Source: a virus (taxonomy: Duplodnaviria > Heunggongvirae > Uroviricota > Caudoviricetes). Taken from it: 30,850 nt of DNA. Under the pieces are notes generated by a model, which searched no databases, was not told the origin of the DNA, and was given only the letters and a program-made list of their open reading frames with translations. The position numbers and the translations under genes are program-made. How positions within the stretch are numbered: the first letter of the stretch is position 1; the number at the start of each line of letters is the position of its first letter. The stretch is from the IMG/VR virus record IMGVR_UViG_2917875804_000003; one strand, written 5' to 3'. Below, piece after piece: positions 1-30,850 of this stretch.

Positions 1-174
1 ATGTACTTCGTTGGCAATAGCGATGACGATAAAGCAGCTGAGGCCACGAAGGTATGCTCTAACACAGACACTCAGAGAAACTTTGATCAGAACCTGCTCG
101 ATACGGTGACCAAATGCAAACCATTGATTGAACGTTTGGTAAAATATGAATTTAATGGACTGATGGAATGTTAG
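1..174 (+). CDS. hypothetical protein, 5'-truncated by window edge
   Basis: Open frame 1 from window start to TAG at 172-174; AT-rich; no recognisable motif. Confidence 0.2.
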   Translation: MYFVGNSDDDKAAEATKVCSNTDTQRNFDQNLLDTVTKCKPLIERLVKYEFNGLMEC

Positions 175-350
175 ATCCTATGTTTTCACATGACCGAATA
201 GATAGCAAAAAGAACCAGTTAACCTTCATTGGTGATAAGGTCAAATTCACCAATGGCTTCAATACCAAAATGACCATGACTTATGCTTGCACACTTGATC
301 TGCAAACTAAAGGAGTTGTGGACTTCAAGATTTCGGAAGAAAAGCTGTAG
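168..350 (+). CDS. hypothetical small protein (60 aa)
   Basis: ATG at 168, same strand as neighbouring small ORFs; AT-rich; no recognisable motif. Confidence 0.3.
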   Translation: MLDPMFSHDRIDSKKNQLTFIGDKVKFTNGFNTKMTMTYACTLDLQTKGVVDFKISEEKL

Positions 351-393
351 CAATTCCGCAGCCAGATTAACCTTCACTTAAGGATATTTGCAA

Positions 394-651
394 ATGGCTA
401 CCAGATACCAAACTGAGCTTGCCCTAAAGGCATTATTAACAGAGTTAAATCACTCAGGATGCGATTTGTATGAGCTAATTGAAAGAACAATTCTTCGTAT
501 GCAACAAGAACGTCTTTACATTAAAGAGGACTCTCACCGCGAAAGAGGTGGGGCAGAAGATGTCCTTTTCAGAGAAACAGAAAATCTCGTTGGTAAACGT
601 CCCCAGACTAAACCTGCTGACATTAATTCATTCGATATTGAAGATTTCTAA
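394..651 (+). CDS. hypothetical protein (~85 aa)
   Basis: ORF track 388..651 begins at TTG; first ATG at 394 has AAGGA about 10 nt upstream. No recognisable motif. Confidence 0.35.
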   Translation: MATRYQTELALKALLTELNHSGCDLYELIERTILRMQQERLYIKEDSHRERGGAEDVLFRETENLVGKRPQTKPADINSFDIEDF

Positions 652-696
652 TGTTAATTGCCGAATTATAATCAATTCGGCTTAAATATTTATTTC

Positions 697-1336
697 ATGG
701 ATATAAAAATGGACATATTTGAAAAGGGTAAGCTACTGTTATTTGTGCTTTTCATCATGCCCGGCTTTATTAGCATGAGAGTTTACAGACTCTTTCACCC
801 ATCTGCGGATTCTGACACTTCAAAAATTCTGATAGATGTAGTTTCTTATAGCTGCATAAATTATGCATTCCTATTAATACCAATATATCTAATTGAAGAA
901 AATGATATATTCCTTACTAGTCCAATCCTTTATTATTTATTTTATTTCTGTGTATTAATAGTTATCCCTGTACTACTACCTATGTTTTTAATATTTATTC
1001 GCAACTGTGAAATGGTCAAACGTTTCCTACCTCACCCTATTGGGCGTTCATGGGACTACTTTTTTTTCAACCAGACAATGCTGTTGGGTGCTGGTTACAC
1101 TTAAGAATGGTAAAAAATATGGTGGCTATTATGGTAGTGCTTCATTTGCATCAAGTAGTCCCGAACCGGAGCAAATATATCTAGAAAAACATTGGGCACT
1201 AGATGACAATTGTGATTTCGATCACGAACTAACCGATACATTAGGGATAATTATATTGACTAATGAAATAGAAAGTGTTGAATTTATTAAAGTACATAGT
1301 AGTAATCCTAGCAAAAGTGAGGCTGAAAATGGTTGA
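697..1336 (+). CDS. hypothetical membrane protein with C-terminal soluble domain, interrupted by a frame change in a T8 run (1060-1067)
   Basis: ORFs 658..1104 (hydrophobic, several predicted TM segments) and 1007..1336 join into one ~210-aa frame if the T8 run is read as T7. First ATG at 697. Confidence 0.4.
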
Positions 1337-1517
1337 AGATAAACCTGCTAACAATACAAGAACTATCCACGATGGCTGGCAACCTGTAGAAAAAGGTTAC
1401 CAGCCTACAAGCAGGCCAGACCAACAAAACAATGGCTACCAACCACCACGCCAGACCCAGCAAACCCAACATATTGCTCCGCCACCTAAAAAAACGTTAG
1501 TTAAAACCAGTTGTTGA
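1329..1517 (+). CDS. hypothetical small Gln/Pro-rich protein (62 aa)
   Basis: ATG at 1329 preceded by GAGG; low-complexity sequence with repeated YQP; may be spurious. Confidence 0.2.
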   Translation: MVEDKPANNTRTIHDGWQPVEKGYQPTSRPDQQNNGYQPPRQTQQTQHIAPPPKKTLVKTSC

Positions 1518-2154
1518 TGCCACAACTGATAAATTTCAGTTTTGAAATCATACACAAAGTATGTACAGCCCGCGTAGTTCCTATCTTCACGGGCTTCATG
1601 TTCTCATAACCATTCAGCACGAAAGTATCCTCCCCCTCCCGCATAAAACTAAATTACCAATTAAATATCAACACGGTAGAAACTTCATCATATCCACCGT
1701 CGATCCTTTCCACTGAAAAATACTGAAATTCTTTTCCATCTTTTCAGTTCACGTTAGCCACTAATCTCTCAGTAATGACGCTGTCCGTGTTGGTGGTTTG
1801 AAGAAAAAGCAAAATGAAAAAATTTTATCGATCCAGAAACCGCAGGCGGGTGCGGTGTAGCGCCGTTTTTGTCTGCGAAGGATTTATTTTGTCACCATAT
1901 CACCATACCAGCGCAACGCTACAATTCTGATCTTTTATACTTAGTGACCGAGTTATATTTGTTATTAAAGGGTTAATAATCCGTCTGCAGATGTCTATGA
2001 CAAGATAAGAAAGATGTTTTGTTAGTAATTCAACTAATTATTTGGGATTAAGTAGCCAATTATCAGTTCCGACCACATAACTTAATATTGTAGGCAGAAA
2101 ATCAGATCATTCTCATGTTACGATAATCCTCAGGATTATTAGGGAGAATAATTT

Positions 2155-2752
2155 ATGAGTAACAACAAAAAGTCTCATTATGAGGATATGAAGAAGTTGT
2201 TGTGCGCGGACATACTGCACAGCAGTAAAAAAATTCTCCTGGAGGAGAATCATACTACGTTGCTGGAGACAACCCGGACACAGATTCATGTGTTGGTGGA
2301 GGATAGCGAATTGCCTTTACTGTCAGGGAGGGAAATCAAGTATTAAGTGGGCACGAAGAATCCACCGGAGACTTGTTTCAAAATACAATACTGATATTGG
2401 ATTGGGGGCACAGATCGGGGAAAAATTCAAAATTTATCACTTCGTTGGAATAGTCATTTGTCCCCAGGCTGTGATTGGAAAAAATGTTCGTATCCGACAA
2501 AACACAACGATTGGATTAAAAACAGTTGAAGGAATCAAAGCCATCAGGATCGGAGACAATGTCGAGATTGGCGCAAATTCATGCATCATCGGTGATGATC
2601 TGACCATTGGTGATAATGTGACAATTGGTGCTATGTCATTCGTTAACCGAAACATTCCTGCCAATAGTGTCTTTATAACCCGCAGAGCCGCACAACTACT
2701 ACCGCTTGATACGCACTCCACCTCTAACTATCTTGAACTACACAACAACTGA
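2155..2752 (+). CDS. hexapeptide-repeat (left-handed beta-helix) acetyltransferase, WcaB/CysE-like; apparent frameshift near 2320-2346
   Basis: ATG 2155 with GGGAG RBS. C-terminal frame (2288..2752) has tandem [LIV]G-x-x-x-x hexapeptide repeats (IGDNVEIGANSCIIGDDLTIGDNVTIGAMSFV) that align by eye with the serine/colanic-acid acetyltransferase fold. N-terminal 63 aa are in a different frame. Confidence 0.55.
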
Positions 2753-2806
2753 AATACTGCTATCAGCAAGTCCAGAACGTTTCAACTTATCATGTGAGTG
2801 TCAGCA

Positions 2807-4510
2807 TTAGGCAATAATCACCTGATATTTTTCCCGGGTCTGCCCGGCTTTCGTCCCTGTCTGGGTGAACGCGGCGGCATTGGTTGGCATCCCAACGGAG
2901 GGATGAGAATGGCTCGCACATAGCTGCGCCAGCTCTTCCAGTAAATCAATGGTGTCCAGCATCATGGTCAGGGCGTTGATACTCTCACTGCCAATATGGA
3001 CAGTTGCCCCCATGACCTGCTGACCTCCAGTGGCTACTGATTTACGCAGTGCTGCAATCTTCTCTGTCAGGCTTTCGCCAACCTCCACGACTACAGCACC
3101 CCCCACTTTAGTGGACTGCAGTCCTGTTATGTCCGTTTCTTCGTTTCCTTCAATACTGGACAGCCTGTTACCTTTCACCGCCTGGCTATAATCACCGGCG
3201 CTGACCTGCTGGATGGCTCCAGCCAGCAATATGGCGGTTCCCAGTACCGTAGTTTTATCCGTAGCTTTCACCGCGGTTTCACGGCTGACCAGTTCGCGCT
3301 GTTCCGTATCGGCTTTTACCGTTCGCACCATCGATGTTTCACTGATGGTCTGATCGGTCTGCCTTACCCAGTCTCCAGCCTGAGTCACCCTCTGGGATAC
3401 TTCTTCCCGCTGCTGCTGCAATTGCTCACCGGGTTTAACGTCCGGCAGGCTGGTACCATCCGGCAGCGTCTGCCTGATAAAGGGTTTATCAGGTCTGCCT
3501 CCCGTGAATGCAACCTCAACCAGCGTCCCTTCTGGCGGAAACTGAAACATACCTGAATCATTCCCAGCCATCGGTACTGGCAACGGCACCGCTGAATAAA
3601 CAGGTGTCTGATTGTCCGGGTTTCCGTCTGCGTCAAGAAGCTGCACGTCCACGGCGTAACGTGGTCGGAAGGGATCGGCAAAGTTACCGCTTTTTACCGG
3701 CTCTGAATACGCCACGACTCTGGCCATCTTTGGCAAATGAAGCCCAGATGCCAGTTCAGGGTAATGGCTTTCAATCTGCCTTTGTGCCGGTGTTTTCTGC
3801 AAAGGTTTACCCGTTACGCGGTTTCTCGGCATCCATGTGATCGCCATCGTGTCATTCGTCAGATGAACCTTAGTCACGCGTTCACCGTTCATCTCCACCC
3901 CTGGCCGCATAGTCTGGATCACTGGTAATGTCACAGAGTTACCGCCAGCGGCCCCCTGGCTGAACTCTGATGGGATTTCTACGGGACGACCGGCAAACAA
4001 TGACTTTTCTGCGCCACCGACGTAAAGCGAACCATCAGGAAACTGGTACCAGATGTAATCCTGGATACTGAACGCCCTTCCCAGATTGTTCAGCAACTGA
4101 TAACCAGTACCGTTATGGGTAAAATGTGGGATAGGGGTATCGCTGTACTGTGCGTCAGGCACACTGACCGTGATCCCGCTATTTTCTTCCAACCAGACCG
4201 CAATTTCACGCAAAGTCGGGTGTTGAAACGAACATGGCCACATCCTTTCAAACACACCTGCCAACTCACGAATGAACAGGCGCTGAAAACCGTTTTCAGC
4301 GGGCTGCGATCGCTCCACATACCCCGTAAACCAGCGCAAAAGCAGATCGGTATACCCCACATCCAGCCTCACCAGTTTTCCGGTGTAATCGGTTGTTGTC
4401 TCTGCGGTGATGAAGCCCCGGCCGCAGCTGTTCAGCTCCAGTACCAGGCTGGCATCCACCAGGTGAACTTCATCCGTTGAAAGGTATAGGCGTTTTACTG
4501 GTTTCATCAT
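2807..4510 (-). CDS. baseplate central spike-like protein (gpV/gp5-type OB-fold) with N-terminal extension, 567 aa
   Basis: Internal segment VDVQLLDADG...FPPEGTLVEVAFTGGRPDKPFI matches the conserved spike OB-fold signature (PxxGxxVxVxFxxGdxdxPxI). C-terminus has an SHSHP motif like the metal-binding apex of P2 gpV. Last gene of the tail operon; GC like the phage core. Confidence 0.5.
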   Translation of the reverse strand: MMKPVKRLYLSTDEVHLVDASLVLELNSCGRGFITAETTTDYTGKLVRLDVGYTDLLLRWFTGYVERSQPAENGFQRLFIRELAGVFERMWPCSFQHPTLREIAVWLEENSGITVSVPDAQYSDTPIPHFTHNGTGYQLLNNLGRAFSIQDYIWYQFPDGSLYVGGAEKSLFAGRPVEIPSEFSQGAAGGNSVTLPVIQTMRPGVEMNGERVTKVHLTNDTMAITWMPRNRVTGKPLQKTPAQRQIESHYPELASGLHLPKMARVVAYSEPVKSGNFADPFRPRYAVDVQLLDADGNPDNQTPVYSAVPLPVPMAGNDSGMFQFPPEGTLVEVAFTGGRPDKPFIRQTLPDGTSLPDVKPGEQLQQQREEVSQRVTQAGDWVRQTDQTISETSMVRTVKADTEQRELVSRETAVKATDKTTVLGTAILLAGAIQQVSAGDYSQAVKGNRLSSIEGNEETDITGLQSTKVGGAVVVEVGESLTEKIAALRKSVATGGQQVMGATVHIGSESINALTMMLDTIDLLEELAQLCASHSHPSVGMPTNAAAFTQTGTKAGQTREKYQVIIA

Positions 4511-5055
4511 TAACCCAAAGCATCATTGACGGGCTTCAGTACCTTGCGTTCAAACCACGTCAGTTTTTCTTCATCTTCTCCGGCAGACTGGCCACCGGAC
4601 TGTCCCGCACTACCGGCAGTCTGTTTTTTTGCGGTCGTCTTACCTGTTGCCCTAGCCTCTTGCTTTTCCTGCACGCTGATATGTTCCGCCAGTGTGAATG
4701 TCACCAACCAGGACATCTTCCCGTCCTGCTGGGGTGCATCCACCGTTCCGCTGAACGTTGCTTCACGAAAGTTAACAGCACGGGCAACTTCATGCACCAC
4801 GCGATATTTCTGACGATTACCACTGGCATCGGTAGTACTGGCCAGCTCAAAAATACGCTTTAGTACTTCAGGCTGTTTAAAAGGTATTTCACCGCTGATC
4901 CGCAGTTCCTTTCCCTTTGCTCCCTGCTCTGATTTTGTTGTGGCACTGGTCTGGCCGGACTGATCTTTATCCTGAAATTGCTGTGAAACAGTCACCCGCA
5001 TGTTTTTCAGCTGGATGGCCTCGCCATTAAGCGCCAGTGTCGGGATCGAAGTCAT
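4510..5055 (-). CDS. hypothetical tail/baseplate-associated protein (181 aa)
   Basis: ATG 5055 with AAGGGA RBS inside the 3' end of the upstream gene; sits between fibre assembly gene and spike; no recognisable motif. Confidence 0.4.
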   Translation of the reverse strand: MTSIPTLALNGEAIQLKNMRVTVSQQFQDKDQSGQTSATTKSEQGAKGKELRISGEIPFKQPEVLKRIFELASTTDASGNRQKYRVVHEVARAVNFREATFSGTVDAPQQDGKMSWLVTFTLAEHISVQEKQEARATGKTTAKKQTAGSAGQSGGQSAGEDEEKLTWFERKVLKPVNDALG

Positions 5056-5752
5056 GAATCATTCCCTTTATTCCATCAAGATTATCGCCAACCAGCATCA
5101 TGGCTGCGGTGTAAACGGCAGACTGCTGCGGAATGTCCTTCACCAATTCCAGTAACAAGGTGCCGGTGTCTCCGCTGGCAGTAAAAACCCATACTCTGGC
5201 ACTTTTACCTTGTAAATCATTCAGGCCGCTGGCCACATCACTGATAAGCTGGTCACGCAGCTGAGTGAACTCGCCCAGCTGTTTTTTCAGCCCTTCGATA
5301 TCAAACCCGGCACCCGCCGCCTTTTGTGCCTGGCTGATTGCCGCAGCAGATAAAGCTGCCCTGGTGGTTGGTACAGACAGTGGAATGGACGCAGGTAACG
5401 CTGCGGCGGCTTTCGCCGGGATCTGCATCTTTTCAATAGCCAGCGCTGCGGCGGATTGCACCAGCCGTTTGACCTGCGTGAATGCCGGGGCAGGGAAAAT
5501 CCCGGCCAGGTTATTCAGGCTGGTCATAAAGTTTTCCTGCGTCTGTCCAGTGACCATCATAATCACCACGTCCGCATTCCCCCCAGTTCCGGCCAGGCGT
5601 TCAGCAAGATAGCGAACGGCATTAACCGGGCTGAGATATGCCCCGTTCGCTGTCTGCTGTCCCAGCCCATAAATCCACGGATGCGCAGGGACGATCGAAC
5701 AGTTCAGCGCAGCAACAGAATCCGTGAAGGCCAGACGTGCTTCACGCCACAT
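5027..5752 (-). CDS. hypothetical tail/baseplate-associated protein (~240 aa)
   Basis: ORF 5027..5788; internal ATG at 5752 reduces overlap with the upstream gene. Ala-rich; no recognisable motif. Confidence 0.35.
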   Translation of the reverse strand: MWREARLAFTDSVAALNCSIVPAHPWIYGLGQQTANGAYLSPVNAVRYLAERLAGTGGNADVVIMMVTGQTQENFMTSLNNLAGIFPAPAFTQVKRLVQSAAALAIEKMQIPAKAAAALPASIPLSVPTTRAALSAAAISQAQKAAGAGFDIEGLKKQLGEFTQLRDQLISDVASGLNDLQGKSARVWVFTASGDTGTLLLELVKDIPQQSAVYTAAMMLVGDNLDGIKGMIHDFDPDTGA

Positions 5753-6329
5753 TTCCAAGTATCTCCGGCCATACAATTTGCGGCGCATCTTCCGGTTGAA
5801 TACGGTTCAGTAAAACGCGGTATTTTTTCCAGGCGGTAAGCAGCAGTGCTTCTTCTTCGGTCGCCATGTCTAAATCAACGGCATCCTGCAATGTGGCAAT
5901 AGCGTCATTGGCCTGTTTAAGTAGTCTTTTCTTTTCGGCGTCTGCCTCGCTGACTAATGCAATTCGCATGGCATCCGCATCATCCACCCACGTCTTACCA
6001 TTCCATTTTTGCCAGGCATTAGCCGGTGCTAACGTGGTTGTCCCTTCCGGGTAAGCGCCTGGCTCGGAGATCACCAGTTCATTACCGTTTTCTGTATCAA
6101 ACAACACCTCACCACGATGATCCTCACGAGAAACCCATTTTTGCTTCTCTGAATCATAAATTGCCACAAACCCCGCTTTTATTACCGGTGGTTTTATTGT
6201 GGTGCAGTTGGCTGGCAGTCCGGTATACGCAGGTATAAAAGCGTCACCCAAACCAATAAATTCATTCGTGTCAGAACGCAGGTTATAAACGGTAACTGTT
6301 TGATCCGTTTCACTCATTTTAAAAGTCAT
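5742..6329 (-). CDS. tail fibre assembly protein (Tfa / gpG-like chaperone)
   Basis: C-terminus ...LQDAVDLDMATEEEALLLTAWKKYRVLLNRIQPEDAPQIVWPEI is the classic Tfa signature; immediately downstream of the tail fibre gene (TAATG overlap). Confidence 0.8.
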   Translation of the reverse strand: MTFKMSETDQTVTVYNLRSDTNEFIGLGDAFIPAYTGLPANCTTIKPPVIKAGFVAIYDSEKQKWVSREDHRGEVLFDTENGNELVISEPGAYPEGTTTLAPANAWQKWNGKTWVDDADAMRIALVSEADAEKKRLLKQANDAIATLQDAVDLDMATEEEALLLTAWKKYRVLLNRIQPEDAPQIVWPEILGNVA

Positions 6330-7904
6330 TATGCGAGTCTCACTATGTAGTTAAATACGATGTTTTTAACGGTCGTTTCTTCATTGCCCGACGCGGCGAC
6401 AGTAATGGTGTGACTGTGTGCGCCTATTGCTACGGTATGAGAGTGAGCTCCAATTCCTACAGAATGGCTATGTGCGCCAATCCCTACAATATGAGCATGG
6501 TTGCCAGCCAAATCCGTATTACCAGTTGTTACGTTATCGCCACCCTGACCTCTATTGATATCTCCGTTTTGAGTGGCCTGCCCCTTAACATATGTATGAG
6601 TATGTGCACCAGTTGTATCGGTTGTTTTGGTTCCGTAATCAAATGTGCTCACAGCTCTAGTGCCGTAGTCAAAGGATGATGTTGACTTCGTCCCCAGATC
6701 GGTACTGAATGCACTAGCGGTGTGGGCATGGGATTTATTGCCATCATCTTCATAGGACAAAACTGCACGGCCATCAGGTTTTCCTTTGATCGTCTGGCGG
6801 CGCATATCAGGAAGAACACCCGATGGGTATGCAATAGCCAGTCGCTGGTAAGCCACTGGATCAAACACCTGCCCCTGCATGATTGCGTGACCCGCTGGTG
6901 GAATATCAGTCGGCCAAGGAAATGGTACTCCAACCGGCACAACATCGCTAATGCTTAAGACCGCCAGCTCACCCAGCCCAAGATTTTTTCTGGCTTCCGC
7001 CTTGTCATTGATATCGGCAAGGTTTGCATCCTTACGCAAAAAATCGCTGCTGGCCTGTTGATCGCTCAGACTGCCTTTTGGCCTTAAATCCGTGATGTTG
7101 CCATCCACATCAATGCTGGCCACCGCAAATACAAAATGCTGAATACCGTTCTGAACATAATCAGTCAGATTTTCTACAACCGTGACTTTACTCTGTACAC
7201 TCCAGACACTGCTCAGAATCCCTGTCCAGCACACATCCAGCCAGACTTTTACCGACTTTGTCGTCACTGTAATATCCTGATTCGCATCCAGTGACACACG
7301 CAGTCCAGCCACATACCCCGTGCCTTTCGTGACATAAAACTGATTGCCGGTTTTGGCTACCAGATACCCGTTACCAAAAAAACGCCGCCGCGCCATAAAT
7401 ATCTGTATTTTCCAGACGCTGGCGCTCATCAATTCCGGCCAAACGTGCAGTAAAATCAATCTGCCAGGTTTCAGCGGGCGTATTAATCCCAGTTTCTGTT
7501 TGTGCACCGTTGTACTCCATCAGAAACGAGCGGGTCAGCACGTTCCCCTGTTGCCCTTCTTTTGTTTTCAGTTTCTGCTGTGCTGGTGCATGAACAATCA
7601 TTGCCAGCGTACCGCTGGCCTTATTGAGCAGACCAATCCAGTTAAAACTGAAATCCCCCACATCTGCGCCCAGCACTACGGAATAGACCACCCTGTTTTC
7701 ATCCACCACACCGGTACGGGTAACAGCTTGCCGGTGAACAATCTGTGCTGTCGGGGGCAACCCTTCATTGCGATCAACAGGGATATCCGCGTTTAAATCC
7801 GGCACACTGGCAAAAACAAATTCGTCCAGTAGTACCGGTTCACCTGTTGCGCCCTGCTGTGCTTTCCAGTTTTCAAACGCCAGTGTGATGGCTGTCTGTG
7901 ACAT
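6329..7904 (-). CDS. tail fibre protein, reading frame broken at an A7 run (7376-7382 on + strand; T7 in the coding sense)
   Basis: ORF 7371..7904 (conserved fibre N-terminus) and ORF 6329..7507 (distal part with HxH repeats) fuse in frame (...[19 protein letters not shown]...) if the run is 6 nt. Followed by Tfa. Confidence 0.75.
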
Positions 7905-7914
7905 AAAAATCTCC

Positions 7915-8508
7915 TTACAAACTCGCGCTGAATGTTGCGCTGCGGGCTTCCGTCCCTGCTAACGTCGCCGGGTAAACCACATATTCCCCATGATCCCACC
8001 CAGCCCGGATTACCAGGTTTTCAGACGTGATCACCTCAAACTGATAACGGCGGCATGTTCGCCCGTACTGGCGGATTATCTGGATCAGCAGCTGCGTGTT
8101 GTCTGCAATTTGGCTGTCTGTAACCCGAACCAGAATCACATCCCAGTCGATATTCGGTTGCCGTTCTAACAGTTCCACATAACCGATGCCCAACCGGTCA
8201 AAGATATTGATAAACCCCTCTACTGAACCAGCATCCCGCGCATTCACGAAGGCAAAAGCCACGCGTTTGCGAAACAGGCTCAACGGTTCACCATCAAAAC
8301 GGGTAATATCCCGGTCATAAGCCAGCAGGTTCAGTAATGCCGGTGTACACGTCAGCGGATCAAACTGATTTATTGGCCAGGTAACCCAGTTGTAAACCTC
8401 AGCCCAAAAACGCTGCGCCGTTTTCAGCAATTTCCCCGGTTCGCCTTTATTCATCCAGGAAGGCAAGACCATCCCGGCCAGCTTTTCCATAAACTCATTC
8501 ATTATCAA
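7915..8508 (-). CDS. baseplate/tail protein, gpI-like (Mu gp48-like)
   Basis: 197-aa ORF between baseplate J-like gene and tail fibre, the canonical gpI position; assignment by order and size. Confidence 0.6.
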   Translation of the reverse strand: MIMNEFMEKLAGMVLPSWMNKGEPGKLLKTAQRFWAEVYNWVTWPINQFDPLTCTPALLNLLAYDRDITRFDGEPLSLFRKRVAFAFVNARDAGSVEGFINIFDRLGIGYVELLERQPNIDWDVILVRVTDSQIADNTQLLIQIIRQYGRTCRRYQFEVITSENLVIRAGWDHGEYVVYPATLAGTEARSATFSASL

Positions 8509-9679
8509 TATTCACCGTCAGTGATTTCAGACGCGGCACGCCCAGTTCACTAGTAATGTCTCCGAGCGAAAATGTCAGTGATTCCGTCTGTGCAAAGGTT
8601 TTATGAATTTCCCGCCCCAGTTGCGAAAATGAAAACCGTGAATATGGCCACGTCTTTCTGACGTCAAAATCAGCATTTTCACGAAAAGCGCAGCGGATAA
8701 TGTTTTCAACGCCATCCTTCAGGCTTTTCCTTTCCTCATCGCTGAAATTATTCAGATTCTCGACATAAACCGTAACGGCCAGATCGTGAAACGTTTCCGG
8801 AATGGGATAACACTGCATATCATCACCATGTCCGTGATGCCCCTGGGTGTTGATATAGTCATTCACTGCATCCAAGAACGGTGCCGATGTCACCCCACTA
8901 TCCAGCAATAGAAATGCGTTTGCTGTTCCAGGTCCCCTCGGTGCTTCATGCTCAAAGAAAATCCTATCGATACTCAACCCAGCAACGCTGGCGATCATTG
9001 AGCGATAAACCGCATCAGTGTGGTAATTCCCCACCAGATTGAACTGATTGCGACAACGCTCGCGCAGTTCATCATCGCTCTCCTCGTCAGCTCCCGGCAC
9101 GGTCAGCCAGTTTTCCTCACTGGCCACATGGCTGATACCACTGACCGCCACCGGCAGAATGCGGTAGTATCCAGGCGCAAGGTTATAAGCGCCCCCGGTA
9201 CCAGTGGCTTGCACCGGCAGTAATGCGCTGGCTGCACTGGAAGCGATCACCACATCTTCAGTGGTGGCCAGCTCATAAACTCGCCCGTTAATGCGTTCTG
9301 TCTGGATAACCGTCCCAGCTCTGACCGTCACAACAGCCTTTGTGTCTTCTTTGAAGAACCGAATTACCCCCTGTGCAGCGCTCGCAGGTTTTGCCGTGAC
9401 GTTCACAGCCCAGGCCAGCAGACGCAACATGCTCCCGCTGGCCGTGGCCACAAACATATTAGCCAGCACGGTCAATACCAGAACGTCTTTCAGCCACATC
9501 ACCGGAGCGGTCACAATGGCGGTGATTAATCGCCAGAACGGTGACATTCGGGATGTATTGGTGATAATTCCCTCATCCGCTGCAATCGCATTGAAGTGTT
9601 CCCACACTTCGGCTTCCGTTACCGGCATACCGCTGTCCTTCACCACTTCTTCAAAATCGACCTGCGGTTTTTCCGTCAT
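8495..9679 (-). CDS. baseplate J-like protein (P2 gpJ / Mu gp47 family)
   Basis: ~395 aa from ATG at 9679 (MTEKPQVDF...), ATGA-coupled to the upstream W-like gene; size and position fit the baseplate wedge J family. Confidence 0.7.
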   Translation of the reverse strand: MTEKPQVDFEEVVKDSGMPVTEAEVWEHFNAIAADEGIITNTSRMSPFWRLITAIVTAPVMWLKDVLVLTVLANMFVATASGSMLRLLAWAVNVTAKPASAAQGVIRFFKEDTKAVVTVRAGTVIQTERINGRVYELATTEDVVIASSAASALLPVQATGTGGAYNLAPGYYRILPVAVSGISHVASEENWLTVPGADEESDDELRERCRNQFNLVGNYHTDAVYRSMIASVAGLSIDRIFFEHEAPRGPGTANAFLLLDSGVTSAPFLDAVNDYINTQGHHGHGDDMQCYPIPETFHDLAVTVYVENLNNFSDEERKSLKDGVENIIRCAFRENADFDVRKTWPYSRFSFSQLGREIHKTFAQTESLTFSLGDITSELGVPRLKSLTVNIDNE

Positions 9680-10023
9680 AAATCCACCTGCGCAGAGATC
9701 CCACCAAAATCGTATGTACTCGCGGTTACCCACAGCCGCTTCTGACTTTCTTCACTGATTTCCACCGTACCCGGCACAATGCGTTCATCATATTCAATCA
9801 GTAATTCCATACGGGTAAAAATATCCGCTCTCATTGTCGGGCTACGTTCGGCTATTAATTCCGTAGCCAAACCACTTTCAATAATGGAATGAATAATGTC
9901 CTGCCCGATGCTTTTTCGGTTATTACATAATTCAGGTTCATTACCGGTATTCAGAACAAAATCACCGCCCTGAATCAGCAAATCAATATAAAGAACATTA
10001 CTCATGCACCAAGCTCCTGCCAT
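9676..10023 (-). CDS. baseplate protein, gpW/gp25-like
   Basis: 115-aa ORF immediately upstream of J-like gene and coupled to it; size and position match gpW (115 aa in P2). Confidence 0.5.
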   Translation of the reverse strand: MAGAWCMSNVLYIDLLIQGGDFVLNTGNEPELCNNRKSIGQDIIHSIIESGLATELIAERSPTMRADIFTRMELLIEYDERIVPGTVEISEESQKRLWVTASTYDFGGISAQVDL

Positions 10024-11968
10024 TCCATAAGCTGGAGTGGAGAAAATGCTTCTTTGGTATGGAAATGCACTTCACCAATTTTCCGGCTGTTATCGATTAC
10101 AGATGTTGTGTTGCTGCTGATTGTTTTACTGATACCACCATTATCCACACCTTTTAAATCGCCCCCCGTAGACAGCGTATTACCAGTTAATGGCTGTAAG
10201 GTTTCACTGGCCAGAGAAATATCCACGCCGGGAATTTCATTCAGTTTCTGAACAATCCAGTTCCACGACTTAAGAAATCCCTCTTTGATTGAGTTCCAGA
10301 CAATATCAAACAGCGACATAATACCGGTGGCCATTCCCTTTAATGCCTCAGATGGCGAAAATCCTGTCAGCATAGAAATGAAGCTGTTCCATCCATCACT
10401 GACATATTGCCAGGCTATAACAAAGATCCCCGCTAGCCATTTCACTACGGCAGCGCATACCTGAAAGGCTTCGGTATTCATCACCGATGCTTTTATCGTG
10501 TTCCAGTGCTTAACCAGCAGATAACAACCAGCAACAAGCAGCGCAATGGCACCAATCACAAGCAGGATTGGCCAGCTCATCAGATTGATACCAATTCCGG
10601 TCATCATTGCGGCCATGCGTACCGCCAGTAACGCGCCGCGTAAAAACTTCAGCGTGGTATTCCAGGCGATTACCGCCATTTGCGCCAGCCAGACAGTCGC
10701 CGTGTAGATTTTCGTAACCGCCGTTAACGCCCCCCAGATCCCACGTAATCCCATCATGATGAATCTGGATACCCCCATCACGATATTGCAACCGCACCCA
10801 CGGCGGCAAAGCTCAGTAGTGCCACCGACGCATAACCAATCACACGGGCAATGTTAGGAAACAACTGCATCCAACGAGCAAAGGTCTGCCCCATATCAGC
10901 CAGGCGATTCAGAACCGGATACAGCACCGGGATCAGCGTCAGTCCGATCACGGTCTGAATGGCTTTCAGGATTTGTACAAAGCGATCCCACGGCTTAACC
11001 ATTTTTTGTGCCATTTCCTGGGTACGCTTCAGGCCGTCCGCGCCGCCCAGTTCGGTGATGTTCCGCTGAAGTAACGCGACATTGCCGTAAAGATGTTTAA
11101 CCACTGCCGAACTGTCACCAAAGGCTGCATCCAGCTCCGCCTGGGCTTTCAGGTTCCCTTCAAGGCTTTTGCCATATTTGCCCTGCAACTTGATCAGCAT
11201 TTCAGGCATGGACAGCATTTTGCCGGTGGAGTCAGTAAAGGACAGCCCCAGCTTTTTAGCGCCATCAATCGCGCCGGTCATAAATCCTTCATAGGCGCTG
11301 CTGGCTTCCGTTCCCAGCGTCCGCTGAAGTTGCCCCAGCACGGCCAGCTGTTCATCCAGCCCCACACCGTAGTTAGTCCCGACGCCGCGCGCACCTTCCA
11401 TCAAATCCTTGATAGTGGCCATTTCTGTGCCAAAGGTTTTGCGCATATAAACCATCTTGCCTGCCAACTGCTCGGCAAATTCCACCTTGCCCAGTCTGGC
11501 GGCATCGGCGGAAAAGTTACCGAACATCTGCCCCATAAATTCCGCCGTGTCCGCCGCTGTGGACTTGAGCGCAAACGCCAGGGTATTGGCGACTTTCGTC
11601 ACCTTCGGCAGTTCATTACCCGTCAGTCCGGCAATGGAAGCGTTAATATTTTCCGTGGATTTAACAAACTCCACCGCACTGGCACCATAGGTTGTACTAA
11701 AGCGCAGGGCATCACGCTGAACTGTCTTAAGTGCTGAATCATCAATACCTTTTGCGGCAGCATCATTCAGCGCGTCATACATTTCAATTGCCGGTGATAA
11801 AGCACTTTTGATCTCCATCCCGATGCCTGCCAGCGCCAGAACGCCACCACCGATCTGCATAAAGGCTGCTTTTGATTTTTCCGCAAAGCCGGTGACGTTA
11901 CCTTGCACCTGTTTTAACGGGCGGGATAATTTATCAATCAGGCTTAATGTAAAATCTAATTGTTTCAT
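10002..11968 (-). CDS. tail tape measure protein, encoded as two overlapping ORFs (10778..11968 and 10002..10781) with a frame change at a GTGATG junction
   Basis: N-terminal ORF is long, helical and Ala/Gly-rich; C-terminal ORF is a hydrophobic multi-TM segment typical of tape-measure C-termini. Sits directly after the chaperone frameshift extension. Confidence 0.7.
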
Positions 11969-12416
11969 TCATTGCCTTTAAATGCTTTTGCCACACCATT
12001 GGCCACGGCTATTCCCGTATATTCCCAGTGACGATTGTCCAGCCAGATAGCGGCGGCGATATCATCAACGGAATCCTGACCATGTGGTAAATAATGACGG
12101 CGTAGAATTAAATATTGTTCGAGTCCATTCATTTCAATTTCATGGACTCGCTTTGTCAGTTTTTTACTTCAATTTCTAGTTCAGGCGCATAAATATCATT
12201 TACTTTGCCAACCAGTTGAAGTGCAGCACCCGGACGTTTTAATACTTCACAAAGTGAGGCTTTACTTTCAATCGCAACAATTCGTGTCAGATAGTTATGC
12301 GCAGGAGCAACCTTATTGTCCATTGCCATTTCATTAATAAATTTATTGTAGGCAGTCTGGTTTGGTTCAAAAATAATTTCAACACCACAAACACACAGTT
12401 TAATTTGTTCCATCAA
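11965..12416 (-). CDS. tail assembly chaperone with programmed -1 frameshift extension (E/E'- or G/GT-like)
   Basis: 86-aa ORF 12156..12416 ends ...GAA GTA AAA AAC TGA. The -1 frame after the slippery A-AAA-AAC stays open for ~64 codons and stops at a TGA overlapping the tape-measure ATG (11966-11968). Confidence 0.6.
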
Positions 12417-12697
12417 TAACTCTCTCTTAAAATAATTTCATCCACTAACTGATTATGACGTGCAGCACACTGACCATATAACTCAAGATAAATCGTCAGT
12501 AATTCCGCTGAGTCTTTTCCTGTCGCACCATTCAGGCGCGGCAACTGCGTGGCACATTTAGTTTTCAGATTTTCCTGATAACGCACGTTCGGTACCGGTT
12601 GCGGCACGGTTGTACATGCTGACAAACTCATCAGACAGGCAACGACTGGTAAAAACAGGCTTAAGCACTTCAGTGCGTATCTCTCGCGGTGCCACAT
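12413..12697 (-). CDS. o-spanin-like outer-membrane lipoprotein (Rz1-like)
   Basis: Signal peptide with lipobox LSAC (...LFLPVVACLMSLSACTT...); overlaps the 3' end of the i-spanin candidate in another frame. Exact start uncertain. Confidence 0.55.
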   Translation of the reverse strand: MWHRERYALKCLSLFLPVVACLMSLSACTTVPQPVPNVRYQENLKTKCATQLPRLNGATGKDSAELLTIYLELYGQCAARHNQLVDEIILRESY

Positions 12698-12897
12698 TTT
12701 TTTAACGCCTCCAGTTTATCTTCCAGCGCTCTGGCCGAATCACTGGCAATACCCTGCATTGCTTTTCGCGATTCAGTACCGGCCACCTGCGCCGCTGTAT
12801 TGATTGCCAGCTCTAAGCTATCACGCCGCCAGTCAGCGGTTAGCCAGCCCCAGACAAACGCCAGCGCCACCACAACCAACCACTGCCCGCTGCTCAT
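12670..12897 (-). CDS. i-spanin-like protein (Rz-like)
   Basis: 75 aa, N-terminal TM segment (WLVVVALAFVWGWL) then charged helical region; directly downstream of the endolysin. Confidence 0.5.
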   Translation of the reverse strand: MSSGQWLVVVALAFVWGWLTADWRRDSLELAINTAAQVAGTESRKAMQGIASDSARALEDKLEALKKCGTARDTH

Positions 12898-13238
12898 CAG
12901 CGCACCCCGTTATGTTCCAGACTGAAATGATTACCATCAGGTCTGGATTTGAAGCGTCCGCCCCAGGAACCACCCAGTGATTCCCAGTATTCCCCCAGTG
13001 GCAGATAATCTTCTGTACGGGTTTTGTACTGACCGTTCACGAACAGATTGAAATCCACCGCCAGCCGCTGGGTGTGCAGGCTGTTAGAAATGCCGCTGCC
13101 TTTCTTCGCATTCAGCGCGGCCTGTTCTGGTGTACGGTAAGCCTCACCGAACGTCAGTCTGTAGCCATGTTCTTCTGCCCAGTGGATCAGACTGGCCACC
13201 ATGACTGTGAATAATTGCTGTTTTTCACTCAGGGTCAT
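12897..13238 (-). CDS. endolysin, M15-family peptidoglycan peptidase
   Basis: ATG at 13238 (MTLSEKQQ...) with GGGAG RBS; ...NSLHTQRLAVDFNLFVNGQYK...HFSLEHNGVR resembles the metallopeptidase M15 core (H...D...H). Confidence 0.7.
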   Translation of the reverse strand: MTLSEKQQLFTVMVASLIHWAEEHGYRLTFGEAYRTPEQAALNAKKGSGISNSLHTQRLAVDFNLFVNGQYKTRTEDYLPLGEYWESLGGSWGGRFKSRPDGNHFSLEHNGVR

Positions 13239-13527
13239 TTGTCTTGCTCCCGTTCTGCTTTCCCGCTGCACGTCTGCGCAGCCACACTTCCACCGCCTGA
13301 TAACCGGCAATCCCCAGCGCCGCCCCCAGCCCCTGAATGGCCAGCGGGCTGGCATCCGGGATCTGAATTAGTACCGCCCCGGCCACCACTGAAACCAGAC
13401 TGCCCAGGATCACGCGACCGGCAAACAGGCGCGGCGTGATTGGGTCATTACTGGTCAGCACATTGCCGATGGCAATCAGTGCGCCAATGATCAGCAGTGA
13501 ATAAAGGCTCTTTTCATGTTCCTGCAT
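13225..13527 (-). CDS. holin-like small membrane protein
   Basis: 100 aa with two or three hydrophobic TM segments and a charged C-terminus; immediately upstream of the endolysin. Confidence 0.55.
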   Translation of the reverse strand: MQEHEKSLYSLLIIGALIAIGNVLTSNDPITPRLFAGRVILGSLVSVVAGAVLIQIPDASPLAIQGLGAALGIAGYQAVEVWLRRRAAGKQNGSKTNDPE

Positions 13528-13536
13528 CCCTGCCCC

Positions 13537-13992
13537 TTATCCGATCAGGTTTTCTGTGGCTTCCGCTTCCAGATACGGCACACCGTTGATGTTGACGAAT
13601 TTCGGACTGGTCACGAAATATTTGATTTTGTGCGTGGTCACACCGCCACCTTTCGGATCAATATCCAGCAGGTTGCTGACCTGCAATTTATTGCCGAACG
13701 TCTCCACCTTCATTTCTTCGCTACTGGCTTTGGCATAGAAAAGAAAATCAAGTGGTGGAAGCCCACGCCATGAACCCGCTGCACGGGCTTTGGCTGTCAG
13801 CACCTGAAGTGTTTTTGAACTGACTTCAATTTCCCCCTCAGCGGCAACATCGCCATCCACATACCCATCAGGGACGCCACGCGTCTGGGCGGCAGCGCTG
13901 TTATCCGTAATATCGAGCGTGATTTTCTCGATATGGATCAGATCGCCGTCCATATAGGTGTCAAACGACATACCCGAAATACGTTTGGTCAT
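13537..13992 (-). CDS. tail tube protein (putative)
   Basis: 151-aa ORF coupled (4-nt overlap) to the upstream sheath candidate; size and position fit a myovirus tube protein. Confidence 0.55.
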   Translation of the reverse strand: MTKRISGMSFDTYMDGDLIHIEKITLDITDNSAAAQTRGVPDGYVDGDVAAEGEIEVSSKTLQVLTAKARAAGSWRGLPPLDFLFYAKASSEEMKVETFGNKLQVSNLLDIDPKGGGVTTHKIKYFVTSPKFVNINGVPYLEAEATENLIG

Positions 13993-15116
13993 GCTATAGC
14001 CTCCAGACTGGCATCCAGTAACAGGCTGATGGTGATTTGCAGTGGCACTTCCCAGGTACGTACCACAATGTAAATATCAACTGCCTTTTTGTTCTTCCAG
14101 ACAATGGATACATCACCATCCTGCGGCGGCTTCACTTCTCCGGGAAATGACACCCCATTAATGCTGGCCGCAGTAGACATTTCGCGCAGTGGACTGGCGA
14201 ACAGTGTCTGATGTGCGGCGATACTTCCTGGCGTGCTATTCAGCGAACGATCAGCGATTTTACTGATAGCCAGCAAACGAACACGGCGGGCAGCTTTATC
14301 CGCGACGCGCAAAGTTTCAATCGACTGATAATCGCCGCCCTCAACGTCCAACGTGCGGCCATCTGACCAGTAAAAACCGTCATAATCCGGGTACCACATT
14401 GGCACACTGAAACGCTGTGCTTCCAGCGCCTGAAGTGTGGCCAACTCAAGAACTTCTCCGGTACCATCAACCGGCATTTCGTCACTGCCCAGATTCATCA
14501 GCGCACCGGTTTTAACCCTCGCCGGACTATCTGCAATAGTCACCATACAGCTACACAGACGACCAGCCAGCACACCCGGTTCATTTCCCCACAGCCGGGG
14601 AACCAACTGAACCGACTTTTCTGCAATCCCATCCTGAAGAGTGGCCAAGCGAACCAAGTAATCCGCCTGGGCTTCTTCGTCCTGCACTCCCTGTGCGGCC
14701 AGAATGAACCACACCCAGCGGCCATACTTTGAAATCAGGGTGGTTCGTAACGTCACTGCCTGATTTACTTGCGCTTTAGCAGTGACATCGTCAGACAGCA
14801 CCACGCCTTCCACAGAGCACACCACCTGCGCGGCTAAAACCGCTTTCACCCAGGCGTCCGCCTCCGCGTCAGCTGGCAGGACGTGAATGAACCCCCACCA
14901 GTTCTGGCCAGCGTTCGCCAGCGCAGCCAGAACATCATTTTTCAGCGGGCTGGCTTCCTCGCCCAGCAGTGAATCAAAATCACTCTGGGCATTCACCGCC
15001 AGCGTTTTCCCCACATTTTTGGTACCCGTGCCGATAAACAGCAGTGTGCGTTCCACCTCATTGGTTTCACCCATCAGCTGATTTACCTGGTTTACGGTCA
15101 CAATTGGCCAGGTCAT
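13989..15116 (-). CDS. tail sheath protein (putative)
   Basis: 375-aa ORF between the virion-morphogenesis gene and the tube gene, coupled to both; called on position and size only. Confidence 0.5.
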   Translation of the reverse strand: MTWPIVTVNQVNQLMGETNEVERTLLFIGTGTKNVGKTLAVNAQSDFDSLLGEEASPLKNDVLAALANAGQNWWGFIHVLPADAEADAWVKAVLAAQVVCSVEGVVLSDDVTAKAQVNQAVTLRTTLISKYGRWVWFILAAQGVQDEEAQADYLVRLATLQDGIAEKSVQLVPRLWGNEPGVLAGRLCSCMVTIADSPARVKTGALMNLGSDEMPVDGTGEVLELATLQALEAQRFSVPMWYPDYDGFYWSDGRTLDVEGGDYQSIETLRVADKAARRVRLLAISKIADRSLNSTPGSIAAHQTLFASPLREMSTAASINGVSFPGEVKPPQDGDVSIVWKNKKAVDIYIVVRTWEVPLQITISLLLDASLEAIA

Positions 15117-15817
15117 GCTTTCCCCTTAATATCCTGCGCCTTAACGTCCCAGCCAAAGCCGATGGCCTGAAGCTGACGCGCCAGCGCCTTGTCAAATTCA
15201 TCATCATTCATGCCCAGAAACACACGAGCAGGAAGATCCACTGTCCAGCTGGTTTTCACGGCTTTACTACTGAGTTTTCGAATCAGCAGCCCCGCCTGGC
15301 TGTATGGCATCGTTTTGGTGATTTCGCCCAGTGTGGGCTTTTTCCATCTCTTACCGGTTTTCACCCGGTACCCCAGCGCCCGTAATTTTTTGGCCTGGGC
15401 AGGCGTCGCCATTTTCCCGGCCTCTGCCTTCCGTGGCTGATTACTGCGGCTGACCTTTACGCGCATTCCGTTTTGTTGCGCGTACCCCACCGTTCCGGCT
15501 GGTACCGGCGCTTCCCCGTTCCGGTATCCACCACCCTGTAAATAGATCCGCACAGCCTGAATTTCTGGCATTTCACGGATATGCAGCAGCTTTGGCAGGT
15601 TGCGCAGCATCTTCCCTTTGCGTTTTGTCTTACGTCCCGGCCACTTGCCATCCGGGGATTCCTGATTGCGCACATGCCGTTTTGCCGCAGCAATCACGCC
15701 ATATTTGGCCAGACGCCAGATCAGACGCTGCCGTTTTCTCGGCGGCAGCTCCATGCTGGCCAGTGCCTTGCGCAATTCGGCCAGCTGTTTTTTATTCAGC
15801 TCGCCACCAGCAATCAT
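15113..15817 (-). CDS. virion morphogenesis / tail completion protein (P2 gpS / Mu gpG-like)
   Basis: 234-aa basic protein with ...ESPDGKWPGRKTKRKGKMLRNL..., resembling the Phage_tail_S virion morphogenesis family; sits between head and tail genes. Confidence 0.5.
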   Translation of the reverse strand: MIAGGELNKKQLAELRKALASMELPPRKRQRLIWRLAKYGVIAAAKRHVRNQESPDGKWPGRKTKRKGKMLRNLPKLLHIREMPEIQAVRIYLQGGGYRNGEAPVPAGTVGYAQQNGMRVKVSRSNQPRKAEAGKMATPAQAKKLRALGYRVKTGKRWKKPTLGEITKTMPYSQAGLLIRKLSSKAVKTSWTVDLPARVFLGMNDDEFDKALARQLQAIGFGWDVKAQDIKGKA

Positions 15818-16320
15818 TCGCTATCCCCCACCGGCGCACCGGCCTCATCCACGCTGTAAATACTGGCGGTCAGTGCCGTCCAGATTTCAGGCTCAACCAG
15901 TGACCAGCGCTCACCCCGCCACGGAATAGCCCCGTTTTCGTCCTGCCTGATCACCAGTTCTTCTACCATCGGAACAGTCAGCACCACAGTGGCCACTTCC
16001 TCATCCTCCACCGACACATCCCAGTCAGGTTCAGCTTCACTCAGCCCCACTTCATCCACTAGTTCCCTGTCAGCATCATCCAGCCATGCAGCCAGTAAGG
16101 ACATAAGCAACTGCGGCGGGCAAAGGCGATACGGGAAACGCTCCCAGCTCAGAACCGCGTCATATCGGATAACCGCCTGGCGATATTGTCCCAGCCCGTA
16201 ATCCTTCGCCGCAGGGATGAACTTCATCTCATCCAGCACACTGTCAAATGACTGCATCGCACGGGGCGGGACGTTATCTTTAAAAAATGTGGTCAGGCTT
16301 TGGATCTGCGTCTGGCTCAT
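15814..16320 (-). CDS. putative tail completion / head-tail joining protein
   Basis: 168-aa acidic protein, ATGA-coupled between the head-completion gene and the morphogenesis gene; positional assignment only. Confidence 0.35.
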   Translation of the reverse strand: MSQTQIQSLTTFFKDNVPPRAMQSFDSVLDEMKFIPAAKDYGLGQYRQAVIRYDAVLSWERFPYRLCPPQLLMSLLAAWLDDADRELVDEVGLSEAEPDWDVSVEDEEVATVVLTVPMVEELVIRQDENGAIPWRGERWSLVEPEIWTALTASIYSVDEAGAPVGDSE

Positions 16321-16820
16321 ACTTTTTTCACCGTTGCCCGTTTCAGCCCTTTCATACGGCGGATCACCACCGATGCTTCAGCCAGTAACCCCGCTCGGGT
16401 TTCCATACTTTCCTGTCCCGGATGAGTATCGCGCCGCCCGATAGTGGCGAACTCCCCCAGCAGATCCGCTTTTGCCCTGGCAAAAACGGCCTTCATATAC
16501 TGGGCGCACAGGCTGTTCAGTCCGCCCATTTTTACACCTGGTACCTCTGCCGCCAGCGTGTAGCCTTTCGCTATCCAACTGGACTCCACGTTTTCCAGCT
16601 CCGCATTCACCTCCGCCACCGCTGCAAGCAACGCCTGGCTGATGGTGTCAGCGTCAATATCTGGCGGTAGTGACCGCTGCGCTTGAAAATCCTTCAGATT
16701 CAGATCTGGCCAGAATCCGTTATTGGTCAGCGGTTCATCCTGATAATCCAGCGGCTTTCCGCTAAACATAAATCCCCCGAAAAAGGCGGACTGGCCGGTT
16801 TCCACGGCGCAGTTACACAC
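16317..16820 (-). CDS. L: head completion/stabilisation protein (gpL-like)
   Basis: About 150-167 aa directly downstream of the small terminase, the P2 gene L position; true start may be an internal Met (MFSGKPLDY...). Confidence 0.55.
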   Translation of the reverse strand: MCNCAVETGQSAFFGGFMFSGKPLDYQDEPLTNNGFWPDLNLKDFQAQRSLPPDIDADTISQALLAAVAEVNAELENVESSWIAKGYTLAAEVPGVKMGGLNSLCAQYMKAVFARAKADLLGEFATIGRRDTHPGQESMETRAGLLAEASVVIRRMKGLKRATVKKV

Positions 16821-16865
16821 AAGGTGTTCTGCCCTCCACCGCGTCCGCCTGGCTTGCGGTAGTCT

Positions 16866-17567
16866 TTACCCTTGAGTCAGTTTTCGGATACGGGCAGCGA
16901 TTGTCTGCCGTGCCGTTCTGACGCCAATTTTTGAGTAGTGTTTTTCTGCAATAGCCAGCAGATGATCGGCCTTTTCCAGCGTTTCAATATCATCCACGCC
17001 CGCCGCCGTTTTCTGGCCATCGTCATTGCGTAGCAACTCCTGACCGGCAAACTTGAACCATTTGGCCGTCACTTGCTCATGTAGTCGCCAGGTGTTTTCC
17101 ACTCGCTCAAACGTGCGGGTGAAATAAGGCTCCACACTTTCCCCGCGCCCTGTGGTTTCCTGCGCCCATGCCAACATCGTATCCGCCACAAAAGTGGGAA
17201 AATTGCTGCGTAACCGATCCGGGGTTGCCTGCTGCTGGCTGATAGCAATGTCAGCCCAGTCCAGCGCCTGATCCAGATCGCCCACGTCAAACAGCCAGAT
17301 AACACACCAGGCAAAAACCGGATTGGCGTACACCTGACCACTCTCCAGATAGGCTTCCACAGTGGAACCCCAGCGTGGCAACAGCACATCGCGTTTGTAC
17401 TTGACGCGATCAGCGATGGTCGGCAGACTTCGAACATGTTCCACATCCGTTTCCAGCGCCCTGACTAGTAGGTGCATACTTTCCGTGGTTTCCAGTGCCT
17501 GCCGACGTTTCAGCTTTTGTTCCATCGCAATACGCTGGCTGTGACGCTGCGCAGGGGAAAGTGCCAT
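16866..17567 (-). CDS. M: terminase small (endonuclease) subunit, gpM-like
   Basis: 233 aa, immediately downstream of the capsid gene as in P2 O-N-M-L; size close to P2 gpM. Confidence 0.7.
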   Translation of the reverse strand: MALSPAQRHSQRIAMEQKLKRRQALETTESMHLLVRALETDVEHVRSLPTIADRVKYKRDVLLPRWGSTVEAYLESGQVYANPVFAWCVIWLFDVGDLDQALDWADIAISQQQATPDRLRSNFPTFVADTMLAWAQETTGRGESVEPYFTRTFERVENTWRLHEQVTAKWFKFAGQELLRNDDGQKTAAGVDDIETLEKADHLLAIAEKHYSKIGVRTARQTIAARIRKLTQG

Positions 17568-17570
17568 TTA

Positions 17571-18608
17571 TCAACCCTCCACCGGTTCGGAGACTTTGCC
17601 GATTGTCACAGCGGATTCATCAATAGCCGCATACAGCTCCGGCACTTCCACCGCGTAACCTTCATTGCGCAGGTATTTGTTTTCGAACTGCTTACGATCT
17701 TCAACAAACTCCGCCTTACGCATACGGGTATTGCGCTGGGTGTAGATGTGCAGGTTAGAAAGCGGCGTAACCACCATGCGTTTACCCGGCATAAACGGCG
17801 GGATAATAGCCGGACGGCCAGCAATGGTGCTTCCCAGCATCTGCGCCGCGATTTTTTCAGTCGGACGGTCTGCTGCCTGATACAGTCGGTATTGTTCAGC
17901 TGCGACCAGATCGGCACCAACCAGAACAACCAGACGCGGGTCATTGCGGAACTGTGCCGGGATTTTGGCGTTAATCAGATCGGACGCCATTGCATCCAGT
18001 GATTTGTAATCCCCGGCCTCATCAAGCACCACGGCATCCGTCATAATCTGATTGCCGCCCAGCAGCGTTTTCATACGCTCATGCCAGCCAACGTTCACAT
18101 CCTCGCCGTTCGGGTTAGTTTCCGGATCAGTGGTTTTCGCGCGACTTTTACCGTTAAAACCAATGCGCAACATATCCAGCGCAAAAGCCTGCGTGGTGAA
18201 TGCCTGTACCAGGTTGTAAAACTCGTTTTCGTCCTTACCGGCGTTTGCCCAGACAGAAAGCAGATCCCAGCGCAACGCGGCACAGCTGTCTGTTTCAACC
18301 AGGGAATAGTCATTACCGTCAACGCCTACCTGACGAATGAAACGGCCATTTTCGCTGCGGCCGGTATGCAGCACAGAGGAACCGACAGAGATCACCTGGC
18401 CACTCAGCTGGTCAACATCCAGACAGGTGATCATGTTCAGGAACTCGACGGACTCCAGCAACGCAAGACGCAGCGCATTTTCCTGTGGGTCATTCAGGGA
18501 AAAATATCGACTGGTATCACGCGCACCAAACTGCTGCGCCATCCCCGCCGAATATTTATCCAGTAAATCCCGCGCACGATTATTAAGGTGCATAAAACTC
18601 CCTCGCAA
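17571..18608 (-). CDS. N: major capsid protein, gpN-like
   Basis: 345 aa; several blocks resemble P2 gpN as I recall it (...IGFNGKSRAKTTD..., ...VGWHERMK..., ...DPRLVVLVGADLVAAEQY...); follows the scaffold gene. Confidence 0.8.
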   Translation of the reverse strand: MRGSFMHLNNRARDLLDKYSAGMAQQFGARDTSRYFSLNDPQENALRLALLESVEFLNMITCLDVDQLSGQVISVGSSVLHTGRSENGRFIRQVGVDGNDYSLVETDSCAALRWDLLSVWANAGKDENEFYNLVQAFTTQAFALDMLRIGFNGKSRAKTTDPETNPNGEDVNVGWHERMKTLLGGNQIMTDAVVLDEAGDYKSLDAMASDLINAKIPAQFRNDPRLVVLVGADLVAAEQYRLYQAADRPTEKIAAQMLGSTIAGRPAIIPPFMPGKRMVVTPLSNLHIYTQRNTRMRKAEFVEDRKQFENKYLRNEGYAVEVPELYAAIDESAVTIGKVSEPVEG

Positions 18609-18655
18609 TTAAGCGATTTAAAAATATATTCTGGGCTAATTAGCAATAAAGCGAA

Positions 18656-19459
18656 TTACAGGAAATTAAATTTCCCGGCTTGATCTTTTATAGTACGCCC
18701 CGGTGTACGGGTGTTTTTATTACCCAGTTCGTTAAAGCGGGTTACGATTTCTTTTGCATTATCGCGAATTGCCGCAAATTCCTGCGTATCCACCACTTCA
18801 GCAATTGTGTCAACATCACCCTGAACGTCATTCAGTTGAGTTTCAATTTTCGCCACTCGCGCTTCCAGATCGTTCACCACATTGGCAAGCGCCTGTAATT
18901 TATCTTCATCCGGAGCAAGATTATCCTGCGGCGTTTCATCTTCAAACTTTGGCTTAATACCAAACAGTTTCTGCCAGTTCTTCATTCTTGCTTCCTGTTT
19001 AATTTTTCCGTCGCGGGAAATTACACAGCTGTAATATCCCTGCTTTGTTAATTTATTGCGCCGACGACTAAAGCGCAGCCGTGTGGTGCCAACGCTGGCA
19101 GGTGTATCTGTTACCGCCAGCCCTTTCAGGTAAGTACGCCCGCTACCGCGCCAGTTTTCTTCCGGCTCAATGGAGAAGAACAAAAGCTGATCTTCATGAT
19201 TTGCGAAAATCAGACGCATATTCGGGCAAAGGCTGACATATAACCTTGCCAGTCCATCTTCACCATCATTCCAGGTAGCTTCCAGCACTTCACCAAAATT
19301 CCCGCAATCATCCTCATGTTCTGGCCAGATTAAAGCGACATAGTGGCTATAGTCATAGGTTTCCCCCATATCAATGATCCACTGCCGTTGAATTACCCTG
19401 CCATCAACGGTATCCCCTTCAGTAGCAACACACAGCCAGTCAGTTTTTAAATGTGACAT
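18656..19459 (-). CDS. O: capsid scaffolding protein, gpO-like
   Basis: 267 aa with coiled-coil C-terminal half; first gene of the leftward late operon, divergent from terminase P. Confidence 0.75.
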   Translation of the reverse strand: MSHLKTDWLCVATEGDTVDGRVIQRQWIIDMGETYDYSHYVALIWPEHEDDCGNFGEVLEATWNDGEDGLARLYVSLCPNMRLIFANHEDQLLFFSIEPEENWRGSGRTYLKGLAVTDTPASVGTTRLRFSRRRNKLTKQGYYSCVISRDGKIKQEARMKNWQKLFGIKPKFEDETPQDNLAPDEDKLQALANVVNDLEARVAKIETQLNDVQGDVDTIAEVVDTQEFAAIRDNAKEIVTRFNELGNKNTRTPGRTIKDQAGKFNFL

Positions 19460-19621
19460 ATCCCCCCCTGTTCCACTCCCTGACGCTGCAAATCAATTAT
19501 TGCCAAATAAAACCACCACCGCATTACGCTTTATTCTGAACAGTTCGGTTATAACGCTTTACCGAACAGACACGAATTAACACCACCGTTTTTTCATCAC
19601 AGCCACGGCATAATTATCCGC
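19460..19621. promoter_or_regulatory. divergent late promoter region between scaffold O and terminase P
   Basis: ~160-bp intergenic region between divergent operons; contains an imperfect dyad (GTTCGGT ... ACCGAAC, ~19531-19556) that could be an Ogr-type activator site. Not verified. Confidence 0.3.
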
Positions 19622-21397
19622 ATGGCTAAATACTCTGAAGAATTAAAAGGCGTTGTTCGTGCACTTTATCTGCGCCGCTATACGCCAAAGGAAATCGCAT
19701 CTGAATTAAATCTGCCGAATGCGCGGATCGTTTACTACTGGGCGGAGAAATACAGCTGGGCGGATTTGCTCAGTTTTGAAAGCACAGAGGAAGCAATTGA
19801 ACGCCGTTACCAGCTGCTGGCCAGCCGCGATAACAAAACCGATCTCGACCTGAAAGAAATGGACATGCTCATTGCTCATGCCACGAAACTGCGTGCGCAG
19901 AGTAATAAACACAAAGAGAAAATGGCCAGCGGTCAGAGTTCCGGGCAAGCAGCTGCGCGGGACAACAATGACGACGAACCACGCAGCAAACGGAAATACA
20001 AGAAAAACGATATTACGTCGCTGACGCAGGAGGACTTTGACGCATGGGCTGAAGAACATCTTTTTGAATATCAGAAACACCTGCGCAATAACATTGGCCA
20101 GCTTGTCAGGAACATCCTGAAAAGCCGCCAGATCGGTGCGACCTGGTATTTTGCGTTTGAAGCGTTTGAAAACGCGGTGATGACCGGCGATCCGCAAATC
20201 TTTCTGTCAGCGTCAAAGGCACAGGCTGAAGTGTTCCGGTCTTACATCGTGAATATTGCAGAGCAGTATTTCGGTATTACGCTAACCGGCAACCCGATCC
20301 GCTTAAGCAACGGCGCAGAACTACGTTTTCTCTCCACCAACAAAAACACCGCCCAGTCCTACAGTGGCCACCTGTACTGTGACGAATATTTCTGGGTGCC
20401 AAACTTTGCAAAACTTAACGAAGTGGCCAGCGCAATGGCCACACATGACAAGTGGCGCACCACCTATTTTTCAACGCCATCGGCAAAAACGCACCAGGCT
20501 TACCCGTTCTGGACGGGCGATGAGTGGAAACAGGGCAGTAAAAAACGTGCGGCCATTAAGTTTCCGTCCTTTAACGAAATGCGTGACGGCGGGCGACTCT
20601 GCCCGGATGGGCAATGGCGCTACGCCATTACGATGGAAGATGCCATTGCAGGCGGTTTCAACCTGGCGAACATCGAGAAACTTCGCAATCGCTACAACGA
20701 CGCCACTTTTAACATGCTCTATATGTGCGTGTTCGTTGACAGCAAAGATTCCGTTTTCAGCTTTTCCGATCTGGAAGCCTGCGGTGTTGAAATCGACACC
20801 TGGCAGGATCACAACCCTGATGCAGCGCGGCCATTTGGTGACAGGTCGGTATGGGGTGGCTTTGACCCGGCTCGCAGCGGTGATTTGTCCTGTTTTGTCA
20901 TCATCGCGCCGCCGATACTCGCCGTGGAGAAATTCCGCGTTCTGAAGGTGATTTACTGGAAAGGCATGAACTTCCGGTACCAAGCAAAACAGATCGAGCA
21001 ATTGTTTAAAAAATACAACTTCACTTATCTGGGTGTGGACGTTACCGGCATTGGCCAGGGTGTTTTTGACAACATTCAGCATTTTGCCATGCGCGTGGCC
21101 GTCCCTATTCGTTACGACCTGAACACCAAAAATCAACTGGTACTGAAAGCGGTAGACGTGGTGGAAAGCCAGCGTATTGAGTGGGATAAAAACCTGAAAG
21201 AGATCGCTGCCAGCTTTATGTCTGTGCGCCGAACCACCACACAAAGCGGCAACGCCATGACGTTTGTCGCTGACCGCAGCCAGGATACTGGCCACGCGGA
21301 GGCGTTCTGGGCGATTACCCACGGTCTGCATAACGAACCCCTTAACTATGAAAACAAACCTAAATCCCGCTGGGGTGTAAGGAAAGAGGCTGCATGA
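19622..21397 (+). CDS. P: terminase ATPase (large) subunit, gpP-like
   Basis: 591 aa (P2 gpP is ~590 aa); divergent from O and ATGA-coupled to the portal gene, as in P2 P-Q. Confidence 0.85.
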   Translation: MAKYSEELKGVVRALYLRRYTPKEIASELNLPNARIVYYWAEKYSWADLLSFESTEEAIERRYQLLASRDNKTDLDLKEMDMLIAHATKLRAQSNKHKEKMASGQSSGQAAARDNNDDEPRSKRKYKKNDITSLTQEDFDAWAEEHLFEYQKHLRNNIGQLVRNILKSRQIGATWYFAFEAFENAVMTGDPQIFLSASKAQAEVFRSYIVNIAEQYFGITLTGNPIRLSNGAELRFLSTNKNTAQSYSGHLYCDEYFWVPNFAKLNEVASAMATHDKWRTTYFSTPSAKTHQAYPFWTGDEWKQGSKKRAAIKFPSFNEMRDGGRLCPDGQWRYAITMEDAIAGGFNLANIEKLRNRYNDATFNMLYMCVFVDSKDSVFSFSDLEACGVEIDTWQDHNPDAARPFGDRSVWGGFDPARSGDLSCFVIIAPPILAVEKFRVLKVIYWKGMNFRYQAKQIEQLFKKYNFTYLGVDVTGIGQGVFDNIQHFAMRVAVPIRYDLNTKNQLVLKAVDVVESQRIEWDKNLKEIAASFMSVRRTTTQSGNAMTFVADRSQDTGHAEAFWAITHGLHNEPLNYENKPKSRWGVRKEAA

Positions 21398-22455
21398 GTA
21401 AAAAGAAACGCTTTGTTAAGCGCGACCAGCGCGGCGACAAATCAAAAAAGATGAGCATTATCACATTCGGCAAACCTGAACCGGTTCTGACTACCGGCAC
21501 AGATTACCGTGATATCTGGTACGACAATGCCGCCGATCACTTCACCCAGCCGATTGACCGGCTGGCACTCGCGCAACTGATTAATCTGAACGGTCAGCAC
21601 GGCGGCATCATTCACGCCCGCAAAAACATGATTGTTTCAGATTACCAGGGGGGCGGACTTATTCACGACCAGCTGGAAGCGGCAGCGTATGACTATATAA
21701 CCTTTGGGGATATTGCGATTGCCAAAATTCGTAACGGCTGGGGAGACGTTATCGCACTTGAACCCTTACCCGGTCTGTATATTCGCCGCCGCAAAGTCAG
21801 AGATAACGCCCTGGATAAGCCCGGTGACTACGTAGTGTTACAGGAAGGGGAACCGCAGATATGGCCAGAAGAAGATATTATCTTTATCAAAATTTATGAC
21901 CCACAACAGCATATCTACGGACTTCCGGACTACATCGGCGGTGTGCATTCCGCGTTACTTAACAGTGAAGCGGTCATTTTCCGACGCCGCTACTACCACA
22001 ACGGTGCGCACACAGGCGGAATTCTTTATACCCGCGATCCCAGCATGACGGACGAAATGGAGGAAGAAATTGAACAGCAGCTGCGTGACAGCAAAGGGAT
22101 CGGGAACTTCTCCACCATCCTTGTAAACATTCCCGGCGGAGACGGCGACGCCATCAAGTTCATTGAAATGGGTGATATTTCTGCTAAGGATGAATTTGCC
22201 AACATCAAGAACATCAGCGCACAGGACATTCTGAACGCGCACCGTTTCCCTGCCGGCCTCGCCGGTATTGTCCCGCAGAACACTGCCGGACTGGGGGATG
22301 TTGAAAAGGCTGAACGCATTTATAAGAAAAGCGAAATTGCCCCCATCCAGCGCCGTTTCATGCTGGCCGTTAACAACGATCCCGAAATACCGGAAAGGTT
22401 GCACCTAAACTTTGATTTAAGTTACATAGAATCAATAGATAAAGGTGCGGCATGA
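21394..22455 (+). CDS. Q: portal vertex protein, gpQ-like
   Basis: 353 aa, AAGGAAAGAGG RBS, coupled to the terminase gene; size and position match P2 gpQ. Confidence 0.85.
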   Translation: MSKKKRFVKRDQRGDKSKKMSIITFGKPEPVLTTGTDYRDIWYDNAADHFTQPIDRLALAQLINLNGQHGGIIHARKNMIVSDYQGGGLIHDQLEAAAYDYITFGDIAIAKIRNGWGDVIALEPLPGLYIRRRKVRDNALDKPGDYVVLQEGEPQIWPEEDIIFIKIYDPQQHIYGLPDYIGGVHSALLNSEAVIFRRRYYHNGAHTGGILYTRDPSMTDEMEEEIEQQLRDSKGIGNFSTILVNIPGGDGDAIKFIEMGDISAKDEFANIKNISAQDILNAHRFPAGLAGIVPQNTAGLGDVEKAERIYKKSEIAPIQRRFMLAVNNDPEIPERLHLNFDLSYIESIDKGAA

Positions 22456-22505
22456 TGCGAAACTGGCTAAAATCCATGCTTCATTTAACAGCGGGAGCAT
22501 GGAAT

Positions 22506-22775
22506 ATGCGAGTTCTGAAAATCGAATGCCCGGAATGCGGCTCAAAGGCTGTTATTCGTAAAACGAACAGGAAGCACCGACAAATTGCGGATATTTACTG
22601 CGCCTGCTCAGATGTTGAATGTGGCCACACATTTGTTATGAATCTGACATTTTCCCACACTCTTAGCCCCAGCGCTAAAACGGGTGATGCGGTGGTGCAA
22701 AAAATACTGAGTGCACTTTCTCCCGCTCAGCGCCAGGTGGCATTCGATTTACTGAAAGTGACTCCCGCTGCCTAA
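22506..22775 (+). CDS. ogr: Ogr/Delta-family zinc-finger late transcription activator
   Basis: MRVLKIECPECGSKAVIRKTNRKHRQIADIYCACSDVECGHTF: C-x2-C ... C-x4-C zinc finger typical of P2 Ogr / 186 B; ATG 22506 with GGAG RBS. Confidence 0.75.
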   Translation: MRVLKIECPECGSKAVIRKTNRKHRQIADIYCACSDVECGHTFVMNLTFSHTLSPSAKTGDAVVQKILSALSPAQRQVAFDLLKVTPAA

Positions 22776-22810
22776 AAAGCCCCCAGAATGAGGGCTTTTC
22801 CCTTCCTTTT
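22776..22810 (+). terminator. rho-independent terminator after the ogr-like gene
   Basis: AAAGCCC-cagaatga-GGGCTTT hairpin followed by a T-rich tract, directly after the stop at 22773-22775. Confidence 0.7.
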
Positions 22811-23081
22811 TAACCATTTTGTGAACCTCTTCCGCAAGTTCTCCAATCCAGGCCAAAGCGATTGTTTTTTTCTCTCTGGTTACTTTCGTAATCATGGGCA
22901 ATTTTAGCTAATAATTCAATGCGTTCCAGCTGTGCCGACGCCTCCAAAAGATCCATTTAGCCCCCACAAGCAATAGTGACTGGATAAGTATCCAGTATAC
23001 CGTACACCGTAAAGCACGAATAGTGAAATTTAATTTCCTTCCATCTACTGAGAAATGCATGCATTTCACATATTTACCCTG

Positions 23082-25103
23082 CTAGACCCACCCCGGCCAT
23101 AACTCGTTTAATGGCTCGTTTTGAATCTCTTTAAGCCACCCATTACGGTAAACCAGTCCCCCTTGGCCAAACATCAAACCACTACCCCGCAGGAGAATGG
23201 CTATTTCTTCATTAGAACCGTTAAAACCCCGACTGCATAATTCCAGTTTTAACCGTCTGAGGATTCCCCCCTCCGTACAGTTATTGACAGAACTCCAAGG
23301 GGCGGCGTTGCCGCCAGAAAACCCCGCCTCCGCTGGCGCTTCGGCCAACTTCGCAACCTTTTGCCACTTAACCAGACGGGTGCAAACTTCCGAATCAGGA
23401 ACCAAAGGAGAATAAACCCCCTGTACGCGCTGCACGTCCTCTGCGTACTCGTTGCCCTGTTCCGTAATTTCATAGGCCAGACGAACAACCAGATCACGGC
23501 GGGCAACCAGTGCACCGCCCTGCGCCTGGGTATATGCAGCCCAGTCCCCGACATCAGCAGCGGCCAGAACCGCATCCATTCTGCGATCGGTCAGCACCTG
23601 ATCCCGCAACCGACGCAGCTCACGCCAGACACTTACCGGCGCACCACCAATCTGCTGAAACTGACGAATACGCCAGCGTGAAGCCCATGCAGAAACGGAC
23701 TTAGCCATATCACGCAGGTTTTCGCCGGTTTCTTCGTCCTGCTCACCATCCAGCGCAAAACCATCAATATTTTTTGAAATGTATTTCGCGATGTAGCCCG
23801 TGGCCGAACCTTTGGCGGGATCGATAACTTCAACATGAAAACGCGCCTTCAGCGCCTTTTCAGATTGCAGTTCTTCAGAATCGGTAATTCTGGCGTGATA
23901 GCAAAGAATATCGCGTACCGTGTCCACGTCATGCGGACGCATAAAAAGCAACATATGCCAGTGCGGTGTCCCGTCATGGTGAGGCTCAACAACCCGAAAC
24001 CCAAATACATGAATACCCGCACGCGAGATCGCTGCGCGTGCTTTTGCCCATACGCCGCATAAATAGCGCTGGGTATCCTGCGGTGTACATCCATCCCATT
24101 GCGATACAAAGCCACCTTTGCTGTGCACTGCGTGGAAACGTGATGGCGCGGTGATGGTGTAAAACTCACCGGCCAGCCCTTCTTCATTGGCCATATCTTC
24201 AAACCCTCGCATTCTTACCATTAGTTCACATCGACGGATCGCCGGATTTGCAATGCTGCGGTGCACCATGCTGTCCAGTGCAATGCGCAGCCCCTCATCA
24301 TTCAGCAGATCAAACTTTTTAAAGAACTCCAGATTCCGCTTTTTCTGGTCTATCCATTCGTCCAGTGTTTTGCGGGATACATAAGCGCTGGCCGCTTTTT
24401 GTACCTGTCCCACCGCGATGGCCATATGTTCGCGCTGCATATCACGCGCACGTTTAAGACGTAGGTACCACCATTCCGGCGCCATCATGCGCAGTATCCC
24501 GGATTCCGCCTTACGCATTTCCAGTTGACCTTCATTGGCCTCATGTTCAGCCCAGTACGGCGGCTGGTTATTCAGCATCAGGCAACCCGCGCAAAGATGG
24601 CGGTATGATTCCAAGGTGCGGCGATGCAGCTCTCTGGCGTCGTCAGTGCCGGAGTCAAACTGTTCGGTGAAGTCATAAAGTGACTGGGAAATCCAACCAG
24701 ATACCTGGCCAGCCAGTTTTTTAAGATCAGGACGGTCTAGTGACGGCAAGCGCTCCAGCGACTTACCAAAAGTAAGATCAGCAGCGTCAGCGGCCAGCGA
24801 GTAACGCGCAGCCACTTTGCGCAGACGTGGCAATACACTCCCGCCGATAGTCTGGCGCAGGAATGTATTGGCACGACAACGCCCGTCACGACCAGCAAAC
24901 AGCTTTTCGTAACGACGGCCAAAATACCCGGCTAACCAGTCGGGTATCTCATGCAGGTACCGGGCTCTCCATTCATAATCCTGCGGATTTACAGCCCACA
25001 AACGGCGTTCTGTGATTGTCGCGTCTGCCGGTATGCAAGATGCGAAAGTTTCACGCCGCCACGTATCGACAGCATAGAAGTGTTCCTTTATAGCCAACAT
25101 CAT
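23082..25103 (-). CDS. A: replication initiation protein A (rolling-circle HUH endonuclease, P2/186 gpA family)
   Basis: 673 aa with HUH motif (GTPHWHMLLF) and catalytic tyrosine motif (TGYIAKYISK); last gene of the early operon. Confidence 0.9.
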   Translation of the reverse strand: MMLAIKEHFYAVDTWRRETFASCIPADATITERRLWAVNPQDYEWRARYLHEIPDWLAGYFGRRYEKLFAGRDGRCRANTFLRQTIGGSVLPRLRKVAARYSLAADAADLTFGKSLERLPSLDRPDLKKLAGQVSGWISQSLYDFTEQFDSGTDDARELHRRTLESYRHLCAGCLMLNNQPPYWAEHEANEGQLEMRKAESGILRMMAPEWWYLRLKRARDMQREHMAIAVGQVQKAASAYVSRKTLDEWIDQKKRNLEFFKKFDLLNDEGLRIALDSMVHRSIANPAIRRCELMVRMRGFEDMANEEGLAGEFYTITAPSRFHAVHSKGGFVSQWDGCTPQDTQRYLCGVWAKARAAISRAGIHVFGFRVVEPHHDGTPHWHMLLFMRPHDVDTVRDILCYHARITDSEELQSEKALKARFHVEVIDPAKGSATGYIAKYISKNIDGFALDGEQDEETGENLRDMAKSVSAWASRWRIRQFQQIGGAPVSVWRELRRLRDQVLTDRRMDAVLAAADVGDWAAYTQAQGGALVARRDLVVRLAYEITEQGNEYAEDVQRVQGVYSPLVPDSEVCTRLVKWQKVAKLAEAPAEAGFSGGNAAPWSSVNNCTEGGILRRLKLELCSRGFNGSNEEIAILLRGSGLMFGQGGLVYRNGWLKEIQNEPLNELWPGWV

Positions 25104-25149
25104 ATGCTGGCCTCAAGAAGCGATGGCGAAGGACATTTTAGTGGTGTTT

Positions 25150-25383
25150 TTATTGCCATGCCGCACCGCCTTTGCTGCAAATAGCCTCGGCCTCTTCTCG
25201 GATCAACTCAACGATTTCCGCTGCGCTTAAACCTTCATTTGCTGCATGAGTGGCCAGCTTATCCAGGCGGATGGAACACAGGTCAGCAACTGCGGCTTTA
25301 CCTTCCTGCGTGGCTTTAGCAAGCATGTCCAGTAGATCAGTACCAAGCTTTGTTGCGGGTAAATCCTGATGTGTCATATACAT
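25150..25383 (-). CDS. hypothetical early-operon protein (~78 aa)
   Basis: ATG at 25383 with AAGGGA RBS (ORF track 25150..25434); immediately upstream of gene A. Confidence 0.4.
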   Translation of the reverse strand: MYMTHQDLPATKLGTDLLDMLAKATQEGKAAVADLCSIRLDKLATHAANEGLSAAEIVELIREEAEAICSKGGAAWQ

Positions 25384-25450
25384 TTTGGGTTCCCTTAAGG
25401 CAAAAGAATCCCCGGCCACTTGAACTGTGACCAAAAATTCAGACAGTTAA

Positions 25451-25852
25451 TTAGTGAAAATGGGTTAGTACTGTGGCGGCTGAATAGTTCGGTGCCGGAA
25501 TCAGATGCAGCTCATAGGTTGTCTGCCACCACTCCTGGATTATTGATTTTATCTCGCCAACACCCAGCGCCCCGGCTGTATAGAAAATCGCGCGAATCCC
25601 TGCCAGCGCTTCGATCTGCGCATCTTTGCTCTGTGCTTCGCGGTACACGCAGCACCAGAAAGCGGCATTAATAGCTAACCAGTGGCGCAGATTCATCATG
25701 TGTTCGGCGTCATTGAAAAAGAAAGGATGCAAAGCGATGCGACCATTTTCACTGGTGTTTTTCGCTGCAAACGATACAACATAGATATGAGGGACGCCCC
25801 ATACAGCGAGTTCTTCCCGCAACGATTTACCCTCAACGGAAATAATGGTCAT
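25451..25852 (-). CDS. hypothetical early-operon protein (133 aa)
   Basis: Same strand and operon as cII ... A; no recognisable motif. Confidence 0.4.
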   Translation of the reverse strand: MTIISVEGKSLREELAVWGVPHIYVVSFAAKNTSENGRIALHPFFFNDAEHMMNLRHWLAINAAFWCCVYREAQSKDAQIEALAGIRAIFYTAGALGVGEIKSIIQEWWQTTYELHLIPAPNYSAATVLTHFH

Positions 25853-25863
25853 TAGTGATTCCT

Positions 25864-26280
25864 CTATTGCTGGAACTTATGGACGATATGAGGCGCGATC
25901 ACCATCTGCACCCCACTATTACTACAAATTGGATGTGCTTTTTTTATTGGCCGATTCGCGGTACGTTTCGAAAAATCGCTGTCACGTAAACTGCCAAAAC
26001 CGTCAAATGTTAATCGCGCCCGTGATATCCCCTGACGCAGTTGAATCATGTACCGATAGCCCAGGCGTTCATAAATCTCCCGCCAGCAGCATTTGCATAA
26101 ATGAGCTTTAAATACTCTGGAACCTGAAGTAATCGCAGCAGCATGAAGAACCACACCGCGCCATTCTGGTGTTAAGTCGTCCCACCATTCAGCGGCCTTA
26201 CTGCTTTCGCTGAAATATTTACGGCGGATCTGTTTTAATTGCTCAAGTCCACGCTTTTGCTGTTCCTGACTAATCGCCAT
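25864..26280 (-). CDS. hypothetical early-operon protein (138 aa)
   Basis: Same strand and operon; basic, with a CKCC cysteine cluster; no family assigned. Confidence 0.4.
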   Translation of the reverse strand: MAISQEQQKRGLEQLKQIRRKYFSESSKAAEWWDDLTPEWRGVVLHAAAITSGSRVFKAHLCKCCWREIYERLGYRYMIQLRQGISRARLTFDGFGSLRDSDFSKRTANRPIKKAHPICSNSGVQMVIAPHIVHKFQQ

Positions 26281-26309
26281 AGCGCCCTCTTCCCACCGTG
26301 CTGTGATAG

Positions 26310-26492
26310 TTAACGATCAAAGTTGAAAGACAGACGACGGACAAGACGTGGCGCGCGACAAAACGGAACGTCCAAACAAGAGTGATTGTGAAACCACACG
26401 CGCCCGCGTTCATCTCCCTGGCGGCTACTTTCTAGATGGCGCTTTATGGTGAAATACACTATCGTGCCGCTGGTTTTTTTAGGCTTGCGCAT
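26310..26492 (-). CDS. hypothetical small protein (60 aa)
   Basis: ATG 26492 with AAGGGGA RBS (ORF track extends to 26615 without RBS support); contains an A7 run, so frame is uncertain. Confidence 0.25.
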   Translation of the reverse strand: MRKPKKTSGTIVYFTIKRHLESSRQGDERGRVWFHNHSCLDVPFCRAPRLVRRLSFNFDR

Positions 26493-26509
26493 ATTATTCC
26501 CCTTTAGAT

Positions 26510-26683
26510 TTATAACCCCATCAAACGCCACCACCACGGGCGGCGCTGTTGCTGGCCATTGAATTTGTACATGTGACCGGGGTTCCAACGCTGCCCGTTG
26601 GGCAGTTCTATCCAACCCGTTGATCCACTTGGCAACTGCATTGCTGGTGATTCATTTTTCAGGTAGGTGGCAAACGCTTTCAT
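26510..26683 (-). CDS. hypothetical small protein (57 aa), in the fil/dhr-equivalent position of 186
   Basis: ATG 26683 with GGAG-type RBS, directly downstream of cII; below the ORF-track size cutoff, found by manual translation. Confidence 0.3.
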   Translation of the reverse strand: MKAFATYLKNESPAMQLPSGSTGWIELPNGQRWNPGHMYKFNGQQQRRPWWWRLMGL

Positions 26684-26692
26684 AGTGCTCCC

Positions 26693-27196
26693 TCATATCA
26701 GGCCGGTGGCATTGATTGTGACCAGCGCTACCGCAGCGGCCAGGACGGGCGTAGAGTGAAAACGACTTTCCACGGTATAAGCCAGCACGGATAAGCTACG
26801 AATTGCATCGCGGGCGCGATCCAGAATTTGAGTACGACGAGCGGCAGTCATATGGCAAGTTGATACGGCTTCCCCAGCAATCGCCCCCACGCACGCAGTG
26901 GCGCTTAGAGCACACAGTTGCATGTTGCCTTCAGTGGCATTATTCACAGGCACGGATGGCAGGCAGTTAATTTGGCTTAACATCCCATCCAGTAAACGTG
27001 CATCTTCGGTGTAATCCGTAATGGATATAAGCTCATCGCATGTTAAACGGTGCGGTTGCGCTGGATTTAGTTTGTTGCGCAGGATCTGCGGCCTTATACC
27101 AACGGCAACAGCCACATCTTCAAGATTGTGCTCAATTGCAAATGCTCGGCAAGCCGCATCAAATCGCGCATGTTTAGAGATCTGGTAATCAAACAT
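26693..27196 (-). CDS. cII: CII-type transcriptional activator (phage 186 CII family)
   Basis: MFDYQISKHARFDAACRAFAIEHN...LRNKLNPAQPHRLT...CLPSVPVNN closely resembles 186 CII as I recall it; 167 aa; follows Apl/Cox. Confidence 0.75.
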   Translation of the reverse strand: MFDYQISKHARFDAACRAFAIEHNLEDVAVAVGIRPQILRNKLNPAQPHRLTCDELISITDYTEDARLLDGMLSQINCLPSVPVNNATEGNMQLCALSATACVGAIAGEAVSTCHMTAARRTQILDRARDAIRSLSVLAYTVESRFHSTPVLAAAVALVTINATGLI

Positions 27197-27226
27197 TGTT
27201 TGCCTCTCGCTAATCCGTAGGATGAA

Positions 27227-27448
27227 TTACGCGTTAAGTGAAATATCACATTCACTTAAAGCCTGAATGGTTAGCGCGGCCATGTTGACCTCAACCAGGC
27301 CTTTCTTCTGCTTACCCTTAGGTTTAATGGGCAATTTCCCGTATTCGATCAGATTTCTGGCAGTTTCTTTGTTTGTACCAGTACGACGGCAATATTCGTC
27401 TAAAGGCAGGTAAGGTTCCGGTATGATGATTGTAATGCTCGGACGCAT
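27227..27448 (-). CDS. Apl/Cox-like excisionase / Cro-type regulator
   Basis: ~74-aa product from ATG 27448 (GGAG RBS); first gene of the operon divergent from cI; small basic DNA-binding-like protein. Confidence 0.55.
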   Translation of the reverse strand: MRPSITIIIPEPYLPLDEYCRRTGTNKETARNLIEYGKLPIKPKGKQKKGLVEVNMAALTIQALSECDISLNA

Positions 27449-27567
27449 AAGGCAAACTCCATTAGTCAACCTGTACGGTAATACAGGGCTGTAACTGTCA
27501 ATATTCACTTAAACCTACAAAGCAGAGTTTAAACTCGCTTTGAGAAAGATTTCAAGGAAAAATTTTC
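27449..27567. promoter_or_regulatory. lysis-lysogeny switch region (divergent promoters and operators between apl/cox and cI)
   Basis: Intergenic region between divergent regulatory genes; contains CTGT-N8-ACAG dyad at 27471-27486 just upstream of apl. Confidence 0.5.
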
Positions 27568-28148
27568 GTGAAACTACAAATTGAATTTTCTCATGGCGGA
27601 TCAGAAGTCTTGGACAGAGTCATCCAGGCGTATGGTTTCAACACAAAATTAGCCCTGGCCGAACATCTTGATATAGCAAGTAGCAGCCTGGCTAATCGCT
27701 ACAAGAGGGATTTTTTTTCCAGCAGATATCGTTGTTAGATGCATGGCTGAAACGGGAGCAACTCTGGAATGGCTTGCGACTGGGCAAGGAAGAAAGTTTA
27801 ACGATGACGAATTAGACATCATGAAACTGCCGCGTAAGAAGATTGTGGACGGAAAACTCTATGATTCCGGTTTGCTAATGCTCGATAAGGTTACTTTTTT
27901 ACCTGGTAAGCCTTTACCACAGAATCCAATCTGTGTGATTGACAACGCAATGCAGTACATTGTTGATCAACACTTTCCCGAAGTTTACGACGATGATTGG
28001 TTAGTTGAAATTGAAGGAAAAACAAGTGTGAGAACCCTTACGCGCATCCCCGTAGGCAAAGTTCGAGTGAGTGGCGTTGGGATGGCATTTGATTGCGCTA
28101 TCGAAGATATAAAAAATTTTAGGTCGTATTATCTTAACTATAAAATAA
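27568..28148 (+). CDS. cI: CI repressor, phage 186 CI-like; frame interrupted twice at homopolymers (T8 27711-27718, A6 28111-28116)
   Basis: GTG 27568 with AAGGA RBS. With one base removed per run the product (~190 aa) reads VLDRVIQAYGFNTKLALAEHLDIASSSLANRYKRDFFPADIVVRCMAETGATLEWLATGQG ... WLVEIEGK ... DIKILGRIILTIK, paralleling 186 CI end to end. Confidence 0.75.
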
Positions 28149-28162
28149 TAAGGAAAATTATA

Positions 28163-28734
28163 ATGATAGATTACAAGACTGCATCTAAAGACCAATTAAA
28201 AGTAGAAATGAAACGATTGTCCGCCGCTGTTTCAGATACGCCATTTGGTACAAAAAAAAGAATTTTTTCATCTTCCCGAAGTTTTAAACACCGGCGAGGA
28301 ACCGCTTGGCATAGTAAGCGGTATGATGGATGGCAACACCTGGTTAATAACTTTAACTAACCAACGCGTTATCTTCCTCGATAAAGGGATGATATTTGGT
28401 GTTAAGCAGGTCGATATTAGCCTTCGTAACATTGTAAGCGTTGGCGGAAAGACTGGACTGATATTTGGTGAGATAATGATTTCAACAAGTGGACAGAATT
28501 ACACCATAAAAAAACGTTATAAAATCCTCCGTAATTCCTTTTACCAACCTTGTTAATGAGACAAGGAATAGTCTGGACAAGCCACAAGTTATCACCGCTC
28601 CTACAAGCTCCAACGAAAAATCTTCATTTGATGATGTCATGGATAAAATTGAACGTTTGGCTGAAATGAAAGCAGAAGGCATTCTTACTGAAGAAGAATT
28701 TCAGCAGCAAAAACAACGCATTTTAAACAGCTAA
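28163..28734 (+). CDS. cargo protein with bacterial PH-like domain and SHOCT-like C-terminal motif; frame interrupted at A8 (28252-28259) and A7 (28508-28514)
   Basis: ATG 28163 with AAGGAAA RBS. Middle frame ...LPEVLNTGEEPLGIVSGMMDGNTWLITLTNQRVIFLDKG...GEIMISTSG... has a bPH-like pattern; C-terminus ...DKIERLAEMKAEGILTEEEFQQQKQRILNS resembles SHOCT. AT-rich relative to flanking cI and int. Confidence 0.5.
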
Positions 28735-28737
28735 GCT

Positions 28738-29826
28738 ATGTCTGTAAGAAAATTAACAAATGGCCAGTGGATTGCCGATTTCTACACGGTGGATCGAAGC
28801 AATGGTAAAGCCGGTAAGCGTATTCGTAAAAAATTCGCTACAAAAGGTGAAGCCCTGGCCTACGAGAACTATACGCTTCAGCAAGTGGAGAACTCCCCCT
28901 GGCTTGGCGAGGGTAAAGACCTCCGTACTCTAAGCGACCTAATCAACATGTGGTACGAACGCCACGGCGTAGCTTTGCGCAACGGTCAAAAGCGTAAAGA
29001 CGCAATGACATGGGCGGCAGAGTGTATGGGATTCCCGCTGGCCACAGAGTTTAATGCTCAACTGTTTACAGCATACCGCGCAAAAAGGCTTGATGGGCAT
29101 TATGCCCGCACTAACAGAGTATCCAAGGTTTCCCCGAAAACAATGAACCTTGAACATGCTTACTTTCTGGCTATGTTCAATGAGCTTAAACGGATTGGAG
29201 AATGGTCAGCCCCTAACCCACTGGAAAACGTCAGACAGTATCGCACTGATGAAACCGAAATGGCTTTCCTCACTGCTGAAGAAATTGATCGGCTTTTGCT
29301 GGAATGCAAACGCAGTAAAGTAAGTTACTTAGAGTTAGTAGTAAAAATTTGCCTGGCGACCGGCGCAAGGTGGAATGAAGCGGCGACACTCAAAAGCTCC
29401 CAGATTGCTGGCGGAAAAGTCACCTTCATAAAAACAAAAGGGAAAAGGAACCGTACCATTCCCTTAGATGATGAACTTCTGGCTGAAATTTCGGAAACAA
29501 AAGGCGCTCTGTTTCCGAAGCCCTGCTATAACGCTTTTCGTTCCGCCCTGGAACGTGCAGGTATTGAATTGCCTTCTGGTCAGCTAACCCACGTATTACG
29601 CCATACATTTGCCAGCCACTTTATGATGAATGGCGGGAACATTCTGGTTCTGCAAAAAATTCTCGGCCACGCTGACATCACTATGACAATGCGTTATGCC
29701 CATTTCGCCCCAAGCCACCTTGAAGATGCTATGCGACTTAACCCCTTAAAAATGTCGCAAAAAATGTCGCTGCAGCTTAGAAATACTGCCGAATACTCAC
29801 AGACATTAACTAACGTAACTTATTGA
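28738..29826 (+). CDS. int: tyrosine integrase (P2/186 Int family)
   Basis: 362 aa; N-terminus MSVRKLTNGQW...KKFATKGEALAYENYTL parallels P2/186 Int; C-terminal catalytic region HVLRHTFASHFMMNGGNILVLQKILGHADITMTMRYAH (R...H-x-x-R...Y). Confidence 0.9.
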   Translation: MSVRKLTNGQWIADFYTVDRSNGKAGKRIRKKFATKGEALAYENYTLQQVENSPWLGEGKDLRTLSDLINMWYERHGVALRNGQKRKDAMTWAAECMGFPLATEFNAQLFTAYRAKRLDGHYARTNRVSKVSPKTMNLEHAYFLAMFNELKRIGEWSAPNPLENVRQYRTDETEMAFLTAEEIDRLLLECKRSKVSYLELVVKICLATGARWNEAATLKSSQIAGGKVTFIKTKGKRNRTIPLDDELLAEISETKGALFPKPCYNAFRSALERAGIELPSGQLTHVLRHTFASHFMMNGGNILVLQKILGHADITMTMRYAHFAPSHLEDAMRLNPLKMSQKMSLQLRNTAEYSQTLTNVTY

Positions 29827-29871
29827 TAACACTGTAAGTTATTGTTTTTCGTAGATAGTTGATGCTTTATA

Positions 29872-29889
29872 ATATAGCCTGTGCTATAT
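29872..29889. promoter_or_regulatory. MntR-box-like palindrome in the mntS promoter
   Basis: Perfect inverted repeat ATATAGC-ctgt-GCTATAT, about 60 bp upstream of the mntS start codon; matches the TAGC-N4-GCTA core of Mn-responsive MntR operators. Confidence 0.5.
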
Positions 29890-29947
29890 CTGTATGTAAT
29901 GCAATCATCCCTCATGGATCGACGGGATTAGCAAGTCAGGAGGTCTT

Positions 29948-30076
29948 ATGAATGAGTTCAAGAGGTGTATGCGCGTGTTTAGTCACTCTCCCTTTAAAGT
30001 ACGGTTAATGCTGCTCTCGATGTTGTGCGATATGGTCAACAACAAACCGCAGCAAGATAAACCTTCCGATAAATAG
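29948..30076 (+). CDS. mntS: small manganese-homeostasis protein MntS (42 aa)
   Basis: AGGAGG RBS then ATG; product MNEFKRCMRVFSHSPFKVRLMLLSMLCDMVNNKPQQDKPSDK matches E. coli MntS as I recall it. Confidence 0.7.
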   Translation: MNEFKRCMRVFSHSPFKVRLMLLSMLCDMVNNKPQQDKPSDK

Positions 30077-30101
30077 CGGCGTCGCGGTACGCCGCTTTAC
30101 T
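30077..30101 (+). terminator. rho-independent terminator downstream of mntS
   Basis: GCGGCG-tcgcggta-CGCCGC hairpin followed by TTTAC/T-rich sequence. Confidence 0.6.
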
Positions 30102-30346
30102 CCTGCTTTATTGCAGGCATAGATTGTTCTGGATTGAAAAACCCCACTTTTTATCGGATTTGCTATTCTCTTCGCAAAAGATTTGTTCCTCAGTAGTTGA
30201 CCTGAACGGCAGCTCGCTCTATCTTCTTGCAGCCCTGCGTATATTGCGGCTCGCAGATGCGGACCCTTCCCCCTCTTCACGCACTCTTGCAGGTATTGAC
30301 CCTTGACGCCAGGGTAAGCACATGGCGTTTGTTACGATAGTGGCAT

Positions 30347-30850
30347 ATGAACTTAACCCTTAAAGAATCGCTTGTTTCCCGTAGCCGGGTTTTTAGCCCG
30401 TGGACTGCGTTCTACTTTTTACAGTCGCTATTGATTAACCTTGGTTTAGGTTATCCCTTTAGTTTTCTCTATACCGCCGCTTTTACTGCCGTTTTGCTTT
30501 TGTTATGGCGGATGTTGCCGCGTGTGCAAAAAACCTTAATAGGTGTCTGTTCGCTGGTGGCGGCCTGTTATTTTCCTTTTGCTCAGGCGTACGGTGCGCC
30601 TAACTTCAATACATTGCTGGCGCTGCATTCCACCAATATGGAAGAGTCGACCGAAATTCTTACGATCTTCCCGTGGTATAGCTATCTGGTCGGCTTATTT
30701 ATTTTTGCGCTCGGCGTGATTGCGATCAGGCGGAAAAAAGAGGATGAAAAAGCACGCTGGAATAAATTCGACACCCTGTGTCTGGTATTCAGTGTGGCGA
30801 CATTTTTTTGTCGCTCCGGTTCAAAATCTCGCCTGGGGCGGCGTATTTAA
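30347..30850 (+). CDS. opgE: phosphoethanolamine-transferase-type inner-membrane protein, N-terminal part (OpgE/YbiP-like), 3'-truncated by window edge
   Basis: MNLTLKESLVSRSRVFSPWTAFYFLQSLLINLGLGYPF... multi-TM N-terminus that I recognise as E. coli YbiP/OpgE; open to the window end; same orientation as mntS, as in the E. coli K-12 order. Confidence 0.6.
   Translation: MNLTLKESLVSRSRVFSPWTAFYFLQSLLINLGLGYPFSFLYTAAFTAVLLLLWRMLPRVQKTLIGVCSLVAACYFPFAQAYGAPNFNTLLALHSTNMEESTEILTIFPWYSYLVGLFIFALGVIAIRRKKEDEKARWNKFDTLCLVFSVATFFCRSGSKSRLGRRI

What the first reader, a model, noticed from the sequence alone, without database searches (positions are those of the whole stretch)
1..2752. AT-rich cargo block at the distal end of the tail operon: small ORF array, membrane protein and hexapeptide acetyltransferase
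Directly beyond the last tail gene lies ~2.7 kb of visibly AT-rich DNA carrying a same-strand array of small ORFs, a multi-TM protein with a soluble C-terminal domain, and a convergent WcaB/CysE-like acetyltransferase. None is a recognisable phage core gene or a host core gene I would expect next to mntS. This is a typical phage accessory locus. The acetyltransferase could O-acetylate a surface polysaccharide, as known prophage acetyltransferases do for serotype conversion and receptor masking; the upstream genes could be a small defence or toxin-type module. I cannot assign them to a known system.
Basis: partly seen in the sequence, partly recalled or inferred. Interest (0 to 1): 0.55.

Follow-up and report, generated by a model that had tools for sequence, protein, structure and literature searches.

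The report
Accessory genes flanking prophage cos site
The AT-rich block is the swappable "cargo" region on either side of the DNA-packaging (cos) site of a P2-family (ESSI-2-like) prophage. This is a known kind of hotspot where related phages carry anti-phage systems, and here it holds intact genes of unknown function.

Summary
The AT-rich block is real (GC 0.38 against 0.51) and belongs to an ESSI-2-like Peduoviridae prophage inserted between mntR and mntS. It is not one locus. A conserved 190-bp element (1702-1894) is the phage cos site (cosN 1846-1860), and it splits the block into two independently exchangeable cargo slots.

- **Slot 1 (1-~1700):** a decayed Zn-ribbon membrane gene (A), an 85-aa orphan (B), DUF6338 (C: 3 TM helices plus a predicted Sm-like domain) and a translationally coupled 56-aa G-[Y/W]-Q-P-repeat protein (D).
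- **Slot 2 (1895-2800):** a stand-alone SAT-like hexapeptide acetyltransferase (phrog_2154).

The frameshifts that break C, the acetyltransferase and the tail fibre in this window are +1 homopolymer assembly errors. Two independent assemblies differ from the window only at five such runs. Only gene A is really disrupted.

All five genes evolve under purifying selection (dN/dS 0.02-0.13). In the same slot, relatives carry Shosta, PDC-S64, AbiJ-like and HEC-04-like genes. This makes it the cos-adjacent hotspot described for P2/P4 phages, although cos sits elsewhere in this lineage. No gene here matches a known defence system, so function remains inferred. The finding is ordinary in kind, with modestly interesting uncharacterised cargo.

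The parts
1..350 (+). Gene A, 3' 350 nt of a pseudogene. The intact form is 165 aa: N-terminal zinc ribbon, one TM helix and a ~110-aa extracytoplasmic domain (phrog_13160). The gene starts 147 nt left of the window.
   Evidence: Intact 165-aa orthologues occur in E. coli SC477 and Salmonella Infantis, with phrog_13160 3e-45 and Zn-ribbon Pfam hits. In this lineage there is a frame-breaking deletion after codon ~33 and a 1-nt deletion at window ~154. Both are shared by three assemblies. dN/dS of the intact copies is 0.02.
394..651 (+). Gene B, an 85-aa soluble protein with an acidic C-terminus and no known family.
   Evidence: No Pfam, PHROG, NCBIfam or PADLOC hit. Only 9 representative clusters among 1.84 billion proteins. 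Conserved with A and C in SC477, GF131 and Salmonella. dN/dS 0.08-0.13.
709..1336 (+). Gene C, a DUF6338 membrane protein of 208 aa: 3 TM helices plus a C-terminal Sm-like beta-barrel. The extra T in the run 1060-1067 is an assembly artefact.
1329..1500 (+). Gene D, a 56-aa Pro/Gln-rich protein with three G-[Y/W]-Q-P repeats that ends in PPPKKR. Its ATG overlaps the stop of C (ATGGTTGA). The extra A in the run 1488-1494 is an artefact that lengthens the ORF to 1517 in the window.
   Evidence: A7 against A6. Conserved 54-56-aa orthologues all end in PPPKKR. dN/dS 0.04-0.13. A G-[YWH]-x-P-repeat ORF follows DUF6338 in 10 of 13 loci, including distant MAGs. 19 clusters of homologues, with no Pfam family.
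1702..1894 (.). Phage cos region. cosN is GCGGGTGCGGTGTAG at 1846-1860, preceded by repeated/inverted CTGAAA motifs at 1712-1750. This is conserved backbone that separates the two cargo slots.
   Evidence: Found at 74-91% identity in 46 further E. coli genomes and in ESSI-2-like phages. The ESSI-2 record ends and starts with the same 15 nt. The ev015 record ends inside this 15-mer, and the ev015 and ev040 records carry Nextera adapter sequence exactly here. The 15-mer occurs once in the window.
2155..2752 (+). Stand-alone hexapeptide (left-handed beta-helix) acetyltransferase, SAT-like, 198 aa. The extra A in the run 2227-2233 is an assembly artefact.
   Evidence: A7 against A6 in L026 and L028, where a 198-aa gene is called. 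The corrected protein matches phrog_2154 over its full length at 3e-58, Hexapep at 46.8 bits and homologues through the frameshift site. It is below the cut-offs for EpsC, CysE and WcaB. The closest solved structures are serine acetyltransferases. dN/dS 0.12.
2807..4510 (-). Baseplate spike, the last gene of the tail operon. It forms the right-hand conserved flank of slot 2.
   Evidence: phrog_2258 3.2e-272; Phage_base_V and Gp5_C. An identical protein occurs in L026-L028.
29868..29878 (.). attR copy of the 11-bp att core TATAATATAGC, between int (28738-29826) and mntS (29948-30076). The attL copy lies off-window next to mntR.

Best explanation
**What is shown.** Bases 1-2752 are the accessory ('moron'/defence-hotspot) DNA that flanks the cos site of an ESSI-2-like P2-family (Peduoviridae) prophage integrated in the mntR-mntS intergenic region.
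- In the prophage the order is attL - P' arm - slot 1 - cos - slot 2 - spike gene.
- In the linear virion DNA the two slots are therefore the two extreme ends of the genome.
- Each slot is bounded by conserved phage backbone (att arm and cos; cos and spike gene). Its contents are swapped among related phages.
- The cargo genes are real and under purifying selection. The cassette A-B-C-D travels as a unit. C-D is a conserved two-gene module.
- The breaks in C and in the acetyltransferase are sequencing artefacts. Only A is truly a pseudogene.

**What is inferred.**
- The genes are lysogenic-conversion genes expressed from the prophage.
- Slot 1 most likely encodes an inner-membrane phage-exclusion or abortive module. 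DUF6338 would oligomerise through its Sm-like domain, with D's short G-Y-Q-P repeats as a ligand or regulator.
- The acetyltransferase is a cytoplasmic acetyl-CoA-dependent O-acetyltransferase. Its acceptor is not serine. It is most plausibly a sugar or polysaccharide precursor, which would alter a surface receptor.
For: **Prophage and att.**

**cos.**
- Terminal 15-nt duplication in ESSI-2.
- Record end and adapter junctions of the ESSI2_ev015 and ev040 phage records, isolated as plaques from viromes (PMC6969025), at the same 15-mer.
- Conservation in every relative.

**Hypervariability of slot 1.** About ten different contents were seen in the elements inspected:
- the A-B-C-D cassette;
- PDC-S64 + C + D;
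- ShosT + ShosA + DUF6680;
- ATPase + STAS + PIN;
- HEC-04-like ATPase + hexapeptide acetyltransferase;
- AbiJ-like;
- hexapeptide acetyltransferase + 3 hypothetical genes;
- Abi_C + C + D;
- two hypothetical genes;
- empty.

Sources.

**Slot 2.** Acetyltransferase, another small gene, or empty.

**Literature.** Rousset et al. describe P2 and P4 defence hotspots as adjacent to cos (PMC9122126).

**Artefacts.** The window differs from two independent assemblies only by five +1 homopolymer insertions in 10.5 kb.

**Selection.** dN/dS 0.02-0.13.

**C-D module.**

**Structure of C.**

**Acetyltransferase.** A family of stand-alone genes at prophage ends. It recurs in either slot. It is SAT-like but lacks the residues that align with SAT's D-H and G-D-R-H-P motifs.
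Against: - No gene in the block matches any PADLOC model. There is no experimental or expression evidence.
- Distant DUF6338 loci in MAGs sit among housekeeping genes, not defence genes.
- Gene A of the cassette is inactivated here, so the full cassette may not function in this strain.
- The cos assignment rests on record termini and adapter junctions, not on direct end mapping.
Confidence: 0.75

Rival explanations
1. The block is decaying junk. It is a pseudogenised remnant with no function, as the multiple frameshifts in the window would suggest.
For: As read in the window, A, C and the acetyltransferase are all interrupted. A is interrupted in all three assemblies.
Against: The breaks in C, D and the acetyltransferase are +1 insertions in A6/T7 runs. 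They are absent from two independent assemblies that are otherwise identical over 10.5 kb. The same type of error breaks the essential tail-fibre gene. B, C, D and the acetyltransferase show dN/dS of 0.04-0.13, and intact copies are widespread.
Confidence: 0.1
2. The whole 2.7 kb is a single multigene system (one operon) in which the acetyltransferase works with the upstream membrane proteins.
For: All genes are on the same strand and contiguous in the prophage.
Against: cos lies between them, so in virion DNA they are at opposite genome ends. They also assort independently. SC477, GF131 and Salmonella have A-D without the acetyltransferase. ev040 and L005 have the acetyltransferase without A-D.
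Confidence: 0.04
3. The acetyltransferase is a true serine O-acetyltransferase (CysE-type auxiliary metabolic gene) that boosts cysteine synthesis. It would not be a surface-modifying enzyme.
For: Databases name homologues 'serine acetyltransferase'. The nearest solved structures by sequence and fold are SATs. The catalytic His is invariant.
Against: It scores 70 bits against the CysE cut-off of 210.65. It is 184-198 aa, whereas the solved SAT chains are about 240-340 aa, and it lacks most of the N-terminal SAT domain. In the HMMER alignments SAT's D-H becomes Y-H and G-D-R-H-P becomes G-I-K-A-I.
Confidence: 0.1
4. Slot 1 is a toxin-antitoxin or addiction module that stabilises the prophage, rather than a phage-exclusion system.
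For: It consists of small, translationally coupled genes (C/D overlap ATGGTTGA) with a membrane protein as a possible toxin. Hotspots of this kind also hold TA-like systems such as ShosTA (PMC9122126).
Against: No TA family is matched. C-D also occurs in non-mobile contexts in distant MAGs. This reading is not exclusive of an abortive-infection role.
Confidence: 0.15
5. The block is host or island DNA unrelated to the prophage. It would be a separate islet trapped between mntR and the phage.
For: It is AT-rich, unlike the phage backbone. The window does not include attL.
Against: attL lies to the left of the block in the same lineage (L026) and in SC477. Plaque-isolated relatives carry cargo in the same position. 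The cassette accompanies ESSI-2-like prophages at three different att sites. It is absent from >99.9% of E. coli genomes that have the mntR-mntS locus.
Confidence: 0.02

Closest known systems
[quoted passage not shown] 2022, PMC9122126; P2 old/tin region; de Sousa-type survey PMC13586616)
   Same: It is immediately adjacent to cos and bounded by conserved backbone. Its content is hypervariable among relatives and includes recognised defence systems (ShosTA, AbiJ-like, PDC-S64, HEC-04-like).
   Different: In P2 the hotspot and cos lie between gpA and gpQ. In this ESSI-2-like lineage cos lies between the spike gene and attP, about 20 kb from the portal gene in this window (portal 21394-22455), and there are two slots, one on each side. 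The cargo here matches no known system.
NeuO, the polysialic-acid O-acetyltransferase of prophage CUS-3 in E. coli K1 (PMC3046976)
   Same: It is a prophage-borne, soluble, left-handed beta-helix (hexapeptide) acetyltransferase carried as a stand-alone moron.
   Different: NeuO is not among the 50 PDB sequences matched at E<=0.001. There are no phase-variable heptanucleotide repeats. The acceptor is unknown. The fold is closest to the SAT/WcaB branch.
Serine acetyltransferase CysE / colanic-acid acetyltransferase WcaB / EpsC (SAT-like hexapeptide subfamily)
   Same: The best sequence and structure matches cover the helical linker and the beta-helix. The catalytic His is conserved.
   Different: It falls far below every equivalog cut-off. 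It lacks most of the SAT N-terminal domain and the residues that align with SAT's D-H and G-D-R-H-P motifs. It is not in a cys or polysaccharide gene cluster.
Sm/LSm/Hfq ring proteins; from my own knowledge, MscS-type channels also combine 3 TM helices with an Sm-like beta domain
   Same: The predicted C-terminal domain of DUF6338 superposes on Sm/LSm/Hfq. It is preceded by three TM helices.
   Different: There is no sequence similarity. Ring formation, RNA binding and channel activity are untested. MscS did not appear among the listed fold hits.
Prophage membrane superinfection-exclusion proteins (for example P22 SieA, HK97 gp15, T4 Imm; from my own knowledge)
   Same: They are small inner-membrane proteins encoded as morons at prophage ends.
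   Different: There is no homology, and no exclusion phenotype has been shown.

Membership tests
cos-adjacent accessory/defence hotspot of P2-family phages | Lies directly next to the phage cos site | tested here: met
   cosN 1846-1860 lies between the two cargo slots. The evidence is the 15-nt terminal duplication in ESSI-2 and the record end and adapter junctions of ev015 and ev040.
cos-adjacent accessory/defence hotspot of P2-family phages | Gene content varies between conserved flanks among related phages | tested here: met
   About ten different slot-1 contents were seen in the elements inspected.
cos-adjacent accessory/defence hotspot of P2-family phages | Alternative cargos include recognised anti-phage systems | tested here: met
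   ShosA 2e-52 plus ShosT 5e-10, PDC-S64 2.5e-47, AbiJ 3e-16 and HEC-04 3e-33.
cos-adjacent accessory/defence hotspot of P2-family phages | Position between replication gene gpA and portal gene gpQ, as in P2 | tested here: not met
   Only an Ogr-like gene and about 300 bp lie between the portal gene (21394-22455) and the gpA-like gene (23082-25103). The cos 15-mer is absent there.
cos-adjacent accessory/defence hotspot of P2-family phages | The cargo present confers phage resistance | not testable with these tools
   This needs plating assays.
Known anti-phage systems (PADLOC-DB v2.0.0) | HMM match of any component | tested here: not met
   No hit at E<=0.01 for A, B, C, D or the acetyltransferase.
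DUF6338 (PF19865) | Score above the Pfam gathering threshold over the full length | tested here: met
   126 bits against 26.5, residues 8-195 of 208. The sequence tested equals that of L026.
Sm/LSm fold | Structural superposition of the domain on Sm proteins | tested here: met
Sm/LSm fold | Hexa- or heptameric ring and nucleic-acid binding | not tested
   No multimer prediction tool or biochemistry was available.
Hexapeptide (left-handed beta-helix) acyltransferase superfamily | Hexapep repeats above the Pfam threshold | tested here: met
   PF00132 46.8 bits against 27.
Serine O-acetyltransferase CysE | Score above the equivalog cut-off | tested here: not met
   TIGR01172 70.3 against 210.65. 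PRK11132 46.1 against 397.
Serine O-acetyltransferase CysE | Conservation of SAT's D-H and G-D-R-H-P motifs (recalled as the serine-binding residues) | tested here: not met
   The aligned positions read Y-H and G-I-K-A-I. Only the His is invariant.
Colanic-acid acetyltransferase WcaB | Score above the equivalog cut-off, and location in the wca cluster | tested here: not met
   67.8 against 194.65. Family members are stand-alone genes at prophage ends.
NeuO-type prophage capsule O-acetyltransferase | Detectable sequence relation to NeuO, and phase-variable 5' heptanucleotide repeats | tested here: not met
   NeuO is not among the PDB matches. There is no tandem repeat in the 5' coding region.
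AT3-type serotype-converting O-acetyltransferases (Oac/OafA) | Integral-membrane acyltransferase-3 domain | tested here: not met
   Only hexapeptide-type Pfam families matched. The predicted protein is soluble, made of helices and a beta-helix.

The most novel reading that the evidence does not exclude
DUF6338 and its coupled G-[Y/W/H]-x-P-repeat mini-protein, here with gene B and in other phages with gene A, could form a previously unrecognised phage-exclusion or abortive system. It would be built on a membrane-anchored Sm-like ring whose activity is gated by a short-linear-motif peptide. The recurrent SAT-like acetyltransferase would be a second, independent receptor-modifying or defence moron. 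A corollary is that in P2-family phages the defence hotspot tracks the cos site rather than particular neighbouring genes.
Probability: 0.25. Interest if true: 0.6.

Novelty: new member of a known kind. Interest (0 to 1): 0.35.

Why it matters
- It places an uncharacterised and fairly widespread gene pair (DUF6338 plus a repeat peptide) and a recurrent phage acetyltransferase family in a hotspot that otherwise holds validated anti-phage systems. That makes them reasonable candidates for defence screening.
- In a P2-family lineage whose cos site has a different genomic position, the variable cargo still sits next to cos. This supports the idea that proximity to cos, not particular neighbouring genes, defines these hotspots.
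- It is a practical caution. Three apparent pseudogenes in this window are homopolymer assembly errors.

Tried and rejected
- **Rfam scan of 1-3000:** only a chance lncRNA match. I had first considered the 190-bp element as an sRNA or terminator. The terminator-like hairpin at 1849-1872 turned out to be the cos cohesive-end sequence.
- **Promoter scan:** fewer sigma-70-like sites than in shuffles, so uninformative.
- **PADLOC, NCBIfam and PHROG searches of B, C and D:** no functional name.
- **Literature search for DUF6338:** one incidental mention only.
- **Phase variation of the acetyltransferase through its A-run:** rejected. The run is A6 in two other assemblies, the same error type hits unrelated genes, and there are no repeat tracts.
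- **Direct repeat of the att core inside the window's left 3 kb:** none. attL is off-window.
- **AFDB fold library:** unavailable.
- **Context of distant DUF6338 loci:** mixed. It is a defence-island-like setting in Dryocola and housekeeping in MAGs, so it gives no general support for defence.
- **Scan of genome contigs:** returned only 12 DUF6338 loci, too few for statistics.
Full report
**1. Observation**

The left 2.75 kb of the window is markedly AT-rich. GC is 0.384, against 0.511 for the phage backbone, and no other 2752-nt window falls below 0.425. Its ORFs are all on the + strand. The adjacent gene on the - strand (2807-4510) is the baseplate spike, the last gene of the tail operon (phrog_2258 3e-272).

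**2. Setting**

The window is a P2-family prophage. Its main features are:
- capsid, terminase and portal genes in P2 order;
- an HP1-ORF34-type baseplate protein;
- a gpA-like replication gene;
- CI (27743-28360) and integrase (28738-29826);
- mntS (29948-30076) and opgE beyond the integrase.

The host flank is only 88-95% identical to E. coli, so the host is an Escherichia outside E. coli proper (inference). The nearest described phages are Cronobacter phage ESSI-2 and the Escherichia ESSI2_ev phages (Peduoviridae).

The 11-bp att core TATAATATAGC occurs next to mntS in the window. It occurs again next to mntR, to the left of the block, both in an assembly of the same lineage (L026) and in E. 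coli SC477 and PSS-07. The block therefore lies inside the prophage.

**3. The frameshifts are mostly artefacts**

As read in the window, gene A, the DUF6338 gene and the acetyltransferase gene are each split. The window is 100% identical over 10.5 kb to GCA_004745305.1 (L027).

Two independent assemblies that encode the identical spike protein are L026 (GCA_005781195.1) and L028 (a Logan assembly of SRR8835205). They differ from the window by no substitutions and by exactly five single-base insertions in the window, each in a homopolymer:

| Position | Run in window | Feature affected |
|---|---|---|
| 1060 | T8 | DUF6338 (C) |
| 1488 | A7 | gene D |
| 1817 | A7 | cos region |
| 2227 | A7 | acetyltransferase |
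| 7376 | A7 | tail fibre |

This is the signature of homopolymer miscalling. In L026 and L028 the genes are called intact (208 aa and 198 aa). Gene A, in contrast, carries a frame-breaking deletion after about codon 33 and a 1-nt deletion at window ~154 in all three assemblies, so it is a real pseudogene.

**4. A cos site splits the block**

A 190-bp non-coding stretch (1702-1894) is the only part of the block found in 46 further E. coli genomes and in every ESSI-2-like phage. Three lines of evidence mark it as the cos site:
- The ESSI-2 record ends with ...CAG|GCGGGTGCGGTGTAG and begins with GCGGGTGCGGTGTAG|TGCCG, a 15-nt terminal duplication.
- The ESSI2_ev015 record ends inside this 15-mer.
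- The ev015 and ev040 records carry Nextera adapter sequence at exactly this junction.

These ev phages were isolated as plaque formers from viromes (PMC6969025). I conclude that 1846-1860 is cosN and that the repeated CTGAAA motifs upstream are probably terminase-binding sites (inference). The 15-mer occurs once in the window, and nothing comparable lies between the portal and gpA-like genes, where P2 has its cos.

**5. Two cargo slots**

*Slot 1* lies between the att arm and cos. Its content differs from element to element:

| Element(s) | Slot-1 content |
|---|---|
| Window, SC477, GF131 (tRNA-Ile site), Salmonella Infantis (rpoD-mug site) | A-B-C-D cassette |
| Combat13F7 | PDC-S64 + C + D + others |
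| PSS-07 | ShosT + ShosA + DUF6680 |
| JNE25-001 | ATPase + STAS-like + PIN |
| MFDS1019527 | HEC-04-like ATPase + hexapeptide acetyltransferase |
| ev040 | AbiJ-like protein |
| ev015 | hexapeptide acetyltransferase + three small genes |
| Enterobacter remnants | Abi_C + C + D |
| EcPF15 | two hypothetical genes |
| ESSI-2 | no annotated gene |

*Slot 2* lies between cos and the spike gene. It holds the acetyltransferase in the window, ev040 and a metagenomic contig. It holds a different small gene in SC477 and nothing in most others.

This matches the published description of P2 and P4 defence hotspots as 'adjacent to the cos site' (PMC9122126). A 2026 survey lists further minor P2 hotspots but, using only GpQ-L, integrase and primase as anchors, does not resolve this one (PMC13586616).

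**6. The genes**

- **A.** Intact elsewhere at 165 aa. It has a zinc ribbon, one TM helix and an extracytoplasmic domain (phrog_13160).
- **B.** An 85-aa orphan with only nine related clusters among 1.84 billion representatives.
- **D.** Its start overlaps the stop of C. It is 56 aa, Pro/Gln-rich, and has three G-[Y/W]-Q-P repeats and a PPPKKR end. A similar repeat protein follows DUF6338 in 10 of 13 loci examined, including distant MAGs.
- **Acetyltransferase.** It matches phrog_2154 end to end (3e-58). It belongs to a large enterobacterial family of ~184-aa stand-alone genes at prophage ends or remnants, not in polysaccharide clusters. It is SAT-like by sequence and by fold but far below the CysE, WcaB and EpsC cut-offs. 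It keeps the catalytic His but not the residues that align with SAT's D-H and G-D-R-H-P motifs. A 42%-identical paralogue occupies slot 1 in ev015 and MFDS1019527.
- **Selection.** All five genes evolve under purifying selection, with dN/dS of 0.02-0.13.

**7. Mechanism**

*Shown:* this is a cos-flanking, exchangeable accessory region carried by the phage, and its genes are real and conserved.

*Inferred:* these are lysogenic-conversion genes.
- For slot 1, I favour an inner-membrane exclusion or abortive function. The reasons are that equivalent slots hold defence systems, that two of the four proteins are membrane proteins, and that C-D looks like an effector with a small partner. I put this at roughly 35-40%. 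Docking of D's repeats onto the Sm-like domain is speculation.
- For the acetyltransferase, I favour acetylation of a sugar or polysaccharide precursor that changes a surface receptor, at about 35%. A bona fide serine acetyltransferase is unlikely, at about 10%.

None of these functions has been tested.

**8. Comparison and novelty**

The locus is a new member of a known kind, the cos-adjacent hotspots of P2-family phages. It differs in where cos lies and in having two slots. Its cargo matches no catalogued defence system. The most novel reading still open is that DUF6338 plus its repeat peptide is a new membrane-based anti-phage module.

**9. Verdict**

The general interpretation (phage accessory locus) is supported. 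The specific functional guesses remain untested. Three refinements matter: the cos site, the two independent slots and the artefactual frameshifts. Interest is modest (0.35).

Noticed in passing
window 7376 (A7), 10002-11968, 28252 (A8): Genes outside the finding also look broken by indel errors of this assembly. The tail-fibre gene is split at the A7 run, whereas it is intact at 524 aa in L026 and L028. The tape-measure gene appears as 396-aa and 259-aa ORFs, whereas L026 calls a single 655-aa gene. The CI region contains an A8 run.
   Followed up: partly
L004 (NC_049393, ~record 29,650) and L019 (NC_049395, record 13-48): The public records of phages ESSI2_ev040 and ESSI2_ev015 contain Nextera transposase adapter sequence (TCGTCGGCAGCGTCAGATGTGTATAAGAGACAG) at the cos junction. 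This is contamination in the deposited genomes.
   Followed up: yes
L002 (E. coli PSS-07), L003 (Combat13F7), L037 (GF131): These are short prophage remnants of the form attL - cargo - cos - early genes - CI - int - attR, with all structural genes deleted. They keep cos and the defence cargo. Such elements could in principle be packaged by a helper ESSI-2-like phage, like a satellite.
   Followed up: no
window 22452-22775 (+): An Ogr/Delta-type zinc-finger late-gene activator (CPEC...CACSDVEC) lies directly after the portal gene. In this lineage no cos or cargo lies between the portal and gpA-like genes.
   Followed up: partly
window 29868-29878 and the off-window attL: The att core TATAATATAGC lies inside the short mntR-mntS intergenic regulatory region. 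The prophage therefore separates the divergent mntR and mntS genes by about 30 kb and replaces one side of each upstream region. Effects on manganese regulation are unknown.
   Followed up: no
L035 2933-4792 (E. coli JNE25-001): Slot 1 holds a three-gene set (ATP-binding protein, STAS-like protein, PIN-domain protein) with no PADLOC match. It is another uncharacterised candidate system in the same hotspot.
   Followed up: partly
L008 (Dryocola sp. BD613) 2134-7728: Here DUF6338 and its repeat-peptide gene sit in a DUF3987/YfjJ-type integrative island, next to a ThiF-family protein and an SMC_N/AAA_21 ATPase. This is a setting typical of a defence island.
   Followed up: partly

Follow-up and report, generated by a model that had tools for sequence, protein, structure and literature searches.

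A prophage in which the repressor, the tail fibre and the cargo genes all carry broken reading frames poses a simple question: is the element decaying within its host, or has its sequence been misread? The stretch of DNA considered here (the window; 30,850 nucleotides, IMG/VR record IMGVR_UViG_2917875804_000003) raises this question repeatedly along its length. A first-pass annotation, made from the letters alone, listed six frame breaks in runs of A or T, and all six homopolymers are indeed found at the positions and lengths that it gave. Each coincides with a change of frame relative to homologous proteins or DNA, and removal of a single base at each of the six restores one open reading frame. 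The accompanying statement that at least six genes are broken was, of course, an overcount. Between them, these sites affect four genes, encoding a DUF6338 membrane protein, the tail fibre, the cI repressor (broken twice), and a bPH/SHOCT protein (broken twice).

The origin of the sequence bears directly on the question. The window is 100% identical to part of PDIC01000004.1, a contig in the draft genome of Escherichia cryptic clade II strain E4208 (GCA_004745305.1). This draft (PDIC00000000) was built from Ion Torrent data only, using single-end reads of 35-400 bp at about 45x coverage, assembled with MIRA and SPAdes (PMC6639607). In Ion Torrent assemblies, homopolymer indels are known to create frameshifts, with errors that grow with run length and are worst for adenine (PMC12046094). 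We are very confident that the frame breaks are base-calling and consensus errors of this draft, and are not mutations.

Comparison with closely related prophage copies, which the first-pass annotation had proposed as a check, supports this answer. The host belongs to cryptic clade II of Escherichia, and for this reason the 5,426 complete E. coli genomes contain no near-identical copy. Exact-protein look-ups were the route to the decisive comparators. Two assemblies, GCA_005781195.1 (locus L011) and the Logan assembly of SRR8835205 (loci L008 and L013), hold the same prophage together with its host flanks. Over all 30,850 bases, they differ from the window by no substitutions and by exactly 16 single-base indels. 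Fifteen of these are one surplus base in a homopolymer of the window (14 A/T runs and one C run); the remaining one is a G lost from a GG pair. Once these 16 edits are made, the window is an exact substring of both assemblies. These two may come from the same laboratory, and they may themselves be of Ion Torrent origin. More distant relatives from other laboratories' data (ESSI2_ev015, ev040, and ev129, three complete E. coli genomes, and one Salmonella phage) carry the reference run length at all 16 positions. A G missing at position 154 relative to E. coli LR778152 was also considered as an error and was rejected; it is common to all three clade II assemblies, and is therefore a difference of lineage.

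A third comparator, the Logan assembly of SRR6148339 (L010/L016), overlaps the window at two loci and covers 8 of the 16 sites. Here again there are no substitutions, with 10 run-length disagreements across the two loci. Five of the extra bases in the window are absent from it, and three errors occur in both (2227, 10787/8, and 12697); the other 13 window errors are reproduced in no other assembly. Five further deletions in short runs are peculiar to its contig (AA to A, CCC to CC, T6 to T5, TT to T, and GG to G), where they disrupt the capsid and baseplate genes, and the ends of that contig fall within two of the disputed A runs.

The first-pass list was correct as far as it went (sites 1060, 7376, 27711, 28111, 28252, and 28508) and incomplete; every other site described below is an addition. 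At the left end, all affected genes are on the plus strand. The DUF6338 gene is split at 1060-1067, where T8 stands for a true T7. Both L011 and L013 have T7, and locus L004 has the 7-nt TTCTTTT. The corrected gene (709-1336) encodes 208 aa and matches the DUF6338 profile at positions 7-202 of 205. A small ORF (1329-1517) has its C-terminus altered at 1488-1494 (A7, true A6), where a form of 56 aa ending in PPPKKR gives way to a longer product. The run at 1817-1822 (A6, true A5) lies in no called gene and is probably intergenic. A hexapeptide-repeat acetyltransferase gene is split at 2227-2233 (A7, true A6, as in phage ev040). Its corrected form (2155-2752) encodes 198 aa, compared with the 116 aa called in the source, and gives a near full-length match to Hexapep and phrog_2154.

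The tail and lysis region is affected on the minus strand. The tail-fibre gene is split at 7376-7382 (A7; A6 in ev015, ev040, ev129, L011, L013, and L016), and its corrected form (6329-7904) encodes 524 aa. The tape-measure gene (10002-11968; 655 aa when corrected) is broken into ORFs of 396 and 259 aa where GG at 10787-10788 is read as G. Loci L003-L006, L011, and L013 have GG; the loss of the G is common to SRR6148339. The gene for an Rz-like spanin (about 12558-12897) is split at 12697-12703 (T7, true T6), and its corrected 112-aa product matches phrog_1152 over residues 5-112. The only G/C run affected, C7 for a true C6 at 19462-19468, is intergenic and lies between the genes for the scaffold and the large terminase. 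At 22865-22871 (T7, true T6), the error truncates a hypothetical gene of 68 aa (22749-22956, minus strand).

On the plus strand of the lysogeny region, the cI gene is broken at 27711-27718 (T8, true T7) and again at 28111-28116 (A6, true A5). The second error replaces the conserved tail of the repressor, ...DIKILGRIILTIK followed by the stop, and makes the frame run on into the gene that follows; four relatives keep this tail. A tblastn search with the cI of one relative reads through position 28111, as if no break existed. This extension proved spurious, and the break is confirmed by inspection of the C-terminal sequence and by DNA alignment with two outside homologues. The corrected gene (27568-28148) encodes 192 aa with Phage_CI_repr and Phage_CI_C domains. 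The restored tail fibre likewise has its Phage_tail_fib and Collar domains, so that both proteins match the families expected of them, as had been claimed.

The bPH_3/SHOCT cargo gene that follows is also broken twice, at 28252-28259 (A8, true A7) and, inside the bPH_3 domain, at 28508-28514 (A7, true A6). At the former, L008, Salmonella phage S.Kent, and E. coli EC22 have one base fewer. The corrected gene (28163-28734) encodes 189 aa matching phrog_2700 over residues 1-189, with the bPH_3 profile (1-95 of 95) spanning site 28508. Two over-calls, A5 for a true A4 at 29748-29752 and A6 for a true A5 at 29759-29764, replace the tail of the integrase (...LKCRKNVAAA followed by the stop) so that its ORF (28738-29826) has 362 aa in place of 346. 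The second of these falls within the attR core proposed at about 29754-29769. The 362-aa frameshifted integrase is on record solely in the source assembly. The host gene opgE (start 30347, plus strand) is broken at 30803-30809, where T7 stands for the T6 seen in E. coli L004 and L007 and in L008; its product is cut from 527 to 167 aa, and an exact look-up of the truncated 167-aa protein found no record.

With the 16 bases corrected, each of the eleven affected genes is whole again; the eight restored proteins that were checked against family profiles match Pfam and PHROG families end to end. What remains is an ordinary and apparently complete ESSI-2-like prophage (Peduoviridae, P2-type) between mntR and mntS. 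It occupies positions 1-29769, the window starting about 265 bp inside its left end, and a 15-bp att core repeat is found. Downstream are host mntS (29948-30076) and then opgE. Genes for baseplate, fibre, tape measure, sheath, tube, head, scaffold, terminase, portal, replication, lysis, and lysogeny are present. Proteins of ev015 are matched in order in 36 of 39 cases, homologous proteins align over their full length without stops, and the ESSI2_ev phages share 93% nucleotide identity with the prophage across the tail region. Three genes are cargo (the DUF6338 membrane protein, the hexapeptide acetyltransferase, and the bPH_3/SHOCT protein), and PADLOC assigned their products to no known defence family.

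This has consequences for the view, offered in the first-pass annotation as the alternative should the breaks be real, that the prophage has decayed and may be locked in because structural genes were lost. Every structural gene of ev015 has a full-length counterpart here, except a 65-aa ORF annotated "L33" among the head genes. Relative to the intact copies, there are no nonsense changes, no larger deletions, and no substitutions. That view is not sustained.

The distribution of the errors is instructive. Over 39.6 kb of the source contig the differences number 20, all of them indels, and 19 are +1; substitutions are absent. There, the fraction of A/T runs over-called rises with their true length, from 0/922 at 3 nt (0%) through 2/319 at 4 nt (0.6%), 4/114 at 5 nt (3.5%), and 8/43 at 6 nt (19%), to 4/7 at 7 nt (57%); for G/C runs in the same 39.6 kb, 1/8 is over-called at 6 nt. 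Within the window, all 15 insertions are in runs of at least 5 nt, which make up 2.8% of its bases. The chance of this is about 0.028^15, or roughly 6e-24, and the clustering in homopolymers is far beyond chance. Nor do the errors respect gene function. They strike conserved host genes (the 5' end of mntR, and opgE twice, the second time 1.5 kb past the window's end) as well as intergenic DNA, at 19462 and probably at 1817. The first-pass remark that direction and context are the same everywhere holds, by our tally, for 15 of the 16; the C run at 19462 and the deletion in the GG pair at 10787/8 depart from it. Its reading of the breaks as homopolymer over-calling is supported by the Ion Torrent source, the identical assemblies that lack the extra bases, the length-dependent rate, the host genes affected, and the frameshifted integrase unique to the source. 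As a separate observation, G runs on the plus strand are far rarer than C runs. Strand-specific dropout was considered as the cause and rejected; relatives are equally asymmetric, implying a natural coding-strand bias.

The identity of the source, its platform, the exact list of differences, the dependence on run length, and the restoration of every gene are direct observations. The mechanism proposed from them is as follows. On the Ion Torrent platform a homopolymer is recorded as one flow signal, whose power to resolve run length falls as the run lengthens. With single-end reads at about 45x, the consensus from MIRA and SPAdes retained a surplus base in 15 runs and dropped one from the GG pair. 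Each miscount shifts a frame, leading gene callers to report fragments or pseudogenes, and in the real DNA the cI, integrase, tail, and lysis genes are intact. We further infer a functional prophage, and disagreement in run length between individual reads at the affected positions. The 15:1 bias toward insertion exceeds the roughly mixed profile of insertions and deletions usual for the platform, and a consensus rule of the assembler may be its cause.

Other readings must, of course, be weighed. One grants that most breaks are artefacts while holding that the A7 at 2227, the G loss at 10787/8, and the T7 at 12697 are genuine mutations of E4208 that leave its prophage tail-defective. These are the only lesions common to the window and to L010/L016, and the change of GG to G is not a long-homopolymer error. 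If SRR6148339 is an independent isolate, the three could be real strain-level mutations, or could be systematic context errors. However, SRR6148339 is probably Ion Torrent data from the E4208 project, possibly the identical reads, in which case errors held by a majority of reads are expected in both assemblies. Further, the five short-run deletions in the L010/L016 contig make short-run under-calls typical of such data, and substitutions are absent throughout. This reading is improbable. Were it true, the E4208 copy would be defective in tail and lysis while its clonal siblings are intact, a case of very recent domestication masked by sequencing errors.

It is far less credible that all the breaks are real, +1 slippage having pseudogenised the prophage and the adjacent host genes, for example in a mutator deficient in mismatch repair. 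Mismatch-repair defects do elevate indel rates in mononucleotide runs, and a single direction at 15 sites could point to a biased process. But mutators gather many transitions, and here 39.6 kb offers its indels with no substitutions; at the observed density the whole genome would bear roughly 1,500-2,400 frameshifts, a load incompatible with viability. The platform accounts for the pattern, and SRR6148339 contradicts the window at five sites. Still less weight can be given to the idea that the runs are phase-variable contingency tracts, caught by the assembly in an OFF-state subpopulation. Changes in homopolymer length do drive phase variation in many bacteria (PMC8808543). The affected runs, however, lie scattered in intergenic DNA and in the coding regions of unrelated genes (the repressor, the integrase tail, the tape measure, the spanin, and host opgE); tracts 4-7 nt long are on the short side for efficient switching, relatives are invariant in length at these tracts, and the probability of a hit tracks run length alone. 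Least probable of all is that the window is correct and the comparators are under-called. Under-calls do occur in related data (L010/L016), but in every case it is the shorter run that yields an intact, full-length ORF matching its family, and the shorter runs are found as well in unrelated assemblies from several laboratories.

Base-calling and consensus error in the E4208 draft is thus the reading that we adopt, and it brings no new biology. The finding is an ordinary one, mainly a warning about data quality. In A/T-rich regions of GCA_004745305.1, a spurious frameshift occurs roughly every 2-3 kb, and the same is probably true of the sister Ion Torrent drafts that this project produced. Pseudogene counts, calls of prophage intactness, pangenome and cgMLST analyses, and surveys of frameshift or decay will be misled if this assembly is included. 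A search for frame breaks that recur in A/T runs should begin with a check of the platform and a comparison with sequence-identical copies.

How does this case compare with known systems? Flow-based homopolymer errors (Ion Torrent PGM, 454) are alike in their length-dependent single-base miscounts, with A runs worst, and in the spurious frameshifts and inflated pseudogene and CDS counts that result. Flow errors at the level of reads go both ways, however, whereas here nearly all are +1 (15/16 in the window, 19/20 in 39.6 kb), and the consensus step is probably behind this bias. Cryptic prophages, such as the defective ones of E. coli K-12, likewise have fragmented repressor, tail, and cargo genes. 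Real decay, in contrast, leaves missense and nonsense changes, deletions, and IS insertions, and its lesions are passed on to descendants; this prophage shows no substitutions and no loss of structural genes, and its lesions are missing from identical copies. The truncated prophage of E. coli strain 573 (L007) is an example of real decay at the same locus.

Programmed -1 frameshifting (E/E' of P2, G/GT of lambda) also involves a change of frame at an A/T run in a phage tail operon. A candidate site for it is found at 12159-12165, at the conserved chaperone position and identical in all assemblies; none of the 16 error sites resembles it. The corrected element resembles the ESSI-2-like phages (Quadragintavirus ev015, ev040, and ev129; Cronobacter phage ESSI-2). 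These have the same gene order and 85-100% protein identity through the baseplate, tail, lysis, head, terminase, replication, and lysogeny modules, with the integrase adjoining att and with variable cargo slots. By comparison, the prophage here is without the dam methylase, DUF3850, and exonuclease module, and its cargo differs, with bPH_3/SHOCT between cI and int, and with DUF6338 and the acetyltransferase at the left end.

Searching for exact copies of the portal and baseplate products brought up contigs of three kinds. One, PDIC01000004.1 (GCA_004745305.1), is 100% identical to the window, and is therefore its source. In the second, comprising GCA_005781195.1 and two contigs of Logan SRR8835205, every gene is unbroken: tape measure (655 aa), tail fibre (524 aa), spanin (112 aa), cI (192 aa), bPH_3/SHOCT (189 aa), integrase (346 aa), OpgE (527 aa), DUF6338 protein (208 aa) and acetyltransferase (198 aa). 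Over its whole length, the window has no substitution relative to these intact copies and differs from them by exactly 16 single-base gaps. At 15 of these (1060, 1488, 1817, 2227, 7376, 12697, 19462, 22865, 27711, 28111, 28252, 28508, 29752, 29759 and 30803) a window homopolymer is one base too long, the run at 19462 being of C; at the other, 10787/8, a G has been lost. The first-pass annotation had proposed comparison with closely related copies as a check. Here, a 16-base edit turns the window into an exact substring of the intact assemblies. Look-up of the 362-aa frameshifted integrase gives the source assembly only, and exact look-up of the truncated OpgE finds none on record.

That annotation had named six runs, T8 at 1060-1067, A7 at 7376-7382, T8 at 27711-27718, A6 at 28111-28116, A8 at 28252-28259 and A7 at 28508-28514, and all are present. 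The E. coli prophage LR778152 (95% identity) has a 7-nt tract opposite the T8 at 1060, and A6 against the window's A7 at 1488, a run missing from that list. In CP102853, another E. coli prophage, T7 stands opposite the T8 at 27711, and comparison of the integrase gene's 3' end adds two more +1 differences that had not been listed. An indel census of the whole window against five relatives, with a protein-level frame map, bore out the breaks in the DUF6338 gene, the tail fibre and cI, but found the gene list incomplete; the tape measure (lost G at ~10788), the Rz-like spanin (T7 at 12697) and host opgE (T7 at 30803) are broken as well. A tblastn extension through 28111 suggested an unbroken cI. 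This was ruled out by the corrected C-terminal tail, ending in DIKILGRIILTIK and a stop, which is kept in the cI of four relatives; the fourth listed site is thus a true break.

Such breaks might come from over-called homopolymers, or from the decay of a prophage that the loss of structural genes had locked in. The former, the annotation's main reading, is upheld by the 0 substitutions and 16 single-base gaps against intact copies, and by an Ion Torrent source. The latter finds no support in the gene content. The structural, lysis, replication and lysogeny genes of phage ESSI2_ev015 have full-length counterparts in the prophage, with one exception in the structural region, a 65-aa ORF, "L33", among the head genes; otherwise only the non-structural dam, DUF3850 and exonuclease module has no counterpart. 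No lesions other than single-base run changes are present in the prophage. All 16 sites are, almost certainly, artefacts.

A narrower form of decay is raised by the third kind of contig, SRR6148339_28 (Logan SRR6148339), whose run number would fit the BioProject of the source strain, E4208. It covers window positions 1489-28115 with 0 substitutions, and both its ends lie inside disputed A runs (1488-1494 and 28111-28116). It is without the window's extra bases at 1817, 7376, 19462, 22865 and 27711, and has in common with the window the errors at 2227, 10787/8 and 12697, so that these three lesions might be real in E4208. However, it also has five single-base deletions of its own in short runs (3437, 3743, 15788, 16492 and 18033; runs of AA, CCC, T6, TT and GG), which break its baseplate, neck, head-adaptor and capsid genes. 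These spurious AA-to-A, GG-to-G and TT-to-T deletions speak against the three lesions being real, which we consider very improbable. The pattern is that expected from noisy run-length data assembled two different ways. The frame breaks are no real biological feature, and their sole significance is as a quality warning for the source assembly.

The platform is documented. The PDIC00000000 genome is that of E4208, an Escherichia cryptic clade II strain isolated in Hong Kong from intertidal sediment; it was sequenced by Ion Torrent only (single-end 35-400 bp reads, 45x) and assembled with MIRA and SPAdes to give 4,762 CDS in 4.69 Mb (PMC6639607, Table 1). From that table, CDS density can be calculated as ~1,016 per Mb, versus 910-931 in three 100x genomes; this is consistent with genome-wide gene splitting, the trend across strains being loose. 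Frameshift-causing homopolymer indels are documented in Ion Torrent assemblies, where errors grow with run length and adenine is most affected (PMC12046094).

The source contig has 19 over-calls and a single under-call in the 39.6 kb compared, made up of the window and its fetched flanks. Runs of true length 3 nt were over-called in 0/922 cases for A/T and 0/542 for G/C; at 4 nt the counts are 2/319 and 0/111, at 5 nt 4/114 and 0/30, at 6 nt 8/43 and 1/8, and at 7 nt 4/7 for A/T, with no G/C run present. Eleven of the 14 window runs of at least 7 nt are over-calls. All 15 window insertions lie in runs of at least 5 nt, which make up 2.8% of window bases; random placement would do this with a chance of ~6e-24. 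Contigs L012 and L009 supplied the over-calls outside the window. Host opgE is over-called twice, at 30803 and, 1.5 kb beyond the window, at 32282 (T7 versus T6). At window-equivalent -480, T8 replaces T7 in the 5' end of mntR, which is called as 143 aa instead of 155, and the mntR-prophage spacer holds A6 versus A5 and T5 versus T4 (-360/-352).

At all 16 positions, one or more sequences from other laboratories have the reference length (the shorter run at the 15 over-calls, GG at 10787/8). This length is found in LR778152 at 1060, 1488, 1817 and 22865; in phage ESSI2_ev040 at 2227; in ev015, ev040 and ev129 at 7376 and 12697, and in these and LR778152 at 10788 and 19462; in CP102853 at 27711, 29752 and 29759; in Salmonella phage S.Kent 1-2-1 and E. 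coli EC22 at 28111, 28252 and 28508; and in two E. coli opgE genes at 30803. Once restored, the proteins match their families along the whole length: cI (Phage_CI_repr and Phage_CI_C), bPH_3/SHOCT (bPH_3 profile 1-95 of 95, across site 28508, plus SHOCT; phrog_2700 over residues 1-189), tail fibre (Phage_tail_fib and Collar), DUF6338 (profile 7-202 of 205), acetyltransferase (Hexapep and phrog_2154), a PhageMin_Tail protein and spanin (Rz-like, phrog_1152). Public comparators, of course, have lesions or errors too; the baseplate gene of E. coli SC477 (NZ_LR778152.1, 4003-5707, homologous to window ~4289) is annotated "frameshifted" and has one C more than the window and the other relatives.

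Two frame changes in the window are of another kind. At 12156-12167 on the minus strand, where ORFs 12156-12416 and 11965-12159 join, the tail-assembly-chaperone gene (Phage_TAC_10, 85 aa) ends in GTA AAA AAC TGA. From its A AAA AAC heptamer a DUF6890 frame runs on at -1, and the tape-measure gene lies just downstream. The T6 run at 12160-12165 is the same in all assemblies, and this is therefore a genuine frame change rather than an error; it looks like a conserved programmed -1 frameshift of the P2 E/E' type. A hypothetical protein of 165 aa in LR778152 is represented at window 1-350 by two ORFs, of 57 and 60 aa, owing to a single G missing at 154. This loss is common to three clade II assemblies (the source, GCA_005781195.1 and the SRR8835205 contig L013) and, unlike the other breaks, is probably real, a frameshift or pseudogene peculiar to the lineage.

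The element itself (49% G+C) is an ESSI-2-like, P2-type prophage (Peduoviridae), with ~93% nucleotide identity to Escherichia phages ESSI2_ev015, ev040 and ev129 in the tail region. It is flanked by host mntR and mntS/opgE, a site that related E. coli prophages also use. A 15-bp direct repeat, TGTCGCAAAAATGTC, which we infer to be the att core, has one copy 265 bp left of the window and another at ~29754-29769, where it overlaps the 3' end of the integrase gene; the two copies differ within the source assembly because the attR copy has one spurious A. The element is an ordinary prophage of ~30 kb and is apparently complete.

Cargo slots vary among relatives. Here, a DUF6338 membrane protein and a hexapeptide acetyltransferase are encoded at the left end (709-2752), and a bPH_3/SHOCT protein between cI and int (28163-28734). 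A PADLOC search of the cargo proteins gave no match, and their PHROG families are of unknown function. Equivalent slots in relatives hold an AIPR abortive-infection protein (CP102853), an "abortive infection family protein" (ev040) or serine acetyltransferases. E. coli EC22 and phage S.Kent likewise have a bPH_3/SHOCT protein between cI and int, and PH-domain homologues occur in many Staphylococcus phages. Between the replication gene and DUF2732, ESSI2_ev015, ev040 and CP102853 carry a module of dam methylase, DUF3850 (RNA-binding) and 3'-5' exonuclease, whereas the window is without it (25076-25153); tblastn with the three proteins found no matches. In E. coli strain 573 (NZ_CP102853.1, 27468-28230), where a related prophage also occupies the mntR-mntS site, a deletion has fused a tail-protein remnant to a truncated replication endonuclease, and all head and most tail genes are gone. 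That prophage is truly decayed, and serves as an example of real decay at the locus.

What the first reader, a model, noticed from the sequence alone, without database searches (positions are those of the whole stretch)
10002..15116. Mosaic tail module with a lysis cassette embedded between tube and chaperone genes
Head, packaging, replication and immunity genes follow the P2/186 plan, but the tail does not: the order is sheath, tube, holin, endolysin, spanins, chaperone, tape measure, then W/J/I-like baseplate genes, fibre, Tfa, with spike-related genes at the very end. P2 instead places lysis genes between head and tail-completion genes and uses V-W-J-I-H-G / FI-FII-E-T-U-D. This indicates modular recombination between a 186/P2-type backbone and a different myovirus tail lineage.
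Basis: partly seen in the sequence, partly recalled or inferred. Interest (0 to 1): 0.4.

Follow-up and report, generated by a model that had tools for sequence, protein, structure and literature searches.

The report
Standard HP1-type phage tail-and-lysis operon
The gene order is real, but it is the normal, long-described layout of the HP1-like branch of the P2 phage family (closest relative: Escherichia phage ESSI2_ev129), not a new hybrid, so the finding is ordinary.

Summary
Observation confirmed; interpretation only partly right; nothing new.

**What is there.** On the minus strand the order is sheath, tube, holin, M15 endolysin, overlapping spanins, tail chaperone with a −1 frameshift extension, tape measure, baseplate, fibre, Tfa and a VgrG-like spike. 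HMM matches are strong, and fold searches confirm the sheath and tube.

**Why it is ordinary.** The window is about 93–96% identical over its structural genes to Escherichia phage ESSI2_ev129 (Peduoviridae, Quadragintavirus). Exactly this order occurs in HP1 (sequenced 1996), K139, ESSI-2, SI7, phiO18P, phi3 and vB_YenM_324.

**Why it is not a P2/186 backbone with a foreign tail.**
- The head and packaging proteins are also closer to HP1 than to P2: portal 49 vs 33%, TerL 51 vs 42%, capsid 34 vs 27%.
- Identity to ev129 runs unbroken across the head–tail boundary.
- An ancient tail-module replacement at the root of the HP1 subgroup is already a published idea.

**Real mosaicism lies elsewhere.**
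- The lysis slot holds a P2 gpY-type holin (54% identity) instead of the HP1-type holin.
- RepA and CII are closer to 186.
- The immunity/integrase module differs from ev129.

**Also noted.** This copy carries single-base frameshifts in the tape measure, i-spanin and fibre genes.

The parts
13989..15116 (-). Contractile tail sheath, HP1 orf23 type (DUF2586), 375 aa
   Evidence: Pfam DUF2586 E = 6e-134. PHROG 907 'tail sheath' E = 2e-161. 51% identical to HP1 orf23. No similarity to P2 FI. AF2 model gives Foldseek hits to sheaths only.
13537..13992 (-). Tail tube, HP1 orf24 type, 151 aa
   Evidence: Pfam Phage_HP1_Orf24 E = 8e-64. 59% identical to HP1 orf24. No similarity to P2 FII. AF2 model pLDDT 77 hits tail-tube/Hcp folds.
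13225..13527 (-). Holin of the P2 gpY family, 100 aa
   Evidence: PF04550 E = 6e-39. 54% identical to P2 Y. No similarity to the HP1 holin. The family occurs otherwise almost only in P2-subgroup phages.
12897..13238 (-). Endolysin, M15 metallopeptidase, 113 aa (the mechanical ORF extends to 13355)
   Evidence: Peptidase_M15_4 E = 2e-10. PHROG endolysin families. Annotated as 113 aa in relatives. Unrelated to HP1 Lys, which is a Phage_lysozyme.
12670..12897 (-). i-spanin (Rz-like), truncated to 75 aa by a 1-nt insertion in an A-run at about 12703; intact relatives have 112 aa
   Evidence: PHROG 1152 'Rz-like spanin'. Indel against ev129. Deleting one A restores 112 aa. Intact in L014, L015 and the E. 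coli prophage.
12413..12697 (-). o-spanin (Rz1/LysC-like lipoprotein), overlapping the i-spanin gene in the +1 frame
   Evidence: Pfam LysC E = 1e-6. Lipobox L-S-A-C read directly from the translation. The same frame is open in ev129.
12156..12416 (-). Tail assembly chaperone (TAC), 85-86 aa
   Evidence: Pfam Phage_TAC_10 E = 5e-34.
11965..12171 (-). −1 frameshift site A_AAA_AAC (about 12159-12165) and the chaperone extension ORF (DUF6890). The fused product would be 150 aa.
   Evidence: Sequence read and fused translation. DUF6890 / PHROG 7050. The same heptamer directly before the stop, and a similar extension, occur in ev129, an E. coli prophage and HP1.
10002..11968 (-). Tape measure gene, split into 396-aa and 259-aa ORFs by a 1-nt deletion at about 10788
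   Evidence: PhageMin_Tail E = 6e-23. 1967 nt here against 1968 nt in ev129. Intact at 655 aa in contigs that carry the identical sheath and in E. coli.
15113..16820 (-). Upstream connector genes: head completion L (16317-16820), tail completion R (15814-16320), Neck1/S-like (15113-15817)
   Evidence: Phage_GPL E = 1e-38 and P2_Phage_GpR E = 2e-22. PHROG 26 'tail completion or Neck1'.
2807..10023 (-). Downstream baseplate and fibre genes: DUF2590 (9676-10023), J-like (8495-9733), I-like (7915-8508), fibre (6329-7904, frameshifted at about 7382), Tfa (5742-6329), orf33-like (5027-5788), HP1_ORF34 (4510-5055), VgrG/gp5-like hub-spike (2807-4510)
   Evidence: Pfam. PHROGs. J-like protein 50% identical to HP1 orf29 and unrelated to P2 J by BLASTP. 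T4 gp5 beta-helix match E = 1e-6. Fibre indel.

Best explanation
The region is the middle of the single long late-gene cluster of an ESSI2-like temperate myovirus. The phage belongs to Peduoviridae, at or near the genus Quadragintavirus, in the HP1 subgroup.

**Layout.** In this subgroup the order is fixed: scaffold, capsid, small terminase, L, R, S-like, sheath, tube, [lysis cassette], chaperone, tape measure, DUF2590, J, I, fibre, Tfa, orf33, orf34, hub-spike.

**How the lysis cassette sits in it.** Nine bases separate the tube gene from the holin gene, and the o-spanin stop overlaps the chaperone start. There is no excess of promoter-like or terminator-like sites. The cassette is therefore most likely co-transcribed with the tail genes from the late promoter region at 19460-19621. 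An Ogr/Delta-type zinc-finger activator encoded at 22452-22775 probably drives this (inferred).

**Predicted roles.**
- The holin permeabilises the inner membrane.
- The M15 peptidase cuts peptidoglycan.
- The Rz/Rz1-type spanin pair disrupts the outer membrane.
- The chaperone is made in two forms by a −1 ribosomal slip at A_AAA_AAC, as for P2 E/E' and lambda G/GT.

**Origin.** The arrangement is inherited from the HP1-type lineage as a whole. It was not created by a recent head/tail recombination in this phage. Only the contents of the lysis slot, and the early and immunity genes, show exchange with P2/186-type enterobacterial phages.
For: **Shown**
- Nucleotide identity to ESSI2_ev129 is 93-96% across 2809-25073, with the same gene order.
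- The same order is annotated in HP1, K139, ESSI-2, SI7, phiO18P, phi3 and vB_YenM_324.
- Structural proteins are closer to HP1 than to P2:
  - sheath 51%, tube 59% and J 50% to HP1, none to P2;
  - portal 49 vs 33%, TerL 51 vs 42%, capsid 34 vs 27%.
- All 76 phage records that carry this sheath family come from the host genera of known HP1-group phages. The 40 listed are 28-38 kb genomes or fragments.
- Folds of sheath and tube are confirmed.
- The slippery heptamer and the extension ORF are conserved from HP1 to this window.
- Promoter-like and terminator-like sites inside the cluster are no more frequent than in shuffled sequence.
- K139's record annotates one promoter (P17) and one terminator (T39) for the whole late cluster.

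**From the literature**
- HP1-like viruses were defined with P2-like capsid genes but tail genes unlike P2 (PMC2771037).
- ESSI2-like coliphages have been described (PMC6969025).
Against: - Co-transcription of the lysis genes with the tail genes is inferred from spacing only. No transcript data exist.
- A P2-type Ogr site (TGT-N12-ACA) was not found in the divergent promoter region.
- The holin (54% to P2 Y), RepA (46% to 186 A vs 39% to HP1 Rep) and CII (44% to 186 CII) are closer to P2/186 than to HP1. The genome is therefore not purely HP1-like.
- Three frameshifts (tape measure, i-spanin, fibre) mean this copy may not make functional tails or a functional spanin, if the frameshifts are real.
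Confidence: 0.94

Rival explanations
1. One reading: a 186/P2-type backbone recently recombined with a tail module from a different myovirus lineage. The head/tail boundary in this window would then be a recombination junction.
For: - Tail proteins lack detectable similarity to P2 FI, FII and J.
- L, R and the capsid genes fall in P2-named Pfam families.
- RepA and CII are closest to 186.
Against: - Head and packaging proteins are closer to HP1 than to P2.
- The arrangement is shared by eight genera.
- Protein identity to ev129 shows no step between head genes (95-99%) and the adjoining sheath and tube genes (97-100%).
- Any tail replacement happened at the root of the HP1 subgroup and is already published (PMC10612066).
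Confidence: 0.03
2. The lysis cassette is a recently inserted, self-contained mobile module (a moron with its own promoter and terminator) that happened to land between the tube and chaperone genes of this particular phage.
For: - The contents of the slot differ between relatives:
  - HP1 and K139 have an HP1-type holin plus a lysozyme;
  - phiO18P has a lambda S-type holin, and its record annotates a methyltransferase gene in the slot;
  - the enterobacterial members have a P2 Y-type holin plus an M15 peptidase.
- Identity to ev129 is somewhat lower for the endolysin and spanins (85-90%) than for the sheath, tube and holin (97-100%).
Against: - The position of the slot is conserved in every HP1-group genome inspected.
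- Only 9 nt separate tube and holin, and the o-spanin overlaps the chaperone start.
- There is no excess of promoter-like or terminator-like sites.
- The evidence therefore points to exchange of contents at a fixed slot, not to a new insertion.
Confidence: 0.04
3. The element is a decaying, defective prophage. Its tape measure, i-spanin and fibre genes are genuinely inactivated, so the tail and lysis module no longer works.
For: - There are single-base indels relative to ev129 in all three genes.
- The tape measure and i-spanin indels are also present in the Logan assembly of run SRR6148339.
- Contigs from other samples that encode the identical sheath have an intact 655-aa tape measure and a 112-aa i-spanin.
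Against: - The Logan contig and the window differ only by eight single-base indels and no substitutions, all at short runs of one base. This suggests indel-prone reads, and probably the same read set, so the two assemblies are not independent.
- Two of the three frameshifts lie in runs of seven identical bases.
- All other genes are intact.
Confidence: 0.3

Closest known systems
Escherichia phage ESSI2_ev129 / ev040 / ev015 (Peduoviridae, Quadragintavirus; Mathieu et al. 2020, PMC6969025)
   Same: - 93-96% nucleotide identity over the structural and replication genes.
- Identical gene order from portal to hub-spike.
- The same holin (100% aa) and tube (100% aa).
   Different: - The immunity and integration module is different: Cox-like 37%, CI 42%, Int 61% aa, with no nucleotide match beyond about 27200.
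- The moron region differs.
- The fibre C-terminus is only 80% identical.
- This copy has three single-base frameshifts.
Haemophilus phage HP1 (Hpunavirus; Esposito et al. 1996) and Vibrio phage K139 (Longwoodvirus)
   Same: - The late gene order is the same gene for gene, including the lysis cassette between tube and chaperone and orf33-34-35 at the end.
- Sheath 51%, tube 59%, J 50%, TerL 51% and portal 49% identity to HP1.
- The same A_AAA_AAC slip site lies at the end of the chaperone gene.
   Different: - The lysis cassette has different contents. HP1 and K139 use an HP1-family holin (PF16080) and a lysozyme (PF00959). Here it is a P2 Y-type holin and an M15 peptidase.
- K139 has an extra zinc-finger gene after the tube.
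- RepA here is closer to 186.
Coliphages P2 and 186 (Peduovirus, Eganvirus)
   Same: - Divergent Q-P / O-N-M-L head module, and L and R families.
- Ogr/Delta activator.
- GPA replication protein (46% to 186 A) and CII (44%).
- gpY holin (54%).
- An E/E'-like chaperone frameshift (annotation).
   Different: - P2 places the lysis genes between L/X and R/S. It splits the tail genes into V-W-J-I-H-G and FI-FII-E-T-U-D operons.
- Its sheath, tube and J show no detectable sequence similarity to those here.

Membership tests
HP1 subgroup of Peduoviridae ('HP1-like viruses') | P2-type head and packaging module: portal and large terminase divergent from scaffold, capsid, small terminase and L | tested here: met
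   ORF layout. Pfam GPO, Phage_term_smal and Phage_GPL. Phage_portal, terminase and Phage_cap_P2 on the near-identical contig, which has no substitutions over 1489-21972. Same layout as HP1 and K139.
HP1 subgroup of Peduoviridae ('HP1-like viruses') | Tail proteins of the HP1 type rather than the P2 type (the criterion of Table 2 in PMC10612066) | tested here: met
   DUF2586 sheath, HP1_Orf24 tube and HP1_ORF34. 50-59% identity to HP1 and none to P2.
HP1 subgroup of Peduoviridae ('HP1-like viruses') | Lysis cassette between the tube and chaperone genes, and baseplate order DUF2590-J-I-fibre-Tfa-orf33-orf34-orf35 | tested here: met
   Window order compared with seven reference genomes.
HP1 subgroup of Peduoviridae ('HP1-like viruses') | cos site next to attP rather than next to the portal gene (PMC2771037) | not tested
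   No cos or att site was identified. No flanking direct repeat and no tRNA gene was found in the window.
Genus Quadragintavirus (ICTV nucleotide criterion, from general knowledge: about 70% identity over the genome for a genus, 95% for a species) | At least 70% nucleotide similarity (identity times coverage) to ESSI2_ev129 | tested here: inconclusive
   About 23.8 kb of the 30.85-kb window aligns at 84-96%. That gives roughly 72% by my arithmetic. This is at the genus threshold and clearly below species level. The exact ends of the phage within the window are unknown.
P2/186-type tail module (Peduovirus, Eganvirus) | FI/FII-type sheath and tube, V-W-J-I-H-G and FI-FII-E-T-U-D operons, and lysis genes between L/X and R | tested here: not met
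   No similarity to P2 FI, FII or J. The gene order differs from P2 and 186.
Contractile sheath and tail-tube/Hcp fold superfamilies | Predicted structure matches solved sheath and tube structures | tested here: met
   Sheath model: top hits are 3hxl, phage 812, Lin1278, Milano, AFP and PVC, with E from 1e-7 to 1e-4. Tube model: diffocin tube 6gkx at 3e-4, then monocin, phage 812, A-1(L) and Hcp. The models are of moderate confidence (pLDDT 66 and 77) and TM-scores are 0.4-0.5.
Canonical Gram-negative lysis cassette (holin, endolysin, two-component spanin) | Holin family match, peptidoglycan hydrolase, i-spanin with an N-terminal membrane helix, o-spanin lipoprotein with a lipobox | tested here: met
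   PF04550, Peptidase_M15_4 and LysC. PHROG Rz-like spanin. The hydrophobic stretch WLVVVALAFVWGWL and the lipobox LSAC are read from the translations. The i-spanin is truncated in this copy.
Tail assembly chaperone with programmed −1 frameshift (lambda G/GT, P2 E/E') | Slippery heptamer near the 3' end of the chaperone gene, and an open −1 frame that reaches the tape measure gene | tested here: met
   A_AAA_AAC lies directly before the stop codon, and the −1 frame is open for 64 more codons. Both are conserved in ev129, an E. coli prophage and HP1. Actual frameshifting cannot be tested with these tools.

The most novel reading that the evidence does not exclude
The fixed slot between the tube and chaperone genes acts as an exchange point. 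Enterobacterial HP1-group phages (ESSI2-like, SI7, vB_YenM_324) would have replaced the HP1-type holin and lysozyme there with a P2 gpY-type holin and an M15 peptidase taken from co-resident P2-subgroup prophages. Together with the 186-like RepA and CII, this would mean ongoing module traffic between the two Peduoviridae subgroups within Enterobacteriaceae.
Probability: 0.4. Interest if true: 0.2.

Novelty: already known. Interest (0 to 1): 0.08.

Why it matters
It matters little beyond correct annotation.
- The window should be labelled an ESSI2-like, HP1-subgroup Peduoviridae prophage rather than a P2/186 hybrid.
- The "DUF2586" and "HP1_Orf24 / DUF2597" genes should be named sheath and tube. 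Some public records call the sheath homologue a "topoisomerase".
- The case shows that P2-named head families do not imply a P2-type tail.
- The only mildly useful leads are the content swapping at the conserved lysis slot and the private frameshifts, which bear on whether this prophage is still inducible.

Tried and rejected
- **Profile–profile comparison** of HP1-type against P2-type sheath and tube alignments found no relation (probability 0.1-0.2%). The alignments were shallow (8 and 3 sequences), so this does not contradict the published HHpred links. I used structure prediction instead.
- **Sequence searches of the PDB** with the sheath and tube, singly and as profiles, gave nothing meaningful.
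- **Ogr-type late promoter.** I searched for TGT-N12-ACA. Seven matches is no more than chance, and none lies in the divergent region 19460-19621.
- **Promoter and terminator scan** of the late cluster gave counts no higher than in shuffled sequence.
- **Prophage ends.** I looked for att repeats and tRNA genes and found none, so the ends and the host are undetermined. The tube is 99% identical to a Citrobacter sedlakii protein. The best E. coli match is only 94.7%.
- **Papers not held.** The original HP1 and K139 genome papers are not in the library. Their gene orders were taken from the GenBank and RefSeq annotation instead.
- **Technical problem.** Most fetched loci did not appear in the script sandbox. 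Comparisons with HP1, P2, 186 and K139 were therefore done pairwise with the comparison tool rather than as one table.

Full report
**1. What is in the window**

The ORF map shows one long minus-strand gene cluster from about 19459 down to 2807. It lies opposite a plus-strand pair at 19622-22455.

Pfam and PHROG scans, plus the precomputed families on a near-identical contig, identify the following genes in transcription order:
- **Head and connector:** scaffold GPO, P2-family capsid, small terminase, head completion L (16317-16820), tail completion R (15814-16320), Neck1/S-like (15113-15817).
- **Tail shaft:** sheath DUF2586 (13989-15116, E = 6e-134) and tube Phage_HP1_Orf24 (13537-13992, E = 8e-64).
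- **Lysis:** holin PF04550 (13225-13527), M15 endolysin (12897-13238), i-spanin (12670-12897) and o-spanin (12413-12697).
- **Tail assembly:** chaperone Phage_TAC_10 (12156-12416) and tape measure (10002-11968).
- **Baseplate and fibre:** DUF2590, Baseplate_J, a weak Tail_P2_I match, fibre, Tfa, an orf33-like gene and HP1_ORF34.
- **Spike:** a 567-aa protein with a T4 gp5-type beta-helix (E = 1e-6) and weak VgrG similarity.

**2. Are the sheath and tube really tail proteins?**

Neither protein has sequence-detectable relatives in the PDB. I collected homologues, aligned them and predicted structures.
- The sheath model has pLDDT 66. Its top 27 Foldseek PDB matches are all contractile sheath proteins of phages, tailocins and contractile injection systems, with E from 1e-7 to 3e-4.
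- The tube model has pLDDT 77. It matches the diffocin tube (3e-4), monocin, phage 812, A-1(L) and Hcp.

TM-scores are modest (0.4-0.5), but the hit lists are consistent. Evseev et al. 2022 (PMC9230969) had already modelled the 375-aa ESSI-2 sheath, which is 80% identical to this one, as a one-domain sheath.

**3. What the element is**

The finding's 5.1 kb is 93.5% identical over 100% of its length to Escherichia phage ESSI2_ev129. That phage is classified in Peduoviridae, genus Quadragintavirus.

Across the whole window, 2809-25073 aligns to ev129 at 93-96%. Every late protein is 90-100% identical except the fibre C-terminus, which is 80%. The ev129 RefSeq annotation gives exactly the same order, including holin, endolysin and spanin between the tube ('tail protein') and the chaperone.

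**4. Is this order standard?**

Yes. The same order, gene for gene, is annotated in:
- Cronobacter phage ESSI-2, Seongnamvirus;
- Haemophilus phage HP1, Hpunavirus;
- Vibrio phage K139, Longwoodvirus;
- Salmonella phage SI7, Irrigatiovirus;
- Aeromonas phage phiO18P, Bielevirus;
- Pseudomonas phage phi3, Phitrevirus;
- Yersinia phage vB_YenM_324, Tresduoquattuorvirus.

A tblastn search with the sheath finds 76 phage records. All come from the host genera of known HP1-group phages, and the 40 listed are 28-38 kb genomes or fragments.

**5. Is it a P2/186 backbone with a foreign tail?**

| Protein | Identity to HP1 | Identity to P2 or 186 |
|---|---|---|
| Sheath | 51% | none (P2 FI) |
| Tube | 59% | none (P2 FII) |
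| J-like | 50% | none (P2 J) |
| Portal | 49% | 33% (P2) |
| TerL | 51% | 42% (P2) |
| Capsid | 34% | 27% (P2) |

The head proteins are also nearer to HP1, so head and tail belong to the same lineage. There is also no step in identity to ev129 at the head/tail boundary. A recent recombination at that boundary is not supported.

The deep-time version of the idea is already in the literature.
- Lavigne et al. 2009 (PMC2771037) defined the 'HP1-like viruses'. [quoted passage not shown]
- PMC10612066 (2023) divides Peduoviridae into HP1 and P2 subgroups by their tail proteins, with Seongnamvirus in the HP1 group.
[quoted passage not shown] It also remarks that lysis genes usually sit in a module inserted among the tail genes.

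**6. Where the real mosaicism is**

(a) *The lysis slot.* The holin here is 54% identical to P2 gpY and unrelated to the HP1 holin. Its family is otherwise found almost only in P2-subgroup phages. Pfam scans of the same slot in relatives show:
- HP1 and K139: HP1-family holin plus lysozyme;
- phiO18P: lambda S-type holin;
- SI7, vB_YenM_324 and this window: Y-type holin plus M15 peptidase (the endolysin was scanned in SI7 and the window; vB_YenM_324's is annotated as a similar-sized endolysin).

The position is conserved, but the contents are exchanged.

(b) *Early genes.* RepA is 46% identical to 186 A and 39% to HP1 Rep. CII is 44% identical to 186 CII.

(c) *Immunity and integration.* The Cox-like protein is 37%, CI 42% and Int 61% identical to ev129. 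Nucleotide similarity ends at about 27200. This is a heteroimmune variant with a different integrase.

**7. How the module most likely works**

Gene spacing is tight. Nine nucleotides separate tube and holin, and the o-spanin stop overlaps the chaperone start. Promoter-like and terminator-like sites are not enriched. K139's record annotates a single promoter and terminator for its whole late cluster.

I infer, without direct evidence, that the lysis genes are co-transcribed with the tail genes from the divergent late promoter region. An Ogr/Delta zinc-finger protein (22452-22775, E = 1e-19) would control this.

The chaperone gene ends ...GTA AAA AAC TGA. A −1 slip on A_AAA_AAC opens into the DUF6890 ORF and gives a 150-aa product that ends where the tape measure gene starts. 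The identical heptamer at the identical position, with a similar extension, is present in ev129, an E. coli prophage and HP1. This is good comparative support for a programmed frameshift.

**8. Defects in this copy**

Relative to ev129 there are three single-base indels:
- a deletion at about 10788 that splits the tape measure into 396-aa and 259-aa ORFs;
- an extra base in a homopolymer run at about 12703 that truncates the i-spanin to 75 aa; removing it restores 112 aa;
- an extra base in a homopolymer run at about 7382 that splits the fibre gene.

Contigs from other samples that encode the identical sheath have an intact tape measure and i-spanin. So does an E. coli prophage.

A Logan assembly of run SRR6148339 matches the window with no substitutions but eight single-base indels at short runs of one base. 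The reads were probably indel-prone. I cannot say whether the three frameshifts are real decay or sequencing error.

**9. Verdict**

The interpretation mistakes a family-level trait, described since the HP1 genome of 1996 and formalised in 2009 and 2023, for a novel hybrid. Interest is low.

Noticed in passing
window 10778-10790 (minus strand, within the tape measure gene): A 1-nt deletion relative to ESSI2_ev129 splits the tape measure gene (1967 nt against 1968 nt) into 396-aa and 259-aa ORFs that overlap by GTGA. It is not in a homopolymer run. It is shared with the Logan contig of SRR6148339 but absent from other samples that carry the identical sheath.
   Followed up: partly
window about 12703 and about 7382: Single extra bases in runs of seven identical bases truncate the i-spanin (75 aa against 112 aa) and split the tail fibre gene (177 + 392 aa against 524-525 aa). 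The fibre indel is absent from the Logan contig of the same run, which in turn has five other gene-breaking indels. This suggests sequencing errors in homopolymer runs.
   Followed up: partly
window 27200-30850: The immunity and integration module (Cox/Apl-like 27227-27508, CI 27743-28360, integrase 28738-29826) is only 37-61% identical in protein to ESSI2_ev129. It has no close nucleotide relative among phage records; the best is 70% to a Salmonella phage fragment. This is the real recent module swap in this genome.
   Followed up: partly
window 1-2800: A low-GC (36-43%) accessory region lies beyond the hub-spike gene. It holds a hexapeptide-repeat acetyltransferase (2288-2752, 79% nucleotide identity to the 'serine acetyltransferase' region of ESSI2_ev040). 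It also holds a DUF6338 gene split into two ORFs (658-1104 and 1007-1336), possibly another frameshift. No att repeat or tRNA gene was found, so the prophage ends are undefined.
   Followed up: partly
L011 (NC_070917.1, Yersinia phage vB_YenM_324) 4501-5640; protein P0059 (Kluyvera georgiana): Homologues of this sheath (65% and 82% identical) are annotated 'topoisomerase' or 'topoisomerase IA' in public records. This looks like a propagated misannotation of the DUF2586 sheath family.
   Followed up: no
L009 (Aeromonas phage phiO18P) 6651-7727: In phiO18P the lysis slot between tube and chaperone also holds a DNA methyltransferase gene between the holin and the endolysin. K139, phiO18P and phi3 carry a DksA-like zinc-finger gene right after the tube. 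The slot accepts varied cargo.
   Followed up: no
(distribution): Related prophages occur in only 39 of 5426 complete E. coli genomes, at 94.7% identity or less. The tube is 99% identical to a Citrobacter sedlakii protein. The window therefore probably comes from a non-E. coli enterobacterium, in line with the host-crossing suggestion for ESSI2 phages in PMC6969025.
   Followed up: no

What the first reader, a model, noticed from the sequence alone, without database searches (positions are those of the whole stretch)
11965..12416. Programmed -1 frameshift signature in the tail assembly chaperone gene
The chaperone ORF ends ...GAA GTA AAA AAC TGA. The heptamer A-AAA-AAC is a canonical slippery site, and the -1 frame beyond it stays open for ~64 codons through the whole 188-bp apparent intergenic gap, ending at a TGA that overlaps the tape-measure ATG. 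This matches the conserved chaperone/extended-chaperone arrangement (lambda G/GT, P2 E/E') and explains the gap with no annotated ORF.
Basis: partly seen in the sequence, partly recalled or inferred. Interest (0 to 1): 0.4.

Follow-up and report, generated by a model that had tools for sequence, protein, structure and literature searches.

The report
Unannotated tail-chaperone -1 frameshift site
A phage tail-assembly chaperone gene carries a conserved slippery site that very probably lets a few ribosomes slip back one base and make a longer second protein; the device is well known in other phages, but is not annotated in any record of this phage family that I examined.

Summary
An 85-codon tail assembly chaperone gene (12413..12156, Pfam Phage_TAC_10) ends GAA GTA AAA AAC TGA. 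From the heptamer A_AAA_AAC (12165..12159) the -1 frame stays open for 64 more codons. It stops at a TGA (11967..11965) that overlaps the tape-measure ATG (11968).

The heptamer and the open frame are not unusual on their own. Conservation is what makes the case. In about 260 distinct related loci the heptamer sits at the same codons. It reads A_AAA_AAC or A_AAA_AAA with an adjacent stop, or A_AAA_AAG in a Pseudomonas clade. Its synonymous positions are frozen. Codon-position variability switches from frame 0 to frame -1 exactly at the heptamer. The extension is a conserved domain (Pfam DUF6890) with no conserved start codon or ribosome-binding site. Genuine in-frame fusions are essentially absent.

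In the window's own clade, a 9-bp hairpin lies 8 nt downstream and shows compensatory changes.

Best reading: programmed -1 ribosomal frameshifting produces a 149-aa long form of the chaperone, analogous to lambda G/GT and P2 E/E+E'. There is no detectable sequence homology to either. None of the 12 annotated phage records and the one RefSeq E. coli record I examined annotates the slippage. It is a new member of a known kind, of modest interest, and no experiment has tested it.

The parts
12156..12413 (-). Tail assembly chaperone ORF in frame 0 (85 aa plus TGA). This is the short, abundant product.
12420..12424 (-). Shine-Dalgarno-like GAGAG, 6 nt upstream of the chaperone ATG (12413).
   Evidence: Read directly from the sequence. 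The upstream spanin ORF stops at TGA 12415..12413, overlapping the ATG.
12159..12165 (-). Slippery heptamer A_AAA_AAC in X_XXY_YYZ phase (GTA AAA AAC).
   Evidence: The motif is identical in 119 of 122 intact close relatives and in HP1, F108 and phiO18P. The third codon positions of GTA, AAA and AAC are A in 110/110, A in 109/110 and C in 108/110 distinct sequences, whereas ordinary third positions have an entropy of about 1.3 bits.
12156..12158 (-). Frame-0 stop codon TGA, directly abutting the heptamer. It may act as a 'shifty stop' stimulator.
   Evidence: A stop (TGA, TAA or TAG) immediately follows the heptamer wherever its last base is C or A, and in none of the 77 phi3-type loci where it is G.
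12169..12171 (-). TGA in the -1 frame. It limits the overlap of the two frames to 10 nt (12168..12159).
   Evidence: Read directly from the sequence. The -1 frame is open for only one codon upstream of the heptamer in 76 of 86 loci.
11965..12159 (-). -1 frame extension: 64 sense codons (LTKRV...KGNE) plus TGA. It is the C-terminal part of the predicted 149-aa long form. Predicted CDS: complement(join(11965..12159,12159..12413)).
   Evidence: Translation. Pfam PF21830 DUF6890, E = 3e-24. phrog_7050. Codon-position entropy of 0.54/0.36/1.21 in the -1 frame, matching 0.49/0.34/1.31 for the chaperone body in frame 0. No conserved start codon or SD.
12120..12150 (-). Hairpin with a 9-bp stem (CGAGUCCAU / AUGGACUCG) and a 13-nt loop. 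It begins 8 nt after the heptamer and is the likely 3' stimulator of frameshifting.
   Evidence: MFE -14.5 kcal/mol, z = -3.3. On 67 distinct sequences, 80% of cells are paired against 13-39% when partners are slid, with 47 double-change cells against 10-21 and a covariation score of 0.295 against at most 0.059. RNAalifold recovers the same helix. It is present in the window's clade, in Erwinia L113 and in Pragia L121. Vibrio and Salinivibrio phages have analogous hairpins, mostly (3 of 4) at the same spacing. It is absent from the Aeromonas, Brenneria, YenM324, SI7, HP1 and phi3 lineages.
10778..11968 (-). Tape measure gene, N-terminal ORF. Its ATG (11968..11966) overlaps the stop of the -1 extension (ATGA).
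   Evidence: phrog_28 tail length tape measure, E = 8e-82. Pfam PhageMin_Tail. Annotated as tape measure in relatives.

Best explanation
The locus is the tail assembly chaperone gene pair of an HP1-type (ESSI-2-like, Peduoviridae) contractile-tail module.

Most ribosomes translate the 85-codon chaperone and terminate at the TGA that abuts A_AAA_AAC. A small fraction slip back one nucleotide on the A-run. There are two possible routes: tandem slippage of the P-site Lys-tRNA and the A-site Asn-tRNA, or slippage of the P-site Asn-tRNA while the adjacent stop codon waits in the A site. These ribosomes continue in the -1 frame for 64 codons and terminate on the TGA that overlaps the tape-measure ATG. 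The result is a 149-aa long form: a Phage_TAC_10 domain followed by a DUF6890 domain.

In this clade, a 9-bp hairpin 8 nt downstream probably pauses the ribosome over the heptamer and raises the yield.

By analogy with lambda gpG/gpGT, the shared N-terminal part would coat the tape measure protein and the extension would recruit the tube protein. Neither product would end up in the virion.

Shown here: the sequence geometry, conservation of the site, coding constraint in the -1 frame, absence of an independent start, covariation in the hairpin, and a TAC-like fold.

Inferred: that the shift is ribosomal, its efficiency (probably about 1% or less to a few per cent), and the roles of the two products.
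For: - Geometry.
- The chaperone is a TAC by Pfam and by fold. The next gene is the tape measure.
- The heptamer is invariant in position across 258 distinct loci: 146 AAAAAAC, 44 AAAAAAA, 68 AAAAAAG.
- Synonymous sites within GTA AAA AAC are frozen. Codon periodicity switches from frame 0 to frame -1 at the heptamer.
- V-K-K is the only fully invariant run of three residues in the fused-protein alignment.
- The -1 ORF is a conserved Pfam domain. Its first ATG/GTG/TTG ranges from codon 4 to codon 57, and only 23 of 258 loci have an SD-like motif.
- The codon after the site is CTA, CTG, ATA or GCN, with GTC in 7 of 258 loci; none of these is ATG, GTG or TTG.
- In 1.84 billion representative proteins, hits cover either the N part or the C part. 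The one that spans the junction is an indel-damaged fragment. All 113 hits in the 5.8-billion-sequence set cover the chaperone part only; none extends into the -1 region.
- tblastn finds the fused query in two pieces in 65 phage records.
- Hairpin.
- One relative (L107) has the interrupted run GTA_AAG_AAA, which still contains the ribosomal shift motif A_AAG (PMC5009743).
- A_AAA_AAC is a proven -1 site in E. coli IS1 (PMC4066793). It is also the reported g-t shift site of haloarchaeal virus HCTV-2 (PMC5009743).
- The architecture parallels P2 E+E': a TAC domain plus a short domain at residues ~104-140 of 142-149 aa (PMC3091744).
Against: - No protein or RNA data exist. Everything rests on comparative sequence analysis.
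- A_AAA_AAC is a poor shifter in E. coli reporters: 0.16% unstimulated, 0.19% with the IS911 stimulator, 0.74% with the IS3 stimulator, against 39% for A_AAA_AAG (PMC4066793, Table S3). The yield may be very low unless the adjacent stop or the hairpin helps more than those stimulators did.
- The hairpin is not universal in the family.
- Three of about 310 loci encode the fusion in a single frame through +1 nt at the site. An all-long-form arrangement may therefore be tolerated, or those assemblies contain errors.
- Insertion of one A by RNA polymerase would give the same protein and cannot be excluded from DNA alone.
- None of the 12 annotated phage records and the one RefSeq E. coli record I examined annotates slippage.
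Confidence: 0.85

Rival explanations
1. Transcriptional slippage. RNA polymerase adds one A in the A6 run, so a subset of mRNAs encodes the fused 149-aa protein by standard translation.
For: The site is a homopolymer: A6 here, A7 in the Vibrio clade. A +1 A transcript would give exactly the predicted product. Two related assemblies carry a run one A longer and so an in-frame fusion (L216, L295), which shows the run is length-unstable at some level.
Against: Efficient bacterial RNA polymerase slippage is described for runs of about 9 A or T (PMC5009743). Here the run is 6. Relative L107 has an interrupted run (AAAGAAA) yet keeps the arrangement. A covarying hairpin placed 8 nt 3' of the site is the geometry of a ribosomal stimulator. 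The last base of the heptamer varies (C, A or G) in step with the presence of an adjacent stop codon. A stop codon can only matter to a ribosome.
Confidence: 0.07
2. Two independent genes. The -1 ORF (DUF6890) is translated on its own, by initiation at a non-canonical codon such as the CTG used in RefSeq annotation, or by termination-reinitiation at the overlapping stop.
For: PGAP annotates a separate 'DUF6890 family protein' starting at the CTG that overlaps the chaperone stop. Several phage records annotate a short separate ORF. In the window there is an in-frame ATG at 12132.
Against: The codon at that position is CTA, CTG, ATA or GCN, with GTC in 7 of 258 loci, so there is no common start. 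The first canonical start lies anywhere from codon 4 to codon 57, and 235 of 258 loci lack an SD-like motif upstream of it. The window's ATG 12132 is ATA in the closest relative, L006, and AGA, AGG or CAG in others. Conservation of the protein begins at the heptamer itself, with VKK invariant. In the phi3 clade the frame-0 stop lies 7 codons beyond the start of the conserved -1 sequence, so reinitiation cannot explain it. No promoter-like site lies in the gap on this strand.
Confidence: 0.05
3. Artefact or decay. The two frames result from a sequencing error or a frameshift mutation in what is really a single 149-codon gene.
For: The same window has a 1-nt deletion that splits the tape measure gene, so indels do occur in this sequence. 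Three related loci have the single-frame version.
Against: The two-frame arrangement, with the same heptamer, is found in more than 300 independently assembled loci. These include isolate phage genomes and complete E. coli chromosomes. The frame-0 stop directly after the heptamer is conserved as a stop although its sequence varies (TGA, TAA or TAG).
Confidence: 0.02

Closest known systems
Phage P2 E / E+E' (Peduoviridae): -1 frameshift at T_TTT_TTG giving 91-aa and 142-aa proteins (PMC3091744; record NC_001895)
   Same: Same virus family. The gene sits directly upstream of the tape measure gene. A short product and a -1 extended product of nearly the same sizes (85/149 aa here, 91/142 aa in P2). 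The -1 ORF ends at the tape-measure start. The domain layout is the same: a TAC domain plus a ~40-aa domain at residues ~104-140.
   Different: Different Pfam families: Phage_TAC_10 + DUF6890 here, Phage_TAC_7 + Phage_P2_GpE in P2. hhalign probability is 0.5%. The heptamer differs (A_AAA_AAC against T_TTT_TTG). Here the frame-0 stop abuts the heptamer, whereas in P2 it lies 6 codons later. This clade has a downstream hairpin; none is reported for P2 (PMC3091744). A lysis cassette lies between the tube and chaperone genes here and in HP1.
Phage lambda G / GT tail assembly chaperones (-1 frameshift at G_GGA_AAG; G:GT ratio about 30:1; PMC5009743)
   Same: [quoted passage not shown] The locus lies between the major tail and tape measure genes. 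The presumed logic is the same: a fixed low ratio of long to short form.
   Different: No sequence relationship was detected, and Pfam does not hit the lambda gpG family. The heptamer differs. This is a myovirus tail module rather than a siphovirus one. The functions of the two products are inferred here, not shown.
Haemophilus phage HP1 orf26 and the unannotated ORF before orf27 (NC_001697)
   Same: True homologue: Phage_TAC_10 + DUF6890, 45% identity to the fused query. Identical GTA_AAA_AAC + stop. Same gene order: sheath, tube, holin, lysin, spanin, chaperone, 188-nt 'gap', tape measure.
   Different: HP1 lacks the hairpin at 8 nt. It has an imperfect 13-bp hairpin about 24 nt downstream. 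The HP1 chaperone has a 16-aa N-terminal extension. I could not establish whether the HP1 frameshift has been described. Searches found nothing, and Christie et al. 2002 and Xu et al. 2004 are not held.
IS1 insA-insB' -1 frameshift at A_AAA_AAC (PMC4066793)
   Same: The same heptamer, proven to work as a low-efficiency -1 site in E. coli.
   Different: IS1 is a transposase gene with no established stimulator. Here there is an adjacent stop codon and, in this clade, a covarying hairpin.
E. coli dnaX and IS3-family -1 frameshift signals (A_AAA_AAG plus a 3' stem-loop or pseudoknot; PMC5009743, PMC4066793)
   Same: An A-rich heptamer decoded by Lys-tRNA in the P site, followed by a stem-loop a few nucleotides downstream.
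   Different: The last base of the heptamer is C, which is far less shift-prone in E. coli. The window has no clear upstream SD-like stimulator (CTAGAAATTGAAGT). The frameshift product is longer than the frame-0 product, not shorter as in dnaX.

Membership tests
Tail assembly chaperone pair made by programmed -1 frameshifting (lambda G/GT, P2 E/E+E' paradigm) | The gene lies immediately upstream of the tape measure gene, in the tail module downstream of the tube gene. | tested here: met
   Gene order is sheath 13989..15116, tube 13537..13992, lysis cassette, chaperone 12156..12413, tape measure 10778..11968. HP1 has the same order.
Tail assembly chaperone pair made by programmed -1 frameshifting (lambda G/GT, P2 E/E+E' paradigm) | A second ORF in the -1 frame overlaps the 3' end of the chaperone gene and has no start codon or RBS of its own. 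| tested here: met
   The frames overlap for 10 nt and the -1 ORF runs for 64 codons. There is no conserved start, and 235 of 258 loci lack an SD-like motif.
Tail assembly chaperone pair made by programmed -1 frameshifting (lambda G/GT, P2 E/E+E' paradigm) | A slippery X_XXY_YYZ heptamer lies in phase within the overlap and is conserved among relatives. | tested here: met
   A_AAA_AAC at 12165..12159. [quoted passage not shown] Its synonymous sites are frozen.
Tail assembly chaperone pair made by programmed -1 frameshifting (lambda G/GT, P2 E/E+E' paradigm) | The -1 extension is under protein-coding selection. | tested here: met
   Entropy by codon position is 0.54/0.36/1.21 in the -1 frame. 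Pfam DUF6890, E = 3e-24.
Tail assembly chaperone pair made by programmed -1 frameshifting (lambda G/GT, P2 E/E+E' paradigm) | The N-terminal protein has a tail-assembly-chaperone fold. | tested here: met
Tail assembly chaperone pair made by programmed -1 frameshifting (lambda G/GT, P2 E/E+E' paradigm) | Two polypeptides sharing an N-terminus are actually made, at a fixed low long:short ratio. | not testable with these tools
   This needs protein analysis (western blot or mass spectrometry).
Tail assembly chaperone pair made by programmed -1 frameshifting (lambda G/GT, P2 E/E+E' paradigm) | Both products are required for tail assembly and are absent from virions. | not testable with these tools
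   This needs genetics and virion proteomics.
Pfam PF10963 Phage_TAC_10 | Score above the gathering threshold (25.7 bits). | tested here: met
   116.7 bits, E = 5e-34, covering profile positions 1-82 of 82.
Pfam PF21830 DUF6890 | Score above the gathering threshold (23.6 bits). | tested here: met
   84.8 bits, E = 3e-24, covering profile positions 1-44 of 44, on the -1 frame translation.
P2 gpE / gpE+E' sequence families (PF10109 Phage_TAC_7, PF06528 Phage_P2_GpE) | Sequence membership in those Pfam families, or detectable homology to P2 E+E'. | tested here: not met
   The window proteins do not hit them. hhalign of 11 fused HP1-type sequences against P2 E+E' gives probability 0.5%.
P2 gpE / gpE+E' sequence families (PF10109 Phage_TAC_7, PF06528 Phage_P2_GpE) | T_TTT_TTG shift site. 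| tested here: not met
   The site here is A_AAA_AAC. P2 has TTTTTTG (PMC3091744).
-1 PRF signals with a 3' RNA stimulator (dnaX / IS3 type) | A stable stem-loop or pseudoknot starts about 5-9 nt after the heptamer and is supported by covariation. | tested here: met
   9-bp stem, 8-nt spacer, z = -3.3. Covariation score 0.295 against at most 0.059 in slid controls. This holds for the window's clade only.
-1 PRF signals with a 3' RNA stimulator (dnaX / IS3 type) | An upstream SD-like stimulator. | tested here: inconclusive
   Most relatives have CTGGA(A/G) 8-13 nt upstream. The window has CTAGAA. No clear SD.
Programmed transcriptional slippage | A homopolymer run long enough for RNA polymerase slippage (about 9 A or T in described bacterial cases). 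| tested here: not met
   The run is A6 here, A7 at most in relatives, and interrupted in L107. Requirement taken from PMC5009743.

The most novel reading that the evidence does not exclude
The functional signal may not be the classical heptamer alone. It may be a 10-nt 'shifty stop' element, A_AAA_AAN_stop, in which slow termination at the abutting stop codon lets the P-site tRNA slip back on the A-run.

The evidence is that the two weak heptamers (last base C or A) are always followed directly by a stop, whereas the strong A_AAA_AAG version in the Pseudomonas clade never is. If this is right, the long:short chaperone ratio would be coupled to release-factor activity, and clade-specific hairpins would tune it further.

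The correlation rests on only three clades, so it may reflect shared ancestry rather than function.
Probability: 0.3. Interest if true: 0.45.

Novelty: new member of a known kind. Interest (0 to 1): 0.3.

Why it matters
Practically, it corrects an annotation. In the records examined, the 187-nt 'gap' or the separate 'DUF6890 family protein' (given a CTG start in RefSeq) in HP1-type Peduoviridae phages and prophages is best read as the frameshift extension of the tail assembly chaperone. These elements occur in Escherichia, Salmonella, Cronobacter, Yersinia, Aeromonas, Haemophilus, Pasteurella, Vibrio and Pseudomonas. This reading gives Pfam DUF6890 a probable role as the counterpart of lambda's T domain and P2's E' domain.

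Mechanistically, one homologous site exists in three natural versions: a weak heptamer with an adjacent stop, with or without a hairpin, and a strong heptamer without an adjacent stop. That makes a convenient natural series for testing how heptamer strength, an adjacent stop codon and a 3' hairpin trade off in bacterial -1 frameshifting.

It does not change the general picture, because chaperone frameshifting in long-tailed phages is well established.

Tried and rejected
- Chance statistics on the heptamer count and on open -1 frames after stops showed that neither feature is significant alone. I dropped them as arguments.
- The single-sequence AlphaFold model of the fused 149-aa protein was unusable (pLDDT 42). 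The extension could not be modelled with an alignment, because only window and database proteins may be submitted.
- A profile search of the fused alignment against PDB sequences found nothing significant.
- hhalign against P2 E+E' found nothing.
- An Rfam scan of 11900..12500 gave only a chance hit.
- NCBIfam has no model for either part.
- The promoter and terminator scan found nothing relevant on the coding strand. The hairpin has no U-tract, so it is not an intrinsic terminator.
- Literature searches for an HP1 orf26 frameshift, for DUF6890, and for an ESSI-2 frameshift found nothing. The phiA051 paper lists the two ORFs separately. Christie et al. 2002 is not held, and I could not consult Xu et al. 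2004. I therefore cannot say whether HP1 was already listed there.
- The 1009-aa top hit P0114 in the representative search is a low-complexity tandem-repeat protein, not a relative.
- P0145, the only hit spanning the junction, is an indel-damaged HP1-like fragment.
- I first wrote the junction as ..VKK-LTK... Under classical tandem slippage, and under P-site slippage at the stop, it would be ..VKN-LTK... The residue at position 85 is therefore left open.
Full report
**Observation.** The genes in this part of the window run on the minus strand.
A GAGAG motif lies 6 nt upstream, and the preceding spanin ORF stops on the overlapping TGA.
- The ORF ends ...GAA GTA AAA AAC TGA at 12156 and encodes 85 aa.
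- The heptamer A_AAA_AAC occupies 12165..12159 in X_XXY_YYZ phase.
- From it, the -1 frame reads K K and then 64 further sense codons. It stops at TGA 11967..11965, inside the ATGA that starts the next gene at 11968.
- The apparent intergenic gap is 187 nt.
- One detail sharpens the picture. The -1 frame has a TGA at 12171..12169, so the two frames are open together for only 10 nt (AGTAAAAAAC). Any change of frame has to happen on the A-run.

**Is it more than chance?** Not on its own. AAAAAAC occurs 13 times in the window against 9.2 +/- 3.2 expected. In this compact genome, 27 of 102 long ORFs are followed by an open -1 frame of this length, mostly because the next gene lies there. The case therefore rests on context and comparison.

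**Context.**
- The ORF is a tail assembly chaperone by Pfam (PF10963 Phage_TAC_10, E = 5e-34).
- The -1 translation is Pfam PF21830 DUF6890 (E = 3e-24).
- The next gene is the tape measure (phrog_28; PhageMin_Tail).
- Upstream lie sheath, tube (Phage_HP1_Orf24), holin, endolysin and spanins.
- The window is about 93% identical to Escherichia phages ESSI2_ev129, ev015 and ev040. It is related to Cronobacter phage ESSI-2, Yersinia phage vB_YenM_324 and Salmonella phage SI7, all Peduoviridae.
- Haemophilus phage HP1 has the same gene order, including a 188-nt gap between orf26 and orf27.

**Comparative evidence for recoding.** I collected the locus from these sources:
- 80 IMG/VR contigs and 39 GTDB genomes related to the window;
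- 191 further IMG/VR contigs related to Pseudomonas phage phi3, Vibrio phage yong1 and HP1;
- 13 annotated phage records.

Results:
- Among 122 intact close relatives, 119 have AAAAAAC followed at once by a stop. The -1 frame is open for 62-64 codons in all of them and ends at or beside the tape-measure ATG.
- The same GTA_AAA_AAN codons recur in distant clades:
  - AAC + stop in HP1, F108 and phiO18P, and in 64 of 64 HP1-like contigs;
  - AAA + TAG in 43 of 44 Vibrio-type contigs;
  - AAG with the frame-0 stop 7 codons later in 77 of 79 phi3-type contigs.
- In 110 distinct sequences, the third codon positions of GTA, AAA and AAC are A in 110, A in 109 and C in 108. Ordinary third positions have about 1.3 bits of entropy.
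- Per-position entropy is 0.49/0.34/1.31 for codon positions 1/2/3 of the chaperone in frame 0. Downstream of the heptamer it is 0.54/0.36/1.21 in the -1 frame. The coding signature changes frame exactly at the heptamer.
- In an alignment of conceptually fused proteins from 11 genera, V-K-K at the junction is the only invariant run of three residues.

**No independent expression signal.**
- In 258 distinct loci, the codon after the site is CTA, CTG, ATA or GCN, with GTC in 7.
- The first ATG, GTG or TTG in the -1 ORF lies anywhere from codon 4 to codon 57.
- Only 23 loci have an SD-like motif before it.
- The window's own ATG at 12132 is ATA in its closest relative.
- No promoter-like site lies in the gap on this strand.
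- RefSeq gives the ORF a CTG start overlapping the chaperone stop and calls it 'DUF6890 family protein'. Phage records leave the region empty or annotate a truncated ORF.
- None of the 13 records I examined annotates slippage, whereas P2 E+E' is annotated as a join.

**No single-frame version.**
- A search of 5.8 billion proteins with the fused sequence returned 113 chaperones of 81-99 aa and nothing longer.
- An exhaustive HMMER search of 1.84 billion representatives returned only N-part or C-part proteins. The single junction-spanning hit is an indel-damaged HP1-like fragment.
- tblastn against phage genomes finds the fused query in two pieces in 65 records.
- Three of about 310 loci do have an in-frame fusion, each through +1 nt exactly at the site: A7G, A8, and A6C followed by an extra base. 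These may be errors, mutations or real variants.

**A downstream hairpin.**
- Eight nucleotides after the heptamer, the window can form a 9-bp stem with a 13-nt loop (12150..12142 pairing with 12128..12120). MFE is -14.5 kcal/mol and z = -3.3 against shuffles.
- On 67 distinct sequences aligned without gaps:
  - 80% of cells are paired, against 13-39% when the 3' partners are slid by 1-3 columns;
  - 47 cells carry changes on both sides, against 10-21;
  - the covariation score is 0.295, against at most 0.059.
- RNAalifold recovers the same helix unprompted.
- Synonymous changes in the 3' arm (codons N-G-L-E) are matched by non-synonymous changes in the 5' arm. Examples: CGAGUCCAU/AUGGACUCG here, CGAAUCCG/CGGAUUCG in L039, CUAACCCG/CGGGUUAG in Pragia.
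- The hairpin is clade-specific. It is present in the window's clade, in Erwinia L113 and in Pragia L121. Stronger, analogous hairpins occur at the same spacing but in another register in three of the four Vibrio and Salinivibrio phages; PV94 has one closer to the heptamer.
- I found no convincing hairpin in the Aeromonas, Brenneria, YenM324, SI7, HP1 or phi3 lineages.
- It has no U-tract and is not terminator-like. Rfam has nothing here.

**Mechanism.** The best-supported reading is programmed -1 ribosomal frameshifting. It yields a 149-aa protein, complement(join(11965..12159,12159..12413)), alongside the 85-aa chaperone.
- A_AAA_AAC is a proven -1 site in E. coli IS1 (PMC4066793). It is also the reported g-t shift site in haloarchaeal virus HCTV-2 (PMC5009743).
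- In E. coli reporters it is weak (PMC4066793, Table S3):

| Heptamer | No stimulator | IS911 stimulator | IS3 stimulator |
|---|---|---|---|
| A_AAA_AAC | 0.16% | 0.19% | 0.74% |
| A_AAA_AAA | 0.41% | 0.82% | 24.8% |
| A_AAA_AAG | 0.29% | 4.3% | 39% |

- A low yield fits the biology. Lambda needs G:GT at about 30:1 (PMC5009743).
- The weak versions of the heptamer (last base C or A) always have a stop codon directly after them. The strong version (G) never does. This suggests that slow termination at the abutting stop helps the slip, the 'shifty stop' idea cited in PMC5009743. The correlation spans only three clades, so it is a hypothesis, not a result.
- Residue 85 of the long form would be Asn under tandem slippage or P-site slippage at the stop. 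It would be Lys if the Lys-tRNA slips before Asn-tRNA binds.
- The roles of the two products (N part on the tape measure, extension recruiting the tube protein) are inferred from lambda and were not tested.

**Rivals.**
- Transcriptional slippage would give the same protein, but four points argue against it.
  - The run is A6, and efficient bacterial cases use about 9 (PMC5009743).
  - One relative has an interrupted run that still contains the ribosomal motif A_AAG.
  - The 3' hairpin points to the ribosome.
  - The dependence on an adjacent stop codon also points to the ribosome.
- Independent initiation or reinitiation is contradicted by the absence of any conserved start. It is also contradicted by the phi3 clade, where the conserved -1 sequence begins 7 codons before the frame-0 stop.
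- Sequencing error is excluded by the number of independent assemblies.

**Comparison with known systems.**
- The arrangement and presumed mechanism are those of lambda G/GT and P2 E/E+E'.
- The domain layout matches P2 closely: a TAC domain plus a ~40-aa domain at residues ~104-140 of a 142-149-aa protein.
- The families differ: Phage_TAC_10 + DUF6890 here, Phage_TAC_7 + Phage_P2_GpE in P2. hhalign gives 0.5% probability.
- The heptamer, the abutting stop and the hairpin also differ from P2, where no hairpin is found (PMC3091744).
- This is therefore a functional analogue and a separate sequence family, whose true homologue among classical phages is HP1 orf26.
- I found no paper describing the frameshift for this family. 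I could not consult Christie et al. 2002 or Xu et al. 2004, so prior mention cannot be ruled out.

**Verdict.** It is a new, unannotated member of a well-known kind of recoding signal. Its value is mainly in correcting annotation, giving DUF6890 a probable role, and offering a natural series of three site variants for mechanistic work. Interest is modest (0.3).

Noticed in passing
window 10778..10790 (minus strand); ORFs 10778..11968 and 10002..10781: The tape measure gene is split into 396-aa and 259-aa ORFs by a 1-nt deletion (GTTGCCAAT becomes GTTG-CAAT, near 10788/10789) relative to L006 and phage ev129, where it is one 655-aa ORF. The site is not slippery. It is either a genuine inactivating mutation (defective prophage) or an assembly error.
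   Followed up: partly
L215:650-690, L216:645-690, L295:650-690: Three of about 310 related loci encode chaperone and extension in one frame because of +1 nt exactly at the slip site: A6C plus an extra base in L215, A7G in L216, A8 in L295. In L215 the -1 frame then stops after 6 codons, which would invert the usual logic (long form by default). These may be errors, mutations or real variants.
   Followed up: partly
L134:1567-1761 (E. coli EC42405, NZ_CP043414): RefSeq/PGAP annotates the -1 ORF as a separate 64-aa 'DUF6890 family protein' with a CTG start overlapping the chaperone stop. 39 of 5426 complete E. coli genomes carry this prophage region.
   Followed up: yes
L215-L294 (phi3-type), L295-L341 (Vibrio-type), L342-L405 (HP1-type): The homologous shift site comes in three clade-specific versions: A_AAA_AAC + stop, A_AAA_AAA + TAG, and A_AAA_AAG with the stop 7 codons downstream. 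An adjacent stop goes with the two heptamers that are weak in E. coli reporters.
   Followed up: partly
L125:4515-4550 (HP1); L129 about 585-615 (F108): Pasteurellaceae phages lack the hairpin at 8 nt. They have a 13-bp hairpin (perfect in F108, two mismatches in HP1) about 24 nt after the heptamer. That is too far for a classical stimulator, and its role is unknown.
   Followed up: no
P0118, P0177, P0187: Some metagenomic proteins of 180-210 aa contain two tandem Phage_TAC_10-like domains, each ending in a ..V.KK motif. This is a duplicated chaperone architecture not seen in the window's clade.
   Followed up: no
window 11965..12416: The chaperone/extension region has 39% G+C against 49% for the whole window.
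   Followed up: no
window 12413..12897 (minus strand): The spanin region is organised differently from the annotation of phage ev129. Here there are a 94-aa ORF (12413..12697, hitting both Rz-like spanin and Rz1-like LysC models) and a 75-aa ORF (12670..12897). In ev129 there are a 112-aa Rz-like spanin and an embedded or overlapping 62-aa ORF. I did not examine this further.
   Followed up: no

What the first reader, a model, noticed from the sequence alone, without database searches (positions are those of the whole stretch)
27568..28148. 186-type CI repressor appears doubly frameshifted
The immunity repressor is the one gene a stable lysogen cannot lose. Its frame is interrupted twice at homopolymers, giving a 47-aa N-terminal HTH fragment and a separate C-terminal frame that reads through into the downstream cargo gene. 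Either the sequence is wrong here or the prophage is repressor-defective and must be held silent by other lesions.
Basis: seen in the sequence. Interest (0 to 1): 0.45.

Follow-up and report, generated by a model that had tools for sequence, protein, structure and literature searches.

The report
Sequencing-error frameshifts in prophage repressor
The two "frameshifts" in this prophage's CI repressor gene are almost certainly Ion Torrent homopolymer-length errors in the deposited assembly, because the same DNA in other assemblies, without a single base substitution, encodes an intact 192-aa repressor; the finding is an artefact.

Summary
Compared with intact homologues, the window's 186-type cI (27568-28148) carries exactly two extra bases: T8 instead of T7 at 27711-27718, and A6 instead of A5 at 28111-28116. 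The biological reading is not supported.

The window comes from GenBank PDIC01000004.1, Escherichia cryptic clade II strain E4208. That draft was built only from Ion Torrent single-end reads at 45x (PMC6639607).

Over about 36 kb, another assembly of identical sequence (Logan SRR8835205) shows 0 substitutions and 21 one-base indels. Twenty of these are +1 in homopolymers on the deposit's side. They also break the bPH_3/SHOCT cargo gene (twice), the integrase (twice), the tail fibre, opgE and ompX (twice); three more lie in or just upstream of mntR. The single -1 (GG to G) splits the tape measure.

The overcall rate rises with true run length: 0.3% at 4, 2.6% at 5, 20% at 6 and 50% at 7.

A third zero-SNP assembly (Logan SRR6148339) reads T7 in cI, and its contig ends inside the A run.

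Removing the two bases gives a 192-aa protein. It is 100% identical to the CI annotated in sister strains and has both CI Pfam domains. Its dN/dS against an E. coli homologue is 0.04.

Verdict: assembly artefact, and the prophage most likely has a normal repressor. Interest is very low.

The parts
27568..28148 (+). cI repressor gene (186 type) as deposited: 581 nt, which is the true 579-nt CDS plus two spurious bases. The corrected product is 192 aa.
   Evidence: Pfam PF07022 + PF16452. PDB 2fjr (186 CI), E=5.6e-34. The corrected protein is 100% identical to P0122.
27711..27718 (+). T8 run. It is T7 in all other assemblies. This is the first spurious frameshift in cI.
   Evidence: L001, L007-L015, L025-L027.
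28111..28116 (+). A6 run. It is A5 in all other assemblies. This is the second spurious frameshift in cI. The Logan SRR6148339 contig ends inside this run.
28163..28734 (+). Cargo gene between cI and int (bPH_3 + SHOCT domains, true length 189 aa). In the deposit it is broken twice: A8 at 28252-28259 (true A7) and A7 at 28508-28514 (true A6).
28738..29826 (+). Integrase: 362 aa in the deposit and 346 aa in the twins. The C-terminus is altered by two +1 overcalls, A5/A4 at 29748-29752 and A6/A5 at 29759-29764.
27227..27448 (-). apl/cox-like gene (73 aa), divergent from cI. Intact.
   Evidence: gene calls; equivalent gene in ESSI2_ev129.
26693..27196 (-). cII-like gene (167 aa, PF06892 Phage_CP76). 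Intact.
7376..7382 (-). A7 run (true A6). It splits the tail-fibre gene (6329-7904) into 392 + 177 aa instead of 524 aa.
10787..10788 (-). Single G where relatives have GG (-1). It splits the tape-measure gene (10002-11968) into 396 + 259 aa instead of 655 aa. The Logan SRR6148339 assembly shares this change.
30803..30809 (+). T7 run (true T6) in the host gene opgE. It gives 167 + 403 aa instead of 527 aa.
1060..1067 (+). T8 run (true T7). It splits the DUF6338 gene (208 aa in the twins) in the left-end cargo.
1488..1494 (+). A7 run (true A6), left-end cargo region.
1817..1822 (+). A6 run (true A5), left-end cargo region.
2227..2233 (+). A7 run (true A6). It truncates the hexapeptide acyltransferase gene (198 aa in the twins).
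12697..12703 (-). T7 run (true T6) in the lysis/spanin region. The Logan SRR6148339 assembly shares this change.
19462..19468 (.). C7 run (true C6), between the scaffold and terminase genes.
22865..22871 (-). T7 run (true T6) in a small gene: 48 aa in the deposit and 68 aa in the twins.

Best explanation
The two frame breaks in cI are homopolymer-length miscalls in an Ion Torrent-only draft assembly: T7 read as T8 and A5 read as A6. The real locus is an ordinary, intact 186-type lysogeny module. It has cI (192 aa, N-terminal HTH plus C-terminal oligomerisation domain), transcribed divergently from apl-cII-fil and followed by a bPH_3/SHOCT cargo gene and int. It belongs to a P2/186-like (Peduoviridae) prophage inserted between mntR and mntS of Escherichia cryptic clade II strain E4208. 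cI and the cargo gene collect four of the window's sixteen errors because this segment is AT-rich (40% GC). It has about four times the density of runs of 6 or more, and the miscall probability rises steeply with run length. Shown: the sequence differences, their restriction to homopolymers, their absence from other assemblies, and the platform. Inferred: that the other assemblies, not the deposit, give the true sequence of strain E4208.
For: (1) Provenance. The window is GCA_004745305.1 PDIC01000004.1 (L019 is 100% identical). PDIC00000000 is strain E4208, sequenced with Ion Torrent single-end 35-400 bp reads at 45x and assembled with MIRA+SPAdes (PMC6639607). Ion Torrent calling accuracy falls with homopolymer length, and its high-frequency indels are mostly A/T insertions or C/G deletions (PMC3623719).
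(2) Zero-SNP twin. Logan SRR8835205 contig 14 covers window coordinates -2172 to 33826. It shows 0 mismatches and 21 one-base indels, of which 20 are +1 in homopolymers of the deposit and 1 is GG to G. GenBank VATR01000017.1 shows the same indels over the 13.7 kb it covers.
(3) Length dependence. The overcalled fraction by true run length is 1/352 at 4, 3/115 at 5, 8/40 at 6 and 3/6 at 7. Of the 15 insertions, 14 are A/T.
(4) Other genes are hit as well: host ompX twice and opgE once, plus the integrase, tail fibre, tape measure, cargo gene and DUF6338 gene. The three sites upstream of the window (-473, -360, -348) lie in or next to mntR, which is called as 143 aa in the deposit and 155 aa in the twins. 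All of these genes are full length in the twins and in distant relatives.
(5) The breaks are not reproducible. Logan SRR6148339 has 0 SNPs against the window and shares two private indels with the deposit, so it is probably the same read set. It reads T7 in cI, its contig stops inside the A run at 28115, and it has its own different private indels in the capsid and other genes.
(6) The corrected CI is 192 aa and 100% identical to P0122, annotated in sister strains such as E4694. It has full-length Pfam CI domains. Its dN/dS against the E. coli 573 CI is 0.04.
Against: No read-level data for strain E4208 could be inspected. The assignments of SRR6148339 to E4208 and of SRR8835205 to a clonal sister (E4385?) are guesses from accession-number proximity and shared indels. 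The read-level Ion Torrent literature reports undercalls, not overcalls, as the dominant error in long runs, whereas the deposit is biased to +1. I attribute this to the consensus and assembly procedure, but I did not show it. Two indels (10788 and 12703) are reproducible in two assemblies and could be real.
Confidence: 0.96

Rival explanations
1. Strain E4208 really carries both +1 insertions in cI. The prophage would then be repressor-defective and kept silent by other lesions, for example the split tape measure and tail fibre.
For: The deposit shows the frameshifts. The tape-measure -1 at 10788 is seen in two assemblies, so at least one structural lesion might be real.
Against: A probable re-assembly of the same strain reads T7 in cI. 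Every other copy of this prophage has T7/A5. The same type of change also breaks ompX twice and opgE, with 0 substitutions over 36 kb. The segment between the two sites stays open, and the gene shows dN/dS of 0.04.
Confidence: 0.02
2. E4208 is a mismatch-repair-deficient mutator, and the homopolymer expansions are real and genome-wide.
For: MMR loss raises +/-1 indels at homopolymers (established knowledge). The indels do sit in homopolymers, and their frequency depends on run length.
Against: MMR-deficient spectra are dominated by transitions, yet here there are 0 substitutions against 21 indels. Within the window, 15 of 16 indels are insertions (binomial p=5e-4). At about 1 frameshift per 2 kb, most genes in the genome would be inactivated. 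Another zero-SNP assembly carries a different indel set.
Confidence: 0.01
3. The T and A tracts in cI are contingency (phase-variable) tracts, or sites of programmed or transcriptional slippage, that modulate the repressor dose.
For: The tracts are conserved as T7 and A5 in relatives at 88-98% identity.
Against: Length variation is not specific to cI. It occurs at 21 tracts, including intergenic and housekeeping sites. All 15 other assemblies examined encode the in-frame protein (the SRR6148339 contig covers only the first site). Restoring the frame would need two independent slippage events.
Confidence: 0.005

Closest known systems
Flow-chemistry (Ion Torrent / 454) homopolymer-length errors that create spurious frameshifts in draft assemblies
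   Same: The platform is Ion Torrent. The errors are 1-nt indels in homopolymers. Their frequency rises with run length. They are mostly A/T insertions, with one G deletion. They differ between assemblies of the same sequence.
   Different: The deposit is biased to overcalls in long runs. Read-level studies report mostly undercalls there, so the direction probably reflects the consensus pipeline.
Coliphage 186 CI repressor (PDB 2FJR / 2FKD; Pfam PF07022 + PF16452)
   Same: The corrected protein has both domains at full length and aligns to 2fjr over residues 12-188 (E=5.6e-34). It sits divergent from apl-cII-fil and upstream of int.
   Different: It is a diverged allele, so presumably a different immunity specificity. 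A bPH_3/SHOCT gene is inserted between cI and int.
CI of sister Escherichia clade II prophages (P0122, e.g. RZM98233.1, Escherichia sp. E4694) and E. coli prophage CI WP_001053198.1
   Same: P0122 is 100% identical to the corrected window protein. The E. coli 573 CI is 179/192 identical, the same length, and at the same mntS-side integration site.
   Different: Only the two extra bases in the deposit.
Escherichia phages ESSI2_ev129 / ev015 / ev040 (Peduoviridae, Quadragintavirus)
   Same: About 93% nucleotide identity over 96-97% of the structural and replication modules, with the same gene order.
   Different: A different repressor (a 165-aa 'transcriptional repressor'), so a different immunity region. 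They carry extra methyltransferase genes that the window lacks.

Membership tests
186-type CI repressor | N-terminal CI helix-turn-helix domain (PF07022) | tested here: met
   Corrected protein residues 13-76, profile positions 1-64 of 65, E=2e-25.
186-type CI repressor | C-terminal CI oligomerisation domain (PF16452) | tested here: met
   Residues 87-188, profile positions 2-100 of 101, E=1e-30. Matches 2fjr and 2fkd.
186-type CI repressor | Position in the switch: divergent from apl-cII-fil and upstream of int | tested here: met
   Gene calls with PF06892 (CII/CP76), PF10893 (Fil) and PF00589 (integrase).
186-type CI repressor | Uninterrupted reading frame | tested here: inconclusive
   Broken twice in the deposit. 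Intact in all 15 other assemblies of the locus, including zero-SNP twins; the SRR6148339 contig covers only the first site. The reads of this strain were not inspected.
186-type CI repressor | Binds the pR/pB/FL/FR operators and confers immunity | not testable with these tools
   Needs an immunity or DNA-binding assay.
Homopolymer sequencing artefact | Data from a flow-based platform without orthogonal polishing | tested here: met
   Ion Torrent single-end reads only, MIRA+SPAdes.
Homopolymer sequencing artefact | Indels confined to homopolymers, with frequency rising with run length | tested here: met
   In the window, 15 of 16 indels are in runs of true length 4-7. Rates are 0.3%, 2.6%, 20% and 50%.
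Homopolymer sequencing artefact | No accompanying substitutions relative to an independent assembly of the same sequence | tested here: met
   0 mismatches over about 36 kb against SRR8835205_14, 13.7 kb against VATR01, and 21 + 6 kb against SRR6148339_28.
Homopolymer sequencing artefact | Conserved housekeeping genes hit as often as dispensable ones | tested here: met
   ompX twice and opgE once are broken in the deposit and intact in the twins and in E. coli. mntR is called as 143 aa in the deposit and 155 aa in the twins.
Homopolymer sequencing artefact | Read-level heterogeneity of run length at the sites | not testable with these tools
   The only hint is indirect: the Logan contig of SRR6148339 ends inside the A run at 28115.
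Genuinely pseudogenised prophage repressor | The lesion is reproducible in independent assemblies or strains | tested here: not met
   T7/A5 everywhere else. The fused 205-aa ORF is not on record in any assembly.
Genuinely pseudogenised prophage repressor | Relaxed selection or additional degradation of the gene | tested here: not met
   dN/dS is 0.04 against the E. coli 573 CI. No stops appear once the two bases are removed.

The most novel reading that the evidence does not exclude
Some of the indels may be real in strain E4208. The best candidates are the tape-measure -1 at 10788 and the T7 at 12703, which recur in a second assembly. Much less likely, so is the cI T-tract expansion. That would make this a recently inactivated prophage whose repressor tract behaves as a hypermutable site.
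Probability: 0.03. Interest if true: 0.25.

Novelty: not a real feature. Interest (0 to 1): 0.03.

Why it matters
It matters only as quality control. Assemblies from this project (PDHW-PDIL, Ion Torrent only) carry roughly one spurious frameshift per 2 kb in this region. They are concentrated in AT-rich accessory DNA such as prophage immunity and cargo genes. Any scan for pseudogenes, defective prophages, phase-variable tracts or gene fusions in these records will produce false positives like this one. A zero-SNP comparison with Logan or other assemblies is a quick way to filter them out.

Tried and rejected
1. Megablast of the cI/cargo segment against the phage collection found no match. Against complete E. 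coli genomes it found only 88%-identical cI genes. Those were useful as an outgroup but could not decide the question.
2. Exact-pattern scans allowing T7 or T8 found nothing in genome contigs or viral contigs.
3. The 205-aa fused ORF is not on record as a called protein. The window's 362-aa integrase occurs only in the source contig, because it is itself an artefact.
4. I first thought L002, L003 and L005 were missing from the Python sandbox. They are stored inside multi-record files.
5. At first the -1 near window 153 (against E. coli SC477) looked like another error. The twins share it, so it is genuine.
6. I considered a mutator lineage, phase variation and a truly defective prophage, and rejected them for the reasons given under the rival explanations.
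7. A PADLOC screen of the cargo proteins found no hits.
8. A literature search for the VATR/VATT assemblies returned nothing, so their platform is unknown.

Full report
**Observation**

The region reads as the first-stage reader said. A GTG at 27568 opens an ORF that stops after 56 codons, just past a T8 run at 27711-27718. A second frame is open from 27743 to 28360. It passes an A6 run at 28111-28116 and runs into the next gene.

Alignment with the intact 579-nt cI of an E. coli prophage (strain 573, 88% nucleotide identity, same GTG start) shows exactly two gaps. They are T8 vs T7 and A6 vs A5.

Removing one base from each run gives a 192-aa protein. It has full-length Phage_CI_repr (PF07022) and Phage_CI_C (PF16452) domains. 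It matches the crystal structure of coliphage 186 CI (2fjr, E=5.6e-34). So the gene identification and both frame breaks are confirmed.

**Surroundings**

The window is a P2/186-like prophage. Its structural and replication modules are about 93% identical to Escherichia phages ESSI2_ev129, ev015 and ev040 (Peduoviridae). cI is transcribed divergently from apl, cII and fil, and is followed by a cargo gene and int. The prophage sits between mntR and mntS/opgE/ompX in a host about 92% identical to E. coli.

Early on it was clear that cI is not the only broken gene:
- The cargo gene after cI is split at an A8 and an A7 run.
- The tail fibre is 392 + 177 aa instead of 524 aa.
- The tape measure is 396 + 259 aa instead of 655 aa.
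- The host gene opgE is 167 + 403 aa instead of 527 aa.
- ompX is broken twice, once in the run at its start codon.

A reference-free test showed that all three 8-base runs in the window lie where deleting one base fuses two ORFs.

**Provenance**

An exact-protein look-up placed the window on GCA_004745305.1, contig PDIC01000004.1 (L019 is 100% identical). PDIC00000000 is Escherichia cryptic clade II strain E4208. It was sequenced only with Ion Torrent single-end reads (35-400 nt, 45x) and assembled with MIRA and SPAdes (PMC6639607).

Ion Torrent accuracy is known to fall with homopolymer length. Its high-frequency indels are mostly A/T insertions and C/G deletions (PMC3623719).

**Decisive comparison**

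The corrected CI is 100% identical to P0122, a 192-aa CI annotated in sister clade II strains. Contigs encoding P0122 and neighbouring window proteins were retrieved.

One of them, Logan assembly SRR8835205 contig 14 (39 kb), covers window coordinates -2172 to 33826. It has 0 substitutions and 21 one-base indels. Twenty are +1 in homopolymers of the deposit. Given as window coordinate and deposit/twin run length, they are:
- -473 (T8/T7), -360 (A6/A5), -348 (T5/T4)
- 1067 (T8/T7), 1494 (A7/A6), 1822 (A6/A5), 2233 (A7/A6)
- 7382 (A7/A6), 12703 (T7/T6), 19468 (C7/C6), 22871 (T7/T6)
- 27711 (T8/T7), 28111 (A6/A5), 28252 (A8/A7), 28508 (A7/A6)
- 29752 (A5/A4), 29759 (A6/A5), 30803 (T7/T6)
- 32282 (T7/T6), 32487 (T8/T7)

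The remaining one is a -1 (GG to G at 10788).

In that twin, every affected gene has the length seen in distant relatives: CI 192, cargo 189, integrase 346, opgE 527, ompX 171, tail fibre 524, tape measure 655 and DUF6338 208 aa. A separate GenBank assembly (VATR01000017.1) agrees with the twin over the 13.7 kb retrieved, again with 0 substitutions.

Four more distant copies (98.3% identical, from ENA metagenome and Logan contigs) differ from the window by 16-30 substitutions. Their only indels are the four in cI and the cargo gene.

**Error model**

Taking the twin as truth, the fraction of runs overcalled in the window is 1/352 for true length 4, 3/115 for 5, 8/40 for 6 and 3/6 for 7. Fourteen of the 15 insertions are A/T and the single deletion is G.

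The cI-plus-cargo segment is 40% GC and has 5.1 runs of 6 or more per kb. The structural genes have 1.3 per kb. This explains why four of the sixteen in-window errors fall in 1.2 kb.

**Non-reproducibility**

A third zero-SNP assembly, Logan SRR6148339 contig 28, shares two private indels with the deposit (10788 and 12703). It lacks those at 7382, 19468 and 22871. It adds three private deletions of its own, which break the capsid and other genes.

In cI it reads T7, so CI is open for 182 codons. Its contig ends exactly inside the A run at 28111-28115. That is what a de Bruijn assembler does when reads disagree on run length.

From accession-number proximity and the shared indels, this is probably the E4208 read set itself. 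That assignment is an inference.

**Selection**

Against the E. coli 573 CI, the corrected gene shows dS 0.82, dN 0.033 and dN/dS 0.04, with no internal stops. There is no sign of decay.

**Rivals**

- A real double frameshift would have to coexist with 19 other one-base indels, 0 substitutions, two hits in ompX, and disagreement with a likely re-assembly of the same strain.
- A mismatch-repair mutator would give mainly transitions and both indel directions. Here 15 of the 16 in-window indels are insertions (p=5e-4).
- Phase variation or programmed slippage would be locus-specific, which this is not.

Together I give these rivals under 4%.

**Caveats**

I could not inspect reads. The +1 bias of the deposit differs from the read-level undercall bias reported for long runs. 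I attribute it to the consensus pipeline without proof.

The tape-measure -1 and the T7 at 12703 recur in two assemblies and may be real. That is separate from the cI question.

**Comparison with known and novelty**

The gene works like, and after correction qualifies as, a 186-type CI. It has both defining domains and the defining position in the switch. Function was not tested.

The "double frameshift" belongs to the well-known class of flow-chemistry homopolymer artefacts. Nothing here is novel.

**Verdict**

This is not a real biological feature. Interest is 0.03.

Noticed in passing
window 10787-10788 and 12697-12703: The tape-measure -1 (GG to G, giving 396+259 aa instead of 655) and a T7 (vs T6) in the lysis/spanin region are the only indels that the deposit shares with the Logan SRR6148339 assembly. 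They are absent from SRR8835205 and from the more distant relatives that cover these sites. They are either systematic errors of one Ion Torrent run or real lesions that would make the E4208 prophage tail-defective.
   Followed up: partly
window ~150-175 (ORFs 1-174 and 168-350): A -1 relative to E. coli SC477 splits a 165-aa hypothetical gene into 57 + 60 aa. Unlike the other breaks, all zero-SNP twins share it, so it appears to be a genuine pseudogene in the left-end cargo.
   Followed up: partly
window 28163-28734: A bPH_3 (bacterial PH) + SHOCT gene, 189 aa when corrected, sits between cI and int. The related E. coli 573 prophage has cI immediately followed by int. It is probably a moron in the lysogenic operon. 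It has no PADLOC hit and its function is unknown.
   Followed up: partly
window 28738-29826: The deposited integrase (362 aa) has a false C-terminal extension caused by two +1 overcalls 7 nt apart (A5/A4 and A6/A5). The true protein is 346 aa.
   Followed up: yes
window 1-2800 and 3.2 kb upstream (L029/L030): Left-end cargo lies between mntR and the phage baseplate gene. It includes DUF6338 (208 aa true), a hexapeptide-repeat acyltransferase (198 aa true) and small ORFs. All are AT-rich and several are broken in the deposit. None has a PADLOC hit. Host mntR is also shortened in the deposit (143 vs 155 aa).
   Followed up: partly
L004 7243-7766 (source contig, 1.4-1.9 kb right of the window): Host ompX carries two +1 overcalls (T7/T6, and T8/T7 at the start codon), so no ompX protein is annotated in the deposit. 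This is a clear marker of assembly quality.
   Followed up: yes
window 25103-25150 vs ESSI2_ev129 22790-24648: The window prophage lacks the two DNA methyltransferase genes that ESSI2_ev129 carries next to the replication gene. It also has a different repressor from the ESSI2_ev phages (192-aa 186-type vs 165 aa). So the structural module is shared while the immunity and accessory modules are mosaic.
   Followed up: no

Follow-up and report, generated by a model that had tools for sequence, protein, structure and literature searches.

The window considered here is the whole stretch of DNA that was analysed, 30,850 nucleotides of a virus of the Caudoviricetes (IMG/VR record IMGVR_UViG_2917875804_000003). 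It includes a lysogeny module in which a gene for a bPH_3-SHOCT protein stands between the repressor gene, cI, and the integrase gene, int. The features of relevance are the following.

26693-27196, minus strand: CII-like activator (Phage_CP76), by which the module is recognised as 186-type
27227-27448, minus strand: Apl/Cox-like excisionase-repressor, at the head of the divergent lytic operon
27568-28148, plus strand: cI repressor of 186 type (Phage_CI_repr and Phage_CI_C in an intact relative)
28150-28154, plus strand: Shine-Dalgarno-like AAGGA, read from the sequence, 8 nt 5' of the bPH_3-SHOCT ATG
28163-28734, plus strand: bPH_3-SHOCT gene, 189 aa after deletion of two artefactual extra A's
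Residues 1-40 of its product: N-terminal helix and conserved FGTKKEFxHLP motif
28252-28259, plus strand: A8 run, first frame break (A7 in relatives; artefact)
About 28284-28560, plus strand: residues 41-132, PH domain
28508-28514, plus strand: A7 run, second frame break (A6 in relatives; artefact)
Residues 141-153: linker, disordered and variable
About 28642-28725, plus strand: residues 160-187, SHOCT, two helices
28738-29780, plus strand: tyrosine integrase, int (Int_N and Phage_integrase in a relative), with an approximate end coordinate because artefactual +1 insertions at 29752 and 29764 distort the 3' end

The pR/pL switch region lies between the Apl/Cox-like gene and cI, and the loci surveyed retain the apl homologue upstream of cI. 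The latter, presumed to be the first gene of the lysogenic operon, has its stop codon at 28146-28148; after 14 nt comes the ATG of the bPH_3-SHOCT gene at 28163, its TAA is at 28732-28734, and a further 3 nt separate it from the int ATG at 28738, with all three genes on the plus strand. The coordinates and ribosome binding site given in an initial annotation, made from the letters alone, are borne out by these positions, and so is its point that the gene is co-oriented with cI. The gaps are tight, terminator-like sites flanking the gene were not found, promoter-like sites near it are not more numerous than expected by chance, and the gene appears to be embedded in a cI-int operon. Is it then a 'moron', as it was initially called? 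The classical definition involves a promoter and terminator of the gene's own, which the sites just described do not provide. A base composition unlike that of the phage backbone, another mark of accessory prophage cargo, the gene does have: its GC of 0.381 (cI 0.418, int 0.472, backbone 0.499) places it in the lowest 4.6% of 572-bp windows. That it is more AT-rich than both neighbours, as had been stated, is true, though the difference is modest.

In the window as given the reading frame is broken twice, and for this reason the possibility that the gene is a decayed pseudogene, truly disrupted at two homopolymers, had been kept as a fallback. Are the breaks real? Three independent contigs, each 98% identical, have one A fewer in the run at 28252-28259, and every homopolymer indel relative to these contigs, i.e., those at 22865, 27711, 28111, 28252, 28508, 29752 and 29764, is a +1 in the window. 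When E. coli is brought into the comparison a +1 is evident also in the host gene opgE (30803), and comparison with phage ESSI2_ev015 reveals further +1 insertions at 7376, 12697 and 19468. cI is frame-broken by artefactual +1 insertions in the T8 run at 27711-27718 and in the A run at 28111, int and opgE are broken too, and the indel pattern is that of systematic base-calling error rather than of selective decay. Deletion of one A from each of the two runs yields the 189-aa protein, and the corrected readings, GTKKEFFHLPE over the A8 run and YTIKNVIKSSVIPFTN over the A7 run, agree with all homologues. The two extra A's aside, the gene matches, at 99% protein identity, an intact 189-aa protein (P0001) encoded by three contigs from other samples, and Salmonella contig OR850877 has an intact orthologue (80% identical, tblastn) between its cI and int. 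The ~190-aa product, initially offered as a reconstruction over two breaks, is in this way confirmed, and the fallback of a decayed remnant has to be given up: the breaks are homopolymer over-calls. Genuine disruption is a very improbable reading, rejected on the evidence of the indels relative to near-identical contigs and E. coli, and the apparent pseudogenes in the window are homopolymer sequencing errors.

Judged against the Pfam gathering scores (23 for bPH_3 and 27 for SHOCT), the repaired product has a bPH_3 domain (PF14470) at residues 41-132 with the whole profile covered (E 1.8e-18, 67.2 bits; cutoff 23) and a SHOCT domain (PF09851) at residues 160-187 (E 3.1e-9, 36.7 bits; cutoff 27). 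The initial description of a PH-like and SHOCT-like protein was correct for both parts, and the match to PF14470 means that the PH family is bPH_3 and not the bPH_2/DUF304 family that had been named. Membership of the latter was rejected; bPH_1 and bPH_2 scored solely below threshold, in a distant homologue. An AlphaFold2 model (pLDDT 87.7) has a seven-stranded PH fold (strands within 47-119) with a C-terminal helix (120-138), and the SHOCT region is modelled as two helices, 154-170 and 176-188. Structure prediction had been suggested initially as a check, and it recovers the PH fold in the repaired ORF. With this model Foldseek matched bacterial and eukaryotic PH domains (3DCX, 3HSA and the GRK2 PH domain); no solved structure related by sequence was found, so that the matches are at the level of the PH fold. 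The full length of the protein, residues 1-189, matches phrog_2700 (E 6.1e-72), which is annotated as of 'unknown function'. Its residues K32, E33, P38, W60, R68, D73/K74/G75 and F126/N128 are invariant. The protein has no signal peptide or TM segment, and no 19-residue segment reaches a Kyte-Doolittle value of 1.6, the maximum being 1.21. No effector or enzymatic domain is recognisable in it. Fusions in the family involve binding modules, namely ankyrin repeats, Zn-ribbons and tandem PH domains, and, in one giant protein, WG/LprI repeats; none of the known fusion partners has an enzymatic effector function. PADLOC-DB 2.0 models match neither the window protein nor P0120, TP901-1 ORF2 or phiETA2 ORF4, and NCBIfam models match neither the window protein nor its homologues. 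Searches of the literature on bacterial PH domain proteins in prophages or anti-phage defence, on YokE and on phrog_2700 gave nothing relevant.

Where else does the gene occur? The family numbers about 240 clusters (50% identity) at E<=1e-30 and about 1,360 at E<=1e-10. Among IMG/VR viral contigs with a homologue, about 75 of 79 have the order cI-gene-int, with gaps of about 10 and 2-3 nt, and Yersinia prophages have that order too. In P2-like prophages of Pseudomonas and Cupriavidus, homologues follow the repressor within its operon, Gram-positive siphophages too have them in the repressor operon, and the position between repressor and int recurs in S. aureus phiETA2, S. pyogenes Javan526, L. 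gasseri JNU_P11 and Blautia Montmirail. For 53 unique orthologues dN/dS is 0.052, close to the 0.050 of int, with 0.084 for cI. Judging from these sequence comparisons, the gene is a strongly conserved part of a large enterobacterial clade of 186-like lysogeny modules; more generally, the family (bPH_3 plus SHOCT, PHROG 2700) is, by genomic context, widespread, phage-associated and strongly enriched in the lysogeny modules of temperate phages, whose repressor-to-integrase operon is its usual home. A role in lysogeny would be compatible as well with the tight coupling to int and with a position strictly kept in unrelated phages.

Such a role could be that of a control factor that modulates integrase or excision, repressor stability or induction, for example by passing on to the switch a signal from the membrane or envelope. 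Retention of the repressor-integrase position in unrelated phage lineages of both Gram-positive and Gram-negative hosts argues for it, as do the proximity of the gene's stop to the int start (2-3 nt, or even overlapping), purifying selection equal to that on int, and the frequency with which Gram-positive homologues adjoin an ImmA/IrrE-type M78 peptidase of repressor control. However, close relatives whose cI and int have diverged to a similar degree (69% and 57% identity) do not have the gene at all, and their cI and int abut, as they do in the closest named phage, ESSI2_ev015, with a repressor 69% identical. Neither the switch nor integration, therefore, depends on the gene. The abutting genes also accord with the initial remark that repressor and integrase are normally adjacent in 186/P2-type phages. 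Further, members of the family are found outside lysogeny modules, in the tail-gene region of Moraxella phage Mcat13 and in bacterial loci that have a gene for a protein with 3 TM segments, and the sole reported phenotype of a homologue, dealt with below, is phage resistance. Control of lysogeny is for these reasons an unlikely function.

A survey of the interval between cI and int in related prophages, which had been proposed initially as a check for gene turnover, found it. Among the cI relatives that carry both anchors (n=38), the slot is empty in 9, has a bPH-SHOCT gene in 12, and in the rest is occupied by other AT-rich cargo (GC 0.33-0.41), the commonest being a TIR-like protein of 289-304 aa, which the PADLOC model for TIR effectors recognises at E 4e-9. 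Since related prophages have nothing, or other AT-rich cargo, at this site, it is a variable accessory slot, and that such unrelated genes fill it is also counter to a contribution of its occupants to lysogeny control. To this extent the term 'moron' was apt; what does not stand is the implication of a one-off or sporadic acquisition, given the about 75 of 79 loci and the dN/dS of 0.05. That the slot is of a type associated with exclusion or defence, as was surmised, is supported by publication of the cI-int interval of K139-like phages, P2-related phages of Vibrio, as a defence hotspot (Rousset et al. 2022, PMC9122126). In the present enterobacterial prophage clade the interval emerges as a compact variable cargo slot that could be mined for more candidates.

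The phenotype in question is from Lactococcus. Orf2/3 of phage TP901-1 are 100% identical to SieF7/2AB of a prophage of L. lactis F7/2, and when cloned they caused lower EOP and smaller plaques with skunaviruses 62601 and 66901, as well as full resistance to P087 and WRP3 (PMC7693887). The initial statement that no exclusion role was characterised for a bPH-SHOCT protein does not hold, as ORF2 is such a protein and the Orf2 plus Orf3 pair gives phage resistance. The resistance was, though, measured with orf2 and orf3 together and not with ORF2 alone (PMC7693887), and the SieF7/2AB components are described as synergistic (McGrath 2002, as cited in PMC7693887). ORF3 is a Peptidase_M78 zinc-metallopeptidase-like protein. 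No counterpart of it was found in the window, where tblastn with two M78 partners gave a best E of 0.65 and the upstream neighbour is the 186-type cI. A second type of partner is encoded by a conserved gene of ~90 aa with 3 TM segments that is directly downstream in 16 of the 80 genomic loci examined, in a variety of phyla, with chromosomal pairs of this kind in, for example, Achromobacter and Rhizobium; it too is absent from the window. Could the bPH_3-SHOCT protein be just half of a two-component system and, lacking M78 peptidase or 3-TM protein, be inert alone here? The reported synergy, the 16 of 80 loci and a window devoid of either partner would be in keeping with this. On the other hand, dozens of enterobacterial prophages retain the solo gene under strong purifying selection, unlike an inert remnant, and S. 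pyogenes Javan526 has the order repressor-gene-int with no annotated gene between repressor and bPH-SHOCT gene, and so no separate peptidase gene there. Inertness is quite improbable, and a partner may be encoded by the host.

A different proposal is lysogenic conversion, with the protein serving as a membrane-proximal PH/SHOCT scaffold that would benefit the host in a manner unrelated to phages, such as tolerance of membrane or envelope stress or some other trait. Context connects SHOCT-like domains with envelope-stress (PSP) systems and with localisation at the membrane (PMC11237479), the 3-TM partner is found in chromosomal loci of many phyla, and, as noted above, the defence models are unmatched. 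However, the enrichment of the family in temperate-phage lysogeny modules, the sharing of the slot with a TIR-like gene of defence type and the phage resistance conferred by the homologous pair all weigh against conversion, and we regard it as unlikely.

On balance we favour superinfection exclusion or defence: the gene is an intact accessory gene, probably expressed in the lysogen, of a 186/ESSI-2-type (Peduoviridae) prophage, and its product would protect the lysogen from heterologous superinfection. From the layout, it would share with cI and int a transcript that starts at the lysogenic promoter, and would have its own ribosome binding site for translation. The product, devoid of signal peptide and TM segment, is predicted to be soluble and cytoplasmic, and its PH domain and C-terminal SHOCT hairpin may bring it, perhaps in oligomeric form, to the cytoplasmic membrane on its inner side. 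Membrane association is hinted at by the roles proposed for PH and SHOCT domains, with SHOCT-like domains predicted to anchor proteins at the inner membrane leaflet (PMC11237479), and by the conserved 3-TM partner gene of non-phage loci; a single trial of SHOCT as a domain for oligomerisation gave a negative result (PMC3581485). At the membrane the protein could, by analogy with TP901-1 Orf2/3, act in Sie-like fashion, keeping out the genome of an incoming phage or halting its early establishment, or else trigger a membrane-based abortive infection. Counted against exclusion are the lack of an M78 or 3-TM partner in the window, of a PADLOC or NCBIfam match and of an effector domain. If the single gene does protect lysogens, a small widespread family would be added to the anti-phage repertoire, and it may perhaps have been overlooked as it is absent from PADLOC and present in just 1 of 5,426 complete E. 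coli genomes; E. coli K-12 and C are among those that lack it. The 2002 lactococcal 'Sie' observation would in that case be joined to the Gram-negative P2/186-type prophages, and bacterial PH and SHOCT domains would gain a concrete testable role.

A broader and more speculative proposal, which we advance tentatively, is that bPH_3-SHOCT is a pan-bacterial anti-phage module missed by the catalogues. It would comprise a cytoplasmic, membrane-proximal PH/SHOCT sensor, with the ~90-aa 3-TM protein as its effector in chromosomal loci. Temperate phages, over the range from Firmicutes to Proteobacteria, would have captured it time and again, and in their repressor-integrase operons it would act alone, expressed by the prophage, to exclude phages or to abort infection. 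The invariant FGTKKE..LP / FLDKG surface would recognise either a perturbed membrane or some conserved stage in the entry of phage genomes.

How does the protein compare with known systems? At the level of fold, the bacterial PH domains 3DCX and 3HSA (bPH_1/DUF1696; Xu et al. 2010) share with it the seven-stranded sandwich and C-terminal helix (Foldseek E 5e-5 to 1e-4, target-normalised TM 0.6-0.7). However, they are bPH_1 rather than bPH_3, have 14-20% identity to the window protein, and are without the SHOCT domain, the N-terminal FGTKKE motif and a phage context. At the level of the slot, the K139/PhiO18P-like P2-related phages of Vibrionaceae have variable cargo, including defence systems, in the same cI-int interval (PMC9122126), but they are of another phage subgroup and another host family, and the terms bPH, SHOCT and PH-domain are absent from the text and supplements of that report (PMC9122126). 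In P2 of E. coli the classical hotspots are at other sites, one of them in the GpA-GpQ interval and the other within the tail region. Sie2009-type proteins (Tuc2009 orf2) share the integrase-repressor slot, expression in the lysogen and a phage-exclusion phenotype. Homology to Sie2009 was nevertheless rejected, there being no sequence similarity (BLASTP against TP901-1 ORF2, E 0.81; tblastn against the window, best E 1.1), and Sie2009 is anchored by an N-terminal TM segment and includes a tRNA_anti-like/OB domain, whereas the window protein is without a TM segment. The nearest parallel is TP901-1 ORF2. Unlike the prophage of the window, TP901-1 is a siphovirus of a Gram-positive host and has a serine integrase, yet its ORF2 is 35% identical to the window protein over 167 aa (BLASTP, E 8e-26), has the same bPH_3 plus SHOCT architecture in about 180-190 aa, has the N-terminal FGTKKE..LP motif, and is in the same slot, between repressor and integrase and co-oriented with both. 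Because this lactococcal homologue is half of a phage-blocking pair, the gene of the window makes a good candidate for an anti-phage function, though one with a precedent.

The window is a P2/186-type prophage, some 93% identical over 6000-27287 to the Escherichia phages ESSI2_ev015/ev129/ev040 (Peduoviridae, Quadragintavirus), and the prophage/host boundary is near 29864, upstream of mntS. Every one of the 5,422 E. coli genomes that match the host flank (mntS and opgE, in 29830-30850) does so at only ~91% identity, which places the host in an Escherichia lineage other than E. coli. The anatomy of the lysogeny module agrees in every described detail with the initial annotation:

26693-27196, minus strand, cII-like gene
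27227-27448, minus strand, apl/cox-like gene
27568-28148, plus strand, cI
28163-28734, plus strand, bPH-SHOCT gene
28738 to about 29780, plus strand, int

The ATG of the bPH-SHOCT gene is preceded, at 8 nt, by the Shine-Dalgarno sequence AAGGA. The gene begins 14 nt past the stop codon of cI, 3 nt separate its end from the int ATG, and no terminator-like signal was found around it between cI and int. Its GC content, 0.381 (cI 0.418, int 0.472, backbone 0.499), falls within the lowest 4.6% of the window's 572-bp windows. At the opposite end, beyond a baseplate gene, there is a second AT-rich block (1-2300, GC 0.33-0.39) that is probably another cargo region; in related E. coli genomes it is annotated as encoding a DUF6338 family protein and hypothetical proteins.

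Is a gene spread over three reading frames a decayed one, as had been considered possible? Dropping one A each from an A8 run (28252-28259) and an A7 run (28508-28514) restores a single protein, and in three independent contigs, sampled elsewhere and ~98% identical to the window, both runs are indeed one A shorter. All the homopolymer indels that distinguish the window from these contigs are +1 in the window (22865, 27711, 28111, 28252, 28508, 29752 and 29764), breaking cI twice and distorting the end of int. Host opgE is also +1, at 30803 (T7 in the window, T6 in E. coli), as is the phage backbone against ESSI2_ev015 at 7376, 12697 and 19468. Since the pattern extends to cI, int, host DNA and the comparison with a named phage, it reflects systematic homopolymer over-calling, not decay, and the frame breaks of the bPH-SHOCT gene are sequencing artefacts. 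Once repaired, the 189-aa protein shares 99% identity with P0001, the intact protein of those contigs, whose gene sits between those for a 192-aa cI and a 346-aa int, and tblastn found an intact, 80% identical orthologue in the same place on a Salmonella contig. That the gene is a true pseudogene was considered and rejected on these +1-only indels and the intact P0001, and we give it hardly any credence. Other pseudogene candidates in the window that coincide with runs of at least five identical bases are to be distrusted; the ORFs of the 1-2300 block are likewise broken at homopolymers (T8 at 1060, A7 at 1488 and 2227).

The earlier call of PH and SHOCT domains proved correct, as Pfam places bPH_3 (PF14470, E 1.8e-18) at residues 41-132 and SHOCT (PF09851, E 3.1e-9) at 160-187, and the protein clearly belongs to the bPH_3+SHOCT family, PHROG 2700 (phrog_2700, E 6e-72, annotated ‘unknown function’). 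PADLOC and NCBIfam models gave no match to the repaired protein, sequence search detected no relative of solved structure, and neither a transmembrane segment nor a signal peptide was found in it, so that it is predicted to be soluble. An AlphaFold2 model built with 83 homologues as input (pLDDT 87.7) opens with an N-terminal helix at residues 9-22, followed by two short ones that cover the conserved motif FGTKKEFFHLPEVL. Then come a PH sandwich of seven strands with a helix cap (120-138), a variable, disordered linker (141-153) and a two-helix SHOCT hairpin. Foldseek matches the model to bacterial (3DCX, 3HSA) and eukaryotic PH domains. Invariant are K32, E33 and P38 of the pre-PH motif, W60, R68, L72-K74-G75 of the FLDKG motif, and F126/N128. 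Some family members (P0124 of 1093 aa, P0126 of 605 aa, P0131, P0142 and P0172) are tandem arrays of up to seven bPH_3 units or fusions with ankyrin repeats, zinc ribbons or WG-repeat/LprI domains, and no enzymatic fusion partner was seen among them.

With one representative per 50%-identity cluster, a profile search yields 239 members at E<=1e-30; relaxing the cutoff to E<=1e-10 raises this to 1,360. The family is common in Citrobacter, Enterobacter, Cronobacter, Serratia, Pantoea, Erwinia, Yersinia and others, while just one of 5,426 complete E. coli genomes, that of strain EC22, has the gene, which lies there between those for CI and integrase and is annotated ‘PH domain-containing protein’. 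The order cI, gene, int holds in about 75 of the 79 IMG/VR loci encoding a homologue, with gaps of ~10 and 2-3 nt, and is identical in Yersinia prophages. Median dN/dS, from 53 unique orthologues, is 0.052 for the gene, 0.050 for int and 0.084 for cI. The gene is thus intact and under purifying selection, constrained like int and more than cI, and with its conserved order it is a stably inherited part of a 186-like lysogeny-module clade. The repressor operon of P2-like prophages of Pseudomonas aeruginosa and Cupriavidus carries homologues of ~50% identity at its distal end. That operon in one P. aeruginosa prophage (L006:5502-8189) appears to carry several accessory genes: upstream of the homologue, one for a secreted protein of 164 aa that contains four Cys-rich repeats and, downstream, a HipA_2-like kinase and DUF3037 pair weakly matching the PADLOC candidate PDC-M66 A/B.

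In ESSI2_ev015, the closest named phage, cI and int abut. A survey anchored on its cI gave 38 loci with both anchors.

Content of the cI-int interval in the 38 loci
9 loci: empty
12 loci: bPH-SHOCT gene
about 14 loci (L177-L185, L197, L206, L209, L210, L212; e.g. L177:4093-4989, L206:1289-2203): AT-rich gene for a 289-304-aa protein
1 locus (L190:4091-4801): gene for a 236-aa protein, function not assigned
1 locus (L199:768-2660): three genes, for 369-aa, 105-aa DUF4325/STAS-like and 155-aa proteins
2 loci (L216/L217; L216:4113-4703): second, tandem cI-like copy, 196 aa

The N-terminal part of the 289-304-aa protein (gene GC 0.33-0.37) matches the PADLOC model for TIR effectors (E 4e-9 and 3e-7), with weak matches to Nuc_deoxyrib_tr and CAP12-PCTIR_TIR, and the gene is a candidate for a one-gene, TIR-like defence. 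Compared with this prophage type, ESSI2_ev015 has 69% identity in cI and 57% in int, a divergence within the range of gene-carrying loci, which implies gain, loss and replacement within the clade. The interval is a variable cargo site that also hosts a TIR-like gene, and the positional reasoning of the initial annotation was right. Might the gene be an accessory of lysogeny control? Its place would suit that, yet it is dispensable in close relatives and its slot is refilled by unrelated cargo, and we think this improbable. In K139-like P2-related phages the same interval is a published defence hotspot (PMC9122126); the classical hotspots of E. coli P2 occupy other sites.

Among 80 loci from one-genome-per-species contigs, 16 have, 0-12 nt downstream of the bPH-SHOCT gene, a conserved gene for a ~90-aa protein with three predicted transmembrane helices and the C-terminal motif W(Q/H)xS..Y...E..I...F.F.D, without Pfam or PADLOC match (L034, L035, L042, L044, L045, L047, L049, L050, L052, L056, L058, L064, L065, L070, L071, L084). 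They span Alpha-, Beta-, Gamma- and Epsilonproteobacteria, Desulfobacterota-type MAGs and a spirochaete, and the two genes may form a module; the 3-TM gene was not found in the window. A published prediction has SHOCT-like domains hold proteins at the inner leaflet of the membrane (PMC11237479), which with this neighbour suggests that the window protein, too, may act at the membrane. The sole experiment that probed whether SHOCT mediates oligomerisation gave a negative result (PMC3581485).

Full-length homologues, ~35% identical, were found by tblastn in 49 GenBank phage records. Among these are TP901-1 and bIL285 of Lactococcus, many temperate phages of S. aureus, and phages of Streptococcus, Lactobacillus, Blautia and Moraxella; every homologue examined has bPH_3 and SHOCT by Pfam.

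Position of homologues in individual phages
TP901-1: cI, ORF3, ORF2, int, all co-oriented
S. pyogenes Javan526: repressor, gene, integrase
L. gasseri JNU_P11: HTH, 152 aa, gene, integrase
phiETA2: cI-like, M78 peptidase, gene, ORF3, (xis), int
Blautia Montmirail: regulator, two small genes, gene, 343 aa, integrase
Moraxella Mcat13 (L173:3537-4088), the exception: among tail/structural genes, outside the lysogeny module

Ruiz-Cruz et al. 2020 (PMC7693887) report 100% identity between TP901-1 Orf2/3 and SieF7/2AB, a two-component exclusion system whose first description they credit to McGrath et al. 2002 and which they describe as a ‘membrane-associated protein’ plus one with a metalloprotease-like zinc-binding motif. 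Cloned orf2/3 lowered the efficiency of plating and plaque size of skunaviruses 62601 and 66901 and gave complete resistance to P087 and WRP3, phenotypes measured on the pair only (PMC7693887). The initial annotation's view that no characterised precedent existed therefore fails. As ORF3 is Peptidase_M78 by Pfam, ORF2 is the other component; no convincing transmembrane helix was found in it, and since its sole hydrophobic stretch aligns to PH-domain strands, the ‘membrane-associated’ label is to be taken cautiously.

By this analogy an anti-phage role for the bPH-SHOCT gene is somewhat favoured. Co-transcribed with cI in the lysogen, it would yield a product that, at the membrane, might block entry or establishment of heterologous phages in a Sie-like way or act by membrane-based abortive infection. 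A conversion function not related to phages seems about as improbable as lysogeny control. With no M78 peptidase found in the window, the gene is not a full SieF7/2AB system; could it then be the inert half of a two-part one? The strong constraint on the solo gene speaks against that, and we consider it less probable still. We regard the gene as a candidate exclusion or defence gene of a prophage lysogeny module, in a known type of hotspot. It deserves experiment, which would be cheap: its position is conserved across phyla, defence catalogues lack it, E. coli nearly lacks it, and it may have a 3-TM partner. Its product is unrelated to the Sie2009-type anchored Sie proteins, and it is with SieF7/2AB that it compares, as a homologue of TP901-1 ORF2 (35% identity, E 8e-26) with the same architecture and in the same slot.

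What the first reader, a model, noticed from the sequence alone, without database searches (positions are those of the whole stretch)
29827..30076. Prophage junction sits immediately upstream of the Mn-responsive mntS promoter
The int stop codon (29824-29826) is only ~45 bp from a perfect MntR-box-like palindrome and ~120 bp from the mntS start codon. The attachment site therefore lies within the mntS upstream region, and the gene I would expect divergent from mntS (mntR) is not on the other side. Integration may have displaced upstream promoter elements or the neighbouring regulator gene and altered manganese-responsive control. No tRNA gene is present at this att site.
Basis: partly seen in the sequence, partly recalled or inferred. 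Interest (0 to 1): 0.4.

Follow-up and report, generated by a model that had tools for sequence, protein, structure and literature searches.

The report
Prophage attachment site inside mntS promoter
A P2-family prophage has inserted at a 15-base site inside the shared control region between the manganese genes mntR and mntS, leaving both genes and the manganese operator intact but replacing the upstream half of the predicted mntS promoter with phage DNA. This is ordinary site-specific integration at a site I found no description of.

Summary
Window 29864-29878 (GCTTTATAATATAGC) is the attR core of a 30.2-kb ESSI-2-like, P2-family prophage in Escherichia sp. E4208.

- **Both junctions found.** The matching attL core lies 340 bp before the window's first base on the same contig. 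Immediately beyond it are mntR, ybiR and ldtB. So mntR was moved 30 kb away, not lost.
- **What the core overlaps.** It contains a perfect -10 hexamer, TATAAT, and the left half of the MntR operator (ATATAGC-CTGT-GCTATAT, 29872-29889).
- **What survives next to mntS.** Because the core is duplicated, the -10, the whole operator, the 5' leader and an MntS identical to K-12's are all preserved.
- **What is lost.** The predicted -35 (TTAACG) and the A-tract upstream are replaced by phage DNA (TTTTCG). They now sit at attL, pointing into prophage cargo genes.
- **How common.** The same integrase type sits beside mntS in 30 of 5,422 complete E. coli genomes, and in Citrobacter koseri, C. freundii and Enterobacter cloacae. 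The target lies in a ~70-bp block that is nearly invariant across genera, which plays the role a tRNA gene usually plays.
- **Caveats.** No regulatory effect has been measured, and I could not obtain a mapped start site. The int stop at 29824-29826 is probably a homopolymer sequencing error; the true stop is probably 29778-29780.

Interest is modest.

The parts
1..29863 (.). Body of the ESSI-2-like, P2-family prophage. The window starts 326 bp inside its left end. Cargo genes lie at 1-2800 (+), tail, lysis and head genes at 2807-19459 (-), terminase, portal and ogr at 19622-22775 (+), the replication gene at 23082-25103 (-), and 186-type cII, fil and cI at 26693-28360.
   Evidence: 96% identical over 15 kb to an annotated E. 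coli prophage. 93-96% identical to Escherichia phages ESSI2_ev129, ev040 and ev015 over the head and replication genes.
28738..29826 (+). Tyrosine integrase gene as read (362 aa). The true product is probably 346 aa, with TAG at 29778-29780.
   Evidence: Pfam Int_N and Phage_integrase. Catalytic residues R211, H285-x-x-R288, H311 and Y320. Its 90%-identity cluster is mostly 346-aa proteins. Removing two +1 homopolymer calls restores 346 aa.
29752..29770 (+). Two direct ATGTCGC repeats, 12 bp apart, inferred to be the arm-type Int-binding sites of the P arm.
   Evidence: These are the only two plus-strand RTGTCGC matches in the 30.8-kb window. A matching pair (GTGTCGC, ATGTCKC) lies 60-77 bp beyond the core on the attL arm in all three lysogen types examined. 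Conserved in lysogens of five species.
29816..29828 (-). IHF-consensus match TATCAATAAGTTA, between the arm repeats and the core.
   Evidence: Matches WATCAANNNNTTR. There are 3 matches in the window against 1.5 expected, so only its position is suggestive. Conserved across lysogens.
29846..29851 (+). Phage-derived hexamer TTTTCG, occupying the -35 position 16 bp upstream of TATAAT. It replaces the host's TTAACG.
   Evidence: Consensus scan of attB, attL, attR and attP; alignments.
29864..29878 (.). attR core GCTTTATAATATAGC. The same 15 bp is present in attB and attL as GCTATATAATATAGC.
   Evidence: Uninterrupted E. coli aligns from 29864 rightwards. attL sequences from E. coli 1919D3, E. coli SC477, L086 and the window's own contig L101 end host homology at ...ATATAGC.
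29868..29873 (+). TATAAT, the predicted mntS -10 hexamer, inside the core.
   Evidence: Shimada et al. 2014 list TTAACG-16-TATAAT for mntS, based on an RpoD holoenzyme-binding peak in this spacer. No mapped start site was obtainable.
29872..29889 (.). MntR operator palindrome ATATAGC-CTGT-GCTATAT. Its left half lies in the core and its right half in host DNA.
   Evidence: The same ATAGC-N4-GCTAT motif lies upstream of K-12 mntH. Invariant in Escherichia, Salmonella and Citrobacter. mntS is repressed by Mn-MntR.
29871..29900 (-). Predicted leftward promoter ATTACA-18-TATATT, the candidate mntR-ybiR promoter. At attR it points into the phage arm, antisense to int.
   Evidence: Consensus scans. 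Listed for mntR-ybiR by Shimada et al. 2014. Not confirmed by start-site data.
29948..30076 (+). mntS, 42 aa, with Shine-Dalgarno AGGAGG at 29938-29943.
   Evidence: identical to K-12 MntS; Pfam MntS in the gene call.
30347..30850 (+). 5' part of opgE (phosphoethanolamine transferase). The apparent stop at the window's end follows a T7 run at 30803-30809.
   Evidence: Annotated opgE in E. coli. K-12 has T6 at that run.

Best explanation
Window 29827-30076 holds the right junction (attR) of a 30.2-kb ESSI-2-like, P2-family temperate phage, followed by the host gene mntS. The phage's tyrosine integrase recombined its attP with a 15-bp host core, GCTATATAATATAGC, in the 185-bp divergent control region between mntR and mntS.

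**Shown**
- The core is duplicated at both prophage ends.
- mntR, ybiR and ldtB lie intact just beyond the left end.
- At attR the core rebuilds TATAAT and the left operator half-site. mntS therefore keeps its -10, its complete MntR operator, its leader and its ORF.
- Everything to the left of the core is now phage P-arm DNA.
- The same integrase type occupies the same place in three genera.
- The target lies within a ~70-bp block that is almost invariant across genera.

**Inferred**
- Two ATGTCGC repeats and an IHF-like site in the P arm are the accessory sites of attP.
- The phage uses this conserved block the way other phages use tRNA genes, as a stable and widely shared target.
- Mn-MntR repression of mntS is retained, because the operator is intact and MntR acts in trans.
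- Basal mntS promoter strength is probably lower. The predicted -35 (TTAACG, 4 of 6 matches) and the upstream A-tract are swapped for TTTTCG (3 of 6).
- If the mntR promoter is ATTACA-18-TATATT, it is split in the same way.
- The host -35 elements now face into the prophage from both ends.
For: **Junction and core**
- Uninterrupted E. coli aligns from 29864 onwards.
- attL in E. coli 1919D3 and SC477, in L086, and in the window's own contig ends host homology at ...GCTATATAATATAGC.
- On that contig the attL core lies at window coordinate -340. The two cores are 30,204 bp apart.

**mntR**
- It is intact at attL: annotated in E. coli lysogens and 155 aa in L086 and L100.

**Integrase**
- Pfam domains and catalytic residues.

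**Phage type**
-.

**attP anatomy**
- Arm repeats on both arms and an IHF-like site.

**Same site in other hosts**
- C. koseri, E. cloacae and C. freundii.
- In E. coli, 30 genomes carry the int-mntS junction and exactly 30 of 5,422 have an interrupted spacer.

**Conservation of the target**
-.

**Operator identity**
-. Repression of mntS by Mn-MntR is stated.

**Promoter hexamers**
-, plus Shimada et al. 2014.
Against: - No experimentally mapped start site for mntS or mntR could be obtained. Waters et al. 2011 and the start-site datasets I tried are not held or hold no entry. The promoter assignments are therefore consensus predictions inside a holoenzyme-binding peak.
- My count of the spacer for TTAACG...TATAAT is 15 bp, not the 16 printed by Shimada et al..
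- Salmonella has TAAAAC in place of TATAAT, so this hexamer is not universally needed.
- A second candidate mntR promoter, TTGTRC-16-TACAAT, lies wholly to the left of the core and would be untouched.
- No expression data exist for any lysogen.
- Binding of Int, IHF or MntR to the named sites was not tested.
Confidence: 0.85

Rival explanations
1. The integration has no regulatory effect. The promoter elements that matter for both genes stay on the correct side. mntS would depend essentially on its consensus -10 plus the operator, both regenerated by the core. mntR would use the proximal promoter to the left of the core. The site would then be chosen only because it is conserved and palindromic.
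For: - A perfect TATAAT and the full operator are retained at attR.
- A candidate mntR promoter, TTGTRC-16-TACAAT, sits in the invariant block CATTGTAAACCAGAGTTG to the left of the core.
- The native -35 is itself weak (4 of 6 matches, 15-bp spacer by my count).
- Lysogens occur in several genera and in hundreds of contigs, so integration is at least not strongly deleterious.
Against: - The ~25 bp to the left of the core (ACAAAAAATTAACGTTTTAGCAATA) is invariant across three genera, which argues that it does something.
- Shimada et al. place both promoters across the core.
- Only 0.55% of complete E. coli genomes are lysogens at this site. That figure is compatible with a cost but does not show one.
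Confidence: 0.35
2. Integration adaptively rewires transcription. Host promoter halves are captured to drive phage genes. At attL, the mntS -35 and A-tract plus the core -10, with only half an operator, would transcribe the plus-strand cargo genes. At attR, the mntR-type promoter with a full MntR operator would read antisense into int, linking int expression or excision to manganese.
For: - The TTAACG-15-TATAAT hybrid is intact at attL and faces the cargo genes. The first cargo gene is on that strand in all three prophage variants examined.
- In the 1919D3 type, the first cargo CDS starts only 80 bp after the core, directly after the arm repeats. That leaves little room for a promoter of its own.
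- ATTACA-18-TATATT, with the operator between its hexamers, is retained at attR facing int.
- No strong terminator separates these elements.
Against: - Everything here rests on consensus hexamers, with no transcript data.
- The phage arm next to attL differs among variants, and other promoter-like sites occur there.
- Cargo genes in such phages usually carry their own promoters.
- The annotated start of the 1919D3 cargo gene is unverified.
Confidence: 0.15
3. The junction is not a true attachment site. It would be a rearrangement, a deletion that removed mntR, or an assembly artefact.
For: The window alone shows no second copy of the core and no mntR. The assembly has many homopolymer errors.
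Against: - The second core and mntR lie 340 bp outside the window on the same contig.
- Identical junctions occur in 30 complete E. coli genomes and in three further species.
- The errors are single-base homopolymer calls, not misjoins.
Confidence: 0.01

Closest known systems
Coliphage P2 integration at non-tRNA chromosomal sites (locI, locH and others), and coliphage 186, by their tyrosine integrases with IHF (from my own knowledge of the P2/186 literature; not read here)
   Same: - P2-family virion and replication genes, and a 186-type cI/cII/fil switch region.
- A tyrosine integrase encoded next to attP.
- A short core duplicated at both prophage ends.
- Arm repeats and an IHF-like site in attP.
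   Different: - The integrase DNA is only about 68% identical to 186 int over part of its length.
- The target is the mntR-mntS control region rather than a P2 loc site or, as for 186, a tRNA gene.
- The core is a 15-bp palindrome that doubles as a -10 and operator segment.
Escherichia phages ESSI2_ev129, ESSI2_ev040 and ESSI2_ev015, and Cronobacter phage ESSI-2
   Same: 93-96% nucleotide identity to the three Escherichia phages over capsid, terminase, portal, ogr and replication genes, and a similar genome size of about 30.6-30.9 kb.
   Different: - None of these phage records appears among the matches to this integrase and att region. The best phage match is 69% identical.
- The integration module therefore seems to have been exchanged.
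- Cronobacter phage ESSI-2 is only about 79% identical, over half of the region compared.
Integration into tRNA or tmRNA genes, the usual conserved-target strategy of temperate phages and islands
   Same: The target is a short sequence that is nearly invariant across genera, and its functional part is rebuilt by the duplicated core.
   Different: No tRNA or tmRNA is present. The conserved target is regulatory DNA, and only the part from the core rightwards is rebuilt for mntS.
Lambda sib retroregulation of int (from my own knowledge)
   Same: Sequences that are contiguous across attP in the phage become separated in the prophage, so transcripts crossing att have different neighbours in the two states. 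Here int and the cargo genes are co-directional across attP.
   Different: No RNA element or processing site has been identified here. The parallel is one of topology only.
Bacterial bidirectional promoters with a shared, symmetrical -10 region (Warman et al. 2021, as summarised in PMC12825309)
   Same: The genes are divergent. Overlapping -10-like hexamers lie on opposite strands within a palindrome, TATAAT (+) at 29868-29873 and TATATT (-) at 29871-29876.
   Different: The predicted start sites would be 16 bp apart, whereas the commonest spacings are 18, 10 and 23 bp. mntR and mntS do not appear in the supplementary files held for PMC12825309, and no start-site data were available.

Membership tests
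Tyrosine recombinase / phage integrase | Catalytic domain (Pfam PF00589) with an N-terminal phage-integrase domain | tested here: met
   PF24624 Int_N, E = 5.8e-31; PF00589, E = 4.3e-25.
Tyrosine recombinase / phage integrase | Catalytic residues R, H-x-x-R, H and the tyrosine nucleophile | tested here: met
   R211 (ARWNE), H285-VL-R288, H311 (GHAD) and Y320 (RYAHF).
Tyrosine recombinase / phage integrase | Element flanked by a direct repeat of the core that is present once in empty sites | tested here: met
   The core is at 29864-29878 and at window coordinate -340 on the same contig. It is single-copy in 5,392 uninterrupted E. coli spacers. See the alignments.
Tyrosine recombinase / phage integrase | Arm-type repeats and host-factor sites in attP | tested here: inconclusive
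   Paired RTGTCGC repeats lie on both arms in every lysogen examined. The IHF consensus match is positionally suggestive only. Binding was not tested.
Tyrosine recombinase / phage integrase | Demonstrated recombination or excision activity | not testable with these tools
   Needs an integration or excision assay.
P2-family (Peduoviridae) prophage, ESSI-2-like | P2-type head, packaging, replication and late-control genes: GPO scaffold, P2-family capsid, gpM, terminase, portal, GPA replication protein, Ogr/Delta | tested here: met
   Annotated homologous prophage at 96% identity. Pfam families of the called genes. 93-96% identity to the ESSI2_ev phages.
MntR operator (E. coli type) | Inverted repeat ATAGC-N4-GCTAT, as upstream of mntH | tested here: met
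   A single match in the window, at 29874-29887. A single match in 40 kb around K-12 mntH, directly upstream of mntH.
MntR operator (E. coli type) | Located in the control region of a gene repressed by Mn-MntR | tested here: met
   It lies 59 bp upstream of the mntS ATG. Repression of mntS by MntR is stated in PMC4361602, PMC8632737 and PMC9806134.
MntR operator (E. coli type) | Physical binding of MntR to this sequence at attR, and to the half-site hybrid at attL | not testable with these tools
   Needs EMSA, footprinting or ChIP. The paper that mapped the site (Waters et al. 2011) is not held.
tRNA/tmRNA-gene attachment site | A tRNA or tmRNA gene overlapping the core | tested here: not met
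   ARAGORN finds none in the window. Rfam finds nothing at gathering threshold.
Bidirectional promoter with a shared -10 region | Divergent start sites 10-23 bp apart that arise from overlapping -10 elements | tested here: inconclusive
   Overlapping -10-like hexamers are present on both strands. No start-site data could be found.

The most novel reading that the evidence does not exclude
This phage lineage targets the shared -10 and operator segment of the divergent mntR/mntS promoter, so that integration swaps promoter halves between host and phage. Three consequences would follow.

- In the lysogen, the host's mntS -35 and A-tract plus the duplicated -10, now lacking half of the MntR operator, would drive the prophage's lysogenic-conversion cargo genes at attL.
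- The mntR-type promoter, with its full operator, would fire antisense into int at attR. That would make cargo expression, or int and excision, respond to manganese.
- mntS and mntR would be left with phage-supplied -35 regions, shifting the host's manganese set-point.
Probability: 0.15. Interest if true: 0.55.

Novelty: new member of a known kind. Interest (0 to 1): 0.3.

Why it matters
- **A precisely defined att site.** The report defines to the base an attachment site used by a widespread group of P2-family prophages in Escherichia, Citrobacter and Enterobacter. I could not find this site described in the papers available to me.
- **Regulatory DNA as a target.** A conserved promoter-operator block can serve as an integration target in the way tRNA genes do.
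- **A testable question.** MntS overproduction makes E. coli manganese-sensitive (PMC4361602). A change in basal mntS or mntR promoter strength in lysogens could therefore shift manganese homeostasis. That is a simple question to test, comparing lysogen with cured strain.
- **Limits.** If no expression change is found, this is an ordinary integration event. The site is occupied in only 0.55% of complete E. coli genomes.

Tried and rejected
1. **Second core in the window.** None was found. The window starts 326 bp inside the prophage, so attL had to be recovered from related lysogens and from the same contig.
2. **Mapped start sites for mntS/rybA and mntR.**
   - Waters et al. 2011 is not held.
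   - The supplements of Martin et al. 2015 list only mutagenesis primers.
   - The Cappable-seq and SMRT-Cappable-seq supplements have no entry.
   - Thomason 2015, Kroger 2012 and Warman 2021 are not held.
   - The supplements held for the bidirectional-promoter paper PMC12825309 do not list mntR or mntS.
3. **Rfam.** No family matches, so no RybA model could fix the 5' end.
4. **Intrinsic terminator between int and the core.** The scan finds none. The local hairpin is weak, at -10.1 kcal/mol with z = -0.9.
5. **More distant integrase relatives** (50-75% aa identity; Buttiauxella, Kosakonia, Pantoea, Erwinia and others).
   - None lies next to the core, an MntR box or mntS.
   - The 16 loci scanned, including the closest relatives, contain no tRNA gene. 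The specificity therefore belongs to the roughly 90%-identity cluster.
6. **Phage database.** No deposited phage carries this integrase and att region. The best match is 69% identical.
7. **Literature.** Searches for this att site found nothing relevant.
8. **An outward-facing promoter in the attL arm** (GCGACA-19-TATAAT) that might replace the mntR promoter. I treated it as chance, because it is not conserved in the other two arm variants.
9. **ATGAGA-18-CATAAT as the main mntR promoter.** I judged this unlikely, because its start site would fall inside the mntR Shine-Dalgarno sequence.
10. **PADLOC scan of the cargo proteins.** No hits apart from weak WYL-domain matches in the C. freundii variant.

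Full report
**What is in the sequence**

The int ORF as read runs from 28738 to 29826. It is followed by the palindrome ATATAGC-CTGT-GCTATAT at 29872-29889, a Shine-Dalgarno AGGAGG at 29938-29943, and mntS at 29948-30076. The 5' part of opgE begins at 30347. MntS is identical to the K-12 protein. No tRNA or tmRNA gene is found in the window, and no Rfam family matches.

Everything to the left of the junction is a P2-family prophage.
- It is 96% identical over 15 kb to an annotated E. coli prophage. That prophage carries a GPO scaffold, a P2-family capsid, gpM, terminase, portal, Ogr/Delta, the GPA replication protein and 186-type CI, CII and Fil.
- It is 93-96% identical to Escherichia phages ESSI2_ev129, ev040 and ev015 over the head and replication genes.
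- None of those phage records matches the integrase region. The best phage match there is 69% identical.

**The host**

Exact protein look-ups name the host as Escherichia sp. E4208, an unclassified Escherichia. The source contig is PDIC01000004.1 of GCA_004745305.1. Its flanks are about 91% identical to K-12.

**Where the junction is**

In K-12 the gene order is ldtB-ybiR-mntR, then divergently mntS-opgE-ompX, with 185 bp between the mntR and mntS start codons.
- Uninterrupted E. coli genomes align with the window only from 29864 rightwards.
- Left junctions were read in two E. coli lysogen types, 1919D3 and SC477. They were also read in a Logan assembly (L086) that matches window 1-10656 with no substitutions, and in the window's own contig (L101).
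- In all four, host sequence runs up to ...TTTTAGCAATAGCTATATAATATAGC and phage sequence follows (TTTC...).
- The sequence common to attB, attL and attR is therefore 15 bp, GCTWTATAATATAGC, at window 29864-29878.
- Position 4 is A in attB and attL and T in attR. This places strand exchange to the right of that position (inference).
- On the window's contig the attL core starts at window coordinate -340. The prophage is therefore 30,204 bp from core to core, and the window simply begins 326 bp inside it.

**mntR is not lost**

mntR, ybiR and ldtB follow directly beyond attL on the same contig. MntR is 155 aa, with two differences from K-12, in L086 and in a second NCBI assembly, L100. In the window's own assembly the mntR gene call is shortened by a T8-versus-T7 run.

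**Sequencing errors in this assembly**

Every difference between this assembly and the independent assemblies is a +1 homopolymer call. There are five in the prophage and three at the left junction.

The same kind of error probably explains four other apparent frameshifts:
- the split cI gene, at the T8 run 27711-27718;
- the split DUF6338 gene, at the extra T at window 1060;
- the premature stop in opgE after the T7 run at 30803-30809;
- the 16-residue extension of Int.

Removing one A from each of the runs 29748-29752 and 29759-29764 gives a 346-aa Int ending ...LNPLKCRKNVAAA. That matches the mostly 346-aa cluster and the other lysogens. The real int stop is therefore probably TAG at 29778-29780, about 84 bp from the core.

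**Anatomy of attP**
- The integrase has the Int_N and Phage_integrase domains and the R, H-x-x-R, H and Y catalytic residues.
- The P arm carries two ATGTCGC direct repeats at 29752 and 29764. These are the only plus-strand RTGTCGC matches in the window.
- The P' arm at attL carries a matching pair 60-77 bp beyond the core in every lysogen type.
- An IHF-consensus match lies between the repeats and the core, at 29816-29828. There are 3 matches in the window against 1.5 expected, so only its position is suggestive.

These are the usual parts of a P2/186/lambda-type attP. Their function here is inferred.

**How general the site is**
- In 5,422 complete E. coli genomes the mntR-mntS spacer is uninterrupted in 5,392 and split in 30.
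- Exactly 30 genomes carry the int-mntS junction.
- The 90%-identity integrase cluster has 357 member sequences, from E. coli, E. marmotae, Citrobacter and Enterobacter.
- In C. koseri, E. cloacae and C. freundii the gene sits in the same place, with the order cI-(cargo)-int-mntS-opgE-ompX and an essentially identical attR.
- More distant relatives (50-75% aa identity) in other genera are not next to this core, an MntR box or mntS. The 16 such loci scanned, including the closest ones, hold no tRNA gene.
- The target lies within a ~70-bp block, CACAAAAAATTAACG...TGTAATGCA, that is nearly invariant in Escherichia, Salmonella and Citrobacter.
- The 201-bp stretch around it is at least 99% identical in 5,196 E. 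coli genomes.

My reading is that this conserved regulatory block plays the role a tRNA gene usually plays as a phage target.

**What the core overlaps**

The palindrome is the same ATAGC-N4-GCTAT motif that occurs once, directly upstream of mntH, in 40 kb of K-12. mntS is repressed by Mn-MntR. Calling it the MntR operator is therefore well founded, although binding was not tested here.

The core contains the operator's left half-site (29872-29878) and a perfect TATAAT (29868-29873). Consensus scans, together with Shimada et al. 2014 (who found an RpoD holoenzyme-binding peak in this spacer), give two promoters:
- TTAACG-(15 by my count, 16 as printed)-TATAAT for mntS;
- ATTACA-18-TATATT on the other strand (29900 to 29871) for mntR-ybiR.

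On that reading both -10 hexamers lie in the duplicated core, and each -35 lies on the far side of the core from its own gene.

**Consequences of integration**

Shown by sequence:
- At attR, mntS keeps TATAAT, the whole operator, its leader and its ORF.
- The TTAACG hexamer and the A-tract upstream of it are replaced by phage DNA. TTTTCG now sits at the -35 position.
- At attL, the host TTAACG, A-tract and TATAAT remain together but face the prophage's plus-strand cargo genes. Only the left operator half is kept there (ATATAGC-TTTC-GTTATAC).
- At attR, ATTACA-18-TATATT and the full operator face the 3' end of int.

Inferred:
- MntR repression of mntS is kept.
- Basal mntS strength is probably reduced.
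- mntR strength is reduced as well, if ATTACA-18-TATATT is its real promoter.

Three caveats apply.
- No mapped start site was available despite several attempts.
- Salmonella has TAAAAC where E. coli has TATAAT.
- A second mntR promoter candidate, TTGTRC-16-TACAAT, lies in the invariant block CATTGTAAACCAGAGTTG to the left of the core and would be untouched.

A fully neutral integration therefore remains a serious rival.

**The more adventurous reading**

Across attP in the circular phage, int and the cargo genes are co-directional. After integration the cargo genes lie downstream of the host-derived hybrid promoter at attL. In the 1919D3 type, the first cargo CDS starts only 80 bp after the core, immediately after the arm repeats. 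Promoter capture is therefore plausible for that variant. There are no transcript data, and the arms differ between variants, so I give this low probability.

**Comparison with what is known, and verdict**

This is standard tyrosine-integrase, P2-family lysogeny at a non-tRNA intergenic site. I found no paper describing this particular site, but my literature access was limited.

I classify it as a new member of a known kind, of modest interest.

Noticed in passing
window 1060, 1488, 1817, 2227, 7376; also 27711-27718, 29748-29752, 29759-29764 and 30803-30809; L101 left junction: This assembly (GCA_004745305.1) makes systematic +1 homopolymer calls. All eight differences from independent assemblies of the same prophage and locus are an extra base in a run of 4-8. 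The same error probably accounts for the apparent frameshifts in DUF6338, the acetyltransferase, cI, int, opgE and mntR.
   Followed up: yes
window 1-2800 (+ strand); L086 1845-4918: There is a variable cargo region at the prophage's left end. It holds a truncated zinc-ribbon ORF, an 85-aa ORF, a DUF6338 membrane protein and a hexapeptide-repeat acetyltransferase. E. coli 1919D3 carries a different acetyltransferase there, and SC477 has the zinc-ribbon ORF intact. No PADLOC defence model matches any of them.
   Followed up: partly
window 28245-28734; L098 1764-2483; L099 1627-2514: There is a second variable slot between cI and int. The window has a bacterial PH-domain (bPH_3) ORF and a 31-aa SHOCT ORF. 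The Enterobacter lysogen has a 239-aa ORF of unknown family, the C. freundii lysogen has a 295-aa WYL-domain protein, and 1919D3 has nothing.
   Followed up: partly
alignment A3 (L001 2450-2470 and homologues); equivalent to about 45-62 bp left of the attL core: The block CATTGTAAACCAGAGTTG in the mntR leader and promoter region is invariant in Escherichia, Salmonella and Citrobacter, while the sequence around it varies. It contains a minus-strand TACAAT. Its function is unknown to me.
   Followed up: no
window 29864-29878 compared with L001 2501-2515: In empty sites the att core is a perfect 15-bp palindrome, GCTATAT-A-ATATAGC. It shares its right arm with the MntR operator, giving three consecutive GCTATAT/ATATAGC half-sites. 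The phage copy carries T at position 4 in every lysogen examined.
   Followed up: partly
L005 4033-4128 (Bacterium BS0013 contig end): A draft contig encoding an integrase 89% identical to this one ends exactly at ...GTTAATGCTT, the first bases of the core. This looks like an assembly break at the duplicated core.
   Followed up: no
window 17500-25100 compared with 28700-29900: The phage is a mosaic. Its head and replication genes are 93-96% identical to the ESSI2_ev phages, but none of those records matches the integrase and att module. This implies exchange of integration modules within the group.
   Followed up: partly
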